Source: a virus
Strand: one strand, 5' to 3'
Virus record (IMG/VR): IMGVR_UViG_3300045974_000806
Coordinates: 1-64,000 of that record
DNA: 64,000 nt
Translations under genes and position numbers: made by a program
The notes under the pieces: model-generated
What the model was told of the DNA's origin: nothing
The model's database searches: none
What the model saw: only the letters and a program-made list of their open reading frames with translations
In this document: one piece after another, positions 1 to 64,000 of the stretch
Layout of the letters: each line of letters begins with the position of its first letter
Numbering within the stretch: the stretch's first letter is position 1

Positions 1-198
1 GGCCACCGCGGACTCCCTGGCGGTGGGGGACCTGACCTGGGAAGCTGGTGCCATCACGTGGTGTGCCGTGGCCATGCCGGTGAGCCACCGCCCCACGGCC
101 CCTCCCCAGCGCGTGAGCCACGCCCCGGACCCGCCCGCCCAGCGCGTTCACTTCCTGAGTCATGCTAACCTCACCGGGCCGTTCAACAGCGGAGCAGG

Positions 199-861
199 GT
201 GATGGACATTCTGGCGGAGCAAGGTGACGGCACGGTCACGCTTTCCCTGGTGGTGGGGGACAGCGCGGACCTGACGCTGACGGTGGACGACGGGGCCACG
301 CCGGCCGTGATCATGGACCTGTCCCAGGCCATGGACGGCACGCCCAACTGCCCGGCCATCATCCGCATGGCCATCAAGGACGCGCCGGCGGAGGAAGCCA
401 ACACCGCGGCGCTCACCTACCGCACCAGCTTTGACCCGGCGCAGATTGAGGTGCTTGCCCAGGCCAGCACCACGCTGGGCCAGATGGTCATCCATCTGGA
501 CAAGCCGGACACGGAGGCCGCGGACCCGTCCACCAGCTACAAGTGGGACGTGGAGGTGAGCCGCCAGGGCACCATCCGCACCAGCGTGGGCACCGCGGCC
601 ATTCCGGAAGGCGGCGGCGTGGTGGTGGGTTCCGGAACCGCGTGGACCAAGGCCCGGACGGGGGACATCCTGCAACTCACCAGCGGCGCCAACGCCGGCA
701 AGGTGGCCCTGGTGGCGTTGGTCACGGATGACACGCACCTCACGGTGGAGAACCCCAAGCTGACCGCGGACCCGTCCGCCACGTTCGTGCTCCGCCGCGG
801 CGTCCACCGCACCGTGGTGCGCGGTGCGTGCTCCCTGGTGCAAGGCGTGGTGACCGCATGA
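199..861 (+). CDS. Putative virion (head/neck-associated) protein
   Basis: 220-aa ORF, Thr/Val/Gly-rich, stop overlaps next start (ATGA at 858-861). C-terminal GSGTAWT...GDILQLTSGANAG...VTDDTHLTV beta module typical of virion proteins. Confidence 0.6.
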   Translation: MMDILAEQGDGTVTLSLVVGDSADLTLTVDDGATPAVIMDLSQAMDGTPNCPAIIRMAIKDAPAEEANTAALTYRTSFDPAQIEVLAQASTTLGQMVIHLDKPDTEAADPSTSYKWDVEVSRQGTIRTSVGTAAIPEGGGVVVGSGTAWTKARTGDILQLTSGANAGKVALVALVTDDTHLTVENPKLTADPSATFVLRRGVHRTVVRGACSLVQGVVTA

Positions 862-1931
862 GCCAACCGTTCTCAACGTCCAGCCCGGTGACGCTCCCGT
901 CCATTGAAACATGGTACGTGGGCCGCTGCTTCTTCTACCTGAAGGACCCGGCCGCGGCCCTGGCGTCGGGCTATGACCGCATCCGCATCTACAAGCGCCT
1001 GAAGCCGGCGGACCCGTGGGTGGAACTCACCAAGCCGGACACGCAGTTGCACATCGCTGCGGACAAGGTGAACTACACGTTCCTTGAGCAGAAGGCCGCG
1101 CGCGGTTCCGAGTACCGGCCGTCCCTCTCTTCCTCCCTGGGCGTGCTTCCGGATGTCCCCCAGGACGGCCTGATTCAGGACGCGGTGGACACGTCCTTTG
1201 AGACGCTTTGGACTTCCCAGGAAGTGCGGGACACGTTTGCCTGGGGCTTGTTGGGCCTGGGCACGGACGACTCCGGCAACCCGTTTCCGGAACGCTTCTA
1301 CGCGCACTACCTGAAGTACGGCGTGACCAAGTTTGAAACAAAGACGCGCATCCGCGTCCTGCCCACGCCCATTGTGGGGGAGCGCCACGACTACTGTCCC
1401 ACGGAATGGACGGACAGGTATTGGACGTTCATGCTGGACGAGTTCCCGTGCGTCAGCGTGGACAAGGTGACGTTCCAACTGCCCGGGTCCCAGCCGTTCG
1501 TCTTTCCGGAGTCCTGGGTGCAGGCGGACCTTGCCTTGGGCATTGTGGCCATTGTTCCGGACGGCTCCGCCCCCTGGGTGATTCCCACCACGTTCCGGAC
1601 GCCCGTTGGGTTCCCCAAGGTGACGCCGGGCGCCATCAAGATTGACTACGTGGCCGGCTTCCCCCTGGGCAGGGTTCCGGAGAACATCAGGGACATCATT
1701 GGCAAGGAGGCCATCTCCGGCTTCCTGAACCTCGCCGGCGACCTTGTTGGTGGTGCCGCCATCGCGTCCCAGTCAATGTCCATGGACGGCCTGTCCCAGT
1801 CCGTGAACACCACGTCCAGCCCAACAATGGGCGGCTTTGGTGCGAGGCTCATCCAATACAACAATGAACTCAAGCGGGACTATCCGCTGGTGCAGGCCCT
1901 CTACAAGGGACCGCGCCTCTACGTCGGGTGA
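858..1931 (+). CDS. Head-tail adaptor / head completion protein (SPO1/Twort-like)
   Basis: ATG at 858 coupled to upstream stop. Motifs IKIDYVAGFP, IASQSMSMDGLSQSVNTTSS...GFGARLIQY resemble Herelleviridae-type adaptors; position upstream of neck and sheath genes. Confidence 0.75.
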   Translation: MSQPFSTSSPVTLPSIETWYVGRCFFYLKDPAAALASGYDRIRIYKRLKPADPWVELTKPDTQLHIAADKVNYTFLEQKAARGSEYRPSLSSSLGVLPDVPQDGLIQDAVDTSFETLWTSQEVRDTFAWGLLGLGTDDSGNPFPERFYAHYLKYGVTKFETKTRIRVLPTPIVGERHDYCPTEWTDRYWTFMLDEFPCVSVDKVTFQLPGSQPFVFPESWVQADLALGIVAIVPDGSAPWVIPTTFRTPVGFPKVTPGAIKIDYVAGFPLGRVPENIRDIIGKEAISGFLNLAGDLVGGAAIASQSMSMDGLSQSVNTTSSPTMGGFGARLIQYNNELKRDYPLVQALYKGPRLYVG

Positions 1932-1934
1932 CTC

Positions 1935-2780
1935 ATGGTGGACAAGCGCCCGTTCGCATTGGATGCCGGGACCATCTTCCCGCCGACGGACAACCCCAAG
2001 GAAGCCGGCGCGCGCGTTGACTTCCGGACGGACATCTCTTTCCGGAACTTGGTGGAGTGGCATGGCGTCCGCTGGGCCTGGACGCGCATGACCATCTGCC
2101 CCTGCAAGGGCTTCAATGACCAGACGGGCCAGACGGACCCGCACTGTGCCATGTGCAACGGCCTGGGCTGGGCTCCCATCAAGACGCCCGGCTACTACAT
2201 GCAGGCGGAGAAGGTGGGCGTGCTGAATGAGGAGCAACAGGAACTCATCCGGCGCAACAACTCCATGCTCATCCGCGGCGTGGCCACGTCCATGACCTCC
2301 CAGCCCAATATGTTCGGCGTCCTGGGGCCGTGGGCGCTGGGCAACGTCATGATCACCGTGCGGGCGGAGAACAAGCTGGGCTACTATGACCGCCTTTGCT
2401 ACTTGGATGACGTCATGCCGTTCTCCGAAGTCATCACCCTGGGGGACAGCGCCACGGTGAAGACACGCTATCCGGTGGCGGCATTGAACGCGGTCATCAG
2501 CAGCACGACGGTCTACACGGAAAAGGACGTGTGGCTGGACAAGGGCGCGCTGTCCTGGGTGGACGGGCACCAGCCCGTTTCCGGAACCCGCATCTCCGTG
2601 AGTTATATGTGCCATCCGGTGTTCGTGGTGATCGACTACGCGCACCTGATTCGGACCATGCCCGTGCGCGCCAAGCTGCCCCGCGCCCAGCAGTTGACGC
2701 CCATGGGTGAGACGCTGAACCTGCCGCTGCAAGTGATTGCCCGCTTGGAGCACCTGCCCCTGGAAACGAGGGCGCCGTGA
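1935..2780 (+). CDS. Neck / head-closure protein with Cys motif
   Basis: CPC-x12-C-x2-C-x-G-x-GW and LGYYDR motifs typical of SPO1/Twort-like neck proteins; synteny. Confidence 0.7.
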   Translation: MVDKRPFALDAGTIFPPTDNPKEAGARVDFRTDISFRNLVEWHGVRWAWTRMTICPCKGFNDQTGQTDPHCAMCNGLGWAPIKTPGYYMQAEKVGVLNEEQQELIRRNNSMLIRGVATSMTSQPNMFGVLGPWALGNVMITVRAENKLGYYDRLCYLDDVMPFSEVITLGDSATVKTRYPVAALNAVISSTTVYTEKDVWLDKGALSWVDGHQPVSGTRISVSYMCHPVFVVIDYAHLIRTMPVRAKLPRAQQLTPMGETLNLPLQVIARLEHLPLETRAP

Positions 2781-3640
2781 TCAAAACCGTGGTCCTTGAC
2801 GCCTTCCTGCCGGGTGAGTTCATGGACCGCGTGCAGCCGGAAGTCCTGGCCCAGGTGGCGTTCGATGTCATGGACGCGGCCCGGGACTTTTGGATCAAGC
2901 GTGCCGGGGAGCGTCTGCACATGACGTCCCGGGACTACATCAACGGAATCCAGCCGGTGGAGATGGCGCCGGGCATGGCATCAGTGGCCCTGCTGGGGAC
3001 GCTCCCCAACATGGTGGAGAACGGCGCTGGCCCCTTTGACATGCATGACACGCTGCTGGGTCCCAACGTGCCGGTGGCCGGCCCAGGCCAGAAGGGGAAG
3101 CACAAGAACGCCAAGGGCGGATATTACCGGGCCATCCCCATGCGGCATCAGGGTCCGGACACCGCGGGGAAGGGCGGTGGCGCCCCCATGGGCAGCCAGT
3201 ATTTCAAGAGCCTGCCGGCGTCCCTGGCAAAGACGCTCCAAGCGGACCTGGGCCGCGCGGTCTACAAGAAGGCGTCCCGCCTCAAGGCCAGCACCACCAT
3301 GCCCGCGGGGACCTACGGCCCGGTGAAGCCCAACACGCCTGGGCGCCTGCCCGCGGGGACCGGCGGGGCCGGCCTGCTGAAGGCCCACCCCACCATGGTT
3401 GGCGGACGCATGACCGCGCCACACAGCACGGACATCTACGCCGGCATGATCAAGCAGTCCAAGACCTACGCCGCGGCCACGCAGAGCCAGTACACCACGT
3501 TCCGGATCATCAGTGACTCCGTTCCGGACAAATGGATTCACCCGGGCATGGATGCGGTCCACCTCGCGGATGAAGTACAACGCTACATTGAGACGGTGGC
3601 CCCCAAGGCCATCCTGGCCGCGTTTGAGGCATCCCTGTGA
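2777..3640 (+). CDS. Tail completion / neck protein
   Basis: MVENGAGPFDM...YTTFRIISD...WIHPG motifs; GTGA coupling; synteny. Confidence 0.65.
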   Translation: MIKTVVLDAFLPGEFMDRVQPEVLAQVAFDVMDAARDFWIKRAGERLHMTSRDYINGIQPVEMAPGMASVALLGTLPNMVENGAGPFDMHDTLLGPNVPVAGPGQKGKHKNAKGGYYRAIPMRHQGPDTAGKGGGAPMGSQYFKSLPASLAKTLQADLGRAVYKKASRLKASTTMPAGTYGPVKPNTPGRLPAGTGGAGLLKAHPTMVGGRMTAPHSTDIYAGMIKQSKTYAAATQSQYTTFRIISDSVPDKWIHPGMDAVHLADEVQRYIETVAPKAILAAFEASL

Positions 3641-4302
3641 TTGAGCGTGTCCTCTTTGACGTCATCACCGCCGGCATTGCCGCCCTGAAGGCCAACCCGG
3701 GCGCCATCGCGGCGTTCTTCGCGCGGGACAGCATCATCTCCGTGGAAGAGGCCGCGGCCCTGGAAGACCTGTTCCTGAACAAGGAGACGCCAACCGTCAT
3801 CCACGGCTACGCGCGCGAGAACGCCAAGTTCCCGGTCTACGCCATCACCCTGGGGAGTGAGAGCGAGTCCCAGTCCTTCCTGGGCGACGAGGGCGGGTTC
3901 ATTGACGACCCGGAGGACGAGGACCACGGCGCGGACGAGTTCGCGGCCATCTTCGCCTACCAGTTCAACCTCATGGTCTACGCGCAGCATCCGGACGTGG
4001 TGTTGGCCTACTACCAGTTGCTGAAAGAGATCATCGTCAACGGGTTCCCCACGTTCAAGGCCAACGGGCTCTTTGACCTGCGGTTCAGCGGCGCGGACAT
4101 GGCGCCGGACCCTTCCTGGGTGCCCGCGGGCCTCTTTGTCCGCCGCGCCACACTTTCCTGCTCCCGGGAGTACACACAGCCGTGGCCGTCCAGTAAGCTG
4201 GGGCGCGCATGGCAGGTGTCAGGCATCCACATTGACGCCCAGGGCGACGTTGGCAAGGACGTCGGGGGCGTGAACACAGAAGTGTACCCAAAGGAGAAGT
4301 GA
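3637..4302 (+). CDS. Putative tail terminator protein
   Basis: FPVYAITLGSESE...FLG motif, acidic; lies just upstream of sheath. Confidence 0.6.
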   Translation: MIERVLFDVITAGIAALKANPGAIAAFFARDSIISVEEAAALEDLFLNKETPTVIHGYARENAKFPVYAITLGSESESQSFLGDEGGFIDDPEDEDHGADEFAAIFAYQFNLMVYAQHPDVVLAYYQLLKEIIVNGFPTFKANGLFDLRFSGADMAPDPSWVPAGLFVRRATLSCSREYTQPWPSSKLGRAWQVSGIHIDAQGDVGKDVGGVNTEVYPKEK

Positions 4303-4305
4303 CCC

Positions 4306-4572
4306 ATGGCAAGGCCGCAGAAGGAAGACAGCACCACCCCCGTGGACGCGCCGGCCGCGCCGGCCGCTCCGGAAGCGCACGCACCCCTGGCCATGGAGCC
4401 GGGCACCTTTCAGTCCGTCCCCCTGGGCGTGTGGCTCCGCCAGAAGTTCGGCGCCAAGTTCGACCACGGCGCCGGCTTTGCCCACTGGGCCAAGAAGAAC
4501 GGGCACGTGCGGAACTCTGTTCCGGAATGGGAAGCCCTGCTGGCTGCATTCAACAACCGCCCCCTGGGCTGA
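4306..4572 (+). CDS. Small hypothetical protein preceding sheath
   Basis: 88 aa, AGGAG RBS; small ORF in the usual pre-sheath slot. Confidence 0.6.
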   Translation: MARPQKEDSTTPVDAPAAPAAPEAHAPLAMEPGTFQSVPLGVWLRQKFGAKFDHGAGFAHWAKKNGHVRNSVPEWEALLAAFNNRPLG

Positions 4573-4614
4573 ACCACACCCTTTTTCCGGAACGCAGAAA
4601 GGCAGGACAACAAC

Positions 4615-7191
4615 ATGGCCACTTCGATCTTCTTCAATGGGCGCGTCATCAGCATCCCCGGCAGCTACAGCGAGGTGGACGCGTCGGGCCTTGAGTCCGT
4701 GGGCCTGGGCGCTTCCGGAATCGTCGCGGTGCTGGGCACGGCGGAGGGCGGCCGGCCTGTCTCTGCCATCTCGGAAACCAAGGACATCCCGCGGTTCACC
4801 AACCCGGACAAGATGCGCCGGGCGTTCCGGAAGGGCCAACTCCGTGAAGTGACGGACATGGTGTTCAGCCCGGCCAAAGATCCGGACATCCTGGCGGGCG
4901 CGCAGCAGGTGGTGACCATGAAGGTCAACCCGGCCACGCAGAGCGCCACCACGCTGCTGTCCGGAGTGACCCCGGTCCTGACCCTCACGTCAAAGGACTA
5001 CGGCGCCTTCACCTCGCAGATCAGCGTGGAAGTCCAGCCCGGCAGCAGCCAGGGCAAGATGCTCACCATCAAGATGGAGGGCGTCACGGAGACGGTGGAC
5101 AACCTGGGCGGGAGCCCGTTGGCCACGTTGCAGTATGACGGCGGGTCCTACGGCTACAACACCGCGGTGATGGCGCTGAACGATGCGGGGGACATCAGCG
5201 TCACCTGCACGCGCGCGGGCGCGGGCCTCAACGGCGCTGGCCAGCCGGCCGGCGAGATCACCCTGGTGACGGCCAACGCGGTGGAGTTCGCCGGCGTGAA
5301 CCTCACCGGCGTGGCGGCCACCCTGGCCGTGGCTTCCGGAACGGTCACCGCCACGGGCGTCACGGGGATGATTGCAGACTCCCTCCCGTCCAGCCCGTCA
5401 CCCATGCGTGGCCGCTTCATCACCATCAGCGGCGCCACCAACCCGGGCAACAACGGCACATTCGCCATTGCCGCCGTCCCGGGCATCACCAGCGTGCAGT
5501 GGGTCAACCTGAACGCGGTGGCTGAGAGCACCGGCTTCACGTGGACGGTGAGTGACGCCGGCCTGAAGGTCACCCTGTACGGCAAGTCCGCGGGCCTGCC
5601 CGTGCGTGAGACGCTGACCCACGCGGGCGCCACCACGGTCACCAGCAGCACCGTTTGGGATGCCACGGGCCTGTTGGGCATTGTGATGTCCGCGGCCCCG
5701 GTGGCCGGCGCCATCACCTTCAAAAACGCCCCTGGCGGTGCCACGGTGGCGGCCCTGGCCATTGGGCAGGTGTCCCGCGGCGCCATCGTCTGCGAAAACG
5801 CCTACGTGAACTCCGCGTCCGTGTCCCTCAAGCTGTCCGGGGCCGGCACGCAGCAGGTGGCCCTGTTCGGCAAGGACGCGGCCGGCAACAACGTGCAGGA
5901 ATTGATTGCCATGACGGGCGCGGTGGCCATCGCCAGCGTGGCCAGCACCTACGCGGAACTGCAAGCCATCTGCGTCAACCTGCTCCCCACGTCCCTCACG
6001 CTCACCTTGACCGCCCTGGCGGCCAAGTCCCTGGGCGCGGTGCAGACCACGGTCACCAAGGTCAAGGGCTACTTCGACGGGAAGACCAAGCTGACCAGCA
6101 GCAACACGGTGAAGGGTTTCCTGTTCAACACCCTCACGGGCCAGTCCAACTTTGCCGCCACGGACTTTGACATCATCAGCGGTTCCGGAGTGAGCATTGC
6201 GTCCCCGGCCACGGGCAACCTGACGGCGGACCTCTACGCCATTGCGGCCTGGGTGAACCAGAACAGCCAGTTGGTGTCCGCCCTGGTGCCGGCCAACGCG
6301 CCCGCGGTTCCGGACAACACCGCGGCGCCGGTGTTCCTGGCCGGCGGTGTGGAGGGCGTGGCGCTCTTCCAGCACTACCAAGCGGCCCTCACCCTGCTGA
6401 AGAAGATCCGGGTGAACAGCGTGGTGGACTTGTCCGGCGACCCGGCGGTGGCCGCCGCGGTGGATGCGCACTGCGCCTATATGGGCGGCGTGGGCCGGTC
6501 TGAACGGGACGGCTTTGTGGGCCTGCTCAACAACGCCAAGACCGACGTCACCACCAAGGATGACGCCAAGGCCCAGATTGTGGACATCAACAGCCGGCAC
6601 ATCCGCGCGTTTGCCCAGGCCATTGAGCGTTACGACTCCAACGGGGACCGCACGGAGTTCCTGCCCCCGTTCCTGGGAGCCATTGCAGCCGGCGCCCAGG
6701 CAGGCAGCCCGGTGGGGACGTCCCTCACGTTCAAGTACATGAACGTGCTGTCCTTCCGGCAGCACTCGTCATGGAACCCCACGGAGGACGCGGAAGAGAT
6801 GATCACCGCGGGCCTGTGCTTCCTTGAGAACAAGGAGGGCGTGGGCCGGCGCATTGTCCGGAACGTCACCACGCATCTGTCCTCCAACAACATCGCCTAC
6901 ATTGAAGGGTCCGTGAACACCGCGGTGAACTTCGCCGTGTTCAATTTCAGGACCAACATGGAGTTCGCGGTGGGCAAGCGCGGCTTCTCCGGAACGCTGG
7001 CCGCGGCACGCGGTGTGGCGGTGGGGACGCTGGGTCTGCTGGTGGACAACGTGGTGATCACCGCCTACCGCAGCCTGTTCATGGAACTGAACGTGGATGT
7101 GCTGGAAGTCTCTTTGGAGATTGCGCCCATCATCCCCATCAATTTCGTGAAGACGACGGTGCATCTGGTGACCGTGGCGCAGGCGGCCTGA
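4615..7191 (+). CDS. Contractile tail sheath protein with large central insertion
   Basis: N-terminal FNGRVISIPGSYSEVDASGL...VAVLGTAEGG; C-terminal LAGG, AAGAQAG, LTFK, RIVRNVTT, PIIPINFV sheath motifs; 858 aa. Confidence 0.92.
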   Translation: MATSIFFNGRVISIPGSYSEVDASGLESVGLGASGIVAVLGTAEGGRPVSAISETKDIPRFTNPDKMRRAFRKGQLREVTDMVFSPAKDPDILAGAQQVVTMKVNPATQSATTLLSGVTPVLTLTSKDYGAFTSQISVEVQPGSSQGKMLTIKMEGVTETVDNLGGSPLATLQYDGGSYGYNTAVMALNDAGDISVTCTRAGAGLNGAGQPAGEITLVTANAVEFAGVNLTGVAATLAVASGTVTATGVTGMIADSLPSSPSPMRGRFITISGATNPGNNGTFAIAAVPGITSVQWVNLNAVAESTGFTWTVSDAGLKVTLYGKSAGLPVRETLTHAGATTVTSSTVWDATGLLGIVMSAAPVAGAITFKNAPGGATVAALAIGQVSRGAIVCENAYVNSASVSLKLSGAGTQQVALFGKDAAGNNVQELIAMTGAVAIASVASTYAELQAICVNLLPTSLTLTLTALAAKSLGAVQTTVTKVKGYFDGKTKLTSSNTVKGFLFNTLTGQSNFAATDFDIISGSGVSIASPATGNLTADLYAIAAWVNQNSQLVSALVPANAPAVPDNTAAPVFLAGGVEGVALFQHYQAALTLLKKIRVNSVVDLSGDPAVAAAVDAHCAYMGGVGRSERDGFVGLLNNAKTDVTTKDDAKAQIVDINSRHIRAFAQAIERYDSNGDRTEFLPPFLGAIAAGAQAGSPVGTSLTFKYMNVLSFRQHSSWNPTEDAEEMITAGLCFLENKEGVGRRIVRNVTTHLSSNNIAYIEGSVNTAVNFAVFNFRTNMEFAVGKRGFSGTLAAARGVAVGTLGLLVDNVVITAYRSLFMELNVDVLEVSLEIAPIIPINFVKTTVHLVTVAQAA

Positions 7192-7242
7192 GCGTTTTGG
7201 CAGTGAACTGAGAGGCGCGGGCCTCACAAAGAGGAGTGTGTC

Positions 7243-7689
7243 ATGGCGGAAAAGGGACGAGTCTTTACTGGGGCACGCGCGCGCCTGCTCATCAACGGTG
7301 TCAAAGTGGGCTACGCCAGGAACTGCTCCGGCCGGGAGGAGATCCAGTATGAGCCCATCAAGGTGCTGGACAACATTCAGGTGCAGGAACACGTTCCTGT
7401 CTCCTACGTGGTGTCCTTCTCCGCCGGCTTTGTCCGCCTTGTGGGTGAGACGGTGAAGAGCCTGGGCTACTTCCCCACGCTGGGCTCCAACCCGGCGGAC
7501 CACCTGAAAAACATCCTGACGTCCGGCGCCCTCACCATCACCATTGAGGACAACCAGACAGGCAGCATCTTCATGACGTTGGAGCAGGCCAAGGCGTCCT
7601 CCAACAATTGGAGCATCGACGCCCAGGGCGTGGTTGGCTATGACATGGAGTTCGTGGCGATTCGGATGCGCGACGAATCGGAGGTCTAA
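7243..7689 (+). CDS. Tail tube protein
   Basis: 148 aa directly after sheath; VFTGARARLLINGVKVGYA...EHVPVSY; GAGGAG RBS. Confidence 0.88.
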   Translation: MAEKGRVFTGARARLLINGVKVGYARNCSGREEIQYEPIKVLDNIQVQEHVPVSYVVSFSAGFVRLVGETVKSLGYFPTLGSNPADHLKNILTSGALTITIEDNQTGSIFMTLEQAKASSNNWSIDAQGVVGYDMEFVAIRMRDESEV

Positions 7690-7738
7690 CATTGCATTCA
7701 CGCCAGCGCCGTGGCAGAACCTGTTCCGGAGGTTCACC

Positions 7739-8383
7739 ATGGCGAATGTCGGTAAGGCCCCGGATGCGCGGACGGCCCCGTTGTGCGCATGTGGGTGCAC
7801 GGAGCAGGTGCGCTGGCAGCGTGGGATAGGCTGGGGCAGGTTCAGGAAAGGCCACCGCGCTAGATTGCAGCGCACCAAAGCGTCACAGGCTGGGCCTCCA
7901 CCGCGTTGCGCTTGCGGGTGTGGTGCCCCCGTGACTTGGCAGCCCGGGGGCGGCTGGAACCGCTACCTGCACGGGCACCACGTCTCCGTCCCTGGCCAGA
8001 ACCCAAACAAGGGGGTTCACCAACTTGGGGAGAAGAACCCCATGAAGCGGAAGGAGGTCCGCGAAAAGGTGGCGGCGGCCATGCTGGGTGTTTCCAAACC
8101 GGGCTCTGGGCGGTCAGGGTCAGCCAATTCCGGATGGAATGGTGGGCGCATCATTCGGGACGGGTATGTCTACCTCCGGCTGGAAGATGGTTACGTTCCG
8201 GAGCACCGGATGGTGATGGAGCGGCATCTGGGACGCCCCCTTATGACGTCGGAAGTAGTCCACCACATCAACGGGATTCAGACTGACAACCGCCTCGAAA
8301 ACCTTCAGGTTCTGAGCCAATCGGAGCATGTGGCGCTCCACAACCGGGAGCGGCACCTTGCTGTTCCGGAACCCCCGGCATAG
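7739..8383 (+). mobile_element. Free-standing HNH homing endonuclease with duplicated CACGC N-terminal motifs
   Basis: GGAGG RBS then ATG 7739; EHRMVMERHLGRPL..EVVHHINGIQTDNRLENL HNH motif; two CACGC...W...GH repeats; lower GC than neighbours. Confidence 0.88.
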
Positions 8384-8425
8384 AAACCGCGTTGCCGGCC
8401 TACCTTCCGGAACGCGGAGTCACAC

Positions 8426-8896
8426 GTGGCACCTCCCACCCCCAAGAGCCTCATCCCGTCCCACCTCACCGATGAAACCAGCGCCGCGGACCTGAAGGCC
8501 CAGGCGCAGGAAGCGGTGGCTGACGCCCCCAAGCCCGACGAAAAGCGGGCCATGCGGGACGCCAGCTACACGTTCCCGTTTGAGTACGTGGACGGCGCCG
8601 GCCGGCGCTACACCGGGACCTTCACGCACGTCATTCCGGACCTGGGCCAGCGGCAGGCCATTGGCGTGCTGCGCGCCAAGTTCTCCGGCGGCGTGCTGTA
8701 TGAAGCCCTGGACCCGTTCACGCGGGAGATCAACATGATGGTGGCGGACATGACCGTCACCCTGGAAGACAAGGACCGTCCGGAATGGGCGGTGGACCTG
8801 CGCAAGCTGAAGGACGCGGACGTGGTGTACCGGCTCTGGGAGGTGGTGGCCGAACATGAGGCCACGTTTCTCGGACAACGCGCACCTGCAACGTGA
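8426..8896 (+). CDS. Tail assembly chaperone (G-like)
   Basis: Between tube and tape measure; YTGTFT...PEWAVD...W....ATF signature of myovirus chaperones. Confidence 0.8.
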   Translation: MAPPTPKSLIPSHLTDETSAADLKAQAQEAVADAPKPDEKRAMRDASYTFPFEYVDGAGRRYTGTFTHVIPDLGQRQAIGVLRAKFSGGVLYEALDPFTREINMMVADMTVTLEDKDRPEWAVDLRKLKDADVVYRLWEVVAEHEATFLGQRAPAT

Positions 8897-9242
8897 AGCC
8901 CAGCGGGACATCCATTCCGGACTGGGCCGGCTGAAGCGTTGGTGGAGCAACAAGTGGAAGCGTCCGCTGAACCACCCCCTGCTGCTGGGCCAGACGGTGG
9001 CCCAGTTGCTGACGGAGTTCTATGCGGACCTGTACGAGGAGAAAGAGGAGATTGAGCGCCGCTTGGAGAACCCGGACGGCGACACCTCCAAGCTGCGGGA
9101 GCGCCTGCGCAGCATCACCGCGTTCCTGGGGGAAGAGGCTCCGGATGTGGCGGACGACCTGATTGACCGCTGGGAACGGGAACTCGCTGCCGGAAAGACC
9201 CCGGACCTTGGTATGCTCCCCGCCCAGGCCAAAAAGAGGTGA
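8868..9242 (+). CDS. Tail assembly chaperone T segment, probably reached by +1 frameshift at TTT-C
   Basis: Overlapping +1 frame ORF FSDNAH...RWWSNKWKRPLNHPLL...EFYADL; TTT CTC at 8867-8872 can re-pair as TTC. Confidence 0.7.
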   Translation, partial: FSDNAHLQREAQRDIHSGLGRLKRWWSNKWKRPLNHPLLLGQTVAQLLTEFYADLYEEKEEIERRLENPDGDTSKLRERLRSITAFLGEEAPDVADDLIDRWERELAAGKTPDLGMLPAQAKKR

Positions 9243-9245
9243 CCG

Positions 9246-11342
9246 GTGACCACCAAGATCAGCAAGGTAGGCGTCCAATTTGAAGCCAAGGGCGCGGAGG
9301 CGGTGGACCGCCAACTCACCAAGACCACCGGCCGGCTCAAGACCATTGCGGAGCGCGGCCGGGACTTCGCGGCCATGGACAAGACGGTGGCCCGGCTGTC
9401 CAAGCAGTTCGCCACCATGGGCGCCCAGTTGGAGAAGATGAACCGGTCCATGGGCATGGCCGGTGGCGTCCAGCAGATGAAGGAGATGCAGAAGGCCACG
9501 GAAGCGGTCACCAAGGCCGTGGAGGCCATGACCCAGGCCAAAGAGAAGGCCCACAAGACGGAGAAGAAGCACAAGGAGGGACGCGAGGCCCTGTCATTCC
9601 ACCGCGGCATCGCGCAAGGGTTGGAGATCGGGGAATACTTTCCGGAAGAGTCCAAGGCGGGCTTCTACCGGAATCTGGCCGGCCGCGGCGTGGGGCGCAT
9701 GGCGCGCGGTGGTGTGTCCGCGGCGGCCACGCCCTTCACCGGCCAGGAAGGGTTCTCGGAGGCGCTGCGTTCCATCCCCGGCCTGGGCGGGTGGATGGCC
9801 CAGAAGTTTGGGGCCGCCATGCAGGCCGCCCAGATGGCCGTGGGCGTGGAGCAGCAGAAGGGCGGGTTCGCCTACCTCCACGGGATGGGCCACGGTGGCC
9901 GGAACGCGGTGGCCGCGGCCCAGGCAGCAGCCGGCGTGCGCATCCCAGGCATGAACCCCGCCGCCATCACCCTGGCGGGGAACCTCGCGGCCCGGGACGC
10001 CGGCATGCTGTTGCCCGCGGGCGGCAAGGTGCAGGAACCTGGGCCGGGCCGCGTGCGGGACCGCGCCCTGGCGCGCATGGATGCCCTCAAGCACGGCGGC
10101 CTCAAGGAACTGGCCCGGGTGGGCGCGGAGCAGCGCGCGGAGACGGCCGGCCTGGAAACGCCCGCGGAAGCCCGGGAGCGCGGTGAGAAGACGGAGCGCG
10201 CGGCCCAGGAAAAGGGCATCCGGAACGCCAAGGCAGCCCGGGAGGCGGCCCGCCGGCGGGCGGAGAACGCGGACTTCAACGCCCCCTTTGGGGACATGAT
10301 CAGTGCCGGCATCCGGTTTGGCCTGGACCCGCGGCAGGCCATCCAGGCAGGCAGTGAACTGGTGAACACGGCCGGGCTGAACTTGGAGGACGTGTCCAAG
10401 GGCCGCCTGACCACCGCAATGGCCGCCCAGCGCAGGTTCGGCGTTGGGATGGGGGAATCGGGCACCATGATGCGCGGGGAGCGCAGCGGGGCGCTGGGGG
10501 GGTCCTACGAGTCCAACCTGCAAGGGGCGCTTGAGACGGCCCACAGCATGGGCCTCCGCGGCCAGGACGTGTCCAACTACGTGCGGGACATCGCGTCCAA
10601 GGTGCAGTCCTTTGAGCAGACGGGCATCCCGGTGGCCCGCAAGAGCCTGGGGCAACTCCAACTGGGCCTTGCCCAGGTGGTGGGCGGGATGCGCGGGCAG
10701 GTGCTGGGCCAGCAGTTGATGGGCACGGTGCAGAACATTGGCATGAACGGTCCCAAGGACGCGGCCCAGATGCTGGCCTTCCGGCAGATGGGTGGGTTCA
10801 GCGGCGGGAACATCAACGACTACTGGGCCGCGCAGAAGAAGATGGCCGCGGGCGGAGACACGGAGGGCCTGGGCCGGATGCTGTCCGCGGTGCAAGAGGG
10901 CCTGGACGAGCCGGGCGCCAAGTCCCTGGCCGTGAAGAACCTGCTGGGCCGGCTGGGCGTGAACATCAACCCGGGGGAGGCGGACGCGTTCACGGGCGGT
11001 GACACCAGCATGTTGGAAACGTGGCGTGGCCAGATGGCCGCCGGCGGGAAGGCGGCCGGGCGCGTGGGCGGGGAACTGGCCGGTGCCCAGGCCACCGGGA
11101 CGGAGCAGGAAGTGGCCGCGTCAGAGGCCGCCAAGTACGCGTCCGGGGAGAAGGTCATCACCGCCTTCCTTGAGTTTGAGAAGGTGTCCAACCAAGGCAT
11201 CAAGGACGTGGCCGTGTTCGGCAAGGAACTGGGCCAGATGGCCGGCTGGGCCGCAAAGACGTCGGAAGAGTTCACGGGCATCCTTGAGAAGTGGAAGAAG
11301 ATCACGGATGACACCCTGCACAAGATGGGGCTGGCCCAATGA
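9246..11342 (+). CDS. Tape measure protein
   Basis: 698 aa, Ala/Gly/Met-rich, predicted helical; follows the chaperone pair. Confidence 0.8.
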   Translation: MTTKISKVGVQFEAKGAEAVDRQLTKTTGRLKTIAERGRDFAAMDKTVARLSKQFATMGAQLEKMNRSMGMAGGVQQMKEMQKATEAVTKAVEAMTQAKEKAHKTEKKHKEGREALSFHRGIAQGLEIGEYFPEESKAGFYRNLAGRGVGRMARGGVSAAATPFTGQEGFSEALRSIPGLGGWMAQKFGAAMQAAQMAVGVEQQKGGFAYLHGMGHGGRNAVAAAQAAAGVRIPGMNPAAITLAGNLAARDAGMLLPAGGKVQEPGPGRVRDRALARMDALKHGGLKELARVGAEQRAETAGLETPAEARERGEKTERAAQEKGIRNAKAAREAARRRAENADFNAPFGDMISAGIRFGLDPRQAIQAGSELVNTAGLNLEDVSKGRLTTAMAAQRRFGVGMGESGTMMRGERSGALGGSYESNLQGALETAHSMGLRGQDVSNYVRDIASKVQSFEQTGIPVARKSLGQLQLGLAQVVGGMRGQVLGQQLMGTVQNIGMNGPKDAAQMLAFRQMGGFSGGNINDYWAAQKKMAAGGDTEGLGRMLSAVQEGLDEPGAKSLAVKNLLGRLGVNINPGEADAFTGGDTSMLETWRGQMAAGGKAAGRVGGELAGAQATGTEQEVAASEAAKYASGEKVITAFLEFEKVSNQGIKDVAVFGKELGQMAGWAAKTSEEFTGILEKWKKITDDTLHKMGLAQ

Positions 11343-12802
11343 CGGCCGTCAAGCCCATCCCCGGCTTCCAGGGTTCCCGCACGTCCGGAGCCAAGGTCAC
11401 CCTCTACAGCCACGCGGATGACCCGGTGCTGGGCGAGGCCCAGAAGTCCCGCATTGAGGTGGTGGGCCACGGGAACATTCCGGAAGAGGCCCCGTCCGTG
11501 GTGTCCATCCAGACCTCAAAGAGCCTGGGCGCCGCGTCCGGAACGTGGTCCGCGGAGGTGAAAGCGCCGGCCCATTCCGGACAGGCGGACCTGCTGGAAC
11601 GGGTGGTGGATGACGACTGGGTTGATCTGTCCCTCACGGTGAACGCGCGCAAGACGCACATCATGCGCGGGCAGGTGGACACCATGCGCCGGCGCACGGC
11701 GGTGGGCGGGAACGGCGCCACCACGCGCGTCTATTCGTTCAACGGCCGGGACCACGGCGCCATCTTTGAGAAGAGCAACATCTGGTTCAACCAGTTCACG
11801 TCCGTGAACGCCATTGCCGGCCAGTTGGGCATCCGGCTGGGCCAGCGGATTCCGGTGGGACCGCCCAACGCCATTGTGGAGCAACTGCTCTACGGGATGC
11901 TGGACGTCCTGCATGACGCCGGCAACGCGAACTGGCGCCTGCCCCGGAGCATGGGCGTGCTGGGCGGCGCGGCCCTGGTGGACGCCATGCCCTTCCTTGA
12001 CGGGGACTTTGACAATGACCCGCCGCGGGAAGCCAACCTCGTCACCATGGACACGCCCAATGGGCGGCCCCTGTGGTCCTTTGCCCAGGAATGGGCGGAC
12101 CCCATGTTTTGTGAACTGTTCTGCGACCTGACGCCGGCCGCGGGCGGTCCCATCTACATGGACCCCAACAAGGAGTACGGCGAGGACGACACCATGATGG
12201 CGGTGTTCTTCCGGAACAAGCCGTTCCCCACCACCGCCAACCCGGGCGGCCCGCTGCTGTCCAGCCTGTGGGGGAACATCCCCATGGTGGAGATTCCGGA
12301 ACAGTACATCAGCAACATGGACGTGGGCCGCGGCGGCACGGAACGCTTCACCATGTTCACCGTCTCACCCCAGGTGGTGCAGGCGGTTTCTGACGTTGAC
12401 TACACCGCGCCGCTGTGGAGCCCGGAGGACGTGGGCCGGCACGGCGTGCGCCAGTTCGCCGTGGAAAGCCGCTACGTCACCAAGCAGGCAAACCTGCTGA
12501 CCATGACCAAGGCCCAGCGGGAACAGGTGGTGTCCTGGCACGCCATTGCCCCCTACCTGCTGAACGGGAACATCACGCTGGGCGCGCTCTTCCCAGGCAT
12601 CCGCGTGGGCATGCGCCTGCGCATCGTGAACGAACGCAGCACGTTGCAGGAAAGCTACTACGTGGAGGGCGTGAGCCACCGGTGGAACGCGCGCACGGGC
12701 GGCAGCACTTCCCTGGTGGTGACCCGCGGGTGGCGTGGGACGGACGAGGCATACATGAACGCGGTCTACAAGCTGAGTGACCGGTATGAGGTGGCAAAGT
12801 GA
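11339..12802 (+). CDS. Baseplate hub protein
   Basis: VVSIQTSKSL..SGTWS, NGRDHG, DPMFCELF, IRVGMRL, YYVEGVSHRW...TSLVVTRG hub motifs. Confidence 0.8.
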   Translation: MTAVKPIPGFQGSRTSGAKVTLYSHADDPVLGEAQKSRIEVVGHGNIPEEAPSVVSIQTSKSLGAASGTWSAEVKAPAHSGQADLLERVVDDDWVDLSLTVNARKTHIMRGQVDTMRRRTAVGGNGATTRVYSFNGRDHGAIFEKSNIWFNQFTSVNAIAGQLGIRLGQRIPVGPPNAIVEQLLYGMLDVLHDAGNANWRLPRSMGVLGGAALVDAMPFLDGDFDNDPPREANLVTMDTPNGRPLWSFAQEWADPMFCELFCDLTPAAGGPIYMDPNKEYGEDDTMMAVFFRNKPFPTTANPGGPLLSSLWGNIPMVEIPEQYISNMDVGRGGTERFTMFTVSPQVVQAVSDVDYTAPLWSPEDVGRHGVRQFAVESRYVTKQANLLTMTKAQREQVVSWHAIAPYLLNGNITLGALFPGIRVGMRLRIVNERSTLQESYYVEGVSHRWNARTGGSTSLVVTRGWRGTDEAYMNAVYKLSDRYEVAK

Positions 12803-14082
12803 CCAACCGCATCCAGGCCCGCGGCTTCCAGGGCGGCGCCGTGAAGTCTTCCGGAGTCCCCGCCGGCGGCATTGAGGCCCAGCACGGACTGCGCGCGCAC
12901 GGCATGCTGCTGTCCGGCGTGGTGATTGCCTCCTACGTGCAACTGGACGGCAACCCGGCCCTTCCGGAAGGCCACGTGCAGCGGCCCACCGCGGTCTACT
13001 GCGACGTGCTCATCTACAGCACGCGCGCGGCCCTGCGCGGGCAAGTCATCTATGCCGCCATGGTCGCGGACAGCGTGGGCCTGCACGGCGGCCACGTGTG
13101 GATTCCTCGCGCGGCCACGCTGAACATCGCGGGGGAAAAGACCGGCCTCCCGGTGGTGGACCCACGGGACCTCGACGGGGACCACGTGCTGGTGCAGTTC
13201 CTTGACGACAACCTGAACAGCCCGGTGATCACCAGCCGCATCCCGCACCCCCAGGCCGGGCTTGGCAACGAGGAGTTCCCCCAGGCCGGCCACCGCGTCC
13301 TGCTGAAGGTTTCAGACGGCACCGTGGACTTCCGGAAGCATCAGGGGACGTTCCAGGGTGTGGACGCCAACGGGAACTTTCTGGTGGACTCCACGCGCGC
13401 GCACGGCGGCAAGTACACGCTGGGCGGCGGGGAAGACGCGGGGAAGAACGCCATCTTTGGGAACCAGACGTTCACGTTGCCCAACGTGGCCAAGTTCACC
13501 GTCCTGGGCGTGGAGGACCAAGGCAAGCACGCGCCCAACAATGAGAAGTTCCGGCTGGTGCTTGAGGCCAACAAGCTGACCGTCCAGATGATGGATGACC
13601 CGCTCAAGTCCGTGGTGCTGGACACGGACGCCAAAACGCTCACCGTGAAGCTGGGCGCGGAGAACAAGTCCCTGGTGCTGGACGAGAACGCCGGCAGCCT
13701 CACCGTCAAGCTGGGGGATGACAACAAGTCCCTGGTGCTGAACGGGACGTCCCTCACCGTGAAGCTGGGGGACGCCACGCATGAACTGGTGCTGGACCAC
13801 AGCGCCTTGGAAGCCAAAGTGGGCGGGGACGGCCTCAAGCTGGAACAGTTTGGGCCGTCCGCGGTCCTGGCTATTGGCGGCGGTGGGGACTTCGCGGTGT
13901 CCTTCAACCAGTTGGACGCGTGGTGGACCGTGGTGGGGCCGCTGATTGCTAGCCACGTCCACCCCACCACCGCCCCTGGCGCCCCCACGCTCACATCTCC
14001 GGCCATTGCCACTGTGGGCAGTGCCCCTCCCCAAGCCCTTTGGAAGCTGGCCGGCCTCAAGGTCCGCGCCGGCAACGCATGA
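12799..14082 (+). CDS. Baseplate central spike (gpV/gp5-like)
   Basis: OB-fold GDHVLVQFLD..PVI; beta-helix repeats KSLVL..SLTVKLG; C-terminal HVH metal-binding tip. Confidence 0.8.
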   Translation: MTNRIQARGFQGGAVKSSGVPAGGIEAQHGLRAHGMLLSGVVIASYVQLDGNPALPEGHVQRPTAVYCDVLIYSTRAALRGQVIYAAMVADSVGLHGGHVWIPRAATLNIAGEKTGLPVVDPRDLDGDHVLVQFLDDNLNSPVITSRIPHPQAGLGNEEFPQAGHRVLLKVSDGTVDFRKHQGTFQGVDANGNFLVDSTRAHGGKYTLGGGEDAGKNAIFGNQTFTLPNVAKFTVLGVEDQGKHAPNNEKFRLVLEANKLTVQMMDDPLKSVVLDTDAKTLTVKLGAENKSLVLDENAGSLTVKLGDDNKSLVLNGTSLTVKLGDATHELVLDHSALEAKVGGDGLKLEQFGPSAVLAIGGGGDFAVSFNQLDAWWTVVGPLIASHVHPTTAPGAPTLTSPAIATVGSAPPQALWKLAGLKVRAGNA

Positions 14083-14089
14083 GGAACCC

Positions 14090-14449
14090 ATGACCACCAA
14101 GCAGGCCGCCCTGGCGGCAGCCATCCACGGCACCATGCCCTTGGAGCCATCTCCGGCCCCGGTCCCCGCCCTGGTGGACCTCCCCCTGCGCCTGTACTGC
14201 GATTCCATGGCGGAGGCCCTGCTGGGCACGGCACCTCCGGCCGCCACGCCCCCAGGTGCCCCTGGCGTGCTCACCGCGGCCTACCCATCCCCGGTTGCCC
14301 CCACGCCCGGGCCACACGTGGCCGCGGCGTCCAACGGCACCCTGCCGGCCACCACGGACGCCGTGCTGTGCCAGATCCACGTGGACGCTTCCGGAAACGC
14401 CCACGTGTTCAACGGGACCGTCTGGAAGAAGCTCAAGTTCGACCCATGA
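14090..14449 (+). CDS. Hypothetical Pro/Ala-rich tail protein
   Basis: GAGGA RBS, ATG 14090; C-terminal VFNGTVW motif. Confidence 0.55.
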   Translation: MTTKQAALAAAIHGTMPLEPSPAPVPALVDLPLRLYCDSMAEALLGTAPPAATPPGAPGVLTAAYPSPVAPTPGPHVAAASNGTLPATTDAVLCQIHVDASGNAHVFNGTVWKKLKFDP

Positions 14450-14485
14450 CGGCCGGCCCCTTCCCCAGGTAAGCTGGCCGGCACC

Positions 14486-16447
14486 ATGGCGTTCACCATC
14501 ACTGACGCAACCATCCGGAACGTGAACGACGCAGACGCCACCGCCGCGGCGTCTGACTTCATCCCCATGTCCCGGCTGCTGCGCGCGGTGGCGGAGGAAG
14601 CCCGGGAGAGCGCCACCAAGGACGCAAAGTTCTTCAAGAGCCTGCTCTACTACTTTGAGTTGGAGGTGCCCAAGAAGCTGTCCCCCGGCCCCAACAAGTA
14701 CCTCTACCCCCTGGTGCTGCCTCCGGAGTCCTACGGGATGACGGAGCCCTTTGCGGTGGAGCAGGCGTTCACCCTGGGCGGTGGGCTCTTTGTGGAGGAA
14801 CAGGGTGTGGTGGCCAGGACCATCACGCTTTCCGGAACCACCGGGTGGGCGCCCCGGAAGCAGAAGGGGCCGGTGTCCAACTTCAATTTCATCTCCGCAC
14901 CCCAGCACCGCACGTGGCGCCGTGACGTCACCAAAACGGTGAAGGCCCTCACCGCGCTTTCCGGACAGCGGCACTTTCAGTTCCTGCAAGACACCGTGTT
15001 CCGGACCTACGGGGACCTGAAGCAGGACCCGGCCACGTCGGAAGACACCAAGCTGTACTTCCACAACGTGCAGGACGACGAGCATTGGCGCGTGTTCCCC
15101 ATGTCGTTCAGCATGAGCCGGAGCGTGGCACAGCCGCTGCTCTACAAGTACGACATCCAACTGCTGGCCGTGGCTCCGGAGTCCGTTCCGGAAGAGAAGC
15201 TGTCCGAGGACGGCCCCGTCATGGCGGCCCTCCGGAACCCGTTCCGGGTGATCAAAAGCGCGGTGGACAACATCCGCGCCGCGGTGCTGGACCTGTCCGC
15301 GGTGACGGGGGAACTCCGGGCCGTCAACGGCAAGTTCACCAGCCTGCTGGATGGGGCCGTGGGCATTGCAGACGCCGCGGAGAAGTTCCTCGACGGCACC
15401 GCCACGCTGATTGCCCAGCCGCTGTCCCTGGTGGAGAACACCATGAAGGCCGGCAATGACGCGCTGCTGGAATGGAACACCGGCGTGGCCTCCGGCTCCG
15501 CCATTGGCCCGCCGGCCAACCTGCTCAACAGCATCCGGAAGATCATTGACTCCCTGGCCCTGATTGGAAGCTACCCGGGCTCTTTCCGGAACAGCATCCA
15601 GGCGGAGGTGGACAAGTTCCTGGCCCAGGCGTCCCTGGCCTACCGCAACAAGGCGTCCCTCAAGGCGGCGGTGAACAACATCCCGTCCACGCTCCGCGGC
15701 TTCTCATCCCAGGCCCGCGGGACCACGCCCAACCCGGGCGACTACGCGCGGTCCCTGGCGTCCCTGGGCCTGGGGCAGGACACCCCGCGCTACGCCAGCG
15801 CCGTGGAATACGTGCTTGAGATGGGGGACAGCCTGGAAAACCTCGCCGCGCGCTACCTGGGGGACGCGCGGAACTGGAAGTACATTGCCCTGTTCAACGG
15901 CCTGAAGGCCCCCTTCATCAGCCAGGACGGCCTGCCGGGCACGCTCCGCTGGGGGGACAAGATCCTCATCCCGTCCACCGCGGCGCCGGCGGTGGTGGCC
16001 ACCAACCCCGCGGTCCTGGGCACGCGCGCCAATGAGCCGGGCGCCGTCCAGGCCCTGGGCCGGGACCTGCTGTTGACCGCGGTGGACCGGGATCAATTTG
16101 ACCTTGTGATCGACGCAGACGGCGGCGGCATTGACATCAAGCTGACGGACGGGGTGGCCAACCTGAAGCAGGCCATCCGGACGCGCATCATCACGGAGAA
16201 GGGCACGGACATCCTGTACCGGAACCTGGGATGCTCCCGCGTGGTGGGCCTGGGCTTGACGGAGGTGGACCTTGAGACGGCCAAGATCCGGCTGGTGGAG
16301 GCGGTGGGCGCGGACCCCCGCATCGCCGCGGTCACCAACGTGACGTTCAATCTGGTACAGCCTGACGGGGTGGAGGCGGACCTCACCGCGGAAGTCCGCG
16401 GGTTCTCGCGCCCGGAGCAGGTGGTTGTGGTCACCCCCGTTGTCTAG
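14486..16447 (+). CDS. Baseplate protein: tube-initiator-like N-term + LysM + gp25/gpW-like C-term
   Basis: ITLSGTTG N-terminal motif; LysM YVLEMGDSLENLAARYLGD..W..IA.FN...GDKILIP; gp25-like GVANLKQAIRTRIITEKG...DPRI. Confidence 0.75.
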   Translation: MAFTITDATIRNVNDADATAAASDFIPMSRLLRAVAEEARESATKDAKFFKSLLYYFELEVPKKLSPGPNKYLYPLVLPPESYGMTEPFAVEQAFTLGGGLFVEEQGVVARTITLSGTTGWAPRKQKGPVSNFNFISAPQHRTWRRDVTKTVKALTALSGQRHFQFLQDTVFRTYGDLKQDPATSEDTKLYFHNVQDDEHWRVFPMSFSMSRSVAQPLLYKYDIQLLAVAPESVPEEKLSEDGPVMAALRNPFRVIKSAVDNIRAAVLDLSAVTGELRAVNGKFTSLLDGAVGIADAAEKFLDGTATLIAQPLSLVENTMKAGNDALLEWNTGVASGSAIGPPANLLNSIRKIIDSLALIGSYPGSFRNSIQAEVDKFLAQASLAYRNKASLKAAVNNIPSTLRGFSSQARGTTPNPGDYARSLASLGLGQDTPRYASAVEYVLEMGDSLENLAARYLGDARNWKYIALFNGLKAPFISQDGLPGTLRWGDKILIPSTAAPAVVATNPAVLGTRANEPGAVQALGRDLLLTAVDRDQFDLVIDADGGGIDIKLTDGVANLKQAIRTRIITEKGTDILYRNLGCSRVVGLGLTEVDLETAKIRLVEAVGADPRIAAVTNVTFNLVQPDGVEADLTAEVRGFSRPEQVVVVTPVV

Positions 16448-16455
16448 GAGCCGTC

Positions 16456-17898
16456 ATGCCCAGTCCCAACCTGAAGTCCTATGAGCCCATCCACCAGCAG
16501 ATGATCAACGTCATGGTGTCCCGCACGTCCCTCACGGACGTCACGGATTCCAGCGTGTTCAAGCACCTGCTGGCCGCGCCAGCGCGGGAGATGGACGAGA
16601 TTTACTTCCAGATGGGGCTCTTTCCGGACCTGTTCTCCATCGACACGGCATCCGGCGACGACCTTGACCGGCGTGCCGCGGACATCCAGCCCGGCCTGCT
16701 GGTGCGGACGTCCGCCACCAAGTCCACCGGCGTGGTGGTGTTCACGCGTTCCGGAACCGTGGGGGACGTGTCCATCCCCGCCGGCACCGTGCTCAAGACG
16801 CCCAGTGGCGTGAAGTTCATCACCATCATTGACGGGGCCATCACCAACGGCAATTCATCTTCCGGAAGCGTGTCCGTCCTGGCCCAGGACGCCGGCACCG
16901 CCGGCAACGTGGCTGCCCTCACCATCACCCTGTTCAATTCCAAGCCCGCCGGCGTGGACGGCGTGTCCAACCCCTCCACGCTCATTGGCGGCCTGGACAC
17001 GGAGACGGATGACGCCTTCCGCGCACGGCTCAAAGCCTACGTGGCCTCCCTGGCGCGCTGCACGCCCCAGGCGTTGGAGTTCATTGCCACCGGCGTGACG
17101 GCCACAAACGGCCAGCGCGTGGCGTTCGCGCACGTGGTGGAGGACGCCGTGGACCGCGGGGAGGTGTACCTCTACCTTGACGACGGTTCCGGAACCATTG
17201 AGACGTCCACGCACGTGAGCACTCCGGAGAACCTGACGCAGGGCCTGGGCGGCCCGTTTGGTGACGGGGACAGCGCGCTGGGCGGGGAGCAGTTCCTCCG
17301 CACCAACTTCAAGCCGCTGAAGGTGGACCTTGCCAACGTGTCCGCCAGCATCTCCCTGGTGAGCGAGGGCACCGGCGCGCGCGGGACGCTCACCTACGGC
17401 GTGGACTTCCTGCTGAATGACCCCGCCGGCGAGTTCAAGATGACGCCGGCCCTGGTGGCCGGGGAAGTCATCAAGGCCACCTACACGTATTACGGCGGCC
17501 TGATTGGTGAGGTGCAGCGGATTGTGGACGGCGACCCGGAGGACCGCACCAACTACCCAGGCTGGCGCGCGGCCGGCGTGCGGGTCCACTGCCTCCCTCC
17601 CCAGATCCTGCAACAGGTGGTGAACGCCAACGTGCTGGTGGCGGAAGGGTTCGTGAAGGGCGTGCCGGTGAGCGGCGGCTACACCACCGGGTCTGTCCTG
17701 GCCGCGGTGGCGGAGGCCATCAGCGCCTACGTGAACAACCTGGGCATCTCAGGGGACGTGCTCCGCAGCGAACTCATCACGCGCATCATGGAGGTGCCTG
17801 GGGTCACCAACACCACGCTCAACACGCCGGCCACGGACATCATCATGCTGGACAACCAACTGGCCCGCATCACCATCGCAAACATCCTGCTGTCCTGA
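16456..17898 (+). CDS. Baseplate wedge protein (J-like)
   Basis: DTASGDDLD, STGVVVFTR, AQDAGTAGNV, GGLDTETDDAFRAR, RAAGV motifs. Confidence 0.9.
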   Translation: MPSPNLKSYEPIHQQMINVMVSRTSLTDVTDSSVFKHLLAAPAREMDEIYFQMGLFPDLFSIDTASGDDLDRRAADIQPGLLVRTSATKSTGVVVFTRSGTVGDVSIPAGTVLKTPSGVKFITIIDGAITNGNSSSGSVSVLAQDAGTAGNVAALTITLFNSKPAGVDGVSNPSTLIGGLDTETDDAFRARLKAYVASLARCTPQALEFIATGVTATNGQRVAFAHVVEDAVDRGEVYLYLDDGSGTIETSTHVSTPENLTQGLGGPFGDGDSALGGEQFLRTNFKPLKVDLANVSASISLVSEGTGARGTLTYGVDFLLNDPAGEFKMTPALVAGEVIKATYTYYGGLIGEVQRIVDGDPEDRTNYPGWRAAGVRVHCLPPQILQQVVNANVLVAEGFVKGVPVSGGYTTGSVLAAVAEAISAYVNNLGISGDVLRSELITRIMEVPGVTNTTLNTPATDIIMLDNQLARITIANILLS

Positions 17899-17904
17899 CC
17901 TCTC

Positions 17905-18891
17905 ATGGCGCGCATCCGCATCACCCTCACCACCGACGCAGCGCACCCCAGGGTTGTCTACCTGGGGAACAAGATCGCTTGGTACGCATACGTGCGGCCC
18001 ACCGACGTGCTGTGCATCCAGCGGGAGGTGAACGGCGTGCGGGACCCGGAGGTGCAGGTCTGCTCACCGGTGAAGAGCCTGGACGTCATTCAGGACCCGG
18101 TGGACCCCACCAAGGGGTGGATCTACTTCATCCATGACGGCATCCTTGAGCGGATTCAGGTGACGCCCCTGGCGGCGAACCTCACCGCGGTGGCCTACCT
18201 CCGGATTGACGGGTGGTATCAAGGCACGCCCATCTCCGGCGGGACCGGTCTGCTCCGCCAGTGGACCACGACGGAATATCCGCCCCTCAAGCGCCTGCGC
18301 CAGGAAGCCACACCCATCTCCGGCGGGACCGGTCTGCTCCGCCAGTGGAGTGCTTCCGAAGGTCCGGACCCACCGTCCATCACGATTGAGCGCACCAACA
18401 GCGGCATCAACGTGCTCATCACCTCCCCCAACCGCAACGCGTTCCGGAACCGGAACATCACGCAGATGCACGTGTGGCGAAAGCAGACCTCCAACCAACT
18501 GGTGGGCGGGGACTGGGCGCTGCACGCCACCGTGGACGTGCCAACGCTCCCTCACACATGGGAGCCACCGCTGCCGGCCTTGGTGGCCGCGGTCCCTGGG
18601 ACGACCACGCCGGTGTCCTACTGGGCGGTGTCTTGCGTGCGCACGGGATACCTCCCCGCGGAAAGCGTCTACAGCAACATTGCGACGGACGACGGGACGT
18701 TGCCCGTAATCTACGTGGACTCCCCCAAAGCAGTGGGAGGCACCCACGTGTATCAGACGTGGACCACCTTTGAGTGGACGCCTATGAAGCGCGTACGGGA
18801 TGACCAGATTGGCGCCGGCGTCATTGGCCCAGGTGGCACCGGCCTAATGCGCAAGTGGATTGTGAACGGAACAAGCATCATCAACCCTTGA
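17905..18891 (+). CDS. Tail/baseplate-associated protein with internal GGT...W repeats
   Basis: 328 aa within tail module; TPISGGTGLLRQW twice plus two diverged copies near C-terminus. Confidence 0.6.
   Translation: MARIRITLTTDAAHPRVVYLGNKIAWYAYVRPTDVLCIQREVNGVRDPEVQVCSPVKSLDVIQDPVDPTKGWIYFIHDGILERIQVTPLAANLTAVAYLRIDGWYQGTPISGGTGLLRQWTTTEYPPLKRLRQEATPISGGTGLLRQWSASEGPDPPSITIERTNSGINVLITSPNRNAFRNRNITQMHVWRKQTSNQLVGGDWALHATVDVPTLPHTWEPPLPALVAAVPGTTTPVSYWAVSCVRTGYLPAESVYSNIATDDGTLPVIYVDSPKAVGGTHVYQTWTTFEWTPMKRVRDDQIGAGVIGPGGTGLMRKWIVNGTSIINP
18229..18349 (+). repeat. Perfect 37-bp direct repeat, two copies (18229-18265, 18313-18349), in frame
   Basis: CCCATCTCCGGCGGGACCGGTCTGCTCCGCCAGTGGA read twice, period 84 nt. 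Confidence 0.95.
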
Positions 18892-18902
18892 AGGAGCCGG
18901 CC

Positions 18903-21900
18903 ATGGACGACAACAACAGCAACAGCGTTCCGCACCTTAAGGGGTGGGTGGAATACACGCTCCGCGACGACGCCACGGGGGAAGTCATCCGTGAGGGGCG
19001 CGCGGATAACGTCTTTACCAACTGGGGATACCGGAGCTTTTTCTGGGCAGGGAACTTTGGCGCGTGGGTGGTGATCTCCGACGACGAACACCCCGTTGGG
19101 ATGCGCGATTGGCTCAACCACCTCAAGGTGGACGGGAAGTCCCCCACGCCTGTGCAAGGGCCAACGCCATCCTACGACCTGACCAACCTGATCATCTCGC
19201 GGACGTGCTCTTTCACCTCCCCGTCGTCACCCCCGCGGACTGTCCGCCGGATTGCGCTGTCCATCGGGGGGAGCATCAACGGGAACGCCATCAACAGCAT
19301 TGCGGCCTACATGGAGATCACGCCCCCAATCGTTCAGAACTCCGGAAGCACTTTGGAATTGGTGTACCGCCAACAATTCGTCATCCCCACGGCGAAGAGC
19401 ATGCAGCGGTGGGTTCAAAACCCGCTGAAGAACCAGCGGCGGTTCGCCCAGGTGTACATGCACAACCCCGGCCCAGCCAATTCATGGTCCGCGGGATTCA
19501 CCATGTGGCAGAACCACGGGAAAGCCTTCTTTGTTGACGAGGGCGCGCGCTACGGGCTGGCCCAAGCCGGCAATGGCCTCGGATACGTCGGTGGGCTGGA
19601 CAGTTGGGCCGCTTACACACGCTCCGGTGGGTTGACTGCCACCTCAGTGGCTCCGCACTTCGCGTCCCGCTATGGGGCCGGGAACATCACCATCTCCGAC
19701 ACAAACAACAATTCGCACACAGGAGCGTTTGCCACCGCATTTGCATGCGCCGACGACTACCCATGGGCATCAGATGACTCATGGTCCAACAGCCGCTTCT
19801 ACCCTTTGGTGGGGTTCCAGCCCCTGGGTACATTTGAGGGCGACGTGTCCACCGTCTTCCAGCACCCGGCCGGCGAAACGTACCTCTTCAACGTGACAGG
19901 CTCCGTGGCGACGGGGCAGGGGACTGTGCTGGTGAAGGGTCCGTTCCGCCCGGACGATCAGTACATGCCGGTCAACCGCAGCTATGCCATCCAGTTCTAC
20001 GCCTCCGGCGGAACCACCGGCCCCAAGGCCAGTTACCGGGTAACCAGTGGCGGACTCGCACGCCAGGATGGTTACCAGTCCTTGCTGGACGGGACGGTGG
20101 GCCTCAATCTTTGGTACCTCTACCCAACCTACTCGTCGGACATTGACCCGGATGTGGTCTATACGAAGAACAGTTGCTGCTACGACGGACGCGGCCACTA
20201 CTGGGCCACAGGACGCAGCAACGGGACCACCAACCGGCTGTTCATGTGGAAGGGCTTCACGTTTGAGCAGGTGCTGGACCGCGTGGAGTCAGACGACACC
20301 CGCTTTTGGGGAATCACGCCCGGGGACCAGTTGGTGGCTCAATGGTACGGCGACAGTTCCAACGCCTACGGCCCTCCCCAGGCATCCCCATGTCTGTGCT
20401 CCAATGAGGCCGGCTTGGTGTTCTACCCCACGCGCATGGCCGCGGCAGGGCAGCAAGCGGTGTACGTCATCGACAATCAGAAACCGGGACGCTACTATCA
20501 GCGCCCTTCCGGAATCGTCGCCACGGGCAGCCACAACCTGCAAGTGGCCGCGGCGGACGAGATTCACAGCATGTTCCCATTCGTTTCCGGAACGGTGGGC
20601 AGCGACGGTGTGACCGGCGGTGACGTGGGCCGGCGCATCCGCATCGTGAACAGTGCCAATGGCAACAACAGCGTCCGCACCATCACCGCGGTGGTGGATG
20701 CGCGGAACGTGACCCTGGATGGCGCGGCGTTCACCACGGAAGTGGGATTGACGTGGCACTGGGTGGTGGTGACCCCTCGCACCAGCACCAACGGACTCAC
20801 TGACCGCCTGCGGGTGCTCAAGTACGACCTGACGCGCAACATCCTGTGGGCGTGGACTGACGCCGGCATCCAGGCCAGCACCAACAACGGACTCACCTGG
20901 GGCGCTGTGATTGGCTCCGGAACGGGCCTCGCCACGACCAGCGCGCAACGGTGCATTATTCCGGACGGGCGCAATGGCAACAGCAACTGCTGCATTGGCA
21001 ACAGCGGCGAACTGTACTGGCTGGACGACGGGGGCGGCTCCACCGCGGCACAAGGGCTTAACAAGTACGTGCCCGGCGCCGGTCCCAACTACACCGGCGG
21101 GACGCACACGCGCATCTTTTGCAACACGTTCCATTCGTGGAACGCCAGCTATCCACCGTTCTGCCTTGCGTATGATCCGGTGGCTCCGGACATGGCCACC
21201 ACGGAAGGGTCCCTGTGGATCGGGCGCGTGTTCTCCACGTCCGTGTGGAATCGCCTGAAGTGTGACTTGTTCACTCAAGCCAACATGACCAATTTCACCG
21301 ACCCCAACATCAACAACAGCACCATCGCCAGCCGCCTCAACCAAGGAGTGCAGCACATCACCGTTGGTCCGGGCGGGGCCGTGGCGTTCAACAACAACGG
21401 CAACAACAACGGCTACCCGAACATCAACTACGACTACGGGACACACTTCCCAGCGTGGACGGGCGGAGACAACCTCGGACTCTATTACTATGACCATTAC
21501 ATGCTGTGGCCCGGCGGTGATCCTTCCAACATGGGGCACGGGTGTATGGACGTCCGTCCAGATGGAACGCTTGTTCAATTCTCCGACCCAGGACATTCCG
21601 CATCAGCAGCCCATGGTGGCCATGTATACTGGTGGGAGCCCACCTCCCAGAAGTGGATTCCCTGGAAGGGAACCGAGGCCCAGTTCAACACGCGCTATGG
21701 GGTCACCAACAGTGGGCGCAAGGATGTCCACGCCACCTATGACCTGTTCAAAGACAACATCCGGTTCGCGTTCATCCAGAACGGGAGCGTTGCGCAAACA
21801 TCTGAATACGTCACCGGCGAGCGGTTCTCTTTCATTTCAAGCCTGGGGCTCCACCGCACCAACATTCAGGACCTGAGTTGGGCGCAGGACATCACGGTGG

Positions 21901-23393
21901 GGAAGGTTACCAACTACCTTGAGGACCAGCCCATTAAAACGGTGCCGGTAAATGGCGGTGGTGGCAACGTCCGCGTCTTCCAAGATCACGCCAATGGCGC
22001 ATTCAGCAGCAAGTTTGACCCCCAGCGCCCCTTGGGGAGTGGGACCAACTTTGTTCCGGAGGTGGTGGGCAGCACGGGCCGCAGGTTTGGGTGGTGTCCA
22101 CAGGGTTGGGTGTCTTTCCTGAACGGCCAGAACTCCGGCGTGGTCCCCGACACGTACACGAACACAAACCTCCCGGGGTGGACCGCCGGCATCGACCTGG
22201 GTGCGTCTTTGGTGGTGGGGAAGCTGCAAGTGCAGCTTTTCACTGAGCCAAGCAAGATGGCCCACTACACGTCAACGGACAACAATTCGGTTGGGCGTGT
22301 CCTCGTCTACTATTCGGACGACAACGCGGTGTGGACTGAGTTCGCAACCACGCGGCTCATTGCGCAAGCCACGGGTGAAGGAGGGACCTGCACAGTGGGT
22401 GCAGGCATTGTGGGTGAGCCTGTGATCACTGGGCTGGCCAATATCCTTCCAAACATGGTGGGCCGCTACATGACCTTCAGTGGCTCCGCCAATCCCGCCA
22501 ATGACGGAACCTTCCTCGTCACGGCGTACCTGAGCGGCACCAGCGCCCGCGTGGCAAATCCGGCCTGGGTTGCCGGCGCATCGAATTGGACGTGGGGTTT
22601 GGACCCTGGGTACAAGTACGTGTGCCTTGAGTCATCAACGGCAAGCGCGGCCCAGAACCCATCCGACAGTCCCTATTGCCGGCTGACCATCGACCTTGCG
22701 GCCACCGGACTTGCGGATGCTGCGCGCCAACACCGCTATTGGAAGGTGGTGAACTTCTACCGCAACGCTGAGTACGGGTCCGTGTTCTCGGACCAGTTCT
22801 ATTTCGGCCATTTCGTGGCCTATGGGAACGATGGGCTTGCGTTGGGCCTGGACGTCAATACGCGTCTTCCGGAAGCCGGCAGCGTGGACCTGCTTTCCTC
22901 CCCGGTGCGCCAAGCGTCCTTCATTCAGGACCGCGTGGGCATCTCCGGAAAGGGCGGAATCAACTCCGCTCCGGATGGGTATGCTGACGGCTTCACGGAC
23001 CTTGTGACCATCGTTTCCGGAACCTTCAATACCGGGAGCATCAACACCACCACGGACTATCTGGCCTATAAGCACCCCGTCACCGGGACCTTCCTCCGGA
23101 ATGACGTGGGGTCCGTGGGGAATGGGGAACCTGGGGCGCTGGGGGAGCAGACCATGGTGCGCATTGTCGCGGTCACCACCACCACCATTCAGGTGGCCAA
23201 GCGCAACGTACCCAGCAACCTGTCCGCGGCTGACTGGGAAGTCCGCCGGCCGGCGAACCTGCGTACGGACTACGCGTACAATGCCGGGGACATGACGGAC
23301 TGCTTTGCCGGAATGGGCTACATGCAGTTCCACGACGCTGACGCCGGCCGTGAGTACCGCGTCATCCAACGGGGCATCAACCGCGCGCCATGA
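18903..23393 (+). CDS. Large tail fibre / receptor-binding adhesin (~1496 aa)
   Basis: AAGGAG RBS, ATG 18903; N-terminal fibre anchor GEVIREGRADNVFTNWG; Asp-box-like STNNGLTW; discoidin-like IDLG...YYSDDN.W...RYWKV; lower GC codon usage. Confidence 0.7.
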   Translation: MDDNNSNSVPHLKGWVEYTLRDDATGEVIREGRADNVFTNWGYRSFFWAGNFGAWVVISDDEHPVGMRDWLNHLKVDGKSPTPVQGPTPSYDLTNLIISRTCSFTSPSSPPRTVRRIALSIGGSINGNAINSIAAYMEITPPIVQNSGSTLELVYRQQFVIPTAKSMQRWVQNPLKNQRRFAQVYMHNPGPANSWSAGFTMWQNHGKAFFVDEGARYGLAQAGNGLGYVGGLDSWAAYTRSGGLTATSVAPHFASRYGAGNITISDTNNNSHTGAFATAFACADDYPWASDDSWSNSRFYPLVGFQPLGTFEGDVSTVFQHPAGETYLFNVTGSVATGQGTVLVKGPFRPDDQYMPVNRSYAIQFYASGGTTGPKASYRVTSGGLARQDGYQSLLDGTVGLNLWYLYPTYSSDIDPDVVYTKNSCCYDGRGHYWATGRSNGTTNRLFMWKGFTFEQVLDRVESDDTRFWGITPGDQLVAQWYGDSSNAYGPPQASPCLCSNEAGLVFYPTRMAAAGQQAVYVIDNQKPGRYYQRPSGIVATGSHNLQVAAADEIHSMFPFVSGTVGSDGVTGGDVGRRIRIVNSANGNNSVRTITAVVDARNVTLDGAAFTTEVGLTWHWVVVTPRTSTNGLTDRLRVLKYDLTRNILWAWTDAGIQASTNNGLTWGAVIGSGTGLATTSAQRCIIPDGRNGNSNCCIGNSGELYWLDDGGGSTAAQGLNKYVPGAGPNYTGGTHTRIFCNTFHSWNASYPPFCLAYDPVAPDMATTEGSLWIGRVFSTSVWNRLKCDLFTQANMTNFTDPNINNSTIASRLNQGVQHITVGPGGAVAFNNNGNNNGYPNINYDYGTHFPAWTGGDNLGLYYYDHYMLWPGGDPSNMGHGCMDVRPDGTLVQFSDPGHSASAAHGGHVYWWEPTSQKWIPWKGTEAQFNTRYGVTNSGRKDVHATYDLFKDNIRFAFIQNGSVAQTSEYVTGERFSFISSLGLHRTNIQDLSWAQDITVGKVTNYLEDQPIKTVPVNGGGGNVRVFQDHANGAFSSKFDPQRPLGSGTNFVPEVVGSTGRRFGWCPQGWVSFLNGQNSGVVPDTYTNTNLPGWTAGIDLGASLVVGKLQVQLFTEPSKMAHYTSTDNNSVGRVLVYYSDDNAVWTEFATTRLIAQATGEGGTCTVGAGIVGEPVITGLANILPNMVGRYMTFSGSANPANDGTFLVTAYLSGTSARVANPAWVAGASNWTWGLDPGYKYVCLESSTASAAQNPSDSPYCRLTIDLAATGLADAARQHRYWKVVNFYRNAEYGSVFSDQFYFGHFVAYGNDGLALGLDVNTRLPEAGSVDLLSSPVRQASFIQDRVGISGKGGINSAPDGYADGFTDLVTIVSGTFNTGSINTTTDYLAYKHPVTGTFLRNDVGSVGNGEPGALGEQTMVRIVAVTTTTIQVAKRNVPSNLSAADWEVRRPANLRTDYAYNAGDMTDCFAGMGYMQFHDADAGREYRVIQRGINRAP

Positions 23394-23956
23394 CCGTCTC
23401 CACCCCCGCCCTGGCTGCCTATGACGACGTGCAGGAAGTCTCCCTGTCCACGTTTGCGCAGCGCATCCTCGTCACCGCCATCCGGGCCAACGGCCTGTCC
23501 ATCCACTGGGAGAACGACCCCAAAGGCATCTGGACGGCCATCCCCAAGGTGGCTCCGGAATACGTCCAGCCCCTGCGTCACCTATCCACTGCGGTCCTGG
23601 GCGGGGAACTCTGCATGGCCTGGAACAATCCCAATTCCGGAAAGATCCTCTTCTCCCGGTATGACCTGCTGCGAGGCGTGGTGAGCCGCACGCCGGTTGC
23701 CATTGTCTCCGGAACCACGCCGGCGCTGTCCCCGTACCAGAACGGAGCCAGCCTCATGATGGCCTACGCGTCCAACGGCCAGCACCTGTTCCTGACCACG
23801 GACGACAAGGGGGCGTCCTGGCTGGTGCCTCCCCTGGTGCCGCTGGTGGGTGATGCCGGCAGCGCCAACATCACGGAGATTGACGTGGCCGTGATCAATC
23901 CGGCCGGGTCTGACATCCTGTGGACTGAGACGGACCTTCCCCTGGCCGGAGAGTGA
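23390..23956 (+). CDS. Hypothetical tail-associated protein
   Basis: ATGA coupled; Asp-box-like TTDDKGASW. Confidence 0.6.
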   Translation: MTVSTPALAAYDDVQEVSLSTFAQRILVTAIRANGLSIHWENDPKGIWTAIPKVAPEYVQPLRHLSTAVLGGELCMAWNNPNSGKILFSRYDLLRGVVSRTPVAIVSGTTPALSPYQNGASLMMAYASNGQHLFLTTDDKGASWLVPPLVPLVGDAGSANITEIDVAVINPAGSDILWTETDLPLAGE

Positions 23957-23957
23957 G

Positions 23958-24401
23958 ATGACGGACATCTTTGTTGGGCAGTATTCGGTCAACGCCATCC
24001 GCCTGGACCGCGCGAGCCTGGACAAGGTGGAGGATGACGGCGGCTACCAGATTGACCTGTGGGGCCTGTTCAAGGACGCCACCGCCAAGCTGGAACTGGT
24101 GAGCGTGGCCACCACGCAGCCCTACCTGTGCTACGGCGCGCGTTCCGGAATGGGCTACACGCCCAAGCCCAAAAGCCCGTTCCTCGTTTCCCTGGCCACG
24201 CCGCCCCTGCCCCCGGGCGTCTACAACTTCCGCATCACCCAGGGCGGGTCCATCTTCACCAGCACCGCGGCAAGCACCCCGTTCAACCTCACCGTGGTCC
24301 GCCGCAACTGGCACGCACGGACCCTGGCAATGCGCCGCGTCTTCCCGCCGTGGTACAAGCTGGGTCCCAGGTATCTGGACACGGTGGGACTGCTCACATG
24401 A
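23958..24401 (+). CDS. Hypothetical tail-associated Ig-like protein
   Basis: TPPLPPGVYNFRIT Ig/IPT-like motif; coupled to next gene. Confidence 0.55.
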   Translation: MTDIFVGQYSVNAIRLDRASLDKVEDDGGYQIDLWGLFKDATAKLELVSVATTQPYLCYGARSGMGYTPKPKSPFLVSLATPPLPPGVYNFRITQGGSIFTSTAASTPFNLTVVRRNWHARTLAMRRVFPPWYKLGPRYLDTVGLLT

Positions 24402-27106
24402 CCAAAGGCGTGCTGGAAGCGTGGAGCGAGGCGGTTGGGGAGCAACTGGATGCCCTGGCCGGCTTCCGGTTCACGCGCACCACCGCCCAGGTGGCAGAGG
24501 GGGACACCGCATGGCCCCTGGAAACCACCTACGGATGGCCCAACGCCGGCCGGTTCTTTGTGGATGGGGACGTCTACCGCTACACCGCAAAGACGGACAC
24601 GGGTGTGTCCGGCGTGCGCTGGGATGACCCGGCGTTTGCCCTTCCGGTCACGGGCCGGCTGACCGCGCCGGCAACCAGCGTCCAGGCCACCTACTTCAAA
24701 AGCGCCGTCATCCGGATGGCCCTCACGGGGACCTGGGCCGGCTCCATGGAGCTTGAGGTGTCCAAGGACGGCGTGACCTGGGCGACCTACAACACGGGCA
24801 TCACCGCCAACACCACGGTGGACGTGGCCCTGGCGGACTACCCCAAGCTGCGCCTCCGGAGCACGTCCCTGACCTCCGGAGCGGCCAACGTGGTGATGCT
24901 CCCCCTCCCCCAGGGGGACGGCACGCCGCAGCCCGTGGCGGGCTTCCTGGCCGCCGGCGGGCAGGTCATCAACACGGTGCTCATCCCGCGGGCCGTCCTG
25001 GCGGTAACCATCACGGGAACCTGGGTGGGGACCCTCACGGTGGAGCAGTCCGCGGACGGCGCCGCCTGGACCGCCCTGGGCGCGTACACGGCCAACGCCG
25101 CGGTGGAGGTGGCCGTGAGCCAACCCCAGGTCCGCGTGCGGGCCTCCCCGTGGACCTCCGGGCGCGCGGACCTGTCCCTGGTGGTGGTGGCCCGCTCCGG
25201 CGCGCGCAGGACCGTCCCGGTGGCTTCCCACGTGGTGGACTACAGCCGGACGTTCAGCGCCCTGGACTCCATGCGGGATCAAGTGTTCGTGGACACCGCG
25301 GTGGGGGACTACCTGAGCGCCCTGGGCCGGTCCCTGGGCGTCCGCCGTCCGCCCAACCTGTCCAATGATGACGACTTCCGGAAGGTCATCAAGGCCATGG
25401 CCTACCTGCCCAAGGGGACCATGCAGGGCCTGGAACTGGCCATGACCGCGTTCTTTGGGGCCGGGAACTTCAAGGTGTGGGAAGACTTCCCCACCTTCCG
25501 GAACACGGTGTTCATCCAACTGCTGAACGGCATCAACCTTGCGGAATCCGCCAACGGGCAGACCTACCTGACCCGGAGCGCCCCGCGGTCCCTGGACACC
25601 GCGGCCAAAACCCTCACCCTGGCCACACCTGGGGTTTCCCCCACAACGGAAGGTCCCGTCCTGGCGGTGATGGGCGCGCGGCTGCTGGATGAAGGCCGCT
25701 ATGACCTGCTGACCACCACGCGGCCCAGCGGCATCTCTGACTACCTGTACCCGGGCGGCCCGCTCACCGCGGTGTGGCTCTATTCCGGAACCACGGAGGC
25801 ATCCGTCTCCGCCATGGCGCTGGCCACGGGCATGACGCTCACCACCACCGCCGGCCAGACGGCGCTCTACGCGCGCACGGCCCGCATCCGCCCGGAGAGC
25901 AACGCGTCTATCACGGTGACCGGCCGCGTGTCCGCGGCATCCGGAACCGCCGCGGGTTCCGGAAAGCAGTGGACGTTCGGCCTGCGTGATGGGGCACGGG
26001 ACTTGGCGGTGGGCGCCATTGCCAGCGGGGCCAACATCCAGTTCGGGCTCATCTCCACCAGCACGGGCCAGTTCCTGGCCGGCGCCGCGGTGGTGGTGGC
26101 CCTGGGCACGGAAGTCCACCTCACCCTCCGGAAGACCGGCGCCCAGGTGGACCTGCTGTGGAACGGCGTGGTGGTGCAATCGGCCACGGCGGTGGACTTC
26201 CCCGCCAGCGCGGTGAATGAGTTCCGGATGGGACACACGGACGGGACCTACGCGGTGACGTCCACCACCAAGGTGCTGGCGTTCTCCGCCGTCACCCTGA
26301 CGGACTATTGGAACATCTCCGGAAACATCGGAACCACGGTGGGCACCAACCAACTGAACACGTCCAGCGGCGGCAACATCCAAACGGGTGACGTGGGCAA
26401 GGCCGTGCGCACGGTGTCCACCGCCTTCCCCAAAAACACGGGCCTGTGGCTGGTGGACACGGTGCTGTCCACCGACAACATGACGCTCAAAGGCGTCATC
26501 CGGAAGCACGCGGGCGTGGCGTCCCTGGGCGTGGCGGGCGCGGCCCCTCACCGCATCACCGTGGCCGGCATTCCGGACGCGTTCACCTACCCACAGGACG
26601 TGGGCAAGCAGATTGAGATCATGGGCAGCGCCGGCGGCCTGGGCAACAACGGCGTCTTTGTCATCAGCCAACTCATGCTTCCGGACGCCCCGGGCACGGC
26701 CATCTCCGGAAGCCTCACGCAGCAGACCAACGTGTGTGAGGTGGCCACCGCGCCGGCGGGCGGGTTCGACGTGGAGACGGGCCTCAACTGGCGCCTCATC
26801 CCCAACTGGGGCACGCCGGACACCACGCTGTACTGGGAACTGGCGGACGCCGGTTCGTTCGCCGGCATGGTGCTCACGCTGCGCGCCAACCCGCCGCTGA
26901 CCATCCCAGGTGGCTACGTGGTGGCCATGCTGGTGACCTACTCCACCGTGAAGAGCGGGCAGGTGCTGTTGGCCGCGGACGTGGCCAATGACCCGGCCGG
27001 CGCGTGGTTCCCCATCTACCTGCCGGGCCACCCCATGGGCGCCTATGCCCAGTACCTTGCTGAATTGACGGTGGCCGGCGTGATTCCGGAAGTGCTACTC
27101 GGTTGA
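24398..27106 (+). CDS. Baseplate wedge (P2 gpI-like core) fused to jelly-roll and lectin-like domains
   Basis: ATG 24398 overlaps upstream stop; DTAVGDYLSALGRSLGVRR...DDDFR...KGT core; two tandem TGTW.G...E.S.DG..W domains; ConA-like VHLTLRK...LLWNG. Confidence 0.7.
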   Translation: MTKGVLEAWSEAVGEQLDALAGFRFTRTTAQVAEGDTAWPLETTYGWPNAGRFFVDGDVYRYTAKTDTGVSGVRWDDPAFALPVTGRLTAPATSVQATYFKSAVIRMALTGTWAGSMELEVSKDGVTWATYNTGITANTTVDVALADYPKLRLRSTSLTSGAANVVMLPLPQGDGTPQPVAGFLAAGGQVINTVLIPRAVLAVTITGTWVGTLTVEQSADGAAWTALGAYTANAAVEVAVSQPQVRVRASPWTSGRADLSLVVVARSGARRTVPVASHVVDYSRTFSALDSMRDQVFVDTAVGDYLSALGRSLGVRRPPNLSNDDDFRKVIKAMAYLPKGTMQGLELAMTAFFGAGNFKVWEDFPTFRNTVFIQLLNGINLAESANGQTYLTRSAPRSLDTAAKTLTLATPGVSPTTEGPVLAVMGARLLDEGRYDLLTTTRPSGISDYLYPGGPLTAVWLYSGTTEASVSAMALATGMTLTTTAGQTALYARTARIRPESNASITVTGRVSAASGTAAGSGKQWTFGLRDGARDLAVGAIASGANIQFGLISTSTGQFLAGAAVVVALGTEVHLTLRKTGAQVDLLWNGVVVQSATAVDFPASAVNEFRMGHTDGTYAVTSTTKVLAFSAVTLTDYWNISGNIGTTVGTNQLNTSSGGNIQTGDVGKAVRTVSTAFPKNTGLWLVDTVLSTDNMTLKGVIRKHAGVASLGVAGAAPHRITVAGIPDAFTYPQDVGKQIEIMGSAGGLGNNGVFVISQLMLPDAPGTAISGSLTQQTNVCEVATAPAGGFDVETGLNWRLIPNWGTPDTTLYWELADAGSFAGMVLTLRANPPLTIPGGYVVAMLVTYSTVKSGQVLLAADVANDPAGAWFPIYLPGHPMGAYAQYLAELTVAGVIPEVLLG

Positions 27107-27121
27107 AAAGAGGAGAACCCC

Positions 27122-29119
27122 ATGACCCTTGACCAACTCCGCATGCAGGACTCGCAGCGCCTTGACCGCGGTGACGTGGAGCACCTGACCAACGTCCCGT
27201 TGGAGGCCGTGAAGTCCCTGTCCGCGGCACTGCTGGTGGGAGCCGGCCGCGCGCACGTCATCTCCGGCTTCAAGCTGGAAGTGAGCGGGCTGTCCACGGC
27301 CAGGGTCCTCAAGGTGGTGAAGGGCACGGCCATCCTGTCCATGCGGGACGCGTTGAACCAACCGTCCTACGGCGTGGTGACCGCGGAGGGTGACGCCCAG
27401 CGGCTGCTGGACATGAGCGGCTTTGGTTCCGGAACCTGGGGCGTGTGGCTGCGCTTTGAGCAGCAGGACGGCGCCTTTGCCAACCGGGTGTTCTGGGACC
27501 CGCTGGCCGTCAAGGAGTTCGCGCAGAACGTCCCCACGCGCAAGATGGCCAACTGGGGCCTCACCACGGTGAGCGTTGCTTCTTCCGGGCTGGCACCCTC
27601 CACGTCCCCGGGCGCGGAATGGGTCTACCTGGGCTACGCCGTCATCAGCGGCGGGTCCCTGGCGGTGACGCCGGCGCGGGACCTGTTCTTTGAAGGGACG
27701 GAGGCCACGGGCACCCCCTATGACCAGCCGTGGGGCACGGGCCTGGACCGGGACACGGACAGGTCCGCCAACGGGCTCAAAGACCTGAGCACGTTCGCCA
27801 GCGCGGTGCTCAAGAAGCTGGGTGAGATTCAGAGTGCCAGCGCGCGCTGGTGGACTGCGCCGCCGGAGCCCCTGGACCAGAAGGTGTCCAAGCACGGTGA
27901 CTCCGTGAGCGGCAGCTACACGTTTGCCGGCGGCAACATCTACTTCACCACCACGTCCCCGGTGTACTTCCAAAGCGCGGCGTTCAGCACGGGATGGGAC
28001 CTTGCCACCGCGGCCTCCCCGTTTGGCAGCGCCTACGTGGACACGCTCTACACCAAGAACGGAATCCAGCGGAACACCACCACCGGGTCCGCCACGCAGG
28101 ACATTGGCACCCTGGCGGACTCGTTTGCCACGCTCTACGGGCAGGCCCTGGACCTGCGCGGGACCTCCGCAACCATGGTCATGGTGGGCCACGCCACCAA
28201 GCCGCTGATGCGGTTCTTTGACACCGACGTGCCGGCCAACCGCGCCAACATCTACGCGGACACCGCGTCCGGCGCCCCCTACCTGGGCCTGTCCACGGAG
28301 GGTACCGTCAAGCGCGTGGCCATCATGCCGGACAACAACGCGTTTGGCGGCGCCACGGTGGCGTTTGACGCGGACGGAGGGGACGGAAACCCCTACGTGT
28401 TCCCGCTCCAAAACGCCTCCGGGGGCAACGGCGTGCGCCTTGGCGCCGCGGCCCTGCGTTGGCACACGGTCTACGGACTCAACGCCAACTTTGACTTCCT
28501 GCTCCCCAAGACCGCGGGCACGTCCGCCATTGGCCAGTCCGGGTCCCATTGGGGTGACGTGTTCAGCGATGCCGCGCACATTGCAGGCCGGGTCACGGCC
28601 CAGCAAGCCTATCCGGACGCGGACGCCGGCGCCGGCCGCAAGCTGGGTGACAGCAGCAACCGTTGGGCATCCTGCGACGTGATGACGGGCGTGTTTTACA
28701 CCAGCCTGGAAGTGACCGGAGCCGGAGCCGGCTTCACACTGGGCGCGGGAACCATGCACGCGGGCGCCAACGGGCAAGTCAACGTGCCCACCATCTTTTC
28801 CGACGCCAATGGCATCAAGGTGGGGAAGATCAGCGGCCTGGGCGCGGGCAATCCCGTCAACATCCGGACCAACGGCCCCAACTTCACGGACCCCATCATC
28901 TACTGGGACCAAGACCTCTACAACGGGACCATCTGGAAGTTCCGCTATAACAGCGGTTCCGGAAGCCCGCCGGATCAGCACGGCGTCAACCCGCCCAGTG
29001 TGGATGACGCGATCATCCTGCGCACCAACGGCTACGCGCTCAAGTGCCAAGTGTACAACGGGTCTGGGTACACCAACGTGTGGTTGCTGGCCTACTTTGG
29101 CGCGAACCTTCCGGGCTGA
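27122..29119 (+). CDS. Tail fibre protein
   Basis: GAGGAG RBS; KVSKHGDSVSG neck motif; five [LI]G-x4-[RF]W/F-x3-[YF]-type shaft repeats (e.g. LGAAALRWHTVY, LGDSSNRW). Confidence 0.8.
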   Translation: MTLDQLRMQDSQRLDRGDVEHLTNVPLEAVKSLSAALLVGAGRAHVISGFKLEVSGLSTARVLKVVKGTAILSMRDALNQPSYGVVTAEGDAQRLLDMSGFGSGTWGVWLRFEQQDGAFANRVFWDPLAVKEFAQNVPTRKMANWGLTTVSVASSGLAPSTSPGAEWVYLGYAVISGGSLAVTPARDLFFEGTEATGTPYDQPWGTGLDRDTDRSANGLKDLSTFASAVLKKLGEIQSASARWWTAPPEPLDQKVSKHGDSVSGSYTFAGGNIYFTTTSPVYFQSAAFSTGWDLATAASPFGSAYVDTLYTKNGIQRNTTTGSATQDIGTLADSFATLYGQALDLRGTSATMVMVGHATKPLMRFFDTDVPANRANIYADTASGAPYLGLSTEGTVKRVAIMPDNNAFGGATVAFDADGGDGNPYVFPLQNASGGNGVRLGAAALRWHTVYGLNANFDFLLPKTAGTSAIGQSGSHWGDVFSDAAHIAGRVTAQQAYPDADAGAGRKLGDSSNRWASCDVMTGVFYTSLEVTGAGAGFTLGAGTMHAGANGQVNVPTIFSDANGIKVGKISGLGAGNPVNIRTNGPNFTDPIIYWDQDLYNGTIWKFRYNSGSGSPPDQHGVNPPSVDDAIILRTNGYALKCQVYNGSGYTNVWLLAYFGANLPG

Positions 29120-29138
29120 TTCCGGAAGCCGCAATTTT
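29108..29138 (+). terminator. Possible hairpin terminator ending the virion module
   Basis: CTTCCGG-gctgatt-CCGGAAG stem over the fibre stop codon, followed by AATTTT. Confidence 0.4.
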
Positions 29139-29205
29139 GCCGTTGACGAAAACCACGCACACGTGCGAACAATTCCCCATCACCGGGTGAGCCGGTCATG
29201 GAGGA

Positions 29206-29595
29206 GTGATGCTTCACGTCAACGCGTCGTTGGCGGAATTGCTGCGTCTGCGCAGCACGTTCCAAGCCTATGTCCGTCTGGATGTTGCCCTGATGGATAT
29301 GTGCCACGGGGACCCTGCCGCGGCCCTGTTGCTGTCCTACGCCCTGGACCTCTACGTGGTGCATGCCGGCACCGCGGTGGACGGCTGGTGGCCCATGCCC
29401 TGGGCCGGCGTCACCGCGGTCACGCGCCTCCCGCCCAAGCGGGCTGCCACGGCCATGGGCCGGCTGAAGGCCCTGGGATTCATCCAGGCAGAGGTGCGTC
29501 GGGTTCCGGATGGCCGCACCGGGCAGTTCGTCCGGCTCAGTGAGCCCATCCTGCTGGGAGCGTGGATGCGCCGGGTCCATGGGGGCCAAAAGTGA
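29206..29595 (+). CDS. Winged-helix protein resembling N-terminus of phage replication initiators
   Basis: AAALLLSYAL...GWW...TRL...AMGRLKALGFI...R.P pattern as in lambdoid initiator wHTH domains; adjacent to iteron-like repeats. Confidence 0.6.
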   Translation: MMLHVNASLAELLRLRSTFQAYVRLDVALMDMCHGDPAAALLLSYALDLYVVHAGTAVDGWWPMPWAGVTAVTRLPPKRAATAMGRLKALGFIQAEVRRVPDGRTGQFVRLSEPILLGAWMRRVHGGQK

Positions 29596-30044
29596 AAAAC
29601 CTCAATGATATTAGGGAAACCCCGATTCGGGGTTTCCGGAAAACAGCAGCGTTCACGGGCACATGCGCGGTTCCGGAAGCGCGGGCTCCGCGGGTGGAGT
29701 TGCCAGAAACCCCAATGAAATTAGGGAAACCCCGATTCGGGGTTTCCCAACTTGAAGACGACTTGAAGACGACTTCAACGCGTGTTGAAACCGACTTCAA
29801 TACGTTCAATCGGTATATCCGGAAGAACCGGATCTTCCGGAGAGAGACAAGATCAAAACCAATGGCCCTGAACGGTTGTTCAGTGCTAGCACGGGAGGGG
29901 GAAAAGGGTGCAAGTCACCTTTTGAAAACCTGCCGTGAAAGGGCCATCACTGGCTGCGCCAGTAGAGGGCCTGCGGGCTGCTGCGCAGCCCTCCGGCCCT
30001 CCCAGGATGCTTGGCTGACACGCTGGGAAGGATTCAGGCCATGA
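29592..30044 (+). CDS. ORF spanning the putative origin (initiator linker/C-terminal-like)
   Basis: GTG 29592 overlaps upstream TGA and its TGA overlaps helicase ATG 30041, so it is coupled at both ends. Confidence 0.45.
   Translation: MKNLNDIRETPIRGFRKTAAFTGTCAVPEARAPRVELPETPMKLGKPRFGVSQLEDDLKTTSTRVETDFNTFNRYIRKNRIFRRETRSKPMALNGCSVLAREGEKGASHLLKTCRERAITGCASRGPAGCCAALRPSQDAWLTRWEGFRP
29597..29841. repeat. Putative replication origin: two 41-bp repeats with 23-bp palindromes, five 11-bp tandem units and an inverted repeat
   Basis: GGAAACCCCG-ATT-CGGGGTTTCC at 29615 and 29725; 11-mers ACTTGAAGACG x2, ACTTCAACGCG, TGTTGAAACCG, ACTTCAATACG (29750-29804); TCCGGAAGA-n6-TCTTCCGGA at 29818-29841; locally AT-richer. 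Confidence 0.7.
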
Positions 30045-31600
30045 CCCATAGCTACCCACCCCCCGGAAGCGAACGTCAAGCCTGGGCCGGCCCAGGGGCC
30101 TTGGTTGAAAGGGGCAACACCTGGGCGCGGCTGTCCAACCTCCCGCCCCAGACGGTGGCCGCGGTGGATGCCGCCACGTCCTACGCCACCGCCCAGGTGG
30201 ACACCGGCGGGTGGCGTCCCCCGGAAGCGGTCATGGGCGAGGAGGTGTGGGACGGCTGGGTCCATCTGGCCCGGTTCCCCGCCCCGGGCGTGGCCCTGGT
30301 GCCGGCCGGCCTGCTGGAACTGGCCCAGGCTGCCCTGGCGTCCACCGGCGTGCAGGCCCAGGTCGTGGACCACCGGGTCCGGACGGAGCCCGGCGTGCCG
30401 GACCCCGCCACCATTCCGCTGCGCCCCTACCAGCGCGCCGCGGTGGCGGCCCTGATGGATGCCGGCCAGGGCGTGCTGGACATGCCCCCACGTTCCGGAA
30501 AGACGCGCACGGCCATTGAGGCGGTGCGGCAGGTGGCGTTGCCGGCCCTGTGGATTGTCCCCACGCTCAACATTGGCAAACAAACGCAGGCCGCCGCGGA
30601 AGAGTTCATGGGCCGCAACTGGGCCGTGTTCGTTTCCGGAAACGCCGCGGCGGAAGAGGCCGCCGGCGCCCCGGTGGTGATTGTCACGCCCAACACGGCC
30701 GCGGCCCTGTCGGACGCCTTCTACGCCACGCGCAAGGTGCTGGTGATGGATGAATGCCACCACCAAGCCGCGTCCACGTGGCGGACCATCTCCAACCGCA
30801 CGCCGCACATCTGGTGGCGGTGGGGCATGTCCGGAACCTTCTTCCGGAGCGGGGAGGATGACCTTGCCATGCGCGCGGTCCTGTCCCGCGTGGTCTACCG
30901 GGTGACCGCCCAGGAACTGGTGGACATGGGGAACCTTGTGACCGGGGACGTGGTGTTCCTCCCGGTCCTGTGCGCCCTGGTGCCGTCCAGCCCGGGCAAG
31001 TCCTTCCAGGCCGGCGTGGGGGCCAAGGGAATCTTCCGGAATGACTTCCGGTCCCAGCTTGCCGCCTGGGCCGCGGCCAGCCTGTGCGCCGCCGGCAAGC
31101 GCACGGTGGTGCTGGTGGGGACCAAGGAGCAGGGCAGGACCATCACGGAGGCGCTGGAAGCGGCCCTGCCCAGGGACACAACCAGCCCCTGGAAGGCGGC
31201 GGAGTTCATCTCCACAGACCGCCCATCCAAGGTGTGCCAGGACGTCCTGGCGGCGTTCACCGCCGGCAACGGCGTGCGCGTGCTGATTGGCACGTCCATG
31301 ATCGGGGAGGGCACGGACCTCCCGACATCGGACGCGCTGGTGTACGCGATGGGCGGCAAGGCGGAGGTGAGCCACACGCAGGCCGCCTACCGCGTGATCA
31401 CCGCGGTCCCAGGCAAGCGCCGCGCAATCATCGTGGACTTCGCAGACCGTCACAACCCGACGCTGCTCCGCCATTCCGAGGAACGCCTGCGCACCTACGT
31501 GGGACAGCCGGTGTTCCGGACGCACGTGTTGCAACAGGTGGAAGAGTTCCAGGGTTGGCTGCAACACGGTGAGACGTTTTTGCCCCAGCCCACTACCTAG
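30041..31600 (+). CDS. Superfamily 2 DExH helicase (UvsW/XPB-like)
   Basis: LRPYQ Q-motif, PPRSGKT Walker A, DECHH, GMSGT, EGTDLP. Confidence 0.92.
   Translation: MTHSYPPPGSERQAWAGPGALVERGNTWARLSNLPPQTVAAVDAATSYATAQVDTGGWRPPEAVMGEEVWDGWVHLARFPAPGVALVPAGLLELAQAALASTGVQAQVVDHRVRTEPGVPDPATIPLRPYQRAAVAALMDAGQGVLDMPPRSGKTRTAIEAVRQVALPALWIVPTLNIGKQTQAAAEEFMGRNWAVFVSGNAAAEEAAGAPVVIVTPNTAAALSDAFYATRKVLVMDECHHQAASTWRTISNRTPHIWWRWGMSGTFFRSGEDDLAMRAVLSRVVYRVTAQELVDMGNLVTGDVVFLPVLCALVPSSPGKSFQAGVGAKGIFRNDFRSQLAAWAAASLCAAGKRTVVLVGTKEQGRTITEALEAALPRDTTSPWKAAEFISTDRPSKVCQDVLAAFTAGNGVRVLIGTSMIGEGTDLPTSDALVYAMGGKAEVSHTQAAYRVITAVPGKRRAIIVDFADRHNPTLLRHSEERLRTYVGQPVFRTHVLQQVEEFQGWLQHGETFLPQPTT
31569..31599 (+). 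promoter_or_regulatory. Phage-specific promoter-like motif copy 1 (GTGAGACGTTT-N11-CACTACCTA)
   Basis: Identical bipartite motif at four operon starts. Confidence 0.75.
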
Positions 31601-31700
31601 AGTATTGAAGGGGAGCCATAAGGCCCCCTCCGAGGCCCAGGGTGCGTGACTCCATCACTCCACCACCCTGGGCAATCTTTCCCACCTTCCGGAGGAACCC

Positions 31701-32111
31701 ATGAGCAAAGACGGCAAGTTCAGGCTTGGCATCGACATGCACGACGAACAGTTGCGGGTGGCCATGGGCGACCCCAACCGGCTGGCCCTTTGGGCGGAGC
31801 AGACGGGGCGCGGGTTCATTGTGCTCAACACGCGCCACCTCATCCGCGCGCTGGAATGGCCCGCCGGCATCCAACTGGTGCAGCAGGTGGTGAGCGCCTA
31901 CCGCGACTTCCGCCGGACCCTTCCGGATGCGTACCGGGAACAGGTGACCGCCACGGACCACGCCACCGGCCGGCAGGTCACGGTGGAGACGGACGTCATG
32001 CTGGACGAGACGCCCAGCCTGGACGAGATTGCCGCGCTCCGGAAGCAGTTGGATGACATGGAGGCGGACGTTCGCGCGGACCTGGGCCGGCGCAAGGCGG
32101 TGCGGTCATGA
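31701..32111 (+). CDS. Hypothetical protein
   Basis: GGAGGA RBS; ATGA coupling to next gene. Confidence 0.7.
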   Translation: MSKDGKFRLGIDMHDEQLRVAMGDPNRLALWAEQTGRGFIVLNTRHLIRALEWPAGIQLVQQVVSAYRDFRRTLPDAYREQVTATDHATGRQVTVETDVMLDETPSLDEIAALRKQLDDMEADVRADLGRRKAVRS

Positions 32112-32515
32112 GCGGCCCGTGGCTCCCTCCGTTGCCGTTGTCTTACGTGCCGCCCGCCACCCCGGACGGCCCCAGCAAGAGCGCGCCCGGGCAGAAGAAA
32201 CGGAAGAACTACGGGCCGGAGAGTGAGATGTGGGACGCGCTGAAGGGAACGCGCGTCCACATCCGCCTGCTGGACGGTGACCTTTGCTGGGGCGTCCTGG
32301 CCTGGGTGGACGTGTTCACCATTGCCGTGGACCTTGACTCGTTCCTGGCGGGGAAGCGCCTCGACTACGCGGCAAGCCGTGTCAACCCACCGCGCCGGAG
32401 GATGATCTACAAGCACGCCATCTCCGACGTGGGCGAGTCCCGCTCCCAGGTTCCGGAAGAGGACCCGGAAGGCCGGCACACCATTCCCCTGGACTCGGAC
32501 GTGCGCCGGCCATGA
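32108..32515 (+). CDS. hfq: Hfq-like (Sm-fold) RNA-binding protein
   Basis: Sm1-like DALKGTRVHIRLLDGDLCWGVLAWVDVFTI and the Hfq Sm2 signature MIYKHAISDV. Confidence 0.8.
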   Translation: MSGPWLPPLPLSYVPPATPDGPSKSAPGQKKRKNYGPESEMWDALKGTRVHIRLLDGDLCWGVLAWVDVFTIAVDLDSFLAGKRLDYAASRVNPPRRRMIYKHAISDVGESRSQVPEEDPEGRHTIPLDSDVRRP

Positions 32516-33126
32516 GCGCGCTGGCCTTCACCCTGGTGGAGGATTGGAACGTCTACCTGATGCAGACGTTCCACGTTCACCAGATGCGCGCCCAGGGGCG
32601 CTACATCGGGACCCGCCGGCCCAATGCGGCCAACGTGGCCATGATGGATGCCATGGTGGAATGGTGCCGCGGCCGGGCCATTGAGCCGCGCCAGTGGCTG
32701 TTCTTCCTGTTCAAGCGCACCAACTGGCGGTTCCCCCCGAAGTGGCAAGAGGGCTACCTGATGAGCGAGGCGGCGGCAAAGAAGTTCCGGAAGCCGGCCA
32801 AGTACAGCCTTGCGTTCTTCCGCCGGCGGATGGGCGCCGCGGCGGTGGTGGATGACGCCGCCTATGACCCCAACCGGGACATCACGCCGGCAACGGAAGC
32901 CCTCAAGGCCCGCTACGCGGAAAGCGGGCAGCAGATGCGGTGCCTGGATGAAACGCTGGTGCGCACCGCCGGCTTCCATCCGCAGTCCCGCGTGTGCGCC
33001 GCGTGCAAGCTGTCCCAGGAATGCGCCCTGGCCCTGGAAGCCGCGGCACCGTTTGCCATCCTGGCCCTCCGTTCCGGAATAATCACCAGCAGCGAAGCTG
33101 AAAGACAGGCCGTCCTCCATGACTGA
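32512..33126 (+). CDS. Hypothetical replication-module protein with C-terminal Cys cluster
   Basis: Directly upstream of and overlapping helicase; C-x2-C-x5-C. Confidence 0.65.
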   Translation: MSALAFTLVEDWNVYLMQTFHVHQMRAQGRYIGTRRPNAANVAMMDAMVEWCRGRAIEPRQWLFFLFKRTNWRFPPKWQEGYLMSEAAAKKFRKPAKYSLAFFRRRMGAAAVVDDAAYDPNRDITPATEALKARYAESGQQMRCLDETLVRTAGFHPQSRVCAACKLSQECALALEAAAPFAILALRSGIITSSEAERQAVLHD

Positions 33127-34621
33127 TGCGCCACCGCCCATCCGGCGCCGCGGAATCCAGAACCCCCAGCAGCCGGGCCTCACGTCCCAGGACACGGAGC
33201 ACCTTCCCCTGGACGCGGACTTCCAGGGCGTGCTCATCAAGATGCTGTTGGAGGACCACGACCTTGCCGCGGGCCTGGGTGGGCACCTCCACCCCACGTT
33301 CTTTGCAAGCCCGGTCCACCGGTGGGCCTGGGACTATTGCCTCCGGTACAAGCAGGACATTGGCGGCTACCCAACGCTGAACTTCCTTGTGTCCTCCGCC
33401 GGCCAGATGCCCGGCAGCGGCCCGCTGTTCTCCGCCACCCTGGCCCAGATTCGGGACCGGCCCATCACGGACGAGGTGGCCGTGCGCACGCAGGCCGTGG
33501 ACTTCATCCGCCGCAGCGTGTTCAAGCGCGCGGTGCTGGACAGCAAAGACCTGTTCAACGCCGGCAAGTACGGCGCCGCCTATGACCTCATGAAGGAACG
33601 CATGGGCGTGCTGGATGCCGTGAGCATTGAGCCGGTGAGCCGCGCGTGGTTCTCGGAAGAGTTCGTGTCCCGCCACATCGAACGCCAGGACCCCACCTAT
33701 CAGGCCAGCGCCATTGCCACCGGCATCCCGCCGCTGGATGGCCGGCCACCCCAGGGCGTGCTGGACGGCGGGTTGCACCTGGGTGAACTGGGCCTGTGGA
33801 TTGCCTATCCCAAGGCCGGCAAGACCACCATGTTGATCAACCTGGGCGCGGTGGCCGTGCGCACGCAGCGCAAGAGGACGCTCCACATTGTGCTTGAGGG
33901 CAGTCTTTCCTACGTGGAGGCCCGCTATGACAGCGTGTTCACCGGTGAACTCTACGTCAACGTGAAGCGGGGCGAGGTGGACGCCCAGAAGTACGCGCGC
34001 GCGTTTGCGGAGATGCAGGAACTCCGGCGCATGCTTGTCATCCGCGACTTCACAAAGACGGGTGACGCCAACATCACGCACGTGGACGGGGAACTGCGGG
34101 ACCTTGCCCGCGGCTTTGGGTTCCAGCCGGAATTGATCGTGCTGGACTACGTGGACCTGCTCCAAGCCAAGTACCGCTATGAGCGCGAGGTGGAGGCGGC
34201 CAAGGCGGCCATGCAAGACTTGAAGAACCTTGCCAACCGCGGCTACGCGGTGTGGAGCGCGTCCCAGGTCCAACGCCCGACGGACGATGAGTACCAGCAC
34301 CGCCAGCACACCCTGGTGAGCAAGAACATTGCGGACTGTTACGCCAAGGTGCGCATTGCTGACTTTGTGGGGAGCATCAACCAGACGGTGGCGGAGCGGG
34401 AACAGGGCGTGATGCGCCTCTTTGCGGAACTGTACCGGGACGGCCCCAGCGGCGTGAACATCCAGATCAACACGGACTTCACCACCATGACGTTCAGCGG
34501 CGGTTCCGCGGTCGTCACGCCGGCACCTGGGCCTGAGCGTTCAACGGACGCGTCAGTGCAGGCAACCAAGCCCATGCTCTACAAGACCGGAGGCTACCAA
34601 CAGAAGCGCGGAGTGACGTGA
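33119..34621 (+). CDS. dnaB: Replicative DNA helicase (DnaB/T4 gp41-like)
   Basis: IATGIPPLD, AYPKAGKT, HIVLE, LIVLDYVDLL, WSASQ motifs. Confidence 0.92.
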   Translation: MTDAPPPIRRRGIQNPQQPGLTSQDTEHLPLDADFQGVLIKMLLEDHDLAAGLGGHLHPTFFASPVHRWAWDYCLRYKQDIGGYPTLNFLVSSAGQMPGSGPLFSATLAQIRDRPITDEVAVRTQAVDFIRRSVFKRAVLDSKDLFNAGKYGAAYDLMKERMGVLDAVSIEPVSRAWFSEEFVSRHIERQDPTYQASAIATGIPPLDGRPPQGVLDGGLHLGELGLWIAYPKAGKTTMLINLGAVAVRTQRKRTLHIVLEGSLSYVEARYDSVFTGELYVNVKRGEVDAQKYARAFAEMQELRRMLVIRDFTKTGDANITHVDGELRDLARGFGFQPELIVLDYVDLLQAKYRYEREVEAAKAAMQDLKNLANRGYAVWSASQVQRPTDDEYQHRQHTLVSKNIADCYAKVRIADFVGSINQTVAEREQGVMRLFAELYRDGPSGVNIQINTDFTTMTFSGGSAVVTPAPGPERSTDASVQATKPMLYKTGGYQQKRGVT

Positions 34622-35691
34622 TGGATGAACTGACCCTGGCCCTTCAACGGTTTGACCTGCTGGCCTACGTGGAGGCCAAGGGCGCGGTGAAGGACGGCCG
34701 TGACGAGATGGTGTTGTTTTGCCCGCAGTGCGAGACGGAGAAGCTGACCGTGAACCCGCACAACCGCATGTGGCGGTGCTTCCGGTGTGAGTACCTGACG
34801 GAGACGGGCGCGCTGCACGGCGCCAAGCCCCGGGGCAACGTGTTCCAACTGGTGGAGTGGCTGGAAGGCACGTCCAAGCGTGACACCGCGCGGTTCATCC
34901 TTGAGCGCGCTTCCGGACAGACCGCGGACGCCATGGCCGGCCCCCTGGTGACGGACTTTGCACCGGTGGTGACGCACGCGCTCAAACGCCCCACGGGCCT
35001 TCCGGAATCTTGTGTTGCAATCACCGCAATCTTGCCGTACATGAAACGGCGCGGCATCACATTGGAGGACGCGGCGATGTTTGGCTTGGGGCATGTGCCG
35101 GCGGAGGCGGGCGGGTGGTTGGCCAACCGGATCATCTTTCCGGTGTGGGACCGCGGCCAGTGTCTCTATTGGCAGGCCCGCGCGTGCTGGGACGTGCATG
35201 AGCACGTGGCCCGCTGGCCCGGTGACAAGTTCCGGAAGAGCCTGAACCCGTCCAGTGAGCGCAACGGCCAGTTCTTCCTGGGTTCGTCTGACGTGGTGGG
35301 CAACTTGGAGAGCGCAGTGGCGTGCAGCCCGCGCCCGGTGATCGTGGAAGGCCCCACGTCCGGAATCCGCACAGGCCCGGACGCCATGTGGACGTTCGGC
35401 AAGAACCTCTACCCGGCCCAGGTGGTGCGGATGGTGGAGCACGGCGTGCGCGCGGTGGACTTCATGTGGGACGGCCCGTCCGCTCCGGACGCCGCCGGCG
35501 TGCGCAAGGAGCCCCTGGGCGCGTGGCCGGACATGCTGCGCCACGCCCCCACGCTGGTGAGTGCCGGCATTGACGTGCGCGTGGTGTTCATCCCCCAGGG
35601 GGACCCGGGCGACTATTCCAGGGCAGAAGTGGCGGAGATGCGGCGGGTTTGGTCCCGCCCGTTCGCGGAGGTGTCAACGTGGTCGCTGTGA
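34618..35691 (+). CDS. DNA primase (Zn-finger + TOPRIM)
   Basis: CPQC...CFRC; RIIFPV...QAR; IVEG...MWDG...GDPGD. Confidence 0.9.
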   Translation: MMDELTLALQRFDLLAYVEAKGAVKDGRDEMVLFCPQCETEKLTVNPHNRMWRCFRCEYLTETGALHGAKPRGNVFQLVEWLEGTSKRDTARFILERASGQTADAMAGPLVTDFAPVVTHALKRPTGLPESCVAITAILPYMKRRGITLEDAAMFGLGHVPAEAGGWLANRIIFPVWDRGQCLYWQARACWDVHEHVARWPGDKFRKSLNPSSERNGQFFLGSSDVVGNLESAVACSPRPVIVEGPTSGIRTGPDAMWTFGKNLYPAQVVRMVEHGVRAVDFMWDGPSAPDAAGVRKEPLGAWPDMLRHAPTLVSAGIDVRVVFIPQGDPGDYSRAEVAEMRRVWSRPFAEVSTWSL

Positions 35692-35930
35692 AGAAGAAGC
35701 GCGCCGGGAAGTTCCAGCATCCGGAACGGCGCAAGATGACTGTCCTGCTGGCTCCGGAACTGTATCGGGGCCTGGAAGACGTCTGCCAAAGCATGGGCGC
35801 GTCAAAGAACACCGTGGCGCTCATGGGCATTGCCTGGATGACGTATCTTCTCCATGGGATGCGTGAAGGGGACACGCGGATGGCCAAGCACGTGTTGTTG
35901 AAGCACCTTGAAACATGCCTTCCTGGGTGA
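35679..35930 (+). CDS. Ribbon-helix-helix-like DNA-binding protein
   Basis: GGAGG RBS; KMTVLLAPELYRGLEDVCQSMGASKNTV pattern. Confidence 0.55.
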   Translation: MVAVKKKRAGKFQHPERRKMTVLLAPELYRGLEDVCQSMGASKNTVALMGIAWMTYLLHGMREGDTRMAKHVLLKHLETCLPG

Positions 35931-35979
35931 GCCGGGAAGTGCTTTGGCCCGGCCGGACGGCCCGGGCGCGGAGTGATGG

Positions 35980-36435
35980 ATGGACCAGACCAAGGCGGTG
36001 CGCGCCCTCGCGCGCAAGTTCCGGCGTTCCAGCGATGACGACTGGGATGGCCTGACACAGGAAGACTGGGAGCAGGAACTCCGGATTGCGTGGTGGCTGG
36101 CGGAGAAGTCCGGAAAGCCACCGGTGCTGGGCGCCTACTTCCGCGCCAGGGAATTGCAGCGCACCCGCTGGGCCGCGTTCCGGATGCGTGAAAGGGTCCT
36201 GGCGGTGCAGCACCTCCAAAAGGAGGCGGACCCGCTGACGGACCCCGCCCAACACACGTCGGCTTGTATCCGGAATGCCCACAGCCTACTGTCTCCGGAA
36301 CTGTGGGACGTGATGAACTGCATGGGCGCTGGGATGTCCACACCTGAAGTGGCGGCGGAGTTCGGTTGGACCCGCGCCACAGCAGGCCGGCGCATCCAAG
36401 CGGCCCGGGAGCAGGCCCACCACATCCTGAAGTAG
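35980..36435 (+). CDS. ECF/sigma70-like phage transcription factor
   Basis: Region-2-like ARKF...EDWEQE..IAWW and region-4 HTH GMSTPEVAAEFGWTRATAGRRIQAAR. Confidence 0.65.
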   Translation: MDQTKAVRALARKFRRSSDDDWDGLTQEDWEQELRIAWWLAEKSGKPPVLGAYFRARELQRTRWAAFRMRERVLAVQHLQKEADPLTDPAQHTSACIRNAHSLLSPELWDVMNCMGAGMSTPEVAAEFGWTRATAGRRIQAAREQAHHILK

Positions 36436-36444
36436 GAGCGGACC

Positions 36445-37464
36445 ATGCCGGTGCAGATCAAGCGCGACGAACGGACGGACGAATCCCTGGTGACGGACCA
36501 ACCCTGTTACGGGGAGATGTTCGCCGCGGATGACCCGGAGTGCCGGCACAACTGCGCCGCGCGGGACCTGTGCATGGACCGGACCCTGCGCGCCACCATT
36601 CCGGAACGCATGGGCCTCAAGCAGGTCCCCAACGTGCCGGCCAGCTACACCGCCCAGCGCATTGCCCTGGTGCTGGATTCGACGGAGCAGACCGCCCAGG
36701 CCCTGGTGGACCTGCGCCGCGGGAAGACCCCGGATCTTGCGCTGGGCATCACCACCCCAGAAGACGACGACACCGCGGCGGACATTGATGCCGTGGTTGA
36801 CATGGTGTCCACCATGCAGGCACAACCGCCTGCCATTCCGGAACATCCGGAACCCGCACCCAAGGAGACGGCGATGAAGAAGCCGGAGAAGAAGAAGGCC
36901 GCCGCGAAGGTGGCAAAGAAGCCGGCGGCAAAGAAGGCCGCCCCCAAGAAGACCCCCGCCCCCAAGAAGGCCAAAGTGAAGACGGCCAAGGCCATCAAGG
37001 GTGAGGCGGACGAAGCGTCCCTGGGCGCCTGGACGCGTGAGCGCGCGCGTTCCGCCTGGGTGCGCGGACTGCCCCCTGGCGCCGCGTTTGAGCGTGAGTT
37101 CCACGGCAAGGTCTACACCCTCAAGGTGGACCTGACAGACCGCCGCTACCTGCTGAACGGCAAGCCCTTCCCCACCGTCTACGCGGCCACCGCCGCGGTG
37201 GTGGGCAAGGCCGAGTCCGCCACGGCAGACGGCGGGACCCGCACCATGCCGGCGTGGTCCTCCCAGCGGTTCTGGGCTCCCAAGAGCAAGGCCAAGGGCA
37301 AGGCCGCCGGCAAGAAGGCCGCGCCCGTCAAGAAGGCCAAGGGCAAGGCCGTCAAGGTCAAGCCGGTGAAGGCGCCCCAGGTTCCGGAAGCCCCCAAGGC
37401 GCCGGCCCTGCCCCCGCCCATCACCAAGCCTTCCGCGGTTCCGGAACTGGCCCTGGCCGGCTGA
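36445..37464 (+). CDS. Histone H1-like Lys/Ala-rich protein with DUF2924-like domain and N-terminal Cys cluster
   Basis: KKAAAKVAKKPAAKKAAPKK tracts flank LPPG..FEREFHGK.Y.LKV....Y.LNGK.F.TVYA....V.....WS..RFW; N-terminal CYG...C...C.....C. Confidence 0.7.
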   Translation: MPVQIKRDERTDESLVTDQPCYGEMFAADDPECRHNCAARDLCMDRTLRATIPERMGLKQVPNVPASYTAQRIALVLDSTEQTAQALVDLRRGKTPDLALGITTPEDDDTAADIDAVVDMVSTMQAQPPAIPEHPEPAPKETAMKKPEKKKAAAKVAKKPAAKKAAPKKTPAPKKAKVKTAKAIKGEADEASLGAWTRERARSAWVRGLPPGAAFEREFHGKVYTLKVDLTDRRYLLNGKPFPTVYAATAAVVGKAESATADGGTRTMPAWSSQRFWAPKSKAKGKAAGKKAAPVKKAKGKAVKVKPVKAPQVPEAPKAPALPPPITKPSAVPELALAG

Positions 37465-37510
37465 GATACGCAACGTCGGTCAGACCGGACTTGGACCGAC
37501 GTTATGTATC
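37465..37510 (+). promoter_or_regulatory. Long intergenic hairpin upstream of DNA polymerase
   Basis: GATAC-gc-AACGTCGGTC pairs with GACCGACGTT-at-GTATC. Confidence 0.55.
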
Positions 37511-37588
37511 AGTTCCTGCAACAACCCCGTGACCTGACGGGCCGCGCTGCATGGTGAGTGCAGGCGGCAGCAGGGGAGGTGGTTCCCA

Positions 37589-39643
37589 TTGTTCGCGCAA
37601 CTGCGTGCGTTTGAATACCAGCGTGACGACCCGCGCCACCGCGTCATCCGCACGGTGCCGGAGTTCCAGAACGCCATCCACTGGCTTGCCCAGCAGCCCA
37701 CCCTGGCGGTGGACACGGAAACCTCCGGCCTCGCTTGGTACAGAGACGCCAGCGTGTGCGGCGTTGCCATGGGCGCAATGCGCGAGGGTGCGCCGCAATG
37801 CTTCTACTTCCCGGTGAGGCACCAGACCGGGGAGGTGCAACTTCCCCCGGACATTGTGTTTGCCGCGGTGCGGGACATCCTGGCCAACCCGGCCCTGGAA
37901 ACCATCTGGCACAACAAGAAGTTCGACCAACACATGCTCCGTCGGGAGCGCGTCCACATCCTGGGCCGTGCCCGGGACACCATGGTGGAGGCGCAACTGG
38001 CGGACGAGAACGCGCCCCTGGCCCTCAAGGCCCGCGCCCTGGCGGACCTGGGCGACAAGCGCGCCCACGCGTTTGAGGACACCCTGGACCGCGCGGTGGG
38101 CCGGCTGGCCAAAGAGGCCAAGTGCAAGAAGACAGAGTTCAGGGACCGCTACGGATACGCGCGCGTGGATGTGATGCTGGCCGGCATCTACGCGTGCTGG
38201 GACATCGACTTCACCCTGGGCCTCGCCAACACGTATGACCGCCGCGGCATCCGGCAGTTCTTCCGGAACACGTATGAGACGGAGATCGCGTTGATCGACG
38301 TCCTGTGCGAGATGGAAGAGAACGGGATGCCCGTCAACCGGGACTACCTTGAGTGGCTGGCCGGCGAGACGGATGCAGCCAAGGACGCGCTGCTCCCCCA
38401 GATCCACGCCGCGGCCGGTGGCTACGTGTTCCGTCCGGAAGAGGACGCGGAGGTGGTTCACGTCCTGACCAAGCGCCTGGGCGTGCAACTCACAAAGGAG
38501 ACAAAGGCCAGCAAGAAGGCGCGGTGGAACAGCGACGAGGAACACGTGCCAGTGTTCACCGTGGACGCGGAGGTGCTGGGCGCGCTGGCCGCGGAACACC
38601 CCGTGTGCAAGCTGATCCTCGACTACCGGGAGGCCGCGAAGATTCGCGGCACGTACACCACGTCCATCATTGAGCGCATTGGTCATGACGGGAACGTGCA
38701 TGGCGACTTCAAGCAACTGGGCACCAACACCGGCCGCATGAGCAGTGAGAAGCCCAACCTTCAGAACGTCAGCAGCGACAGCAATGACCGCGCAATCGCG
38801 CACAGCGGCCTGCCCCTGAAGAAAGGCGGCCAGGACCCGTGGAGCATCAAGCGCGCGTTCACCAACCGCGGCCCAGGGAAGCGCCGCATCTACAACGACT
38901 ATTCGCAGATCGAATTGCGCGTGCTGGCCTACTACTCGCGGGACCCGGTGATGATGGAGACGTACCTTGACCCCAAGGGCGACATCCACACGCGCACGTC
39001 CATGGAGGTGTTTGGGTCCGCGGATGAAGAGATGCGCCGGGACGCCAAGGTGATCAATTTTGGCCTCTCCTACTGCATGAGCGCCATTGGCTACGCGCGC
39101 AACACGGGCAAGTCCGAGGCCCAGGGCGAAGAGGACATGGAGAGGTTTTTCCGTCGGTACGGCCGCATTGAGCCGTTCCGTGAAGAGTTCTGGCGCCTGT
39201 GCCGGCAGAACGGCGCGGCTTCCGGCACCGCCCCACACTTCCAGAATATGTTCGGCAGGCCACGCCGCATTCCGGACCTGAACTCGCGCAACAAGTGGGA
39301 ACGCATGCGCGCGGAGCGGCAAGCAATCGGGTCCCTCATCCAGGGGACCGCCGCGGAACTCACCAAGGAATCCCTGGTGCGCATCTGGCGGTGGGAACAG
39401 AAGGCGCGCACGGGCCTCATGCTGTGCAGCACGATTCACGACGAGATTAGCTTTGACGTTGACGAGGTGCTGACGGAGCCAGTCCTGGCGGCCGTGGTGC
39501 CAATGCTTGAGACGTTTCCGCAGTTCAACCCGGTTCCCATCCTTGTTGACTCTTCCTACAGCGACACGGATTGGAGCGAGAAAAAGAAGTTCAAGAAGGG
39601 ATTGGTGAAGCATGTTTGGGAACCAGCAAACAGTGACGCTTGA
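37589..39643 (+). CDS. polA: Family A DNA polymerase with 3'-5' exonuclease
   Basis: Exo DTETSG, HNKKFD, YACWD; TGRMSS..PNLQN; motif A DYSQIELR; motif B RRDAKVINFGLSY; motif C HDE; TTG start after GGAGG. Confidence 0.96.
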   Translation: MFAQLRAFEYQRDDPRHRVIRTVPEFQNAIHWLAQQPTLAVDTETSGLAWYRDASVCGVAMGAMREGAPQCFYFPVRHQTGEVQLPPDIVFAAVRDILANPALETIWHNKKFDQHMLRRERVHILGRARDTMVEAQLADENAPLALKARALADLGDKRAHAFEDTLDRAVGRLAKEAKCKKTEFRDRYGYARVDVMLAGIYACWDIDFTLGLANTYDRRGIRQFFRNTYETEIALIDVLCEMEENGMPVNRDYLEWLAGETDAAKDALLPQIHAAAGGYVFRPEEDAEVVHVLTKRLGVQLTKETKASKKARWNSDEEHVPVFTVDAEVLGALAAEHPVCKLILDYREAAKIRGTYTTSIIERIGHDGNVHGDFKQLGTNTGRMSSEKPNLQNVSSDSNDRAIAHSGLPLKKGGQDPWSIKRAFTNRGPGKRRIYNDYSQIELRVLAYYSRDPVMMETYLDPKGDIHTRTSMEVFGSADEEMRRDAKVINFGLSYCMSAIGYARNTGKSEAQGEEDMERFFRRYGRIEPFREEFWRLCRQNGAASGTAPHFQNMFGRPRRIPDLNSRNKWERMRAERQAIGSLIQGTAAELTKESLVRIWRWEQKARTGLMLCSTIHDEISFDVDEVLTEPVLAAVVPMLETFPQFNPVPILVDSSYSDTDWSEKKKFKKGLVKHVWEPANSDA

Positions 39644-40133
39644 CGCCTACGTGCAGCGGCTTTCACAGATGACGGAGCCGGTGACCATGTGGACCCTGGA
39701 CGCCAACGGCGAGGTGATTCCACACTTTCAGGTGGATGGCGCGATCATCCAGAACCTGATGGTGGATGAAGCCACGCTCCGCTCCCAGGTGGACCGCATT
39801 GCGAGTGAACAGATGCACTGGGGGCGCATCACCGCGCGCCAGCAGCGGTGCCACGCGGTGCGGGAACGCCAACTCCGCCAGTGGAAGGCGCGCGTGGAAT
39901 TGGAGTTCCGGAAGGCCCAGGACGACCTGGGCAAGAAAACCACGGAGGCCATGGTGGAAGCCCACTACAGGACCGCCCCGGAATACGCGGTGGTTCAGGT
40001 GAACGTGGAGGCTTGCGCGGAGGCGGCCATGGTGGCGGACGTGATCTACTCCGCGTTCCGCAGCAAGCGGGAGATGCTGCGCACGGACATTGTGCGCGTC
40101 CCCGACGGCAGCCTGCAACGTCTTTCACCCTAG
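39612..40133 (+). CDS. UvsY-like recombination mediator
   Basis: Helical; KTTEAMVEAHYRTAPEY motif; located before SSB and RecA. Confidence 0.55.
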   Translation: MFGNQQTVTLDAYVQRLSQMTEPVTMWTLDANGEVIPHFQVDGAIIQNLMVDEATLRSQVDRIASEQMHWGRITARQQRCHAVRERQLRQWKARVELEFRKAQDDLGKKTTEAMVEAHYRTAPEYAVVQVNVEACAEAAMVADVIYSAFRSKREMLRTDIVRVPDGSLQRLSP

Positions 40134-40164
40134 GTGAGACGTTTCCGGCCCAGGACACTACCTA
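40134..40164 (+). promoter_or_regulatory. Phage-specific promoter-like motif copy 2
   Basis: GTGAGACGTTT-ccggcccagga-CACTACCTA, 22 nt before the SSB ATG. Confidence 0.8.
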
Positions 40165-40186
40165 CAAAGAAGAGAGGGAATCACCC

Positions 40187-41647
40187 ATGAACAACCCCTA
40201 CCAGCAGCAGCCCCCGCAGCAGTTCCCCCAGCAACCCCAACAGCAACAGCAGTGGGCGCAGCCGCAGATGGCCGGCCCGCCCATGCAGCAGCAGATGCCG
40301 CAGCAGCAGTGGATGGGCCAGCCCGGAATGCCCATGCCCCAGCAGCAGTGGATGGGCCAGCCCGGAATGCCCATGCCCCAGCAGGCTCCCCAGGGCATGC
40401 CCATGCCCTCCCAGGCTCCGGCGGCACCACCGCCCCCGCTGCCCACCGTGCAGTCCCTCCCCCAGTACCAAGGCACGGACGCCGCCATGGTGGCCGCCGC
40501 CTACGCCGCGGCGGAGGAAGAGCGCGCCCGCCAGACGGAAGCGCGCAACCGCCAGGGCCTGTCCTACTGGGATGGCCCCAAGTGCCCCACCGGCCAGAAG
40601 TGGGGACAGGCCCCCAAGGGCGCCAAGGCCACCGCCTACGTGTGGCTGTGCCCCACGGCGGTGCCGGGCACGCTCCCCTTCCGGAAGGTGGACACGCACT
40701 TTTGGAAGTCCGCGGCATACCCCAAGGGCGTGAGCATCCTGTGCCTGGGCGCCGCGTGCCCGCTCTGCACGGCCCGCAACCTGTTGTTCTCCACGGGCAA
40801 CGCCGCGGATGCAGAGAAGGCCAACGCCATGCGGCGCGCGCGCACGCAGGCGTATTGGAGCATCATCTCCCTGGACGACCCCTATGAGATGCTTGACACC
40901 AAGACGGGCCAGATGGCGCCCCTGGTGTGGCGCATGCCCGGCGGGACCCACCAAGACCTGATGGACTGCTTCAAGATGGTGGAGGAGATGACCCGCAAGA
41001 CCAACGCGGCCGTCCCCGTGGGTTCCGGAATGGACCTGTGCGTCAACCCCCAGCACGGCCGCGCGTTCGCCGTGACCAAGGAGAAAGTGGGGGCCGCCGA
41101 GATGAATATTGAGTGGAAGATCCAGCAGTGTGACAGCAGCGCGCTCCCCCAGCAGTTCTGGCCGGCGCTCTACAACCTCAAGCCCCTGGACAACTTGGAC
41201 CGCGCTCCCACGCAGGACATTGTGCGGCAGGCCATGACGGACCTGGGCTTGCCGTGGTTCCCCACGGTCACGCAACTGTGGCAGGCCCTCCCGGCAGCCG
41301 CGGCCCCCGCCGCCGGCGCACCCCAGCAGCCCCAGGCCGGCGGGTTCATGCAGCAGCCCGTCCAGGCCATCCCTGGCGGCGCCATGCAGGCCATGCAGCA
41401 GCAGGTCCCGGTCATGCAGCAGGCCCCCCAGCCCATGATGCAGCAGCAGCCCCAGCAGCAGTGGGCAGGCCAGATGCCGGCCCAGGGCATGACGCAGATG
41501 GGCGGACCCCAGATGCCACAGGCCCAGGTGTTCCAGGCCGGCCCCACGGTGCAGCAGATGAACGCGGTCTACGGCCCGCCCGGCCAGCAGCAGCAGCCCC
41601 AGCAGCAGAACGTCCCGCAACTCATCCAGCAACTCCACGGGCGGTGA
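40187..41647 (+). CDS. T4 gp32-like ssDNA-binding protein with Q/P/M-rich termini
   Basis: Core PF...THF...C....CPLC...R....YW.I...GR.F.VTK; long Q/P/M/G low-complexity N- and C-terminal regions; sits between PolA and RecA. Confidence 0.75.
   Translation: MNNPYQQQPPQQFPQQPQQQQQWAQPQMAGPPMQQQMPQQQWMGQPGMPMPQQQWMGQPGMPMPQQAPQGMPMPSQAPAAPPPPLPTVQSLPQYQGTDAAMVAAAYAAAEEERARQTEARNRQGLSYWDGPKCPTGQKWGQAPKGAKATAYVWLCPTAVPGTLPFRKVDTHFWKSAAYPKGVSILCLGAACPLCTARNLLFSTGNAADAEKANAMRRARTQAYWSIISLDDPYEMLDTKTGQMAPLVWRMPGGTHQDLMDCFKMVEEMTRKTNAAVPVGSGMDLCVNPQHGRAFAVTKEKVGAAEMNIEWKIQQCDSSALPQQFWPALYNLKPLDNLDRAPTQDIVRQAMTDLGLPWFPTVTQLWQALPAAAAPAAGAPQQPQAGGFMQQPVQAIPGGAMQAMQQQVPVMQQAPQPMMQQQPQQQWAGQMPAQGMTQMGGPQMPQAQVFQAGPTVQQMNAVYGPPGQQQQPQQQNVPQLIQQLHGR
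40301..40378 (+). repeat. 39-bp perfect tandem duplication (QQQWMGQPGMPMP x2)
   Basis: CAGCAGCAGTGGATGGGCCAGCCCGGAATGCCCATGCCC read twice. Confidence 0.95.
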
Positions 41648-41650
41648 CAC

Positions 41651-42808
41651 ATGGCAACCAAACGCAAGGTGACCCGCGGCGGCCTTTCCGGAAAGAAGGC
41701 GCCGGCCCGCGTGAAGCTGAAGGCGGACATCCACGCAGACCTTGCCCAGGCCATCCAGGGCAAGGACAACTTTGCCCACGTCCTGCGGCTGAATGATGAC
41801 CGCGTGGTGGGCACGGTGCGGCGCTACGTGTCCACGCGCTCCCTGGCCATCAACAAGGCCGTGGGAGGCCGCGGGTTCCCTTGCGGGCGGTTGATTGAGA
41901 TTTACGGGCAGACGGGATGCGGCAAGACCACGCTGGTGCAGCACGTGATGGCGGAGGTGCAGGCGACGGACGGCGTGGTCACGCTCTTTGAGCCGGAAGT
42001 GAAGTTGGACAAGCGGTACGCGGCCAACCTGGGCGTGGACAACGGCAAGGTCCACGTCATTGAGCCGGAAGAGAAGAAGGCCAAGGACGGGTCCGTGGTG
42101 TTCTCCGGTGAGCGCACCATTGAGGCCGGCGTGGAGGCCACGCGCCGCACGCTGGACTTTTGGATGGAGAAGGGCGGCAAGGGCCTGCTGGCCATGTTCT
42201 GGGACAGCATTGCATCCGCGGCCACGGAGGAAGAGATGGCCAACCCGCACACGGCCCAGCCCGGCGTTGCGGCCAGGGAACTCCGCCGCGCCATGCGAAA
42301 GTTGATGGGCAAGGTGGCCCGGAGTGACGCGCTGTGGGTGGTGGTGAACCAGCAGTATGAGAAGATCGGCGGGTTCTCACGCACGCCCGGCGTGAAGCGT
42401 TCCACCTACGGTGGCGGCGGAATCCCGTACCACGCAAGCCTGCGCCTGGAACTCATTGTCACCGGCCAACTCAAGGACACCAAGGGCAACGTGGTGGGCG
42501 TGGAGTGCCTGTGCAAGGTCATGAAGAACCATCTGTCCGGCGAGGAAGGGTCCACCGCGCCGGCCAAGGATGAAGCGTTCGCCATTCAGTGGGGCCGCGG
42601 CATCTGCAACGCCTGGACGCTGTTGGAGAAGCTGAAAGCCAACCGGTACATCCAATTCGGCGGGGGCTGGTACACGTACCAAGTGAGCGGTGGCCAGCCC
42701 GTGCAGTGGCAGGGCGGATGGCAGGGCCTGGAAGCCCTGCTGACGGAGAACCCCGCGCTCTACGCCGAGATGGCCAACGTCTACAACAACTGCCCCGGAG
42801 GGGTGTGA
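41651..42808 (+). CDS. recA: RecA/UvsX recombinase
   Basis: GRLIEIYGQTGCGKTT, WDSIA, VVNQ, GG.GIPYHASLRL, GGWY. Confidence 0.95.
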   Translation: MATKRKVTRGGLSGKKAPARVKLKADIHADLAQAIQGKDNFAHVLRLNDDRVVGTVRRYVSTRSLAINKAVGGRGFPCGRLIEIYGQTGCGKTTLVQHVMAEVQATDGVVTLFEPEVKLDKRYAANLGVDNGKVHVIEPEEKKAKDGSVVFSGERTIEAGVEATRRTLDFWMEKGGKGLLAMFWDSIASAATEEEMANPHTAQPGVAARELRRAMRKLMGKVARSDALWVVVNQQYEKIGGFSRTPGVKRSTYGGGGIPYHASLRLELIVTGQLKDTKGNVVGVECLCKVMKNHLSGEEGSTAPAKDEAFAIQWGRGICNAWTLLEKLKANRYIQFGGGWYTYQVSGGQPVQWQGGWQGLEALLTENPALYAEMANVYNNCPGGV

Positions 42809-43068
42809 TGGCGGCAAACAAGAAGCGCCTCTTTGCGCGCGCGTCGGACGGTGTGGCCCACGTGCTCACGGAAACCTATGCCAACGACACCTTTGACGCC
42901 GCGTGCGGCGCCGCGGGCCTCATGCTGGTGTCGATATGGCCGGAGCAGCGGGGCGCCACCGTTGACCGGCAATGCCTCATGTGCCCCTGGGAACGCGACG
43001 GCCACACCAAGCGCCGCGTTCCGGAACAACTCACGTTGCCGGGAATCCCGCCGGCGAGGACCCTCTGA
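42808..43068 (+). CDS. Small hypothetical protein
   Basis: TGATG coupling at both ends; H..ACG...CLMC; C-terminal QLTLP. Confidence 0.6.
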   Translation: MAANKKRLFARASDGVAHVLTETYANDTFDAACGAAGLMLVSIWPEQRGATVDRQCLMCPWERDGHTKRRVPEQLTLPGIPPARTL

Positions 43069-43346
43069 TGCCCCTGTTCACGTTCGTGTGCCCCGACTGC
43101 GGCACGGAGAAGGAAGTCCTGATGAAGGCGTCAGAGCGCGAGACGGAGGTGGTGTGGTGTCCGGACAAGGACTGCGGCCAGGAAGACCCGGAGACGGCCC
43201 CGTCCCGCATGAAGTGGAAGGGCATTGAGGGCGCCACGGTGGTGCGCGCCAACGGCGCCTACAAGTTCCAGTTGATTGACGGCAGCGGCGGCCGGCACAC
43301 GTCCCCCAAGGCGGAAAGCCGCGCCAACCGCCCACGGAGGGCCTGA
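43068..43346 (+). CDS. FmdB-family zinc-ribbon protein
   Basis: MPLFTFVCPDCG...E......CP..CG. Confidence 0.75.
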   Translation: MPLFTFVCPDCGTEKEVLMKASERETEVVWCPDKDCGQEDPETAPSRMKWKGIEGATVVRANGAYKFQLIDGSGGRHTSPKAESRANRPRRA

Positions 43347-44317
43347 TGCTCTACTTCAGCGACCTGCACATGCGCCCGGAATCCGAGGACACGTGCTTTG
43401 CGGTGTTGGAAGCCATGCTGGCCGCGGAGGCCCAGACGGGCCACGCGGTGGGCTTCCTGGGTGACTTCTGGCACGTGCGCTACAGCGTGCCCGTCTACCT
43501 GTTGAACCGCGTGCGGGAGACGTTGAAGCGGTTCCGGAACCTCTACATCCTCCCCGGCAACCACGATCAATACGACGTGGCCGGCCGGCACGCGTTGGAG
43601 GTGTTCCAAGACCTGCCCAACGTGCGCGTGTTCAGTGAGCCCACGTGGGACGTCCACACGGGATGCTGGCTGCCCTACCGGAAGCATCCGGAGGAACTGG
43701 CGCGCTGGGTGGCCAACAACCCGCGGCCGGAAGGGTGCCCGGACGTGGCCCACCTCCACCACGGCATTGTGGGCGCGTCCATGAACAACCACGCGGTGGC
43801 CGGCGAGGCGGACGGACTGCATCCGGAAGCCCTCCCGTTTGCGCGCGTCTACTGCGGGCATTGGCACCGGCACCAGACCATTGCCCAGTGCGTCTACGTG
43901 GGCTCCCAGTGGCAGACGCGCTCTGACGAGTCCGGACAGGTCAAGGGCATGGTGATGTCTGACACCGCCGGCTCCGCGGCCACGTCCACGCGGTTCCAGT
44001 TCATCCCGGTGAACCTGGGGCCGGCGTTCCACCGCGTGGAGGCGTTCACGGCGCAAGAGATTGCCGGCATACACGCGGGTGACACGGTGCGCGTGCCTTC
44101 CGGAACCAGCGCCAAGATGGTCAAGGCGCTCACGGACCTGGGCGCGGAGGTGTTCATGGAGCCGGCCGCCCCGGCCCAGGTGGGGCCGCGCCTGGGCGTG
44201 GCTCCGGGCGCCCCGCTGCGCACGCAGGCGGAGAAGTACGTGGGCACGCAGACCCTTCCGGAAGGGTTCACCGCCGCGGACCTGATGGCCGTGTTTGACG
44301 AGGTGGCCAATGGCTGA
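43346..44317 (+). CDS. sbcD: Mre11/SbcD-like metallophosphoesterase nuclease
   Basis: SDLH, LGD, GNHD, GHWH motifs. Confidence 0.92.
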   Translation: MLYFSDLHMRPESEDTCFAVLEAMLAAEAQTGHAVGFLGDFWHVRYSVPVYLLNRVRETLKRFRNLYILPGNHDQYDVAGRHALEVFQDLPNVRVFSEPTWDVHTGCWLPYRKHPEELARWVANNPRPEGCPDVAHLHHGIVGASMNNHAVAGEADGLHPEALPFARVYCGHWHRHQTIAQCVYVGSQWQTRSDESGQVKGMVMSDTAGSAATSTRFQFIPVNLGPAFHRVEAFTAQEIAGIHAGDTVRVPSGTSAKMVKALTDLGAEVFMEPAAPAQVGPRLGVAPGAPLRTQAEKYVGTQTLPEGFTAADLMAVFDEVANG

Positions 44318-44852
44318 ACCCGTGGTCTTTGGCGATGATCGGCTTCCTCCCCGTTTCTGGGACAAGGCGGTGGTGGAACCCACGGGGTGCTGGCGCTGGG
44401 ATGCGTCGTGCAACTCCAAGGGCTACGGCCTCTACAGCGTTGGCCAGGGTGTGCTGTGGCTGGCCCACCGTGCGGCGTTCACCGCGCTCCGGGGAGTCAT
44501 TCCGGAAGGGTTGCAGATTGACCACCTGTGCCGGAACAAGCGGTGCGTCAATCCAGACCACCTTGAGGCCGTCACCGCGCAAGTCAACGTGCAGCGCGCC
44601 TCTGCGGCTCCGGAGTCCATTGCGCGCGTTGCTGCCAGGGTTGAAGCACGGACGCACTGCGCGCAGGGCCATCCCCTGTCCGGGGACAACGTGCGTTTGG
44701 TGAAGGACCGCAAGGGCAATGTGTCCCGGCAATGCCGTATCTGCCTGCGCGCCCACAACGTGAAGAAGAGGAAACTGGTGCAGGCTGATCCTGAGAAGCG
44801 GGCCGCCCGTAACGCGTACAGCCGCCAGTATTACAAGGAGCACTCCGCATGA
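44310..44852 (+). mobile_element. Free-standing HNH endonuclease
   Basis: RFW..TGCW.W..GYG..AHR..IDHLCRNKRCVNPDHLE; THC.QGH...CRIC. Confidence 0.9.
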
Positions 44853-46933
44853 AACCCCTTGCGCTCTACATCCAGAACTACGGTTCCTTCTACGGGCGGC
44901 ACCACATCAACCTCGCAGACCGCGGGAACGTGTCCGTCCTGGGCGAGAACTGCGACGACCCGCGGGCCAAGTCCAACGGTTCCGGAAAGTCCACGTGGAG
45001 TGACGCCTGGGACTGGTGTTGGTTCGGGGAGCACCCGCGCGGGGACTCCGCGGACAGCGTGGTGAACGACGAGGCCAAGGCCGGCTGCTGTGTGACCACG
45101 GACCTGTTGGATGACGCCGGCCGGCTCATCCGCGTCACGCGCGTGCGGGAATGCGCCGGCGTGGGGAACGGCCCGCGGCTGTGGGTGGACGGCAAGGAGA
45201 TCACCGCCCTGGACGGCAAGGAGACGCAGCGCCTGATTGAGCAGCACCTGGGCCTGGACCGCACGGTGTTCCACGCCGCGGTGATGTTCGGCCAGGAAGA
45301 CACGTTTAAGTTTGCCGACGCGACGGACGGCCAACGCAAGGACGTGCTGACCCGCATCCTTCCGGAACTGGCGGAGGTGGACGGCTACCTCAAGCGCGTG
45401 GATGACCTGCTGGTGGCCGCCCGCGGAGATGAACAGCGCGCCGCGGTGAAGGCCGGCGCCGCGGATGCCGCCCTGCAATCCATCCAAGGCCAGGACTTTG
45501 ATGGGGCCATCCGGTCCTGGGAAGCGCAGCGCGCGGAGCGCCTGGGCTACCTGGGCGCGCTGTCCAATGAACTGGGTGACCGCGTGTCCGCTGCCCAGGC
45601 CCAGGTGGACCTTGCCCGGAACCTGCCGGCAGTGCCCCCGCCGGTCCCGGTCCCAACCGTCACGCCGGCGCCCCTTCCGGAGTACCAAGCAGCCCAGGAC
45701 GCCGCGGCCCTGGCCTCCCGGGAATCGGAGGCCGCCAGCGCCCGCCGGAACGCGGCCAACAACGCCTTGGTGGAGAAGCAGGTGCTGGCCCGGGAGATTC
45801 AGGCCACCCTCCGCCGGCTGGAAGCGGCCACGGTGGGCCAGTGCTCCCAATGCGGCCAGCCCATCACCAAGGAGCATCTGGCCAAGGAGGTGGCCCTGGC
45901 CAAGGCCCGGTGGGATGCCGTGTGCGTGGAGGGGACCGCGGCCAAGGCCCGTTTCGAGGAAGCCAACCAGCAGGCCCAGGCCGCGGCGGACGCATGGACC
46001 GCGGCCGTGAACCATCACACCGCCCTCCACCGGCAGTGGCTGGACGTGCAGCAGCAGGCCCAGCAGGCCCACGCGGTGGCCCAGGCCACCCGGAACCAGC
46101 AGGTTCAGGCCGCCCAGCGCGCCCAGGACGCCTTCCGCCAAGCCGGCAAGGCGCTCCAACAGGCCCAGGGTGACCTGCAACGCACGCAGCAAGAGGCGGC
46201 CACCCTGGCGCAGGCCACCAACCCGTTCCAGCAGCAGCGCGCCGCCTGGGCCGCCCAGGTGATGTCCGCCCAGGTGGTGCAGGCCACGGAACGCGCCGCG
46301 GTGGACTTCTTCCGGAAGCGCGTCCAGGCCCTTGAGTTCTGGAAGGTGGGCTTTGGGGCAAAGGGCCTGAAGTCTTTCCTGCTGGACGGCAAGGTGGCGG
46401 AGATGGCCGCGGAGGCCAACCGGTGGGTGTCTTTGCTCACCGGCGGGACCACCTGGGTGGAGTTCAGCACGCAGCGGCAGGTGGGCAAGGGGAAGGCCGC
46501 CAAGCTGGTGGAGGACTTCTCCGTGCGCGTGTTCCGGAGCAACCCGGATGGGACCGTCACGCAGCGCAACTACCGGTCATGGAGCGGCGGGGAGAAGTAC
46601 CGCGTTGCGTTGGGCGTGGACTTTGGACTGGCCCGCCTGATCGCCAAGCGCGCCCGGTGCTCCTATGACGTGTTGGTGCTGGATGAACTGTTCCAGCGCA
46701 GCCTGGACGCGACGGGCAAGGACGCGGTGGCGGAACTGCTGCAAGCCCTGGCCCTGGAAAAGAGTTCCATCTTTGTGATTGACCATTCAGAGAACTTGAG
46801 TTACGCCAACCTCTTTGAAACCCGGATGGTGGTGCGGAAGATCGGCCGCCGGTCACGGGTGGTGGATGGGCTGAACTACGGCGTGGAACTCGGACCCGAC
46901 AATTCGCTCACGGCGCATCCGGCGTTCCCATGA
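44849..46933 (+). CDS. sbcC: Rad50/SbcC-like ATPase
   Basis: NGSGKST Walker A, coiled coils, CSQC zinc hook, WSGGE signature, LVLDE. Confidence 0.93.
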   Translation: MKPLALYIQNYGSFYGRHHINLADRGNVSVLGENCDDPRAKSNGSGKSTWSDAWDWCWFGEHPRGDSADSVVNDEAKAGCCVTTDLLDDAGRLIRVTRVRECAGVGNGPRLWVDGKEITALDGKETQRLIEQHLGLDRTVFHAAVMFGQEDTFKFADATDGQRKDVLTRILPELAEVDGYLKRVDDLLVAARGDEQRAAVKAGAADAALQSIQGQDFDGAIRSWEAQRAERLGYLGALSNELGDRVSAAQAQVDLARNLPAVPPPVPVPTVTPAPLPEYQAAQDAAALASRESEAASARRNAANNALVEKQVLAREIQATLRRLEAATVGQCSQCGQPITKEHLAKEVALAKARWDAVCVEGTAAKARFEEANQQAQAAADAWTAAVNHHTALHRQWLDVQQQAQQAHAVAQATRNQQVQAAQRAQDAFRQAGKALQQAQGDLQRTQQEAATLAQATNPFQQQRAAWAAQVMSAQVVQATERAAVDFFRKRVQALEFWKVGFGAKGLKSFLLDGKVAEMAAEANRWVSLLTGGTTWVEFSTQRQVGKGKAAKLVEDFSVRVFRSNPDGTVTQRNYRSWSGGEKYRVALGVDFGLARLIAKRARCSYDVLVLDELFQRSLDATGKDAVAELLQALALEKSSIFVIDHSENLSYANLFETRMVVRKIGRRSRVVDGLNYGVELGPDNSLTAHPAFP

Positions 46934-47469
46934 GGTTTGTAATGTTTCCGGATGGCGTTGAGTGGCGCACAGTCAGAGGGTTCCCAACCTACCGGGTGAC
47001 GGCGGATGGTGAGGTGTGGAGCTACCACAAACACTCCGCTGGTGATGGCTGGAAACGATTGACAGCGTGTCCGGATTCCGGAGGTTACATGGTGGTGGGA
47101 CTGACGCGCGGTGGGCGGTACGGCGAGGCTTCCGGAAAGAAGACCACCTGCAAGGTGCACCGGTTGGTGTTGCAGGCGTTCCGTGGTCCGTGCCCACGCG
47201 GTTACGAGGCGCGGCACTTTCCGGACTTTTCAAAGGACAACAACCGTTTGGACAACCTTGCTTGGGCGCCCCCGGAAGTGAACCAAGCGGAGCGAAAGCT
47301 GGCCAGGGGCGAACATTCAGGCCGGGCCAAGCTCACGGAGGCGGACGTGCGGGAGATGCGCCGGCTCCGGAATGCCGGCATGCTTTTGCGGGAACTGGCG
47401 GAGAAGTTTGGCGTCAACACGCGGACCACATGGTGCGCGGTCACCGGCAAGACATGGAGTCATCTGTGA
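46930..47469 (+). mobile_element. NUMOD4-HNH homing endonuclease
   Basis: EWRTVRGFPTYRV..G.V.S; VHRLVLQAF...H...K.NNRLDNL.W; AKLTEADV HTH. Confidence 0.88.
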
Positions 47470-47864
47470 ACAGCGGCATGAACAGGCAGCAACGCAGGGC
47501 GACGGCAGCACAGCATCCTACCTATTGGAGATTGACCCCGCTTTTCCAGGGTGAGGACGGCAAGCTGGTGGAGGGCGGCCAGAACTACGTCATCCACACC
47601 GCGCCCAACAACATGGTGGTGGTGCAGGTCCCCACGGATGCATGCACCGTGGAGATGGCCCAGCGCACGGAGCGGGAACTGATGGACAAGCTGCAACGGG
47701 ACGTCATTGTGACGTCGGACAACGTGAAGTTCATGAAGGTGGAGCCGGTGGACCGCGCGGAGATCGCGGAACTGCTCAAGGCGGACAACGGGGAGGGTGC
47801 CATGAAGGAAGCCATGCGCGAGTCCCCCACCCCACCCCAGGGGACGCCGGCGGTGCCCAAGTGA
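47466..47864 (+). CDS. Hypothetical protein
   Basis: GTGA coupling at both ends; MNRQQRRA motif. Confidence 0.65.
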   Translation: MNSGMNRQQRRATAAQHPTYWRLTPLFQGEDGKLVEGGQNYVIHTAPNNMVVVQVPTDACTVEMAQRTERELMDKLQRDVIVTSDNVKFMKVEPVDRAEIAELLKADNGEGAMKEAMRESPTPPQGTPAVPK

Positions 47865-48460
47865 CCCGCCGCAGCCGCACCGCTCTTCCGGAACCGTCCG
47901 TGATGGTCATGGGCGTGGACACCGCCATTGCCAACGTGGGCTGGTGCGTGGCGCGCATGACGTCCACGGCCCTGGCGCCCGTGGCCATGGGCGTCATCCG
48001 GACGCAGCCCAACGCAAAGAAGCTGGGCATCCGCGTGGGTGATGACGACTGGGCACGTTCCAAGACGATTGCCCACGCCCTGCGGGAGGTGGTGAAGCAG
48101 CACCGCCCGCACATCCTGGCGGTGGAGGCGTGGAGCCCCCCACGCAACGCCGCGGCCGTGGGCAAGATTGGCCGCGTGTTCGGCGTGCTGGTGGACATGA
48201 GCCTCACGGATGACCTTCCGGTGCTGCACGCCACGCCGCAAGAGATCAAGAAGGCGGTGACGGGCAAGGCCAGCGCGGAGAAGGGCGAGGTGATTGCCGC
48301 GTTGGAAGAGATGTTCCCCGGCACCCTGGCCCTGGTGCATCATCTGCCCGCCGGCGTGCATGAACACGCGTTTGACGCCCTGGGCGCGCTGGTGACGTGC
48401 TGGGAGAACGAACCCATGAAGGTGCTGCGGCAGGTGACCGCCATCCGGGCGGGGAGGTGA
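47861..48460 (+). CDS. ruvC: RuvC Holliday junction resolvase
   Basis: MGVD...GW, LAVE, TPQEIKKAVTG...A.K, H..DAL. Confidence 0.9.
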   Translation: MTRRSRTALPEPSVMVMGVDTAIANVGWCVARMTSTALAPVAMGVIRTQPNAKKLGIRVGDDDWARSKTIAHALREVVKQHRPHILAVEAWSPPRNAAAVGKIGRVFGVLVDMSLTDDLPVLHATPQEIKKAVTGKASAEKGEVIAALEEMFPGTLALVHHLPAGVHEHAFDALGALVTCWENEPMKVLRQVTAIRAGR

Positions 48461-48463
48461 GCC

Positions 48464-48829
48464 GTGTTGATCCTTGTGACCAAACAGACGGTGCTGATGG
48501 ACGTGAGCCGGCTGATGATTGAGCGGCTTGCCCGCGCGTTGCGCGTGGAGCCATCCCTGGTGAAGGTGAACTGGGTGCAGGAAAACGGCAGCATCTCTCC
48601 GCGCATTGACGTGGAATTGCCGCCCATCATCCCGCCGGCGGACGTGGACGTGACTGACCCGGTGGCCATGGCGGCGTGGGAGGCCGGCAACGCGGACCTC
48701 CCGGGCATCTATGACTTCCTGAAGGCCCGCGGCATCGACAATCCGGAGGCCATCATCAAGCACCAAGTGGCCGTGTCCATGGCGGACTTGAAGGCCCGGA
48801 TGGGAGCGTTCCGGAAGGTGGCGGCATGA
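48464..48829 (+). CDS. Hypothetical protein
   Basis: GGAGG RBS; coupled to next gene. Confidence 0.6.
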   Translation: MLILVTKQTVLMDVSRLMIERLARALRVEPSLVKVNWVQENGSISPRIDVELPPIIPPADVDVTDPVAMAAWEAGNADLPGIYDFLKARGIDNPEAIIKHQVAVSMADLKARMGAFRKVAA

Positions 48830-49482
48830 GCCCGGCAAAGAAGAAGGTGGCCCGCAAGGCCATCACGGTTCCGGAAGTGAAGCTGACCACCGCACAGCGG
48901 CGGGAACTGCGCAGCAAGCTGTTGCTGCTCTACATCTCCGCCGTCACCAAGCCCATGTTGCCGGACCTGTTGCGGCGTGCGGAGTTCCAGGGACTGCCCA
49001 TCAAAACGGTGGAGGACTGGAAGTACGAGGACCGGTGGGAGGAACAACGCAAGGCGTTCCAGGCCAGCCTGTTTGCCCAGGTGAAGACCCGCATTGGGGA
49101 CCGCCTTGCGCAGACCACGTTGCAGATGCTGGAAGAACTGGCCCCCATCAAGGACCGCCTGATTGCCCGCTTGGCCACGGAGACGTTTGACGACCTGTCC
49201 GCGGACAAGCTGTTGAAGGCGTTTTGCACCGTGCTGGAACTCCAAGCGCGGCTCACGGAACAGGCCGTTGGGCTCATCACCCCGACGCAAGGAACACAAG
49301 AGGCACCCCATGATGCAAGCATTCCAAGCCCTGTTGTCGCTTCCGGAATCACCGACCTCACCGTTGACGAAGCGCGCGAGGCGGCGTTCGCCATCATGCG
49401 CCGCCGGCGTGAGGCCGCGTTCAACGCCGCCAAGCCTGCGGGGGGAACGGGACCCAATGGTGCGCCTCACGGCCCTGGATGA
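48826..49482 (+). CDS. Putative terminase small subunit-like HTH protein
   Basis: IKTVEDWKYEDRWEEQR motif followed by helical segments. Confidence 0.45.
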   Translation: MSPAKKKVARKAITVPEVKLTTAQRRELRSKLLLLYISAVTKPMLPDLLRRAEFQGLPIKTVEDWKYEDRWEEQRKAFQASLFAQVKTRIGDRLAQTTLQMLEELAPIKDRLIARLATETFDDLSADKLLKAFCTVLELQARLTEQAVGLITPTQGTQEAPHDASIPSPVVASGITDLTVDEAREAAFAIMRRRREAAFNAAKPAGGTGPNGAPHGPG

Positions 49483-49678
49483 CTTCCTGTGGGCGTCCAT
49501 GGGTGAGGCCATGAACCGGGCCGCCGCCAAGGGCGCCACGCCGCGGGAACTCATGGTGGCGCTCCACGCGGTGTTCCTGCGCGCGGCTCACTCCCAGCCG
49601 GAGGCCACCCTGGACAGCACGCTGCAAACGGGAATCGAGTACCACCGCGCCGTCTACCTCGCTCCGGAAAGGGTCTAA
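49457..49678 (+). CDS. Hypothetical protein
   Basis: 73-aa helical ORF filling the gap. Confidence 0.55.
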   Translation: MVRLTALDDFLWASMGEAMNRAAAKGATPRELMVALHAVFLRAAHSQPEATLDSTLQTGIEYHRAVYLAPERV

Positions 49679-49681
49679 CCC

Positions 49682-50803
49682 ATGCTGCTGCGTGAGGCGT
49701 TGTTGCGGGCGGCCCCGTTCGCCGCGGAAGAGGGACCCCTGGCCCACGTGGTGGTGGTGCCGGCGGTGTTCCTGGCCCATCACCCGGTGGAGTTCGTGGG
49801 CGCCCACGCGCTCCCCTTTGAGCCGGCCCGCGTCCAGGCCACCAACGGGACCACCGGTGTGATCATCCCGCTGGACCCGGGCACGGACGTCCCCTACGTG
49901 GCCATGCACGCCGGCGCGCTCAAGAAGGTGCTCCAACTGCTGCCCAAGGGCGCGGACTTCACGCTGGCGCCCCTGGGCCACAACGTGGCGGTGTCCTGGG
50001 ACGGGACCGGCTGTTCCGTGGCCGCCCTTCCGGACCCTGGCGCCGCGTTGCCGCCCCTCAAGCTGCCCGGGCAGATGCGCGCGGTGCTCCCCCAGACGCT
50101 CCGGAGCATGCACCGCGTGCTGCATTGCGCCATTGAGGACCCGGACAGGCCGCTGCTGGGCAACGTCCACCTCACGCCCTGGTGGGCGGAGGCCACGGAC
50201 CAAAACCGCGTGGCCAGGACCACGCATGCTGGACTGGTGCCGCACGGGATGCTGGTGCCCCCGGACCTGTTCCGGACATGGAAAGACCCGGGCGTCCTGG
50301 GCGTGTCCATGGCCACCGTGGGTGACACGCTGTGGGTGCAGATTGGAGAGGAACTGCGGCACGCCAAGGTGGGCCTGGACGCGGACTTCTTCAACCTTGA
50401 CCCGTTGCTGGTGGAGGCCCCGTGCTTCCGCGCCCAGGTGCTGGGGCCGGCCATGGTGGATGCCATCAAGCGCGCGGCAAAGACGTCCCCCATCAACGTG
50501 CTTGAACTGGTGTTTGGCCCGGGCGCGTGCAGCGTGGCCGGCCTCACCGCGGACGGTGACCCCAGCGCCCGGGAGGTGATTCCCACCGTGGGGAACGCCG
50601 GGGACGTCACGGTGCGCATGACTCTCCGCGCCAGCTATGTGCGGGACGCGGTGACCGCGGCGGTGGACAAGGGCAAGGAGTCCATTGTCCTGAAGTACCT
50701 GCACGCCAGCGCGCCCCTGCGCGTGGAGCGCGGCCCGTTCTCTGAAATGGTTTGGCCCCTGTTCATTCCGGAAGTAGGAGGCACCAATGCAAAGGACGCT
50801 TGA
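49682..50803 (+). CDS. Divergent beta sliding clamp-like protein
   Basis: 373 aa, three-domain pattern: QATNG, DRPLLGNVHL..EATDQNRVA, AIKRA...YVRDAV...PL....MVWPL. Confidence 0.65.
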   Translation: MLLREALLRAAPFAAEEGPLAHVVVVPAVFLAHHPVEFVGAHALPFEPARVQATNGTTGVIIPLDPGTDVPYVAMHAGALKKVLQLLPKGADFTLAPLGHNVAVSWDGTGCSVAALPDPGAALPPLKLPGQMRAVLPQTLRSMHRVLHCAIEDPDRPLLGNVHLTPWWAEATDQNRVARTTHAGLVPHGMLVPPDLFRTWKDPGVLGVSMATVGDTLWVQIGEELRHAKVGLDADFFNLDPLLVEAPCFRAQVLGPAMVDAIKRAAKTSPINVLELVFGPGACSVAGLTADGDPSAREVIPTVGNAGDVTVRMTLRASYVRDAVTAAVDKGKESIVLKYLHASAPLRVERGPFSEMVWPLFIPEVGGTNAKDA

Positions 50804-51305
50804 GGTGGCGCTGACCCAGTTGGACGTGGTGGAGGCCACCGGCAACAATGATGGCGTGCCGGCCGTGCGCTACAACCGCGGGGAGTGTGTCCCCTGGTGC
50901 GCCGCGTTCGCGCTCTACTGTAACGCCAACAGTATGGACGCCAAGGTGGTGCGCACCGACAAGGAATGGTGGGCGCTGCGCGCGGTGCAGGCGTTCGAGG
51001 ACGAGATGCGCAACCGTGGCTGGTGGTTCAGCCGGATGGCCAGCCTGAAGCCCCAGGCCAATGACCTCATCTTCTTTGGGGACCGCGGCGCATCGGACGC
51101 GTCATTCACCGGCCGGCACATGGGCGTGATTGAGCGCGTGGAGACGCACGTGTCCAGCCTCAACCTGCCATCCACGGCCTGGATGGTGATCCACACCGTG
51201 GAGGGCAACCTGGGCAACCGCGTGCAGCGCGTGGTCCACGACCTGTCCAACCCAAAGACCTCCGCACGCATCACGGGCTACGCGCACTTCCCAGCCTCCC
51301 CGTGA
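50787..51305 (+). CDS. CHAP-domain amidase (endolysin)
   Basis: PWCAAF, P.ANDLIFF, HMGVIE, TVEGN. Confidence 0.85.
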   Translation: MQRTLEVALTQLDVVEATGNNDGVPAVRYNRGECVPWCAAFALYCNANSMDAKVVRTDKEWWALRAVQAFEDEMRNRGWWFSRMASLKPQANDLIFFGDRGASDASFTGRHMGVIERVETHVSSLNLPSTAWMVIHTVEGNLGNRVQRVVHDLSNPKTSARITGYAHFPASP

Positions 51306-51309
51306 TCTT

Positions 51310-51352
51310 GTGCTTTCTGTCCTTGACGCAATCTTGCCGTATCTGGTAACCC
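51310..51352 (+). promoter_or_regulatory. Host sigma70-like promoter
   Basis: GTGCTTTCTGTCC-TTGACG then TG-g-TAACCC; shares the upstream element with 55915 and 60368. Confidence 0.45.
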
Positions 51353-51400
51353 TGACCAACCCGCGTGCGCGTGATGCGCATGCACCTTGAGGAGTGTCCT

Positions 51401-52267
51401 ATGGCCGCAAAGAAGAGCAAGAAGACTGAAGCCCCCGCCACGTCCCCCGCCGCCGGCTCACCGCCCGCGGCCACCGCGTTCACCGTTGGCCAGCAGAAGG
51501 TGTTGAGCCTGCTCACCGGCGTCCTGTCCAACCGCGCGGCCACCCTGGGTGAACTGCAAACGGCCCTGGCGGCCGTGGGGGAGGATGCCGGCGCCGTGCT
51601 CCAAGGGCTGCAAGCCCGCGGGCTGGTGGTGCCCGCCGCCGGCGGCGTGATGGCCGCCCGGGATGCCGCGGGGAACTTCTGCGTGATGTCCGGCAACCCG
51701 CCGGCGGCTTCCGGAACCCCGGAACAGGCCCCGCCCCCGCCGCCCCCTGCCCAGGTCCCGCCCCCCGCGGCCGTGGCCCACGTTCCGGAATCCCATCCCT
51801 GGGAGGAATCCGCGGAAGAGGAAGAGGAGGGCGGGGACGACCTGTCAGAGGCCCTGTTGGAGAAGATGGAAGAGCAGACGGAACTGTTGAAGCGCATCTG
51901 CACGCTGTTGGAGCGCACGCCGGCAGCGGCCCAGGCCCCCGCGGCCCCGGGCCTTCAGTCCTGGCCGCCGGCCGTGGCCGCCCCGCCCCTCCCGCCGCCC
52001 CCGCCCACGCAGGGGATGGCTCCGCCCCCACCGCCGGCCCAGGTGGCCCAGCAGGCCATGCCGCCCCCGGTGTTCAACGTCCAGGCCCAGTTCCCCCAGG
52101 CCGGCCAGTTCCAGGCCCCCATGATGGCCCAGGTTCCCCCGGGCTACATGATGACCCCCCAGGGCATTGTGCCCATGCAGATGCAGCAGCAGCCGCAGCA
52201 GATGCAGACCATGGCCAACGGTGGCGGGCAGGTGGCCGCCTGGGTTCCCCCTGGTGCCCCGCGCTGA
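51401..52267 (+). CDS. Winged-helix-like protein with Pro-rich, acidic and Q/M/P-rich tail
   Basis: GAGGAG RBS; ATLGELQ...LQGLQARGLV wHTH pattern; low-complexity C-terminal half. Confidence 0.6.
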   Translation: MAAKKSKKTEAPATSPAAGSPPAATAFTVGQQKVLSLLTGVLSNRAATLGELQTALAAVGEDAGAVLQGLQARGLVVPAAGGVMAARDAAGNFCVMSGNPPAASGTPEQAPPPPPPAQVPPPAAVAHVPESHPWEESAEEEEEGGDDLSEALLEKMEEQTELLKRICTLLERTPAAAQAPAAPGLQSWPPAVAAPPLPPPPPTQGMAPPPPPAQVAQQAMPPPVFNVQAQFPQAGQFQAPMMAQVPPGYMMTPQGIVPMQMQQQPQQMQTMANGGGQVAAWVPPGAPR

Positions 52268-52279
52268 AAGGACTCCGCC

Positions 52280-52621
52280 ATGACCACCACCTCCAAGTTC
52301 GTCAAGCATGACGCCGGCAAGAACCTGCTGGGATGCCTGCCACCGCGGGCGTTGATGTCCATTGGCCGCGTGCTCACCCTGGGCGCGGCCAAGTACAGCC
52401 GCGATAACTGGCACAAGGTCCGCGAACGGTCCCGCTATTACGACGCCCTGTTGCGGCATCTGTTCGCGTGGTGGGCCGGCGAGGACAAGGACCCGGAGTC
52501 CGGGGAAAGCCACCTTGCCCACGCCGGCTGCTGCCTGATGTTCCTGCTGGAATTGGAGGAGGTGGGCTTGGCGGAGGATGACCGCCCGCACTTCCGGAAC
52601 GACAAGCGGGTGAAGCCATGA
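52280..52621 (+). CDS. dATP/dGTP diphosphohydrolase N-terminal domain protein (DUF5664-like)
   Basis: KHDAGK...GAAKY..DNW...YYDALLRHL.AWW.GED.DPESG.SHLAHA. Confidence 0.85.
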   Translation: MTTTSKFVKHDAGKNLLGCLPPRALMSIGRVLTLGAAKYSRDNWHKVRERSRYYDALLRHLFAWWAGEDKDPESGESHLAHAGCCLMFLLELEEVGLAEDDRPHFRNDKRVKP

Positions 52622-52917
52622 GTTATTGGTCTGGCGACGAGGACGAGGAAGCGACGGTGGACATCTTCAAGGGCGTCACCGTCCAGCGTGAGACGGAGAA
52701 GGCTGTCCTTGTCACGCTTCCGGAGTTCGGCGGTGACAAGGACGTGCAGGTGTGGGTCCTCAAGTCCGTCATCACCGACGACTCGGAGGTGCATGACGTG
52801 GAGTGCTACAACGCCAACGGCCCAGGCAAGCTGGTGGTGAAGGGCTGGTGGACGGAGAAGGCCCTGGACAGCCACAAGAAGGCCAAGGCCATCCGCGCCA
52901 AGGGGAGGCCGGCATGA
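52618..52917 (+). CDS. Hypothetical protein
   Basis: RETEKAVLV...WV.KS.I small beta domain common in phages. Confidence 0.65.
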   Translation: MSYWSGDEDEEATVDIFKGVTVQRETEKAVLVTLPEFGGDKDVQVWVLKSVITDDSEVHDVECYNANGPGKLVVKGWWTEKALDSHKKAKAIRAKGRPA

Positions 52918-53045
52918 CGCGCCCGTGGAGGCCCTGGGGAATCCGCACGCACCCGTTCATCCGGTGGCTGTGGTTCGTGTTCATGGGCGTGCTGGGACTG
53001 GCCACGGGCGTGTTGCTTGACGCCCTGTTCCGGAGGTGGCCGTGA
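52914..53045 (+). CDS. Small single-TM membrane peptide
   Basis: ATGA/GTGA coupling; FIRWLWFVFMGVLGLATGVLL. Confidence 0.5.
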   Translation: MTRPWRPWGIRTHPFIRWLWFVFMGVLGLATGVLLDALFRRWP

Positions 53046-53680
53046 GTTCAACAAACAGGGGCGCCACGCGCCAGGAACTGGACTACTACCGCACGGACCC
53101 GGCGGAGATCGCCGTGTTCCTGCGGGAATGGTTCAACGACGTGCCCAGCGCGCGTGAGTTGCTGACCACGGGCACCGTGCTGGACCCATGCGCCGGCGGG
53201 AACGTCAAGCCCGTGCAGTGGGAATACAAGAAGGGCGAGGTGGCCACCATCCAGCCGTCCACGATGTCCTATCCGGAGGCCATTGCGGCGGTGACGGGCA
53301 ACGTGGTGGTGACCAATGACGTGCGCCCGGACTCGCCGGCCATGATGCACCATGACTTCCTGACGGGGGACCTGGGCCTGTCAAAGCAGCCGGAGGTGAT
53401 CATCACCAACCCACCGTTCAGCATTGCCCAGCAGGTGATTGAGAAGTCCCTGACCATGGTCCCCGTGGGCGGGCTGGTGGTGATGCTGCTGCGCTTGAAC
53501 TTCTTTGGGAGTGACAAGCGGTTCCCGTTCTTCCAGGGGAAGATGCCCCAACGCGCCTACGTGCATCACCGGCGCATGGGCTTCACGCCCGACGGGAAGA
53601 CGGACTCCATTGAGTACATGCACGCGGTGTGGCACCGCGCGCGCGTTCCCAGCCCCGCCACCACCCTGCGCGTCATTTGA
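53042..53680 (+). CDS. Orphan amino-DNA methyltransferase (m6A/m4C)
   Basis: DYYRT, VLDPCAGG (motif I), HDFL, IITNPPF (motif IV), MLLRLNF. Confidence 0.85.
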   Translation: MSSTNRGATRQELDYYRTDPAEIAVFLREWFNDVPSARELLTTGTVLDPCAGGNVKPVQWEYKKGEVATIQPSTMSYPEAIAAVTGNVVVTNDVRPDSPAMMHHDFLTGDLGLSKQPEVIITNPPFSIAQQVIEKSLTMVPVGGLVVMLLRLNFFGSDKRFPFFQGKMPQRAYVHHRRMGFTPDGKTDSIEYMHAVWHRARVPSPATTLRVI

Positions 53681-53687
53681 GGCAACC

Positions 53688-54014
53688 ATGAAAGAGACAA
53701 AGACGGATGACCTCGCGGCCCCTGGTGGCCGGCTCACCACCGACGAGGAAGCGCGCGGATGGCTGCTGGAATTGATCACCACCACGCGTGAGGCCCGGGC
53801 CGCATGCGACGGTGCAAGCAGCGCCGCGGACATGCGCCGGCTGCACAGCCGCTTTCTGGTGAAGCACGGCGCGGCCCTGGGCGCGCTGATGACCTGCTAC
53901 CGGTGCGGCCTGCTGAGTGACGTTGGCTACCATGAGATGCGCAAGGAAGTGCTGGACACCCTGACGCCCACCGTCATCACGGTGGTGCCTTTCACCGGAG
54001 GAAAACATGGTTGA
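53688..54014 (+). CDS. Hypothetical protein
   Basis: ORF with GAGG RBS. Confidence 0.6.
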   Translation: MKETKTDDLAAPGGRLTTDEEARGWLLELITTTREARAACDGASSAADMRRLHSRFLVKHGAALGALMTCYRCGLLSDVGYHEMRKEVLDTLTPTVITVVPFTGGKHG

Positions 54015-54348
54015 ACCGAAGAACGAGATCCCCCTGGACGCAATGCAGTTCAAGGACCCGCCGGAACTGACCGCCGGCAAGGTCCCTCCCATGGTGGGCG
54101 AGGGTATCAACGCGGTGATGCGCGTCCTGCCCAAGGTGCGCTCCCCCCTCCCCCAGGGGCTGTCCGATTCGGACATGATTGGCGTCCTTGAACGCCGCTC
54201 CCAGGTGGTGCAGGAACTGGCGTTTGCCCGCGGCATGGTTGAGGGCATGCTGTTGGCCGCGGCCGGCTACGGGTCCATCACCAAGGACCAGTTCCGTGAG
54301 CAGATGACCGTGCTACACACGGTGCTGGCCCAGCGCCCCCCGGAGTGA
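54007..54348 (+). CDS. Hypothetical protein
   Basis: GGAGGA RBS. Confidence 0.6.
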   Translation: MVEPKNEIPLDAMQFKDPPELTAGKVPPMVGEGINAVMRVLPKVRSPLPQGLSDSDMIGVLERRSQVVQELAFARGMVEGMLLAAAGYGSITKDQFREQMTVLHTVLAQRPPE

Positions 54349-54351
54349 TGC

Positions 54352-54591
54352 ATGCGCACCCACGCCACAAAGAACCAGACGTTGGTGGATGAGTTTGGGG
54401 AGCGCCTGCTGTCCGCGCTTCTCCGTCGTCACATGACCCGGGCGGACCTGTGCGTGAAGTCCGGGCTCAAGTACGACTCCGTGACCAAGCTGGCCCGCGG
54501 GACCCGCGCTCCCAACCTGCGCACCGTCGCATCCATCGCCACCGCCCTGGGCGTGACGGTGGCCCAGTTGCTTGAGGAGATGTCCACGTGA
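54352..54591 (+). CDS. XRE-family HTH regulator
   Basis: FGERL...MTRADL...G..Y..V..L.RG.R.PNL.T...IA.ALGV...L. Confidence 0.88.
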   Translation: MRTHATKNQTLVDEFGERLLSALLRRHMTRADLCVKSGLKYDSVTKLARGTRAPNLRTVASIATALGVTVAQLLEEMST

Positions 54592-54797
54592 CGTGTGAAC
54601 ACTGTGGGGAGGTGCCAGCGGAGGGTTCCGGAATCCCGCACCAGAACGTGTGCCCGCGCTTCACGTGCGCGCTGTGCGGTGCCAAGTTCGCGGTGTTTCC
54701 GGAACCCACCAAGAAGCTGTTTGGCACCTCCCCCCGGTGCGTGGCGTGCAAGAACGCGCCGGCCCCCAAAGGGGCGGCGTGGCGTGATAGTGTTTGA
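54588..54797 (+). CDS. Small Cys-rich zinc-finger protein
   Basis: CEHC, CALC, CVAC. Confidence 0.55.
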   Translation: MTCEHCGEVPAEGSGIPHQNVCPRFTCALCGAKFAVFPEPTKKLFGTSPRCVACKNAPAPKGAAWRDSV

Positions 54798-54823
54798 CGT
54801 CCGTTGGCTTTGGTGGGGTCTGA

Positions 54824-55255
54824 ATGCAGCGCGTGCGGATGACGGAAGAGGAACTGCTGGCCGGCCTGGGCATCCTGGGCGTGACCCTGGAACAGTTCCA
54901 GCACCCCCTCCGGGCGAACAGCCAGGACGAGGGCGCGCGCCGGCTGGCGGACCTGAAGGCCAACGTGAAGCGCGCCTTCCGGAAGGCCGCCCTGGACCTG
55001 CATCCAGACCGCACGGGCGGTGACGAGGAAAAGGCCGGCCGCTTCAAGCTGGCATCCTCGGTGGCGGAGGTGGTGGAGGCGTTGACGCTCCACGTCCAGC
55101 GGCCCAGGCCCCCACCACCGGTCCCGCGCGGCGGCGTGGTGATCATCAACATGCAGCCCGGCGTCCACGTGCGCTGGACCACCGGCTCCGCTTCTACAGG
55201 CTCCGCCACCACCACCACGACCAATGGTTGGCCGTGGGACGCGGGCGGCTTTTGA
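54824..55255 (+). CDS. J-domain (DnaJ-like) protein
   Basis: VKRAFRKAALDLHPDRTGGDEEK..RFK with HPD motif. Confidence 0.85.
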   Translation: MQRVRMTEEELLAGLGILGVTLEQFQHPLRANSQDEGARRLADLKANVKRAFRKAALDLHPDRTGGDEEKAGRFKLASSVAEVVEALTLHVQRPRPPPPVPRGGVVIINMQPGVHVRWTTGSASTGSATTTTTNGWPWDAGGF

Positions 55256-55267
55256 GAGGGTGTCACC

Positions 55268-55666
55268 ATGGACAAGATCATGAACAAGTTCTCCGTTTCC
55301 GACATGGCGTGGGTTCCCAAGGCTCTGAAGGCCATCGACCTGGGCGAGGGTGTTTGCGTGTCCGTCACCGGCCCGGACGCCAAGCTGATCATGCAGCACG
55401 TGCAGGACATCACCGCACGCCTGCCCATCATGAGCCTGTTCAACGCCGTGCAGCGTTTTGTCCCTGCCGTCGGCGCGGTCCACATTGACCCGCTGGTGGT
55501 GGTGCCCGTCCTGGCGTCCCTGGGCGCGCTGGGCGCCGCGGCCGGCTCCGTGGCGTTCGTCGCCGGCGTGGGCGTGGCGCACGGCATGAAGCTGGCGTTC
55601 ACCTATGACATGGGCAGCCTGCTGGACCCCATGGATGACGCCCTGAGCATCACGCTGACCAAGTGA
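55268..55666 (+). CDS. Hypothetical membrane protein
   Basis: Long hydrophobic Gly/Ala segment. Confidence 0.6.
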   Translation: MDKIMNKFSVSDMAWVPKALKAIDLGEGVCVSVTGPDAKLIMQHVQDITARLPIMSLFNAVQRFVPAVGAVHIDPLVVVPVLASLGALGAAAGSVAFVAGVGVAHGMKLAFTYDMGSLLDPMDDALSITLTK

Positions 55667-55866
55667 GCGGCCCGCACCTTCCCACCGTCGCACGCTGGCA
55701 CCTCCCGGGCTCTTCCCGCCGGGAGGCGCTGTGCGGCGTCACGCTGCTGCCCTCCGCCAGCGTGCTGATGCCGGAACTGGTGGCTCACATCCACCACCCG
55801 GACTTTGACCTGCCCCTGTGCCCCCTGTGCCAGGAAGCCCAGGCCCCCACCCCACCCGGAACCTGA
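55663..55866 (+). CDS. Hypothetical small protein
   Basis: WH...ALCG...CPLC; GTGA coupling. Confidence 0.55.
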   Translation: MSGPHLPTVARWHLPGSSRREALCGVTLLPSASVLMPELVAHIHHPDFDLPLCPLCQEAQAPTPPGT

Positions 55867-55914
55867 TCACTTCCGGAACCCAAACCGGTGCAGATCCGCC
55901 TACTTGCGGAAAGT

Positions 55915-55955
55915 GTGCTTTTTGTCTTGTCTTCCGGAACCCACGGGCGCAACGT
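55915..55955 (+). promoter_or_regulatory. Early-type promoter repeat copy 1
   Basis: GTGCTTTTTGTCTTGTCTTCCGGAA; 24/25 identical to 60368; TTGTCT-N17-CAACGT. Confidence 0.6.
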
Positions 55956-55988
55956 CCCATCCCGCAAGACCAACCACGGAGCCACCCC

Positions 55989-56600
55989 ATGCTGAACTTC
56001 GCCGCCCTCTCTGCCGACCCCCACGCCCTGGCCGCCCTGGATGACCTGCTGGCCAGCAACACGGGCTTCCCCACGTTCCAGGCCCTACTGGACGCCAAGG
56101 GCTCCTACCGCCCCACCGTGGACGTCTCCACGCCGGAGATGGCCTTCCTGGCGGATGCGTATGACGCGGCCATGACCGCCCGCGGTGACGCCCGCCGCGC
56201 CTACCGCACGGGCAACCGCGTTGCGGCCCTGGTGGAGCGCACCGCGTTTGTGCCGGCCGCGGCCCTGGTGCCCGGGGAGGAGATTGAGGTGGAGGCGAAC
56301 CAAGGTATGCGCCCCGCCGTGGTCCTGGCCGTCCTGGGCCAGCGCGCCCTGGCGGAATACACCATGCCGGCTGGCACCACCGCGCTGATGGTCCTCGACC
56401 TGGGCAAGAGCGCGCGGATGTTCACGCAGGCCGCCACCTCCCCCTCCTACCGGACCTGCCCGCGCAAGTGGCTGGTGGCCATGGTGGCCGCCGGCACGCA
56501 GTGGGAGGGCAACGGGCAGCAAGGCGGCGCCCTGTCCTTTGCCAAGGCCCTGGAACTGGCCGGCGTGTCCTCAACGCCCGCCCAGAAGGAGTTGTTCTAA
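55989..56600 (+). CDS. Hypothetical early protein ending in QKELF
   Basis: ACGGAGCCACCCC-ATG start; 203 aa. Confidence 0.7.
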   Translation: MLNFAALSADPHALAALDDLLASNTGFPTFQALLDAKGSYRPTVDVSTPEMAFLADAYDAAMTARGDARRAYRTGNRVAALVERTAFVPAAALVPGEEIEVEANQGMRPAVVLAVLGQRALAEYTMPAGTTALMVLDLGKSARMFTQAATSPSYRTCPRKWLVAMVAAGTQWEGNGQQGGALSFAKALELAGVSSTPAQKELF

Positions 56601-56878
56601 TGCGCGGTGACCTGTTGGAGACGGTGCTGGACGATTCCGCGGCCCTGGGTGATTCCGGAAAGCTGCGCCGCCTGGAAGCCCGGTGGCGCCAGCGCGCGGC
56701 CATGATGGCCCAGGACGGGTCCCTGGTGACCTGCCACGCCTGGGAAGAGGCCGCGGACGCCGCCCTGGCCCGGGCCGTGGCGGTGGAGTCCCGCCTGGGC
56801 GGCCGGGTGGACTCCGCCCTGTCCTGGGAGCGTTGGTCTGAGGCCGCGGTGCTGCGCTTCCGCGGAGGTGAGCCATGA
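56600..56878 (+). CDS. Hypothetical protein
   Basis: AAGGAG RBS; TAATG coupling. Confidence 0.6.
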   Translation: MRGDLLETVLDDSAALGDSGKLRRLEARWRQRAAMMAQDGSLVTCHAWEEAADAALARAVAVESRLGGRVDSALSWERWSEAAVLRFRGGEP

Positions 56879-57108
56879 ACCCCTCCCACGCTGCCCAGGA
56901 TGCCCCCAGCGGGCTTCCGGAAGTCCTGGCCTTGCACTGCCCCACCTGCGCCCGTGCGCAGCGCCCTGCGCCCCTCATGCGCGCTGCAACGCTGCTGTGC
57001 CGGCGGACCTGCCCCGGCTGCCGGACCCGGTGGGTGCTGAAGGTGACCGTGATGCGGGTGACCGCCCTGGGCGCCATGCACCACCTTGAGTGGACCGTTG
57101 CCGCTTGA
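56875..57108 (+). CDS. Mu Com-like zinc-ribbon protein
   Basis: CPTC...L......CPGC. Confidence 0.5.
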   Translation: MNPSHAAQDAPSGLPEVLALHCPTCARAQRPAPLMRAATLLCRRTCPGCRTRWVLKVTVMRVTALGAMHHLEWTVAA

Positions 57109-57480
57109 AGATCACCGTGGGATAAGGCCGGCCCGGAGGTGGTGCTCTGGTACGGGCCGGCCTGACCGAGACTGAGGCGGAACTTCTCCGGCTACTCCAC
57201 CACGCCCGCGGGTGTGATGGGGTCCGGTGCTCTACCTGCGCCCGGATTGACCTGCGGCTGCAAGATGGCCTGCCCCACGCCACGGATGACCCCACCGCCC
57301 GCTTCTACGTGGTGGCCGCCGGCCTGGACCAACTGGTGCGCCATCTGGAAGGCGTCTACGGCATGATGGAGGGCGCCCTGCTGCCCCCAGGAACCCGCCG
57401 GGCCATGCACGTGGCCGTTGAGGGGACCCACCGCATCCTGAGCCTGCTGCGCCTGCCCGCGGGCAAGGAGGAGAACCCCC

Positions 57481-57756
57481 TTGACTCAAGCCCCCCAACG
57501 CCGCCCCCGGACCCCGTTGCAGACCGCCCAGCGCGAGGCGGCATCCCTCCGCCAGGAACTGGAAGACCTCCGGCTACGTTTCGCCATCCTGTCACGGGAC
57601 AAGTCATTGTCCGACGAGCGATTGTCCTCCACTTCAAAGGCCCTTGATCGCCTGGACGCGGAACTGGCCGCGGTGCGGGCTCAAAGCGCGGCCCTGATGC
57701 TTTGGGCCACCGGTGGAATCAAAGGCGCCAAGCAGGTCAACCGGGAGTCCGCTTGA
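57481..57756 (+). CDS. Coiled-coil hypothetical protein
   Basis: AAGGAGGAG RBS then TTG; heptad pattern. Confidence 0.55.
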   Translation: MTQAPQRRPRTPLQTAQREAASLRQELEDLRLRFAILSRDKSLSDERLSSTSKALDRLDAELAAVRAQSAALMLWATGGIKGAKQVNRESA

Positions 57757-57809
57757 AGTGACGCCGGAGGCCCAGCGGTGGCATGATTCGCGTGGAAAGG
57801 GGAAGACCC

Positions 57810-58421
57810 ATGCGGATGTTCCTGTTGGTGCTGTTCCTGGCGGTGGTGGGTGGCAACGCAAGCGCGCAAAGTGATGCGTCCGTTCCGGATGCCCAGGTGG
57901 TGATGGACGCCGCGGTGGTGAACGTGGTGCCGGACCTGACGGCCCAGGTGGCCATCCCGTTGCCTCCCCCTGGTGCGATTCCGGAAGCCTCCCCACAAGA
58001 GGTGCTGTCCCTGGTGCGCCTGTTCACCAACGCGGTGAAGCACAAGGACTACGCCCTGGCCGCGGCGTTTGCCCTCATGGTCCTGGCCTGGGGACTCCGG
58101 AAGATGTTCCCGCGCCTGCCCCCACAGTTCATCCCGCTGGTGACCCTGCTGCTGTCCAGCGTGCCCACCATTGTGGTGGTGCTGAAGAGCCCCACGGTGA
58201 CCTGGGATGAGGCGCTGACCACGCTCTTTGTGGTGTGGTTCATGAGCGCCGGCCAGTGGGAGAACGCGGTGAAGGCGGCCCGGGACGGCGTGCCGGTGGT
58301 GCTGGCGTGGCTGTCCAAGCTGGCCCCGAAGAAGGAAGCGCCGGCCCCGGTGGACGTCACCGCGGTGGTGCCCGCACCTGCGCCCCTGCCCGTTCCGGAA
58401 GACAAAACGCCCAAGGCGTGA
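57810..58421 (+). CDS. Holin-like multi-pass membrane protein with signal-like N-terminus
   Basis: N-terminal hydrophobic segment ending ASA-Q; three further TM segments; KMFPRLPPQFIPL loop. Confidence 0.5.
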   Translation: MRMFLLVLFLAVVGGNASAQSDASVPDAQVVMDAAVVNVVPDLTAQVAIPLPPPGAIPEASPQEVLSLVRLFTNAVKHKDYALAAAFALMVLAWGLRKMFPRLPPQFIPLVTLLLSSVPTIVVVLKSPTVTWDEALTTLFVVWFMSAGQWENAVKAARDGVPVVLAWLSKLAPKKEAPAPVDVTAVVPAPAPLPVPEDKTPKA

Positions 58422-58448
58422 GACGTTTTGGCCCCTGCCCACTACCTA
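58418..58448 (+). promoter_or_regulatory. Phage-specific promoter-like motif copy 3
   Basis: GTGAGACGTTT-tggcccctgcc-CACTACCTA, 21 nt before dcd. Confidence 0.8.
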
Positions 58449-58469
58449 TGGGAAAGGAGGCACAAAACC

Positions 58470-59042
58470 ATGCTGCTGAATGACTGCGAGATCGCGGCCC
58501 TGGCCGTTGAGCAAAAGATGATCACCCCGTTCTGCCCGGAGAACGTGTCCGAGAAGTACGGGAACAAGGTGGTGTCCTACGGCCTGTCATCCGCCGGCTA
58601 TGACATCCGGCTGGCGGATGAGTTCGCCGTGTTCAGCCCAGTCCGGGTGACGGGCGCGGTGGACGTGAAGGCGTTCAACACGGACGCCCTGGTGCGCTTC
58701 AACGCGGATGTTTGTGACATCCCCGCGCACAGCTACGTGCTGTGCCGCAGCCTGGAAACATTCCGGATGCCGGAGGACGTGGCCGCCACGTGCGTGGGCA
58801 AGTCCACCTACGCACGCGTGGGATTGATCGTGAACGTCACGCCGCTTGAGCCTGGGTGGGAAGGCAACCTGACGTTGGAGATCAGCAACAGCAGCCCGTG
58901 CCCCGTGCGCGTCTACGCCGGCGAGGGCATTGCCCAGTTGCTGTTCCACCGCCTGAGCGGCCGTCCGTCGGTCACGTACCGTGACAAGGGCGGCAAGTAC
59001 ATGGGCCAGCATGGCGTCACGCCCCCAAAGATGAAAGCCTGA
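58470..59042 (+). CDS. dcd: dCTP deaminase
   Basis: SYGLSSAGYDIRL, GKSTYARVG, NVTPLEPGWEGNLTLE, GIAQL, Y.DKGGKY.GQ.GVT. Confidence 0.96.
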   Translation: MLLNDCEIAALAVEQKMITPFCPENVSEKYGNKVVSYGLSSAGYDIRLADEFAVFSPVRVTGAVDVKAFNTDALVRFNADVCDIPAHSYVLCRSLETFRMPEDVAATCVGKSTYARVGLIVNVTPLEPGWEGNLTLEISNSSPCPVRVYAGEGIAQLLFHRLSGRPSVTYRDKGGKYMGQHGVTPPKMKA

Positions 59043-59046
59043 GCCC

Positions 59047-59268
59047 ATGGCGGACCCGCTCCGGAATCCTGGCCGCGGGGACGTGGTGGAATTGACGGAT
59101 GGGAGCATGCGCGTGGTCCTGCGTGCGGATGAGGTGGCCATCACGTTCTGGGACCTTCCGGCCCAGCGCGTGTGGACCACATCCATGAAGGGCTGGCGCC
59201 AGCGGGCCAAGGGCGGCCGGGTCATCCTGGGCGCGGAGAGAGACAGCTACCAGCACCTGTTGGAGTGA
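59047..59268 (+). CDS. Hypothetical protein
   Basis: DP..NP..GDVV motif. Confidence 0.6.
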   Translation: MADPLRNPGRGDVVELTDGSMRVVLRADEVAITFWDLPAQRVWTTSMKGWRQRAKGGRVILGAERDSYQHLLE

Positions 59269-59272
59269 AGCC

Positions 59273-59431
59273 ATGGAAGACCCGCGGTGGCTGCAATGGG
59301 TGTGGCGCGTGCTCCGGCGCGTGGACATCCACGTGGACTTCATCACCACGGAAGAAGCGGCCCAGGAACTGCTGGGGCGCGAGGTTCGGTTCATCTGGCG
59401 GCCGGTGATCCACACCGGCGAGGAGGAGTGA
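59273..59431 (+). CDS. Small hypothetical protein (52 aa, not in ORF track)
   Basis: GGAG RBS; MEDPRWLQWVWRVLRRVDIHVDFITTEEAAQELLGREVRFIWRPVIHTGEEE fills the gap exactly. Confidence 0.6.
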   Translation: MEDPRWLQWVWRVLRRVDIHVDFITTEEAAQELLGREVRFIWRPVIHTGEEE

Positions 59432-59433
59432 CC

Positions 59434-60069
59434 ATGTATGTGGCTGTTGAGGGAATCATTGGAGCAGGCAAGAGCACCCTGGCCCAGCATCTGGCCAAAC
59501 GCATGGACTGGCGCATGCTGGCGGAACCCATCGACGGGAACCCGCTGCTGGGCAAGTTCTACGAGGACAGCGCGCGGTGGGCGTTCACCATGCAGATCCG
59601 GATGCTGCATGACCGCTACCGACTCCAACAGGTGGCCGCGCATGACCACCAACCGTGCGTGCTGGACCGGTCCCTCCCAGGTGACCGCGTGTTCGCCAAG
59701 CTGCAAGTGGACTACGGCAACATGCACCCCTTGGAGTGGGAAACCTACGAACGCTGCTACTACGCCATGAGCGCCATCCGCCCGCCCATGGTGATGGTCT
59801 ACCTGCGCGTGAACCCCGACGTGGCCATGCAGCGGATGGTGACCCGCGCGCGGGACGTGGAGCGGCACTTGCCGGTGGAGTACCTGCGGGACCTCGCGCG
59901 TGGGTATGACGACCTGATTGCCCAGATTGAATCCGGAAAGCACGCCTGGGGCCGCGGCATCTCTGTGCTCACGGTGAACTGGGACAAGCAGATCACCGGA
60001 CGTGACTACGTGGACACGCTGGACGCCCTGGTGCCGCAACTCACCGCGGCCATGGAGGGGCGTGTCTGA
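59434..60069 (+). CDS. Deoxynucleoside kinase (dNK family)
   Basis: VAVEGIIGAGKST, EP, LDRS...D..F, R.R.VE. Confidence 0.93.
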   Translation: MYVAVEGIIGAGKSTLAQHLAKRMDWRMLAEPIDGNPLLGKFYEDSARWAFTMQIRMLHDRYRLQQVAAHDHQPCVLDRSLPGDRVFAKLQVDYGNMHPLEWETYERCYYAMSAIRPPMVMVYLRVNPDVAMQRMVTRARDVERHLPVEYLRDLARGYDDLIAQIESGKHAWGRGISVLTVNWDKQITGRDYVDTLDALVPQLTAAMEGRV

Positions 60070-60395
60070 TGCCGGCGGCCCCGCACCTGCGTTCCAGCAC
60101 GGCCAGGCAACTGCGCACGTCATGGCAGTTGCTGGCCCTGATAGCGGAGCGCCCGCGGACGGAGACGGAACTGGCCAAGCACCTGGGGGTGCCCCGCACC
60201 CTGGTGTGGCGCCACGTCCAGGCCATGCGCCAAGCCGGCATGCCCTTGGAAGCCGTGCCGGACCCCGCCTGGGGAGGAAAGCGCCGGCTGTGGCGCCTGT
60301 CCGGAATCATTCCCTGGCGGGTTCCGGAACGCGGCCTGGACCCGGAGATCAAGCCTGATCCGGCCGAGTGCTTTTTGTCTTGCCTTCCGGAATGA
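60069..60395 (+). CDS. HTH (BirA/DeoR-like) protein
   Basis: TETELAKHLGV.RT.VWRHVQAMRQAG. Confidence 0.7.
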   Translation: MPAAPHLRSSTARQLRTSWQLLALIAERPRTETELAKHLGVPRTLVWRHVQAMRQAGMPLEAVPDPAWGGKRRLWRLSGIIPWRVPERGLDPEIKPDPAECFLSCLPE

Positions 60396-60409
60396 AGCCG
60401 GACTAGGGT
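60368..60409 (+). promoter_or_regulatory. Early-type promoter repeat copy 2
   Basis: GTGCTTTTTGTCTTGCCTTCCGGAA; TTGCCT-N18-TAGGGT; same ACGGAGCCACC RBS as copy 1. Confidence 0.6.
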
Positions 60410-60450
60410 TCCGGGTTGCCGGAAGGACCGGCCACAAAAACGGAGCCACC

Positions 60451-60813
60451 ATGACCACCGCCACGTTCGTCCCCTCCTGCTTCTTCCTGCGCTCTGACGT
60501 CGTTGTCATCGGTTCCAACCCGGAAAGCGCGGACATGGACAACCCGCGCGGGAGCCTGTTTGGCTACGCGGTCTACGTGGTGGCGGAAGCGTCCAACGGG
60601 GAGCGCATGGCGCATGACCACACGTTCACGGCCAGCCGAGAGAAGGATGCCCTGGCCCGCGGGGAGGCCCTGCTGGCCCGCATCCAGGCCGCGGTCTTTG
60701 GTCACGGCCGAGACATTGACCCCGCGTGCTGGACGCCGTGTGAAGCGGCCTACGGCTCCAACGCCTACGTGGCGGAGGTGGCCATGATGAGCCGGGAAGA
60801 GCGCGCCCAATGA
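60451..60813 (+). CDS. Hypothetical early protein
   Basis: GGAG RBS; C-terminal W....AYGS.AY. Confidence 0.7.
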   Translation: MTTATFVPSCFFLRSDVVVIGSNPESADMDNPRGSLFGYAVYVVAEASNGERMAHDHTFTASREKDALARGEALLARIQAAVFGHGRDIDPACWTPCEAAYGSNAYVAEVAMMSREERAQ

Positions 60814-60886
60814 CCTGAGCGGCCGGCATAGCAGGACGGGAGAAGGGCGCCGACTGGGGCGCCCGGACCCGTTGAGGAGGTGCCCT

Positions 60887-61336
60887 GTGAAGCGCGCCAG
60901 TTACCGTGAAGGAATCGAGTGCATTGCCCTGAACGATGAGCCCACCAGCCTGGAAGTGGAGGACATGGAGGCCATGGCGTCCGTGATGCTCCAAGCGGTC
61001 CTGTTCGGCGTCACGCAAGAGCGCGTGGCCAAGGACGTGGTGCGCTTCCGGAAGAAGCTGGCCAAGGCGGAGGCGCGCTTGAGCAAGCTGCACAAGATCC
61101 CCACGCCGGTGGTGAGCGGCCCCTGGGTGCTGGTGCATGCCGTGGGCAAGGCGCCCGTGTTCGTGGGGGAGCAAGTGGCCAGCCGGGCCGGCTTTCCGGA
61201 CACGGTGCTGGGCGGCACCCCACCGCAGCACCCCGCCAGCACCGGCCGCGTGGCCGTGAAGCACGCCGGCGAGTTCTTCCCCAGCGTGTTTGGGATGACC
61301 TGGGTGCGCAGGGGTGAGGGCACCTCCCATGGGTGA
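60887..61336 (+). CDS. Hypothetical protein
   Basis: GAGGAGG RBS then GTG; GGTPPQHPASTGRV...EFFPSVFG. Confidence 0.65.
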   Translation: MKRASYREGIECIALNDEPTSLEVEDMEAMASVMLQAVLFGVTQERVAKDVVRFRKKLAKAEARLSKLHKIPTPVVSGPWVLVHAVGKAPVFVGEQVASRAGFPDTVLGGTPPQHPASTGRVAVKHAGEFFPSVFGMTWVRRGEGTSHG

Positions 61337-61607
61337 CGCCTGCAAGCACATTGGCCAGTGGCGCATGTACAAGGACACGGAGGGCTCCACGGTGACCCGC
61401 CGCGTCCTGTGCCTGGACTGCGGCGCCTGTCTGTACCGGGAGGACTGGCCGCTGGCGGACGTGGAGGAACACGTGGCCCAGGTGAAGCGGGCCGCCAAGG
61501 CCGCCATTGCCGCCGCCCGCGGCCCCCTCCGCACCTGCATCCACTGCAAGCGCGCCTTGGATGCGGCCGGGGAATGCAGGGATTGCCCAGCACGCCGCCG
61601 GCGGTGA
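61329..61607 (+). CDS. Cys-rich hypothetical protein
   Basis: CLDC, CIHC, CRDC. Confidence 0.6.
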   Translation: MGDACKHIGQWRMYKDTEGSTVTRRVLCLDCGACLYREDWPLADVEEHVAQVKRAAKAAIAAARGPLRTCIHCKRALDAAGECRDCPARRRR

Positions 61608-61634
61608 GACGTTTCAGGCCCAGAACACTACCTA
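61604..61634 (+). promoter_or_regulatory. Phage-specific promoter-like motif copy 4
   Basis: GTGAGACGTTT-caggcccagaa-CACTACCTA, 21 nt before ATG 61656. Confidence 0.8.
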
Positions 61635-61655
61635 CAGAAGAGAAGGGAGAAACAG

Positions 61656-62318
61656 ATGAACCCAACGGAGGCTTTCATGATGCCAGGAACCTGTGACGGA
61701 TGCGGCGAGTCCCTGTGCCCCACCCACCACGTTTGCCATGCGTGTTCGGAAGGGGAGGCCAGTTTCACCCCGGACAAGCCCATCACGGAGCAGGTGGAGG
61801 AGTTCTCCAAGCTGGTGGTGGCCGCCCAACGGGTCCACGCGTCCCTGACCAGCACGCCGGAGGTGAATTGGCAGGCGTTCATCCCTGGTGGCCCCGCGCT
61901 GCACAAGGCGTGGCGCGCGGACATCACCAAGCTGGCCGGCACCCTGAACCGCGCCATCCGTGACGGCGCCCCGGGTGAGACGGGCACGCGCGTCCTGACC
62001 GTGGCCCTGTCCCTCACGGAACTGAACCTGTCCGCCAAGCAGGTCACGCTGAACGGCAAGCCGGTGGTGGGCGTGCGCATCCGCGGACCCATCCGCGCGG
62101 TGGAGTACGTCATCCTGGCCGTGGTGGCCGCACAACAGACGGCACCGCGCTCCAAGTACCTCCAACGCGTCCTGGGCGCCCTGATGCGGCTCTACGTGAA
62201 TGGCGCAGGCCAGGACATCTACCCACCCATGAAGCCGCACCTGATGCACGCCCAAGCGTTTCCGGAAGGCACCGCGGAACTGCACATGCGCGCTGGTGAC
62301 CCGGAAGGGGAGGGGTGA
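61656..62318 (+). CDS. Hypothetical protein with N-terminal Cys knuckles
   Basis: GGAG RBS; CDGC...CHAC. Confidence 0.65.
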   Translation: MNPTEAFMMPGTCDGCGESLCPTHHVCHACSEGEASFTPDKPITEQVEEFSKLVVAAQRVHASLTSTPEVNWQAFIPGGPALHKAWRADITKLAGTLNRAIRDGAPGETGTRVLTVALSLTELNLSAKQVTLNGKPVVGVRIRGPIRAVEYVILAVVAAQQTAPRSKYLQRVLGALMRLYVNGAGQDIYPPMKPHLMHAQAFPEGTAELHMRAGDPEGEG

Positions 62319-62322
62319 GCCC

Positions 62323-62538
62323 ATGGTGATGCCGCGTGAGACGGTGAAGGGCGGAGCGCCGGCAACGTGCCCGGAGTGCAACCGCACCGTGGTTCCGGAA
62401 GTGCTCCACAGCCCGGCCGGCTACTACGTGGGGACCATGTGCGGGTGCGGCCCGTACAGCCGGGAGTCCACCTATTTCGCCACGGAGCCGGCCGCGGCCC
62501 AGGCCCAGGCCCTGGCCAGCGGGAGGTATGGACGATGA
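62323..62538 (+). CDS. Hypothetical zinc-binding protein
   Basis: CPEC...VLHSPAGYYVGT.C.CGPYSRES.YF. Confidence 0.65.
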   Translation: MVMPRETVKGGAPATCPECNRTVVPEVLHSPAGYYVGTMCGCGPYSRESTYFATEPAAAQAQALASGRYGR

Positions 62539-62801
62539 TCACCCGGGAGCGGCTACGCCAGATGACCGCGGACTTGGACAGCGTTGGGTTCTTCCGGAAC
62601 GAGACAACGGAGGAACTACGCGCGCTGGTGTCGAGCGTCGAGTTCGCCAAGGACGTGGCGGAGCAGGACTGCAACTATGGGGACGGATGCCACGGCACGC
62701 ACTCCCCGCGGAGCACGCCGGCACGCCACGGCCGTTGCACCGCATGCGCCGCGCGGCTGGCCCTGGGCCTGCCGGCGTCCGCGGAAGGTGTCTACCCATG
62801 A
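62535..62801 (+). CDS. Hypothetical protein
   Basis: ATGA coupling at both ends. Confidence 0.6.
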   Translation: MITRERLRQMTADLDSVGFFRNETTEELRALVSSVEFAKDVAEQDCNYGDGCHGTHSPRSTPARHGRCTACAARLALGLPASAEGVYP

Positions 62802-63160
62802 CCATGGCCCAGGAAAGCTACGTTGAGCGCCCGTTCGTCATCCAGCACGTGGACCACCCCGGTGACTACGTGTTGTTCTGGAAGGGCAACCGCGCCGGCT
62901 ACACGGTGAACTTGGATGAGGCCGGCCGCTACACGGAAGAGGAAGCGCGCAACATTGTGATGGGCCGTCCGGAAGTGGACGTGGCGCTGATGTTCAAGGA
63001 CGTGGAGGCGGAAGTCCGGCGCGTGGTGCTGCGGGACCGGGCCTACTTCCTGACCAAGGTCTACGTGCCCAAGAACATCCACCCGCACACCGTGGTGGTG
63101 TCCCGCCGCGGTGGGCCGGATGACCTGTTCACCAACATCACCGTCGGAGGCAAGCCATGA
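62798..63160 (+). CDS. Hypothetical protein
   Basis: FW....GYT.NLDEAGRYTEEEA motif common in phage accessory genes. Confidence 0.65.
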   Translation: MTMAQESYVERPFVIQHVDHPGDYVLFWKGNRAGYTVNLDEAGRYTEEEARNIVMGRPEVDVALMFKDVEAEVRRVVLRDRAYFLTKVYVPKNIHPHTVVVSRRGGPDDLFTNITVGGKP

Positions 63161-63621
63161 GTGGATGGATGTTGCCATGTGGCCAGTGCATGGCCTGCAA
63201 GACTTCCGGAAGCGCCGCGTGCGAACGGCCGCTGAACTATGAGCCCAACGCCATCAAGTGGCGCCCAGGTGACCGCGTGCTGCATGACGCGGACGCCAAG
63301 AACGCAGGCATGTTGATGCGCGTCCTGGCCAGGAACCGCAACGGCATGGTGCGCACGGAATACCTCGACCCCGTGTTGCAGAAGCGGTGGGGCAAGGGCC
63401 GGCGCTCCACGCTGATCAACCCGTTGGAGGCGCTGCATGATCCGGAACGGTTCGGCGTGTTCGAGGACCGCGCCCACGCTGCATGGCACCGGGAGAAGGC
63501 CGCCCAGTTGCGCGTGGCCATGGAGGAATCCACCGCGCTGCTGGACCGCGGACAGGTGACCCAGGCCGTCAAGGTGTTGGAGCGTTCCGGAGTCATGCAT
63601 TGCCCCCAGTGTGAGTGCTGA
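63157..63621 (+). CDS. Hypothetical protein
   Basis: YEPN..KW..GD.V.HDADAK...MLM.V motif. Confidence 0.65.
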   Translation: MSGWMLPCGQCMACKTSGSAACERPLNYEPNAIKWRPGDRVLHDADAKNAGMLMRVLARNRNGMVRTEYLDPVLQKRWGKGRRSTLINPLEALHDPERFGVFEDRAHAAWHREKAAQLRVAMEESTALLDRGQVTQAVKVLERSGVMHCPQCEC

Positions 63622-63643
63622 CCAACCAAAGGAGAGGAAGCCT

Positions 63644-64000
63644 ATGCATGCTCATTCAGAGGTTGTGCGCTTGAGTGAAGAACTGTCCAAGTATTTTTCA
63701 GAGATGCCTCTGCTGCCCCATCGCACGGGCTACACGCTGCACTCATACGGCGTGGCAGCCAATGGTGTTCCCTGGTGGCTGCTGCTCCACAACCGGGGAA
63801 AGTTTTTGCTGCGCCTTGACGGGGATGCCGCGGTGGAATGCTTTGATGACTTTGCAGCGGAAGGTGGGGCTGCGATTGAGCATATTGAGGACGTGCGCCT
63901 GGAAGCCGCGGAGACGGTCATTCGTCGGTTATACGCGCTGCGGTTTGCCATTGAAGAGTTGATGCCAGAAGCACGCCGGCGAGTGCTCCACAAGGGGAAG
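63644..64000 (+). CDS. Hypothetical protein, truncated by window end
   Basis: GGAGAGG RBS; frame MHAHSEVVRLSEELSKYF... open to 64000. Confidence 0.55.
   Translation, partial: MHAHSEVVRLSEELSKYFSEMPLLPHRTGYTLHSYGVAANGVPWWLLLHNRGKFLLRLDGDAAVECFDDFAAEGGAAIEHIEDVRLEAAETVIRRLYALRFAIEELMPEARRRVLHKGK

Follow-up and report, generated by a model that had tools for sequence, protein, structure and literature searches.

The DNA examined here raises the question of why a tailed phage should carry one palindromic octamer, TTCCGGAA, dispersed over its entire genome, and whether this word belongs to the phage or is imposed on it by a host. The phage (G000, record IMGVR_UViG_3300045974_000806) is uncultured and its record is 110,271 bp long, with bases 1–64000 forming the window, the whole 64,000-nucleotide stretch that was analysed initially.

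Abundance and form of the octamer

The window contains 92 exact copies of TTCCGGAA, from the one starting at 602 to the one at 63204–63211, alongside 211 TCCGGA hexamers, in a dispersed array (602–63211, no strand assigned) that runs on to the end of the record. A sequence-only reading of this DNA had put the number of perfect octamers at about 90; all eleven of the example coordinates that it gave are correct, and its zero-order expectation of roughly 0.6 copies per 64 kb agrees with our recalculation. The whole record has 155 octamers (1.41 per kb) and 364 hexamers, making the octamer the top-ranked 8-mer by count and 149-fold enriched over the 1.04 copies expected per 110 kb, while dinucleotide-preserving shuffles of the window gave a mean of 0.79 copies and a maximum of 4. 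With highly iterated palindromes (HIPs) defined by an enrichment of at least about 15-fold and a density of about 0.3–3 per kb, TTCCGGAA falls within their range. The TCCGGA core, a classical type II restriction and methylase target (BspEI/Kpn2I/AccIII), is itself in 9.6-fold excess, the opposite of restriction-site avoidance. Other palindromes are depleted in the same genome (CTAG to 0.03, TCGA to 0.2), and seven palindromic hexamers have 0 copies against 9.4 expected.

One-letter deviants of TTCCGGAA number 22, 32.5 and 21.5 at outer positions and 0–4.5 at inner positions; the variation lies in the outer letters, and the TCCGGA core is constant. T/A occurs at each flank in 63% of cores, with the two flanks being roughly independent of each other. 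The G000 word is a strict 8-mer, G/C-flanked and with T at position −1 in 12% of copies, and the sequence around it is not conserved, which indicates that the octamer is not a mobile repeat.

Coding constraint and spacing

Some 8-mers do become over-represented in genomes of high GC content with strong codon bias, and codon-like words such as CGAAGAAG reach 15- to 30-fold over the composition-only expectation in control phages, as would be expected if the octamer were a side effect of composition, of codon or dipeptide usage, of a repeat family or of an assembly artefact. This explanation, to which we assign next to no probability, is refuted by the shuffles, the flank analysis with its lack of conserved sequence, and the capable-position controls. 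Shuffles that preserve dinucleotides, codons or protein fall short by 10- to 100-fold: genes hold 130 copies, compared with 11.9 ± 3.0 after a synonymous-codon shuffle that keeps the protein and 1.7 ± 1.3 after permutation of codon order, and the enrichment therefore outlives the codon-preserving nulls that the earlier reading had named as its own check. Of 205 coding positions that could take TTCCGGAA without a change of protein, 140 are used, rising to 30 of 31 at the synonymous-capable F-R-N/K positions, whereas twelve control octamers of like composition use 0–7% of theirs. GGA is used for 11% of glycines, at 327 codons, of which 77 lie in an in-frame TCC-GGA.

The use of all three frames, claimed previously, is borne out by the coding copies, which are divided among F-R-N/K (30), x-P-E (60) and S-G (40), and the genes hosting them are intact and include those for sheath, baseplate, primase and polymerase. 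Copies lying wholly within genes account for 85 of the 92 in the window and for ∼90% of all 155; the number of intergenic copies is 15–25, varying with the gene call. One intergenic copy (29120–29127, no strand assigned) starts one base past the stop codon of gene 27122–29119, and two more are found at 29634 and 29671. Both this intergenic occurrence and the presence of the word in the lower-GC fibre gene (18855–23393, GC 0.613, four octamers and 12 hexamers) had been noted correctly. The statement that all three HNH genes carry the word was checked in part and stood for gene 44295–44852, which has one octamer; Pfam identified two further HNH_3 ORFs. TTCCGGAA acts as a DNA-level word and is not a by-product of protein constraint.

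It had also been suggested that the word is created even in recently acquired DNA, and this holds for the lineage-specific ORFans of G000, where the word is at normal density, but not for a 2.7-kb island at 106,055–108,747, where there is no TTCCGGAA at all. Overall, the word is set in duplex DNA regardless of frame, strand or gene age, and is near saturation.

Along the whole record the octamers are placed more evenly than chance would give (p about 0.001): the index of dispersion falls from 0.69 at 1 kb through 0.28 at 5 kb to 0.12 at 10 kb, and within the window it is 0.31 at 4 kb (p = 0.008). Of four control 8-mers of equal frequency, one, CCTGGGCG, has an index of 0.42 at 5 kb (p = 0.009), and the others are, like the TCCGGA hexamer by itself, not under-dispersed. 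The even spread fits a distance-limited mark or lattice. For the binding lattice every ∼0.7 kb that had been proposed, the evenness is therefore upheld but the fixed period is not, with a nearest-neighbour CV of 0.88 and no regular period in a genome that, at 110 kb, is short for a HIP1-style analysis in 5-kb bins.

Words and homologous sites in related phages

The relatives of G000 are myoviruses of ∼100–110 kb with PolA identities of 40–49%, and in the PolA tree G000 is sister to G006 and G007 (support 93/93). TTCCGGAA is absent from these relatives, which bear their own TCYGGA-core words: G010 has 141 copies of TTCTGGAA/TTCCAGAA, and in both G006 and G007 GTCTGGA occurs about 200 times. L325 and L326 also have TTCCAGAA, and L133 has AGCTGGA. 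The family words TTTCTGGAA and CGTCTGGA, with the core TCYGGA, are found equally on both strands and at the density seen in G000; strand counts for the asymmetric words are 66:75, 94:103 and 101:103 across all regions, and TCYGGA cores occur at ∼3 per kb in each of G000, G006, G007 and G010. GC content is 0.585 in relatives compared with 0.668 in G000, and across the lineages sharing the TCYGGA core it ranges from 0.52 to 0.67, a spread suggesting that their hosts are probably different. TTCCAGAAA has also been noted as a word of this phage family. The type II target TCCGGA is depleted in the sisters, with none in G006 (35 expected) and 7 in G007 (34 expected), but not in G000.

Site conservation was tested directly in the G006/G007 pair and, for G000, through cross-lineage coincidences at homologous codons, taken from codon alignment of reciprocal-best orthologs. 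G006 and G007 are 73% identical in nucleotide sequence, and 51% of GTCTGGA sites stay in place between them, the top value among all frequent 7-mers, compared with 12.8% for all 7-mers; the orientation of retained sites is identical in 77 cases and flipped in 3. Whether related phages share the motif at conserved positions, a check put forward in the sequence-only reading, can be answered in the affirmative in the form of variant words, each genome pair having 7–9 exact site coincidences where about 0.4 would be expected, at about 45% amino-acid identity.

These coincident sites include FRK/FWK, FRK/FQK, IRK/IQK and FRN/FQN. The octamer in F-R-K at 13330–13337 (+ strand, gene 12799–14082) corresponds in G006 to F-W-K over TCTGGA (CGG vs TGG), while those in F-R-N at 24143–24150 (+ strand, gene 24059–27106) and in F-R-K at 35230–35237 (+ strand, primase gene 34618–35691) correspond in G010 to F-Q-N and F-Q-K, each over TCCAGA. 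At some homologous codons Arg (CGG) in G000 is therefore Gln or Trp (CAG/TGG) in the relative, and the central CG-to-TG/CA switch has brought Arg-to-Trp/Gln changes along with it. Part of the coincidences fall on conserved Ser-Gly or Pro-Glu/Asp dipeptides, as at 4713–4720 (+ strand) in the tail-sheath gene, where G007 and G010 have TCT-GGA in the same codons on a conserved Ser-Gly; these could come from independent recruitment, which weighs against a word kept by lineage.

The reading that we favour, and to which we give about even chances, is that TTCCGGAA is the palindromic "dialect" of a TCYGGA-core word that a family of uncultured ∼100–110-kb contractile-tailed phages has inherited and that selection has maintained. 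The word would serve as a recognition mark for a protein on duplex DNA with a range of about 1 kb, perhaps a place for loading, nicking or telling the strands apart during replication, repair or recombination, or else a protective self mark, and its putative reader would come from the conserved core of the phage family, or be a factor common to all hosts rather than to one. The choice of dialect may be shaped by the host restriction landscape, the sister G006 having purged TCCGGA. In a narrower form, offered tentatively and with a probability somewhat short of even, the family itself would run a genome-wide word system in which a conserved phage factor uses evenly spaced TCYGGA words as loading or marking sites. 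Candidate readers would then be an H1-like/DUF2924-like protein beside the polymerase, or a replication-recombination component, and dialects would switch in place (CG to TG/CA, turning Arg into Gln or Trp in proteins) when a new host restricts the old word.

Some features of the relatives count against a word kept by lineage. Under-dispersion of their words is weak, and other clade members have the very different words GCTCGAGC, CGTCGACG and CGGCGCCG; unlike words of this kind resemble the "alternate HIPs" that track methylase specificity.

Host effects, parallels with known systems and a candidate reader

Such unlike words, with unrelated 8-bp palindromes in relatives of a third clade, would be expected if the octamer were a host-imposed by-product with no phage function, arising, along the lines of Elhai's model for HIPs, from an orphan TCCGGA methyltransferase together with a methyl-dependent mismatch-repair bias. 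This bias would ratchet near-cognates to TCCGGA and then to TTCCGGAA, saturating near one per kb, and the words of relatives would differ through their hosts' differing methylases. The core, a known type II methylase target, the density of 1.4 per kb with its even spread, which match the saturation that the model predicts, the wordless 2.7-kb island, as expected of recently acquired DNA, and a C5 methylase in the sisters G006 and G007 are all consistent with this, as is the concentration of deviants at outer positions, as reported for HIP1 (PMC4390886). We nevertheless consider a host-imposed origin the less likely, since the TCYGGA core is kept, partly at homologous sites, across the full range of GC contents, the non-palindromic words of relatives are atypical as orphan-methylase targets, and four-fold site conservation over background is not predicted for a pure by-product at saturation. 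Additionally, G000 has its own replisome, with no MutS/L/H or Vsr seen.

Bacteria with the same octamer do exist. Among the matches listed in a genome-contig scan, two genomes were truly enriched, the Bacteroidota MAGs OH_PBB_261 and UBA1952, which have 3692 and 3349 copies of TTCCGGAA in 2.9 and 2.7 Mb (1.25 per kb), genome-wide and at a density similar to that of G000. However, the MAG word extends to TTTCCGGAAA, with T at position −1 in 75–80% of copies compared with 12% in G000, the GC content of the MAGs is 0.53 compared with 0.67, and no sequence similarity to G000 was found in either, making them unlikely hosts of this phage; none of the bacteria among the matches listed has TTCCGGAA at a GC content matching G000. 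Two IMG/VR scans turned up no further phage of high GC content in which TTCCGGAA is dispersed, and unrelated phages with GC contents of 0.31–0.53 also contain it. The hyper-abundance in the MAGs, together with these unrelated phages, shows that host-linked or horizontally mobile causes exist for this octamer.

A methylation-driven motif, one of the mechanisms raised earlier, is not supported as a phage-encoded system. A six-frame search of G000 did not find PF00145, PF01555 or PF03852, Pfam scans of about 110 of its ORFs found no methylase families, and no recognisable C5 or N4/N6 methylase or Vsr was found in G000; neither is a methylase or Vsr conserved across the phage family.

It is improbable, in our view, that the phage mimics a host self-recognition word, whether as an anti-defence decoy, an uptake-like watermark or a Chi-like stop for a helicase-nuclease. 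On circularly permuted ends a palindrome would serve from either direction, and the even spread suits the protection of ends that fall anywhere. Host words can be mirrored in phages: the control locus L144 has as its top 8-mer AAGTGCGG, the Haemophilus uptake sequence core. Chi words, however, are strand-biased, and an oriented Chi-like signal is unlikely, as the asymmetric words of relatives have no strand bias despite about 90% of the genes being encoded on a single strand. In addition, no host with the word at a matching GC content appears among the matches listed, and the sites go back to before lineages of widely differing GC content diverged.

Uptake sequences (USS of Pasteurellaceae, DUS of Neisseriaceae) do resemble the present word in occurring at ∼1 per kb in both orientations with even spacing, in being tolerated within genes with effects on peptides, in having core-sharing dialects and in being carried by phages or prophages (L144). 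They differ in being 9–12 nt long, non-palindromic and often paired in terminators, and are explained by biased uptake with recombination in competent hosts, whereas neither a competence system nor terminator pairing is evident for G000, and the transformation and recombination required for uptake drive do not occur in a 110-kb phage that is probably virulent. In stoperators (e.g., of mycobacteriophage L5) a phage protein reads tens of dispersed copies of a short site, but the sites there are asymmetric, about 13 bp long and aligned with the direction of transcription, most of them between genes, and there are about 30 of them, compared with 155 copies in G000, about 90% intragenic and without orientation. 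An operator or stoperator array was rejected, with 85 of 92 window copies being wholly in genes.

The G000 word is the phage counterpart of the cyanobacterial highly iterated palindromes. These include HIP1 (GCGATCGC) and alternate palindromes of this kind (Elhai 2015, PMC4390886; Xu, Lawrence & Durand 2018, PMC5861425), the latter tracking methylase specificity (PMC4390886), and HIP1 is now proposed to be a watermark (PMC13756078). Shared features are an 8-bp palindrome around a 6-bp restriction/methylase-type core, an enrichment of 15- to 300-fold with a density near 1 per kb, the use of all reading frames and intergenic DNA, a non-random even distribution, lineage-specific words and, in the family of G000, sites conserved above background between relatives. 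The parallel with HIP1 drawn in the sequence-only reading extends to the one-letter deviants, found mainly at outer positions (PMC4390886). The differences are that G000 is a phage and not a cyanobacterium, that no cognate methyltransferase was found in its genome, that its close relatives use the non-palindromic TTTCTGGAA and CGTCTGGA on both strands, that the spread is merely more even than random, with no long-range periodicity, and that word and sites are inherited along a viral lineage of varying GC content. No paper on such words in phages was found in a literature search.

The purpose of HIP1 is unsettled after 30 years, with mismatch-repair marks and a DNA-uptake watermark among the proposals, and a 110-kb phage is a far smaller test system for the reader, the modification and the fitness effect, with relatives one central transition apart at homologous sites and a sister from which the core has been purged. 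A word system run by the phage family would, if true, be an analogue of HIP1 or uptake sequences that is encoded by a virus, small and tractable. G000 also illustrates that selection on phage DNA itself can prevail over protein sequence, and such words can mislead k-mer-based host prediction and analyses of restriction avoidance.

As for the reader, the only conserved candidate DNA binder of undefined role that was seen is a DUF2924-like protein, which is a lead only and at most a putative reader. Its gene in G000 (36445–37464, + strand) is directly upstream of PolA, and the Lys/Ala/Pro-rich product has a DUF2924-like domain at residues ∼190–277, with the predicted structure (model pLDDT 0.47) showing a weak likeness to DUF2924/RAMA. 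A DUF2924-like gene is absent from 69 unrelated PolA phages and lies upstream of PolA in 14 of 14 relatives; three of these are without a word, which counts against the protein as the reader. The G000 gene itself carries four octamers.

Abundance and distribution of the octamer

The octamer TTCCGGAA, a palindrome with a TCCGGA core, occurs 92 times in the window, where dinucleotide-preserving shuffles gave a mean of 0.79 and a maximum of 4 copies, and the positions of it listed in the sequence-only reading were exact. The window makes up the first 64 kb of a 110,271-bp IMG/VR virus record, which was rated complete by CheckV; the whole record contains 155 copies and none of the reversed (uncomplemented) word; TTCCGGAA is the top-ranked of all 8-mers in the genome, at 149 times the composition expectation. 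A composition artefact is excluded. The flanking bases beyond the octamer have no information content, and the word is therefore neither a longer repeat nor a mobile element.

The sequence-only reading had also claimed that protein constraint fails to explain the word, which agrees with the codon and protein null models, the use of all frames and the counts of capable positions. The genes hold 130 copies, against 11.9 ± 3.0 after synonymous-codon shuffling that kept the proteins and 1.7 ± 1.3 after permutation of codon order. Copies fall in all three frames (F-R-N/K, x-P-E and S-G), and the octamer is carried at 140 of the 205 coding positions where the protein permits it, including 30 of 31 F-R-N/K positions, with twelve control octamers of similar make-up having 4–135 capable positions, 0–7% of them used. 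As the capable positions for TTCCGGAA number two to three times those of most controls, the amino-acid sequence has been shifted too. GGA is a minor glycine codon in this genome (11%), and 77 of its 327 occurrences lie within an in-frame TCC-GGA. Other palindromes are often depleted (CTAG to 0.03 and TCGA to 0.2 of expectation) and seven hexamers, with 9.4 copies expected, do not occur at all, whereas TCCGGA is 9.6-fold over-represented.

The TCCGGA core occurs 364 times, each flank being T/A in 63% of cores, with the two flanks roughly independent. Single-letter deviants of the octamer are frequent where the change is at an outer position (22, 32.5 and 21.5 copies) but scarce for the inner ones (0–4.5), a pattern that matches that of HIP1, the highly iterated palindrome of cyanobacteria, in which deviants are likewise common outside and rare inside (Elhai, PMC4390886). 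The full octamer is more evenly distributed than chance, with an index of dispersion of 0.69 at 1 kb, 0.28 at 5 kb and 0.12 at 10 kb (p ~0.001), and of 0.31 at 4 kb in the window alone (p = 0.008). The TCCGGA hexamer alone showed no under-dispersion, nor did three of the four control 8-mers of equal frequency, the fourth being CCTGGGCG (0.42 at 5 kb, p = 0.009). The lattice of sites that had been proposed from the sequence was not borne out as a regular one, no period being found in the spacing (nearest-neighbour CV 0.88).

The preferred reading, with about an even chance of being right, is that TTCCGGAA is a recognition word maintained by selection. Its reader would be a protein that recognizes the word in duplex DNA and acts over ~1 kb. 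The main rival is the ratchet of Elhai, in which methylation-coupled mismatch repair, here acting from the host, accumulates the word; it predicts deviants at the outer positions, saturation at ~1 per kb and an even spread, and is considered a serious but less likely explanation, poorly accounting for both a core shared across hosts and asymmetric dialects, i.e., lineage-specific versions of the word.

In the literature searched, highly iterated palindromes have been described for cyanobacteria only, and the abundance of HIP1 is said to be absent elsewhere (PMC5861425). It contained no account of such palindromes, or of over-represented palindromes of this kind, in phages, including HIP1 with cyanophage, and full-text matches to TTCCGGAA were to primers and eukaryotic sites only. 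The even spread and the near-saturation count are new for TTCCGGAA.

Lineage-specific ORFans at 50–72 kb have a normal word density. A 2.7-kb stretch with three genes outside the window, at 106055–108747, has 0 TCCGGA against ~9 expected at genome density and is probably a recent acquisition; similar word-free islands were observed in the two sister phages, at 36035–40293 in G006 and 10733–15463 in G007. A 13-mer, GCTTTTTGTATTG, followed by AC or CC, stands immediately 5' of intergenic TTCCGGAA at 70500–70522 and 88798–88820, both outside the window, one before the gene at 70581 and the other between the genes for a 1978-aa polyvalent protein and an SNF2 protein. This element looks like a promoter and is a candidate for one.

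Dialects of related phages

A protein search revealed a large family of metagenomic contigs of ~100–113 kb with PolA 40–67% identical to that of the phage; the nearest PolA (67%) is encoded by a JGI contig of 7.9 kb. No match came from scanning IMG/VR with PolA as the single query protein, and a metagenome scan found relatives at 41–44% only. Comparison was made with 11 IMG/VR members and three metagenome contigs, of which the sisters G006 and G007 and a further relative, G010, were taken as whole genomes. TTCCGGAA is absent from all 14 relatives, most of which have a hyper-abundant word of their own. G010 (96.8 kb, GC 0.585) has 141 TTCTGGAA/TTCCAGAA, mainly within TTTCTGGAA, and the sisters (110 and 107 kb, GC 0.585) have ~200 GTCTGGA each, including 129 and 112 CGTCTGGA, respectively. 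In these three and the phage under study the common TCYGGA core occurs at ~3 per kb and the top 8-mer at 1.0–1.5 per kb, and nowhere do the asymmetric words of the relatives show strand bias. The PolA tree places the phage as sister to G006/G007 (support 93/93); a second clade comprises the TTCCAGAAA phages (G010, L325 and L326) plus three members without a word, and the words of a third are GCTCGAGC, CGTCGACG, CGGCGCCG or AGCTGGA. The labelling of G010 as a provirus was rejected, no word-free host flank being found. G007 has a second frequent word, TCGACGA/CGTCGA.

The sisters share 73% identity along 52 kb, and 51% of GTCTGGA sites have stayed in place between them; the figure for 7-mers overall is 12.8%, and no frequent 7-mer has a higher one than GTCTGGA. 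Independent decay of TCCGGA into TCTGGA in the two was rejected because 77 sites have the same orientation in both and 3 are reversed. Between the phage and each relative (~45% amino-acid identity), TCCGGA falls exactly on TCTGGA/TCCAGA at 7–9 codon-aligned positions against ~0.4 expected. Part of these coincident sites are conserved Ser-Gly or Pro-Glu/Asp, with a synonymous change; five are non-synonymous in the codon alignments, namely FRK/FWK with TTCCGGAA at 13330, FRN/FQN at 24143, FRK/FQK at 35230 and at one site in the gene at 100637, and IRK/IQK in the gene at 90964. At these five the DNA word was retained while the protein was altered with the central CG to TG/CA, so the sites predate the split of the lineages and the dialect was changed in place.

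TCCGGA itself has 0 copies in G006 against 35 expected and 7 in G007 against 34, and CCGG is halved in both. The sisters thus seem to avoid, as a restriction target, the same core that has accumulated in the phage under study. If TTCCGGAA is a selected recognition word, host restriction would shape its dialect. The in-place switch of CG to TG/CA with Arg to Gln/Trp is new, as is the total elimination of TCCGGA from a sister phage.

Gene content and candidate readers

The phage is contractile-tailed, with ~90% of genes on one strand, and encodes structural proteins (sheath, tail-tube initiator, baseplate J, large terminase and portal) and replication and recombination proteins (helicase, DnaB-like helicase, primase, family-A polymerase, RecA-like protein, Mre11/Rad50-like pair, RuvC and clamp). 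No tRNA was found in the window. Megablast of 20–32 kb and tblastn of the ORF at 9246–11342 gave no match to cultured phages and PolA is <30% identical to all INPHARED records; by these comparisons, no cultured phage is close. Three genes at 52280–52621, 58428–59042 and 59287–60069 (MazZ-like dGTP/dATP diphosphohydrolase, with domain PF18909 at E 4e-33, dCTP-deaminase-like protein and deoxynucleoside kinase) suggest manipulation of the nucleotide pool, possibly with a non-canonical base. PurZ was looked for and not found in the genome, and the set is not a classical Z-genome one. Giant head-region polyvalent proteins, encoded outside the window at 82849–88785, 88834–90888 and 90964–100029, have PAPS-reductase, ddrB-ParB, SNF2, InPase, ART-PolyVal, LPD1 and intein domains.

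Neither a C5 or N4/N6 methylase nor a Vsr was recognizable in the phage, and none of the methylases or Vsr is conserved across the family; a C5 cytosine methyltransferase is confined to the accessory region of G006 (76726–77013) and G007 (48403–48687, minus strand), being absent from the phage and G010. A protein recognizing the word would come from the conserved core of the family, or from a factor common to the family's hosts. A ParB-type reader as a family trait was rejected, the ddrB-ParB domain being in the phage under study only and ParB_N in none, and PDB sequence searches with three conserved unknown proteins gave no match. Among the conserved proteins of unknown function, a single candidate DNA binder was seen, a Lys/Ala/Pro-rich protein with a DUF2924-like domain (36445–37464), which lies upstream of PolA in 14/14 relatives and 0/69 unrelated PolA phages. 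It is present also in members without a word, so that no evidence links the two.

The word in candidate hosts and unrelated phages

It is improbable that the phage mirrors a Chi-like or uptake word of its host. Among the matches listed, 15 candidate host genomes were checked whole; two Bacteroidota MAGs were truly enriched (3692 and 3349 TTCCGGAA in 2.9 and 2.7 Mb) and 13 were not. The dialect of these Bacteroidota is TTTCCGGAAA at GC 0.53, whereas in the phage the word is strictly 8 nt long and flanked by G/C, at GC 0.67, and the differing dialect and GC are evidence against them as host. No protein sharing with the phage was found among candidate host loci. Several unrelated phages, with GC 0.31–0.53, also have dispersed TTCCGGAA, and together with the Bacteroidota MAGs and an uptake core on a control contig they are evidence that host-linked causes exist for the octamer. 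That contig, the prophage-like L144 (IMGVR_UViG_2916265895_000009), has as its top 8-mer AAGTGCGG (10 copies in 13.8 kb), which corresponds to the core of the uptake signal sequence of Haemophilus type, and it illustrates how a host word can be mirrored by a phage or prophage. In scans of IMG/VR, dispersed TTCCGGAA was not seen in any further phage of high GC. The TCYGGA core is shared, partly at homologous sites, by phage lineages of GC 0.52 to 0.67, and this persistence is evidence for inheritance in the phage lineage.

A Wenzhouxiangellaceae MAG was rejected as a word-rich genome, its whole genome not being enriched; at several of its contig ends (e.g., C4:5-192 and C6:17-344; also locus L106), the octamer recurs every ~30 bp in arrays of short CRISPR-like or tandem repeats. 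An unrelated 31-kb viral contig, L431 (IMGVR_UViG_3300009788_000242, GC 0.53), has 34 dispersed TTCCGGAA in 14 kb, mainly CTTCCGGAAG, and so adds a third dialect to the two above. Iterated words in environmental phages may exceed what is currently recognized. Dispersed hyper-abundant 8-mers at ~1–2 per kb were also observed in unrelated PolA phages of IMG/VR (L140, L141, L143, L145; L174; L194; L182), their words being ACGACAAT-type, CCAGCTTC, AAAAACGG and CCACACCG.

Follow-up and report, generated by a model that had tools for sequence, protein, structure and literature searches.

Hfq is a cellular RNA chaperone, and its links to DNA (ColE1 replication, DNA binding and Rho binding) are real and poorly understood. 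An open reading frame in the genome of an uncultured phage was predicted, from its sequence, to encode an Hfq-like protein inside a translationally coupled helicase-primase operon. What does a protein of this kind do among replication genes? Profile searches, the predicted fold and synteny all back the prediction itself. The role of the protein, here called P0001, is a matter of graded probability and is weighed below against three other explanations.

The gene and its protein

The source is an IMG/VR virus record of 110,271 bp that is rated complete by CheckV. The window analyzed here is its first 64 kb and has a GC content of 65-68%. All long ORFs of the window that match known phage genes are on the + strand. 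Upstream in the window, beside the segment with the Hfq-like gene, is a set of contractile-tail genes (sheath, baseplate wedge); a replication set made up of an SF2 helicase, a DnaB-like helicase, a primase and a family-A polymerase follows downstream. The source virus is an uncultured contractile-tailed phage of 110 kb. The nearest isolated phages share <30% identity with it in the polymerase and the helicases. No tRNA genes were found in the window.

The Hfq-like gene (32108..32515, + strand) encodes a protein of 135 aa. The GC content at third codon positions is 0.87, compared with 0.85-0.89 in the neighbouring genes; it is 0.92 in the part encoding the N-terminal tail and 0.80 in the part encoding the C-terminal tail. 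Because these values match the neighbours and are high in both tails, the whole frame from 32108 to 32515 is coding. Together with the homologues, the profile matches to Hfq and the Sm-fold model described below, this confirms that the ORF is a real coding gene.

The protein consists of a folded core flanked by two tails, and all of its parts are given here on the + strand. The N-terminal tail (residues 1-36, 32108..32215) starts with a Pro-rich part and continues with a basic KKRK stretch. It contains 9 Pro, carries a net charge of +4 and is modelled at a pLDDT of 55-67. The Pro-rich part is unconserved. The KKRK stretch is kept in the family, and a basic stretch stands ahead of a GPES motif in nearly all homologues and in the Hfq-like protein of M. 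jannaschii. Helix alpha1 (residues 37-45) and the Sm1 strands beta1-beta3 (residues 49-80) are encoded at 32216..32347, have a pLDDT >90 and align to residues 9-47 of E. coli Hfq. The Sm2 motif YKHAIS is present in its exact form at residues 101-106 (32408..32425). The C-terminal tail (residues 110-135, 32435..32512) has 7 acidic and 4 basic residues, a net charge of -3 and a pLDDT of about 60, and is probably disordered. Acidic C-termini also occur in several homologues.

Between beta3 and beta4 lies a basic insert of 15-18 extra residues (about residues 79-98, 32342..32401), which has a net charge of +5 and a low pLDDT and is unaligned to Hfq. In the hhalign comparison with E. coli Hfq, residues 79-93 have no partner, and the BLASTP gap at this place is 18 residues. 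The folded core (residues 37-78) has a net charge of -5, and positive charge is found only in the N-terminal tail and in the loop. The original prediction had described a Pro/Lys-rich N-terminal tail, an N-terminal helix with Sm1 strands, the YKHAIS motif, about 17 extra residues in the beta3-beta4 loop and an acidic C-terminal tail, and each of these elements was recovered.

Relationship to Hfq

An exhaustive phmmer search with P0001 against 1.84 billion representative proteins found nine small homologues (74-94 aa, E 2.5e-11 to 3e-4) and, besides these, two long multi-repeat proteins. Profile searches enlarged the family to 26 and then to 45 proteins, all metagenomic. A few members are named Hfq by JGI automatic annotation. 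The family is rare, at about 45 proteins. A word-indexed protein search with P0001 returned only P0001 itself. Searches of 50,697 phage records by tblastn with P0001 and with a second member, P0027, found nothing, and none of the 29 members tested matched a PHROG. The family is therefore without detectable sequence similarity to isolated phages. Conservation and Pfam counts given below rest on an alignment of these 29 members.

A tblastn search of the same phage records with E. coli Hfq as query gave seven matching records. Four of them hold a bacterial-type hfq: two are Salmonella contigs filed as phage, and two are annotated hfq genes in contigs of Acinetobacter phage MD-2021a. The other three matches are weaker and lie in unannotated records. 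Canonical Hfq is thus uncommon as a phage gene.

With Pfam, P0001 matches the Hfq profile (PF17209) at residues 97-108 with an E-value of 3.4e-4. The score of 20.6 bits fails the curated gathering cut-off of 27. Positions 46-57 of the profile map to nucleotides 32396-32431. A second profile, Hfq_1, matches the Sm1 part (residues 48-74), also under its cut-off. Both scores remain under the cut-offs because the insert splits the domain. Over the family, Hfq is matched by 12 of the 29 members and Hfq_1 by 6 (E <= 0.01); among members with listed Pfam scores, only P0010 passes a cut-off (Hfq_1, 29.7 bits).

A profile built from ten family members was searched against solved structures. The best match was the M. 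jannaschii Hfq-like protein (2qtx/5dy9), with an E-value of 3e-8 over nearly the full length. Aquifex, Caulobacter, Anabaena and Thermotoga Hfq followed at 1.7e-4 to 1.2e-3, together with dozens more Hfq entries, and the match list consists almost exclusively of Hfq/Lsm proteins. Matches almost only to Hfq/Lsm proteins, with solved Hfq structures at E 3e-8 to 1e-4, mean that the resemblance is beyond chance. When the 29-member alignment was compared by hhalign with E. coli Hfq, whose sequence came from the annotated K-12 record, the match had a probability of 90%, E 1.5e-6 and 36% identity over 59 columns. P0001 itself is about 28-36% identical to E. coli Hfq (hhalign, BLASTP). A profile check against Hfq and LSM had been proposed with the prediction, and its outcome is split: the family profile is significant for Hfq, whereas P0001 alone stays under the Pfam cut-off.

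The single-sequence AlphaFold model of P0001 had a pLDDT of 44 and was unusable. A monomer model built on the 29-sequence alignment has a pLDDT >90 over the core (residues 37-110), with low values in the insert and both tails. Its elements are a helix at 37-45 and strands at 49-54, 59-67, 71-80, 96-101 and 105-110, which corresponds to the alpha-beta5 topology. Lack of a predicted Sm fold had been named as a ground for giving up the original prediction; AlphaFold instead predicts such a fold. The top Foldseek matches of the model are all Sm/Lsm/Hfq chains, and a search of the ESM Atlas led to LSM/Hfq clusters. Re-alignment with VIA-align gave a Z of about 10 for Hfq and Sm/Lsm chains alike. 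The best-fitting Hfq chains (E. coli 3RER, Caulobacter 6GWK and S. aureus 1KQ2) superpose with an rmsd of 1.0-1.3 A at 25-33% identity, compared with 2.0-3.7 A at 7-16% identity for Sm/Lsm chains.

Membership in the Sm/Lsm family was considered and rejected. The motif YKHAIS is not an Sm2 of the Arg-Gly-x-Asn type, P0001 has no match to PF01423 at E <= 1, and rmsd and identity are poorer than for Hfq. The long beta3-beta4 loop had been likened to that of Sm/Lsm proteins. This is superficially right, but the loop is present only in P0001 and three relatives (P0002, P0003 and P0010; 4 of 29 members), and the core fits Hfq better. The better fit to Hfq chains therefore groups P0001 with Hfq within the superfamily, and the long loop is private to it and these relatives. 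Judged by profiles and by the predicted fold, P0001 truly belongs to the Hfq branch of the Sm superfamily, although it has diverged strongly.

Residues were mapped from P0001 to E. coli Hfq with the hhalign alignment, and conservation was read from the 29 members. In the proximal uridine pocket of Hfq (Q8, F42, K56 and H57), F42 corresponds to F70, and Y55-K56-H57 to Y101-K102-H103. Gln8 aligns with E38, an invariant Glu that follows an almost invariant Pro. In the family, position 70 is conserved as an aromatic residue. In the Sm2 motif K102 is invariant and Y/F at position 101 nearly so, and His is found in 12 of the 29 members only. The rim sequence R16-R17-E18-R19 of Hfq reads K46-G47-T48-R49 in P0001, with K46 at least 90% conserved and G47 nearly invariant. 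On the distal face the residues of the A-rich site are absent: Y25 and I30 are replaced by R53 and D58. As both columns also vary in the family, A-rich binding by the distal face has probably been lost.

The family also has features of its own. P37, E38, G47, L64, W66, V67 and T71 are invariant or nearly invariant in the helix and Sm1, and Trp66-Val67-Asp68 forms an invariant block that is specific to the family. The overall signature is a basic stretch, GPES, a helix ending in LKGK, the pattern G-x-L-x-W-V-D-x-[YF]-T-x-G, a variable loop and [YF]-K-x-A-I.

The replication module and its conservation

The Hfq-like gene is the third of six genes on the + strand that run from an SF2 helicase to a primase. 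The first gene (30011..31600) encodes an SF2 helicase of the ResIII/DEAD type (Pfam ResIII, E 1e-16; phrog_16 DNA helicase, E 8e-51). A repeat-rich non-coding stretch of 400 nt lies ahead of it. The second gene, orf136 (31701..32111), encodes an unassigned conserved protein with no Pfam match and no significant match among solved structures; with PHROGs it has only a weak match (phrog_8079 neck protein, E 0.0014). The fourth gene, orf204 (32512..33126), encodes an unassigned conserved protein with an invariant Cys/His cluster (C144, H156, C162, C165 and C171). This protein has no solved or named relative, and its look-alikes in the Atlas are clusters of hypothetical proteins with 58-76% viral members. 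Since neither orf136 nor orf204 has a solved or named relative, the two give no help in assigning a mechanism. The module ends with a DnaB-like replicative helicase (33119..34621; Pfam DnaB_C, E 1.5e-10; phrog_19, E 4e-40) and a DnaG-type primase (34618..35691; phrog_47 DNA primase, E 1e-16).

The genes are closely joined. The stop codon of orf136 overlaps the start codon of the Hfq-like gene in an ATGA at 32108-32111, and the stop codon of the Hfq-like gene overlaps the start codon of orf204 in a second ATGA at 32512-32515. Overlaps are also found at the orf204/DnaB and DnaB/primase junctions. The translational coupling into a helicase/primase operon that had been predicted is therefore borne out by the overlaps on both sides of the gene and by those further downstream to the primase. 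The gap between the SF2 helicase gene and orf136 is 100 nt, and no convincing terminator was found between the genes from the SF2 helicase to the primase. Counted from the Hfq-like gene, the SF2 helicase lies two genes upstream and the DnaB-like helicase two genes downstream, and the gene directly ahead of the latter is orf204. The gene just before a phage helicase is the usual place for a helicase loader, and this place is held by orf204, not by the Hfq-like gene.

We compared six related loci, all from IMG/VR (L003 to L007 and L009, the last a contig of 110,147 bp), with GC contents of 52% to 62%. The order SF2 helicase, orf136, Hfq-like gene, orf204, DnaB-like helicase, primase is the same in all six. 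Orthologs in these contigs are 42-47% identical for the SF2 helicase, 32-46% for orf136, 33-45% for the Hfq-like protein, 33-38% for orf204, 40-47% for the DnaB-like helicase and 38-47% for the primase. The module genes are tightly packed or overlapping in the related contigs, and in L009 the Hfq-like gene again overlaps each of its two neighbours by 4 nt. The gene-order count covers these six loci and excludes the large-contig homologues P0003, P0013, P0027, P0030, P0033 and P0045. Other family members are on contigs of 82-111 kb, several of them about 105-111 kb. Scans with P0019 and P0061 yielded no viral locus, and P0042 led again to L005 and L004. A Deltaproteobacteria MAG that came up in a genome scan carries chemotaxis genes and no Hfq-like ORF, and was set aside as a chance match. 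These comparisons show a clade of uncultured phages in which the Hfq-like gene is fixed within a replication module of six genes.

Possible role and comparison with known systems

Whether P0001 forms a ring of the Hfq type, binds single-stranded nucleic acid and operates alongside the replication module is, in our judgement, an even call. As a ring, P0001 would bind single-stranded, probably U- or T-rich nucleic acid in its pore-side pocket, a site suggested by the retained residues F70 and Y101-K102-H103. The basic N-terminal tail and the basic loop insert would probably add contacts to the nucleic acid. For the basic surfaces, the acidic C-terminal tail would probably be a competitor of nucleic acid, as it is in E. 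coli Hfq; autoinhibition of the basic core by acidic C-tails has been described for Hfq (PMC5606850). Through the coupling of its translation to that of the helicase and the primase, P0001 would be made together with these two proteins. Its place of action would most likely be the replication machinery, not global regulation through small RNAs; it could handle RNA or ssDNA during initiation or priming, or could modulate the ring helicase. A replication-linked role is favoured because of the conserved placement in the replication module.

Several precedents make such a role plausible. In plasmids of Thermococcus and Methanocaldococcus, an Hfq-like gene follows immediately after the helicase gene, and a role in plasmid replication has been proposed for it (PMC3543421). 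E. coli Hfq binds the ring helicase Rho with a Kd of about 40 nM and inhibits it, and the Sm-like protein YaeO/Rof is described in the same source as likewise binding and inhibiting Rho (PMC12360218). Replication of the ColE1 plasmid is affected by Hfq, and Hfq binds DNA (PMC4963395).

A more specific version is that the P0001 ring is a dedicated replisome accessory that works directly with the hexameric DnaB-type helicase and the primase. Its action could be in helicase loading or gating, or in holding primer or R-loop RNA at initiation. We regard this version as tentative and somewhat doubtful. If true, it would give the Sm superfamily a role in DNA replication that is common to this phage family and to the archaeal-plasmid Hfq-like genes beside helicases. 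A direct role of this kind would also define replisome accessories of a new class and extend one of the oldest RNA-binding folds to a new function.

The main alternative, and a serious one, is that P0001 is a post-transcriptional regulator or a general RNA chaperone of the phage and has no direct part in DNA synthesis; this we consider possible rather than probable. The ring would bind phage mRNAs, for example that of the replication operon, or small RNAs, and would set their translation or decay in the manner of RegA or classical Hfq. T4 RegA is a small RNA-binding translational repressor of replication genes, and its gene, like that of P0001, lies inside a phage replication gene cluster. Homology to Hfq and the retained pore-side pocket, which is typical of U-rich RNA binding, are in line with regulation, as is an acidic C-terminal tail like that of autoregulated Hfq. 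Replication and expression functions are also mixed in the cluster itself, as Pfam finds a weak sigma-70 region-4-like protein at 35980-36435. However, R53 and D58 stand in place of the distal-face Tyr and Ile with which classical Hfq holds A-rich mRNA sites, the window contains no known RNA family (no Rfam match), and the linkage to helicase and primase, strict across all relatives, exceeds what a general regulator would require. By gene neighbourhood, a factor of replication and a regulator of the expression of replication genes would look alike. An RNA chaperone and an accessory of replication are both compatible with the sequence data, and the placement favours the replication-linked role. 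If the regulatory role is true, the phage would have a post-transcriptional controller of its replication genes that is built unlike T4 RegA.

The net charge of -5 in the folded core is unusual for a nucleic-acid binder and counts against the preferred ring reading, as do the Pfam score under the cut-off, the loss of the Sm2 His in most members and the place of orf204, not the Hfq-like gene, directly ahead of the DnaB-like helicase. Such a charge would suit a small beta-barrel that has Hfq-like motifs, has lost nucleic-acid binding and serves as an adaptor bridging orf136, orf204 and the helicase. The change of Gln8 to Glu and the variable Sm2 His in the family point the same way, and the Sm-like Rof/YaeO acts purely through protein binding, to the Rho helicase, as far as it is described in PMC12360218. 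The conserved pocket residues (K102, Y/F at 101 and the aromatic residue at 70) and the conserved basic N-terminal tail, as in the M. jannaschii Hfq-like protein, argue otherwise, and we hold an adaptor of this kind to be improbable.

It is very unlikely that P0001 acts as a dominant-negative subunit, entering the Hfq hexamers of the host and shutting down regulation by host small RNAs: the Sm2 strands, which form the subunit interface in Hfq, are kept and host global regulators are frequent phage targets, but identity to E. coli Hfq is low at about 28-36%, the family-own invariant PES and WVD residues indicate selection for a separate function, the gene is kept in phages of 52-66% GC (a spread that implies conservation across different and probably varied hosts), and a replication operon is an unexpected place for a host-takeover gene.

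The preferred reading, an Hfq-type ring linked to replication, can be set against known systems. T4 RegA is a functional analogue only; it is unrelated in fold and sequence and is not a ring. Other Sm-like proteins of phages include a cyanophage-derived pentameric Sm-like protein (Das et al. 2009, as cited in PMC3710371) and the Sm/Hfq-like gp39 of mycobacteriophage Adephagia (PMC11373665). Sm-like models are also found in BFVD for mycobacteriophages Tonenili and Phabba, Gordonia phage Reyja and Pseudomonas phage nickie, as weak matches with a target-normalised TM-score of 0.4-0.7. Like P0001, these proteins are small and have an Sm-like fold, and they are known by structure or annotation. Unlike family members, they have no sequence similarity to P0001 that is detectable with tblastn or PHROGs.

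Bacterial Hfq (PF17209; E. coli 3RER/1HK9, S. aureus 1KQ1/1KQ2 and Caulobacter 6GWK) shares with P0001 the alpha-beta5 Sm fold, the YKHAIS motif, the pocket residues F42, Y55, K56 and H57, a basic LKG(K/T)R at the rim position and an acidic, disordered C-terminal tail. P0001 differs in having Glu for Gln8, Arg and Asp for Tyr25 and Ile30, an 18-residue basic loop insert and a 36-residue Pro/Lys N-terminal tail. The genes also differ in their setting: E. coli hfq is part of the chromosomal miaA-hfq-hflX cluster, whereas the P0001 gene is fixed in a phage helicase-primase operon. The M. jannaschii protein MJ1435 (2QTX, 5DY9) resembles P0001 in its basic N-terminal stretch, helix, Sm1 and FKHAI Sm2, all covered by the profile match. 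In contrast to P0001, it is encoded on an archaeal chromosome, its loop is short, long tails are lacking, and Asn and Gly stand at the positions of Glu-38 and Trp-66.

A published parallel in gene setting is offered by the Hfq-like proteins of archaeal plasmids (pP12-1, pCIR10, pIRI48 and pMETVU01; Krupovic et al. 2013, PMC3543421), which we compared by description. Like P0001, they belong to mobile elements and are encoded in one transcription unit with a helicase. Most of them carry an N-terminal C2H2 zinc finger, whereas residues 1-36 of P0001 contain no Cys and no His, so that this finger is absent; the N-terminal tail of P0027 has a single CPQC pair. The plasmid genes lie directly downstream of the helicase gene, whereas the P0001 gene belongs to a bacterial-type phage and is flanked on each side by one small ORF and then a helicase gene. 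No study on an Hfq encoded in a phage replication operon turned up in our literature search. A phage lineage with a remodelled Hfq in its helicase-primase operon is a compact natural system in which to study what an Sm ring may do at or near the replication fork. Sm/Hfq-like proteins of phages are already known, and what is new here is a diverged family that is fixed in the helicase-primase operon.

Genes flanking the Hfq-like gene

The gene for the Hfq-like protein P0001 is preceded by orf136 (31701-32111), which encodes a conserved protein of 136 aa with no assigned function. It carries the conserved stretch R-V-A-M ... W ... G-R-x-W-x-V-L. Judged by eye, this stretch resembles excisionase-type helix-turn-helix domains; profile searches with orf136 gave no support for the likeness.

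Directly 5′ of the DnaB-like helicase gene lies orf204 (32512-33126), whose conserved product of 204 aa has five invariant Cys/His residues, C144, H156, C162, C165 and C171, which likely form a zinc site. No named or solved relative of orf204 was found, and its Atlas look-alikes are hypothetical-protein clusters with mostly viral members. From its gene position only, orf204 is a candidate helicase loader.

On the 3′ side of the primase gene, a 151-aa protein (35980-36435) gave a weak match to sigma-70 region 4 / helix-turn-helix (E 0.0014). Given this match, the replication cluster may also include a transcription regulator.

Repeat-rich stretch upstream of the SF2 helicase

Just 5′ of the SF2 helicase gene is a non-coding stretch of about 400 nt with lower GC (29597-30010). 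Two 41-nt direct repeats, spaced 110 nt apart, each contain a 23-24-nt palindrome (GGAAACCCCGATTCGGGGTTTCC). In the same stretch, two 11-mers stand in tandem and TTCCGGAA palindromes occur several times; read on the minus strand, the hairpins have U-rich tails after them. This stretch could be an origin or operator region.

Hfq relatives in other records

When phage records were searched by tblastn with E. coli Hfq, two filed as phage, AGRM01000005.1 and AFYI01000007.1, contained the bacterial hfq gene at 100% identity. Both are 500-kb Salmonella contigs and are bacterial DNA within the phage collection.

A phmmer search with P0001 matched the metagenomic protein P0009 (1829 aa) in 6 separate stretches and P0012 (1043 aa), also metagenomic, in 7. 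Both proteins are very long and seem to consist of Sm-like domains strung together in tandem. The family member P0027 (101 aa) comes from a 111-kb contig and has a CPQC pair in an N-terminal extension ahead of its Hfq-like domain. This extension is a faint echo of the zinc-finger/Hfq-like fusions on archaeal plasmids of Thermococcus and Methanocaldococcus (PMC3543421).
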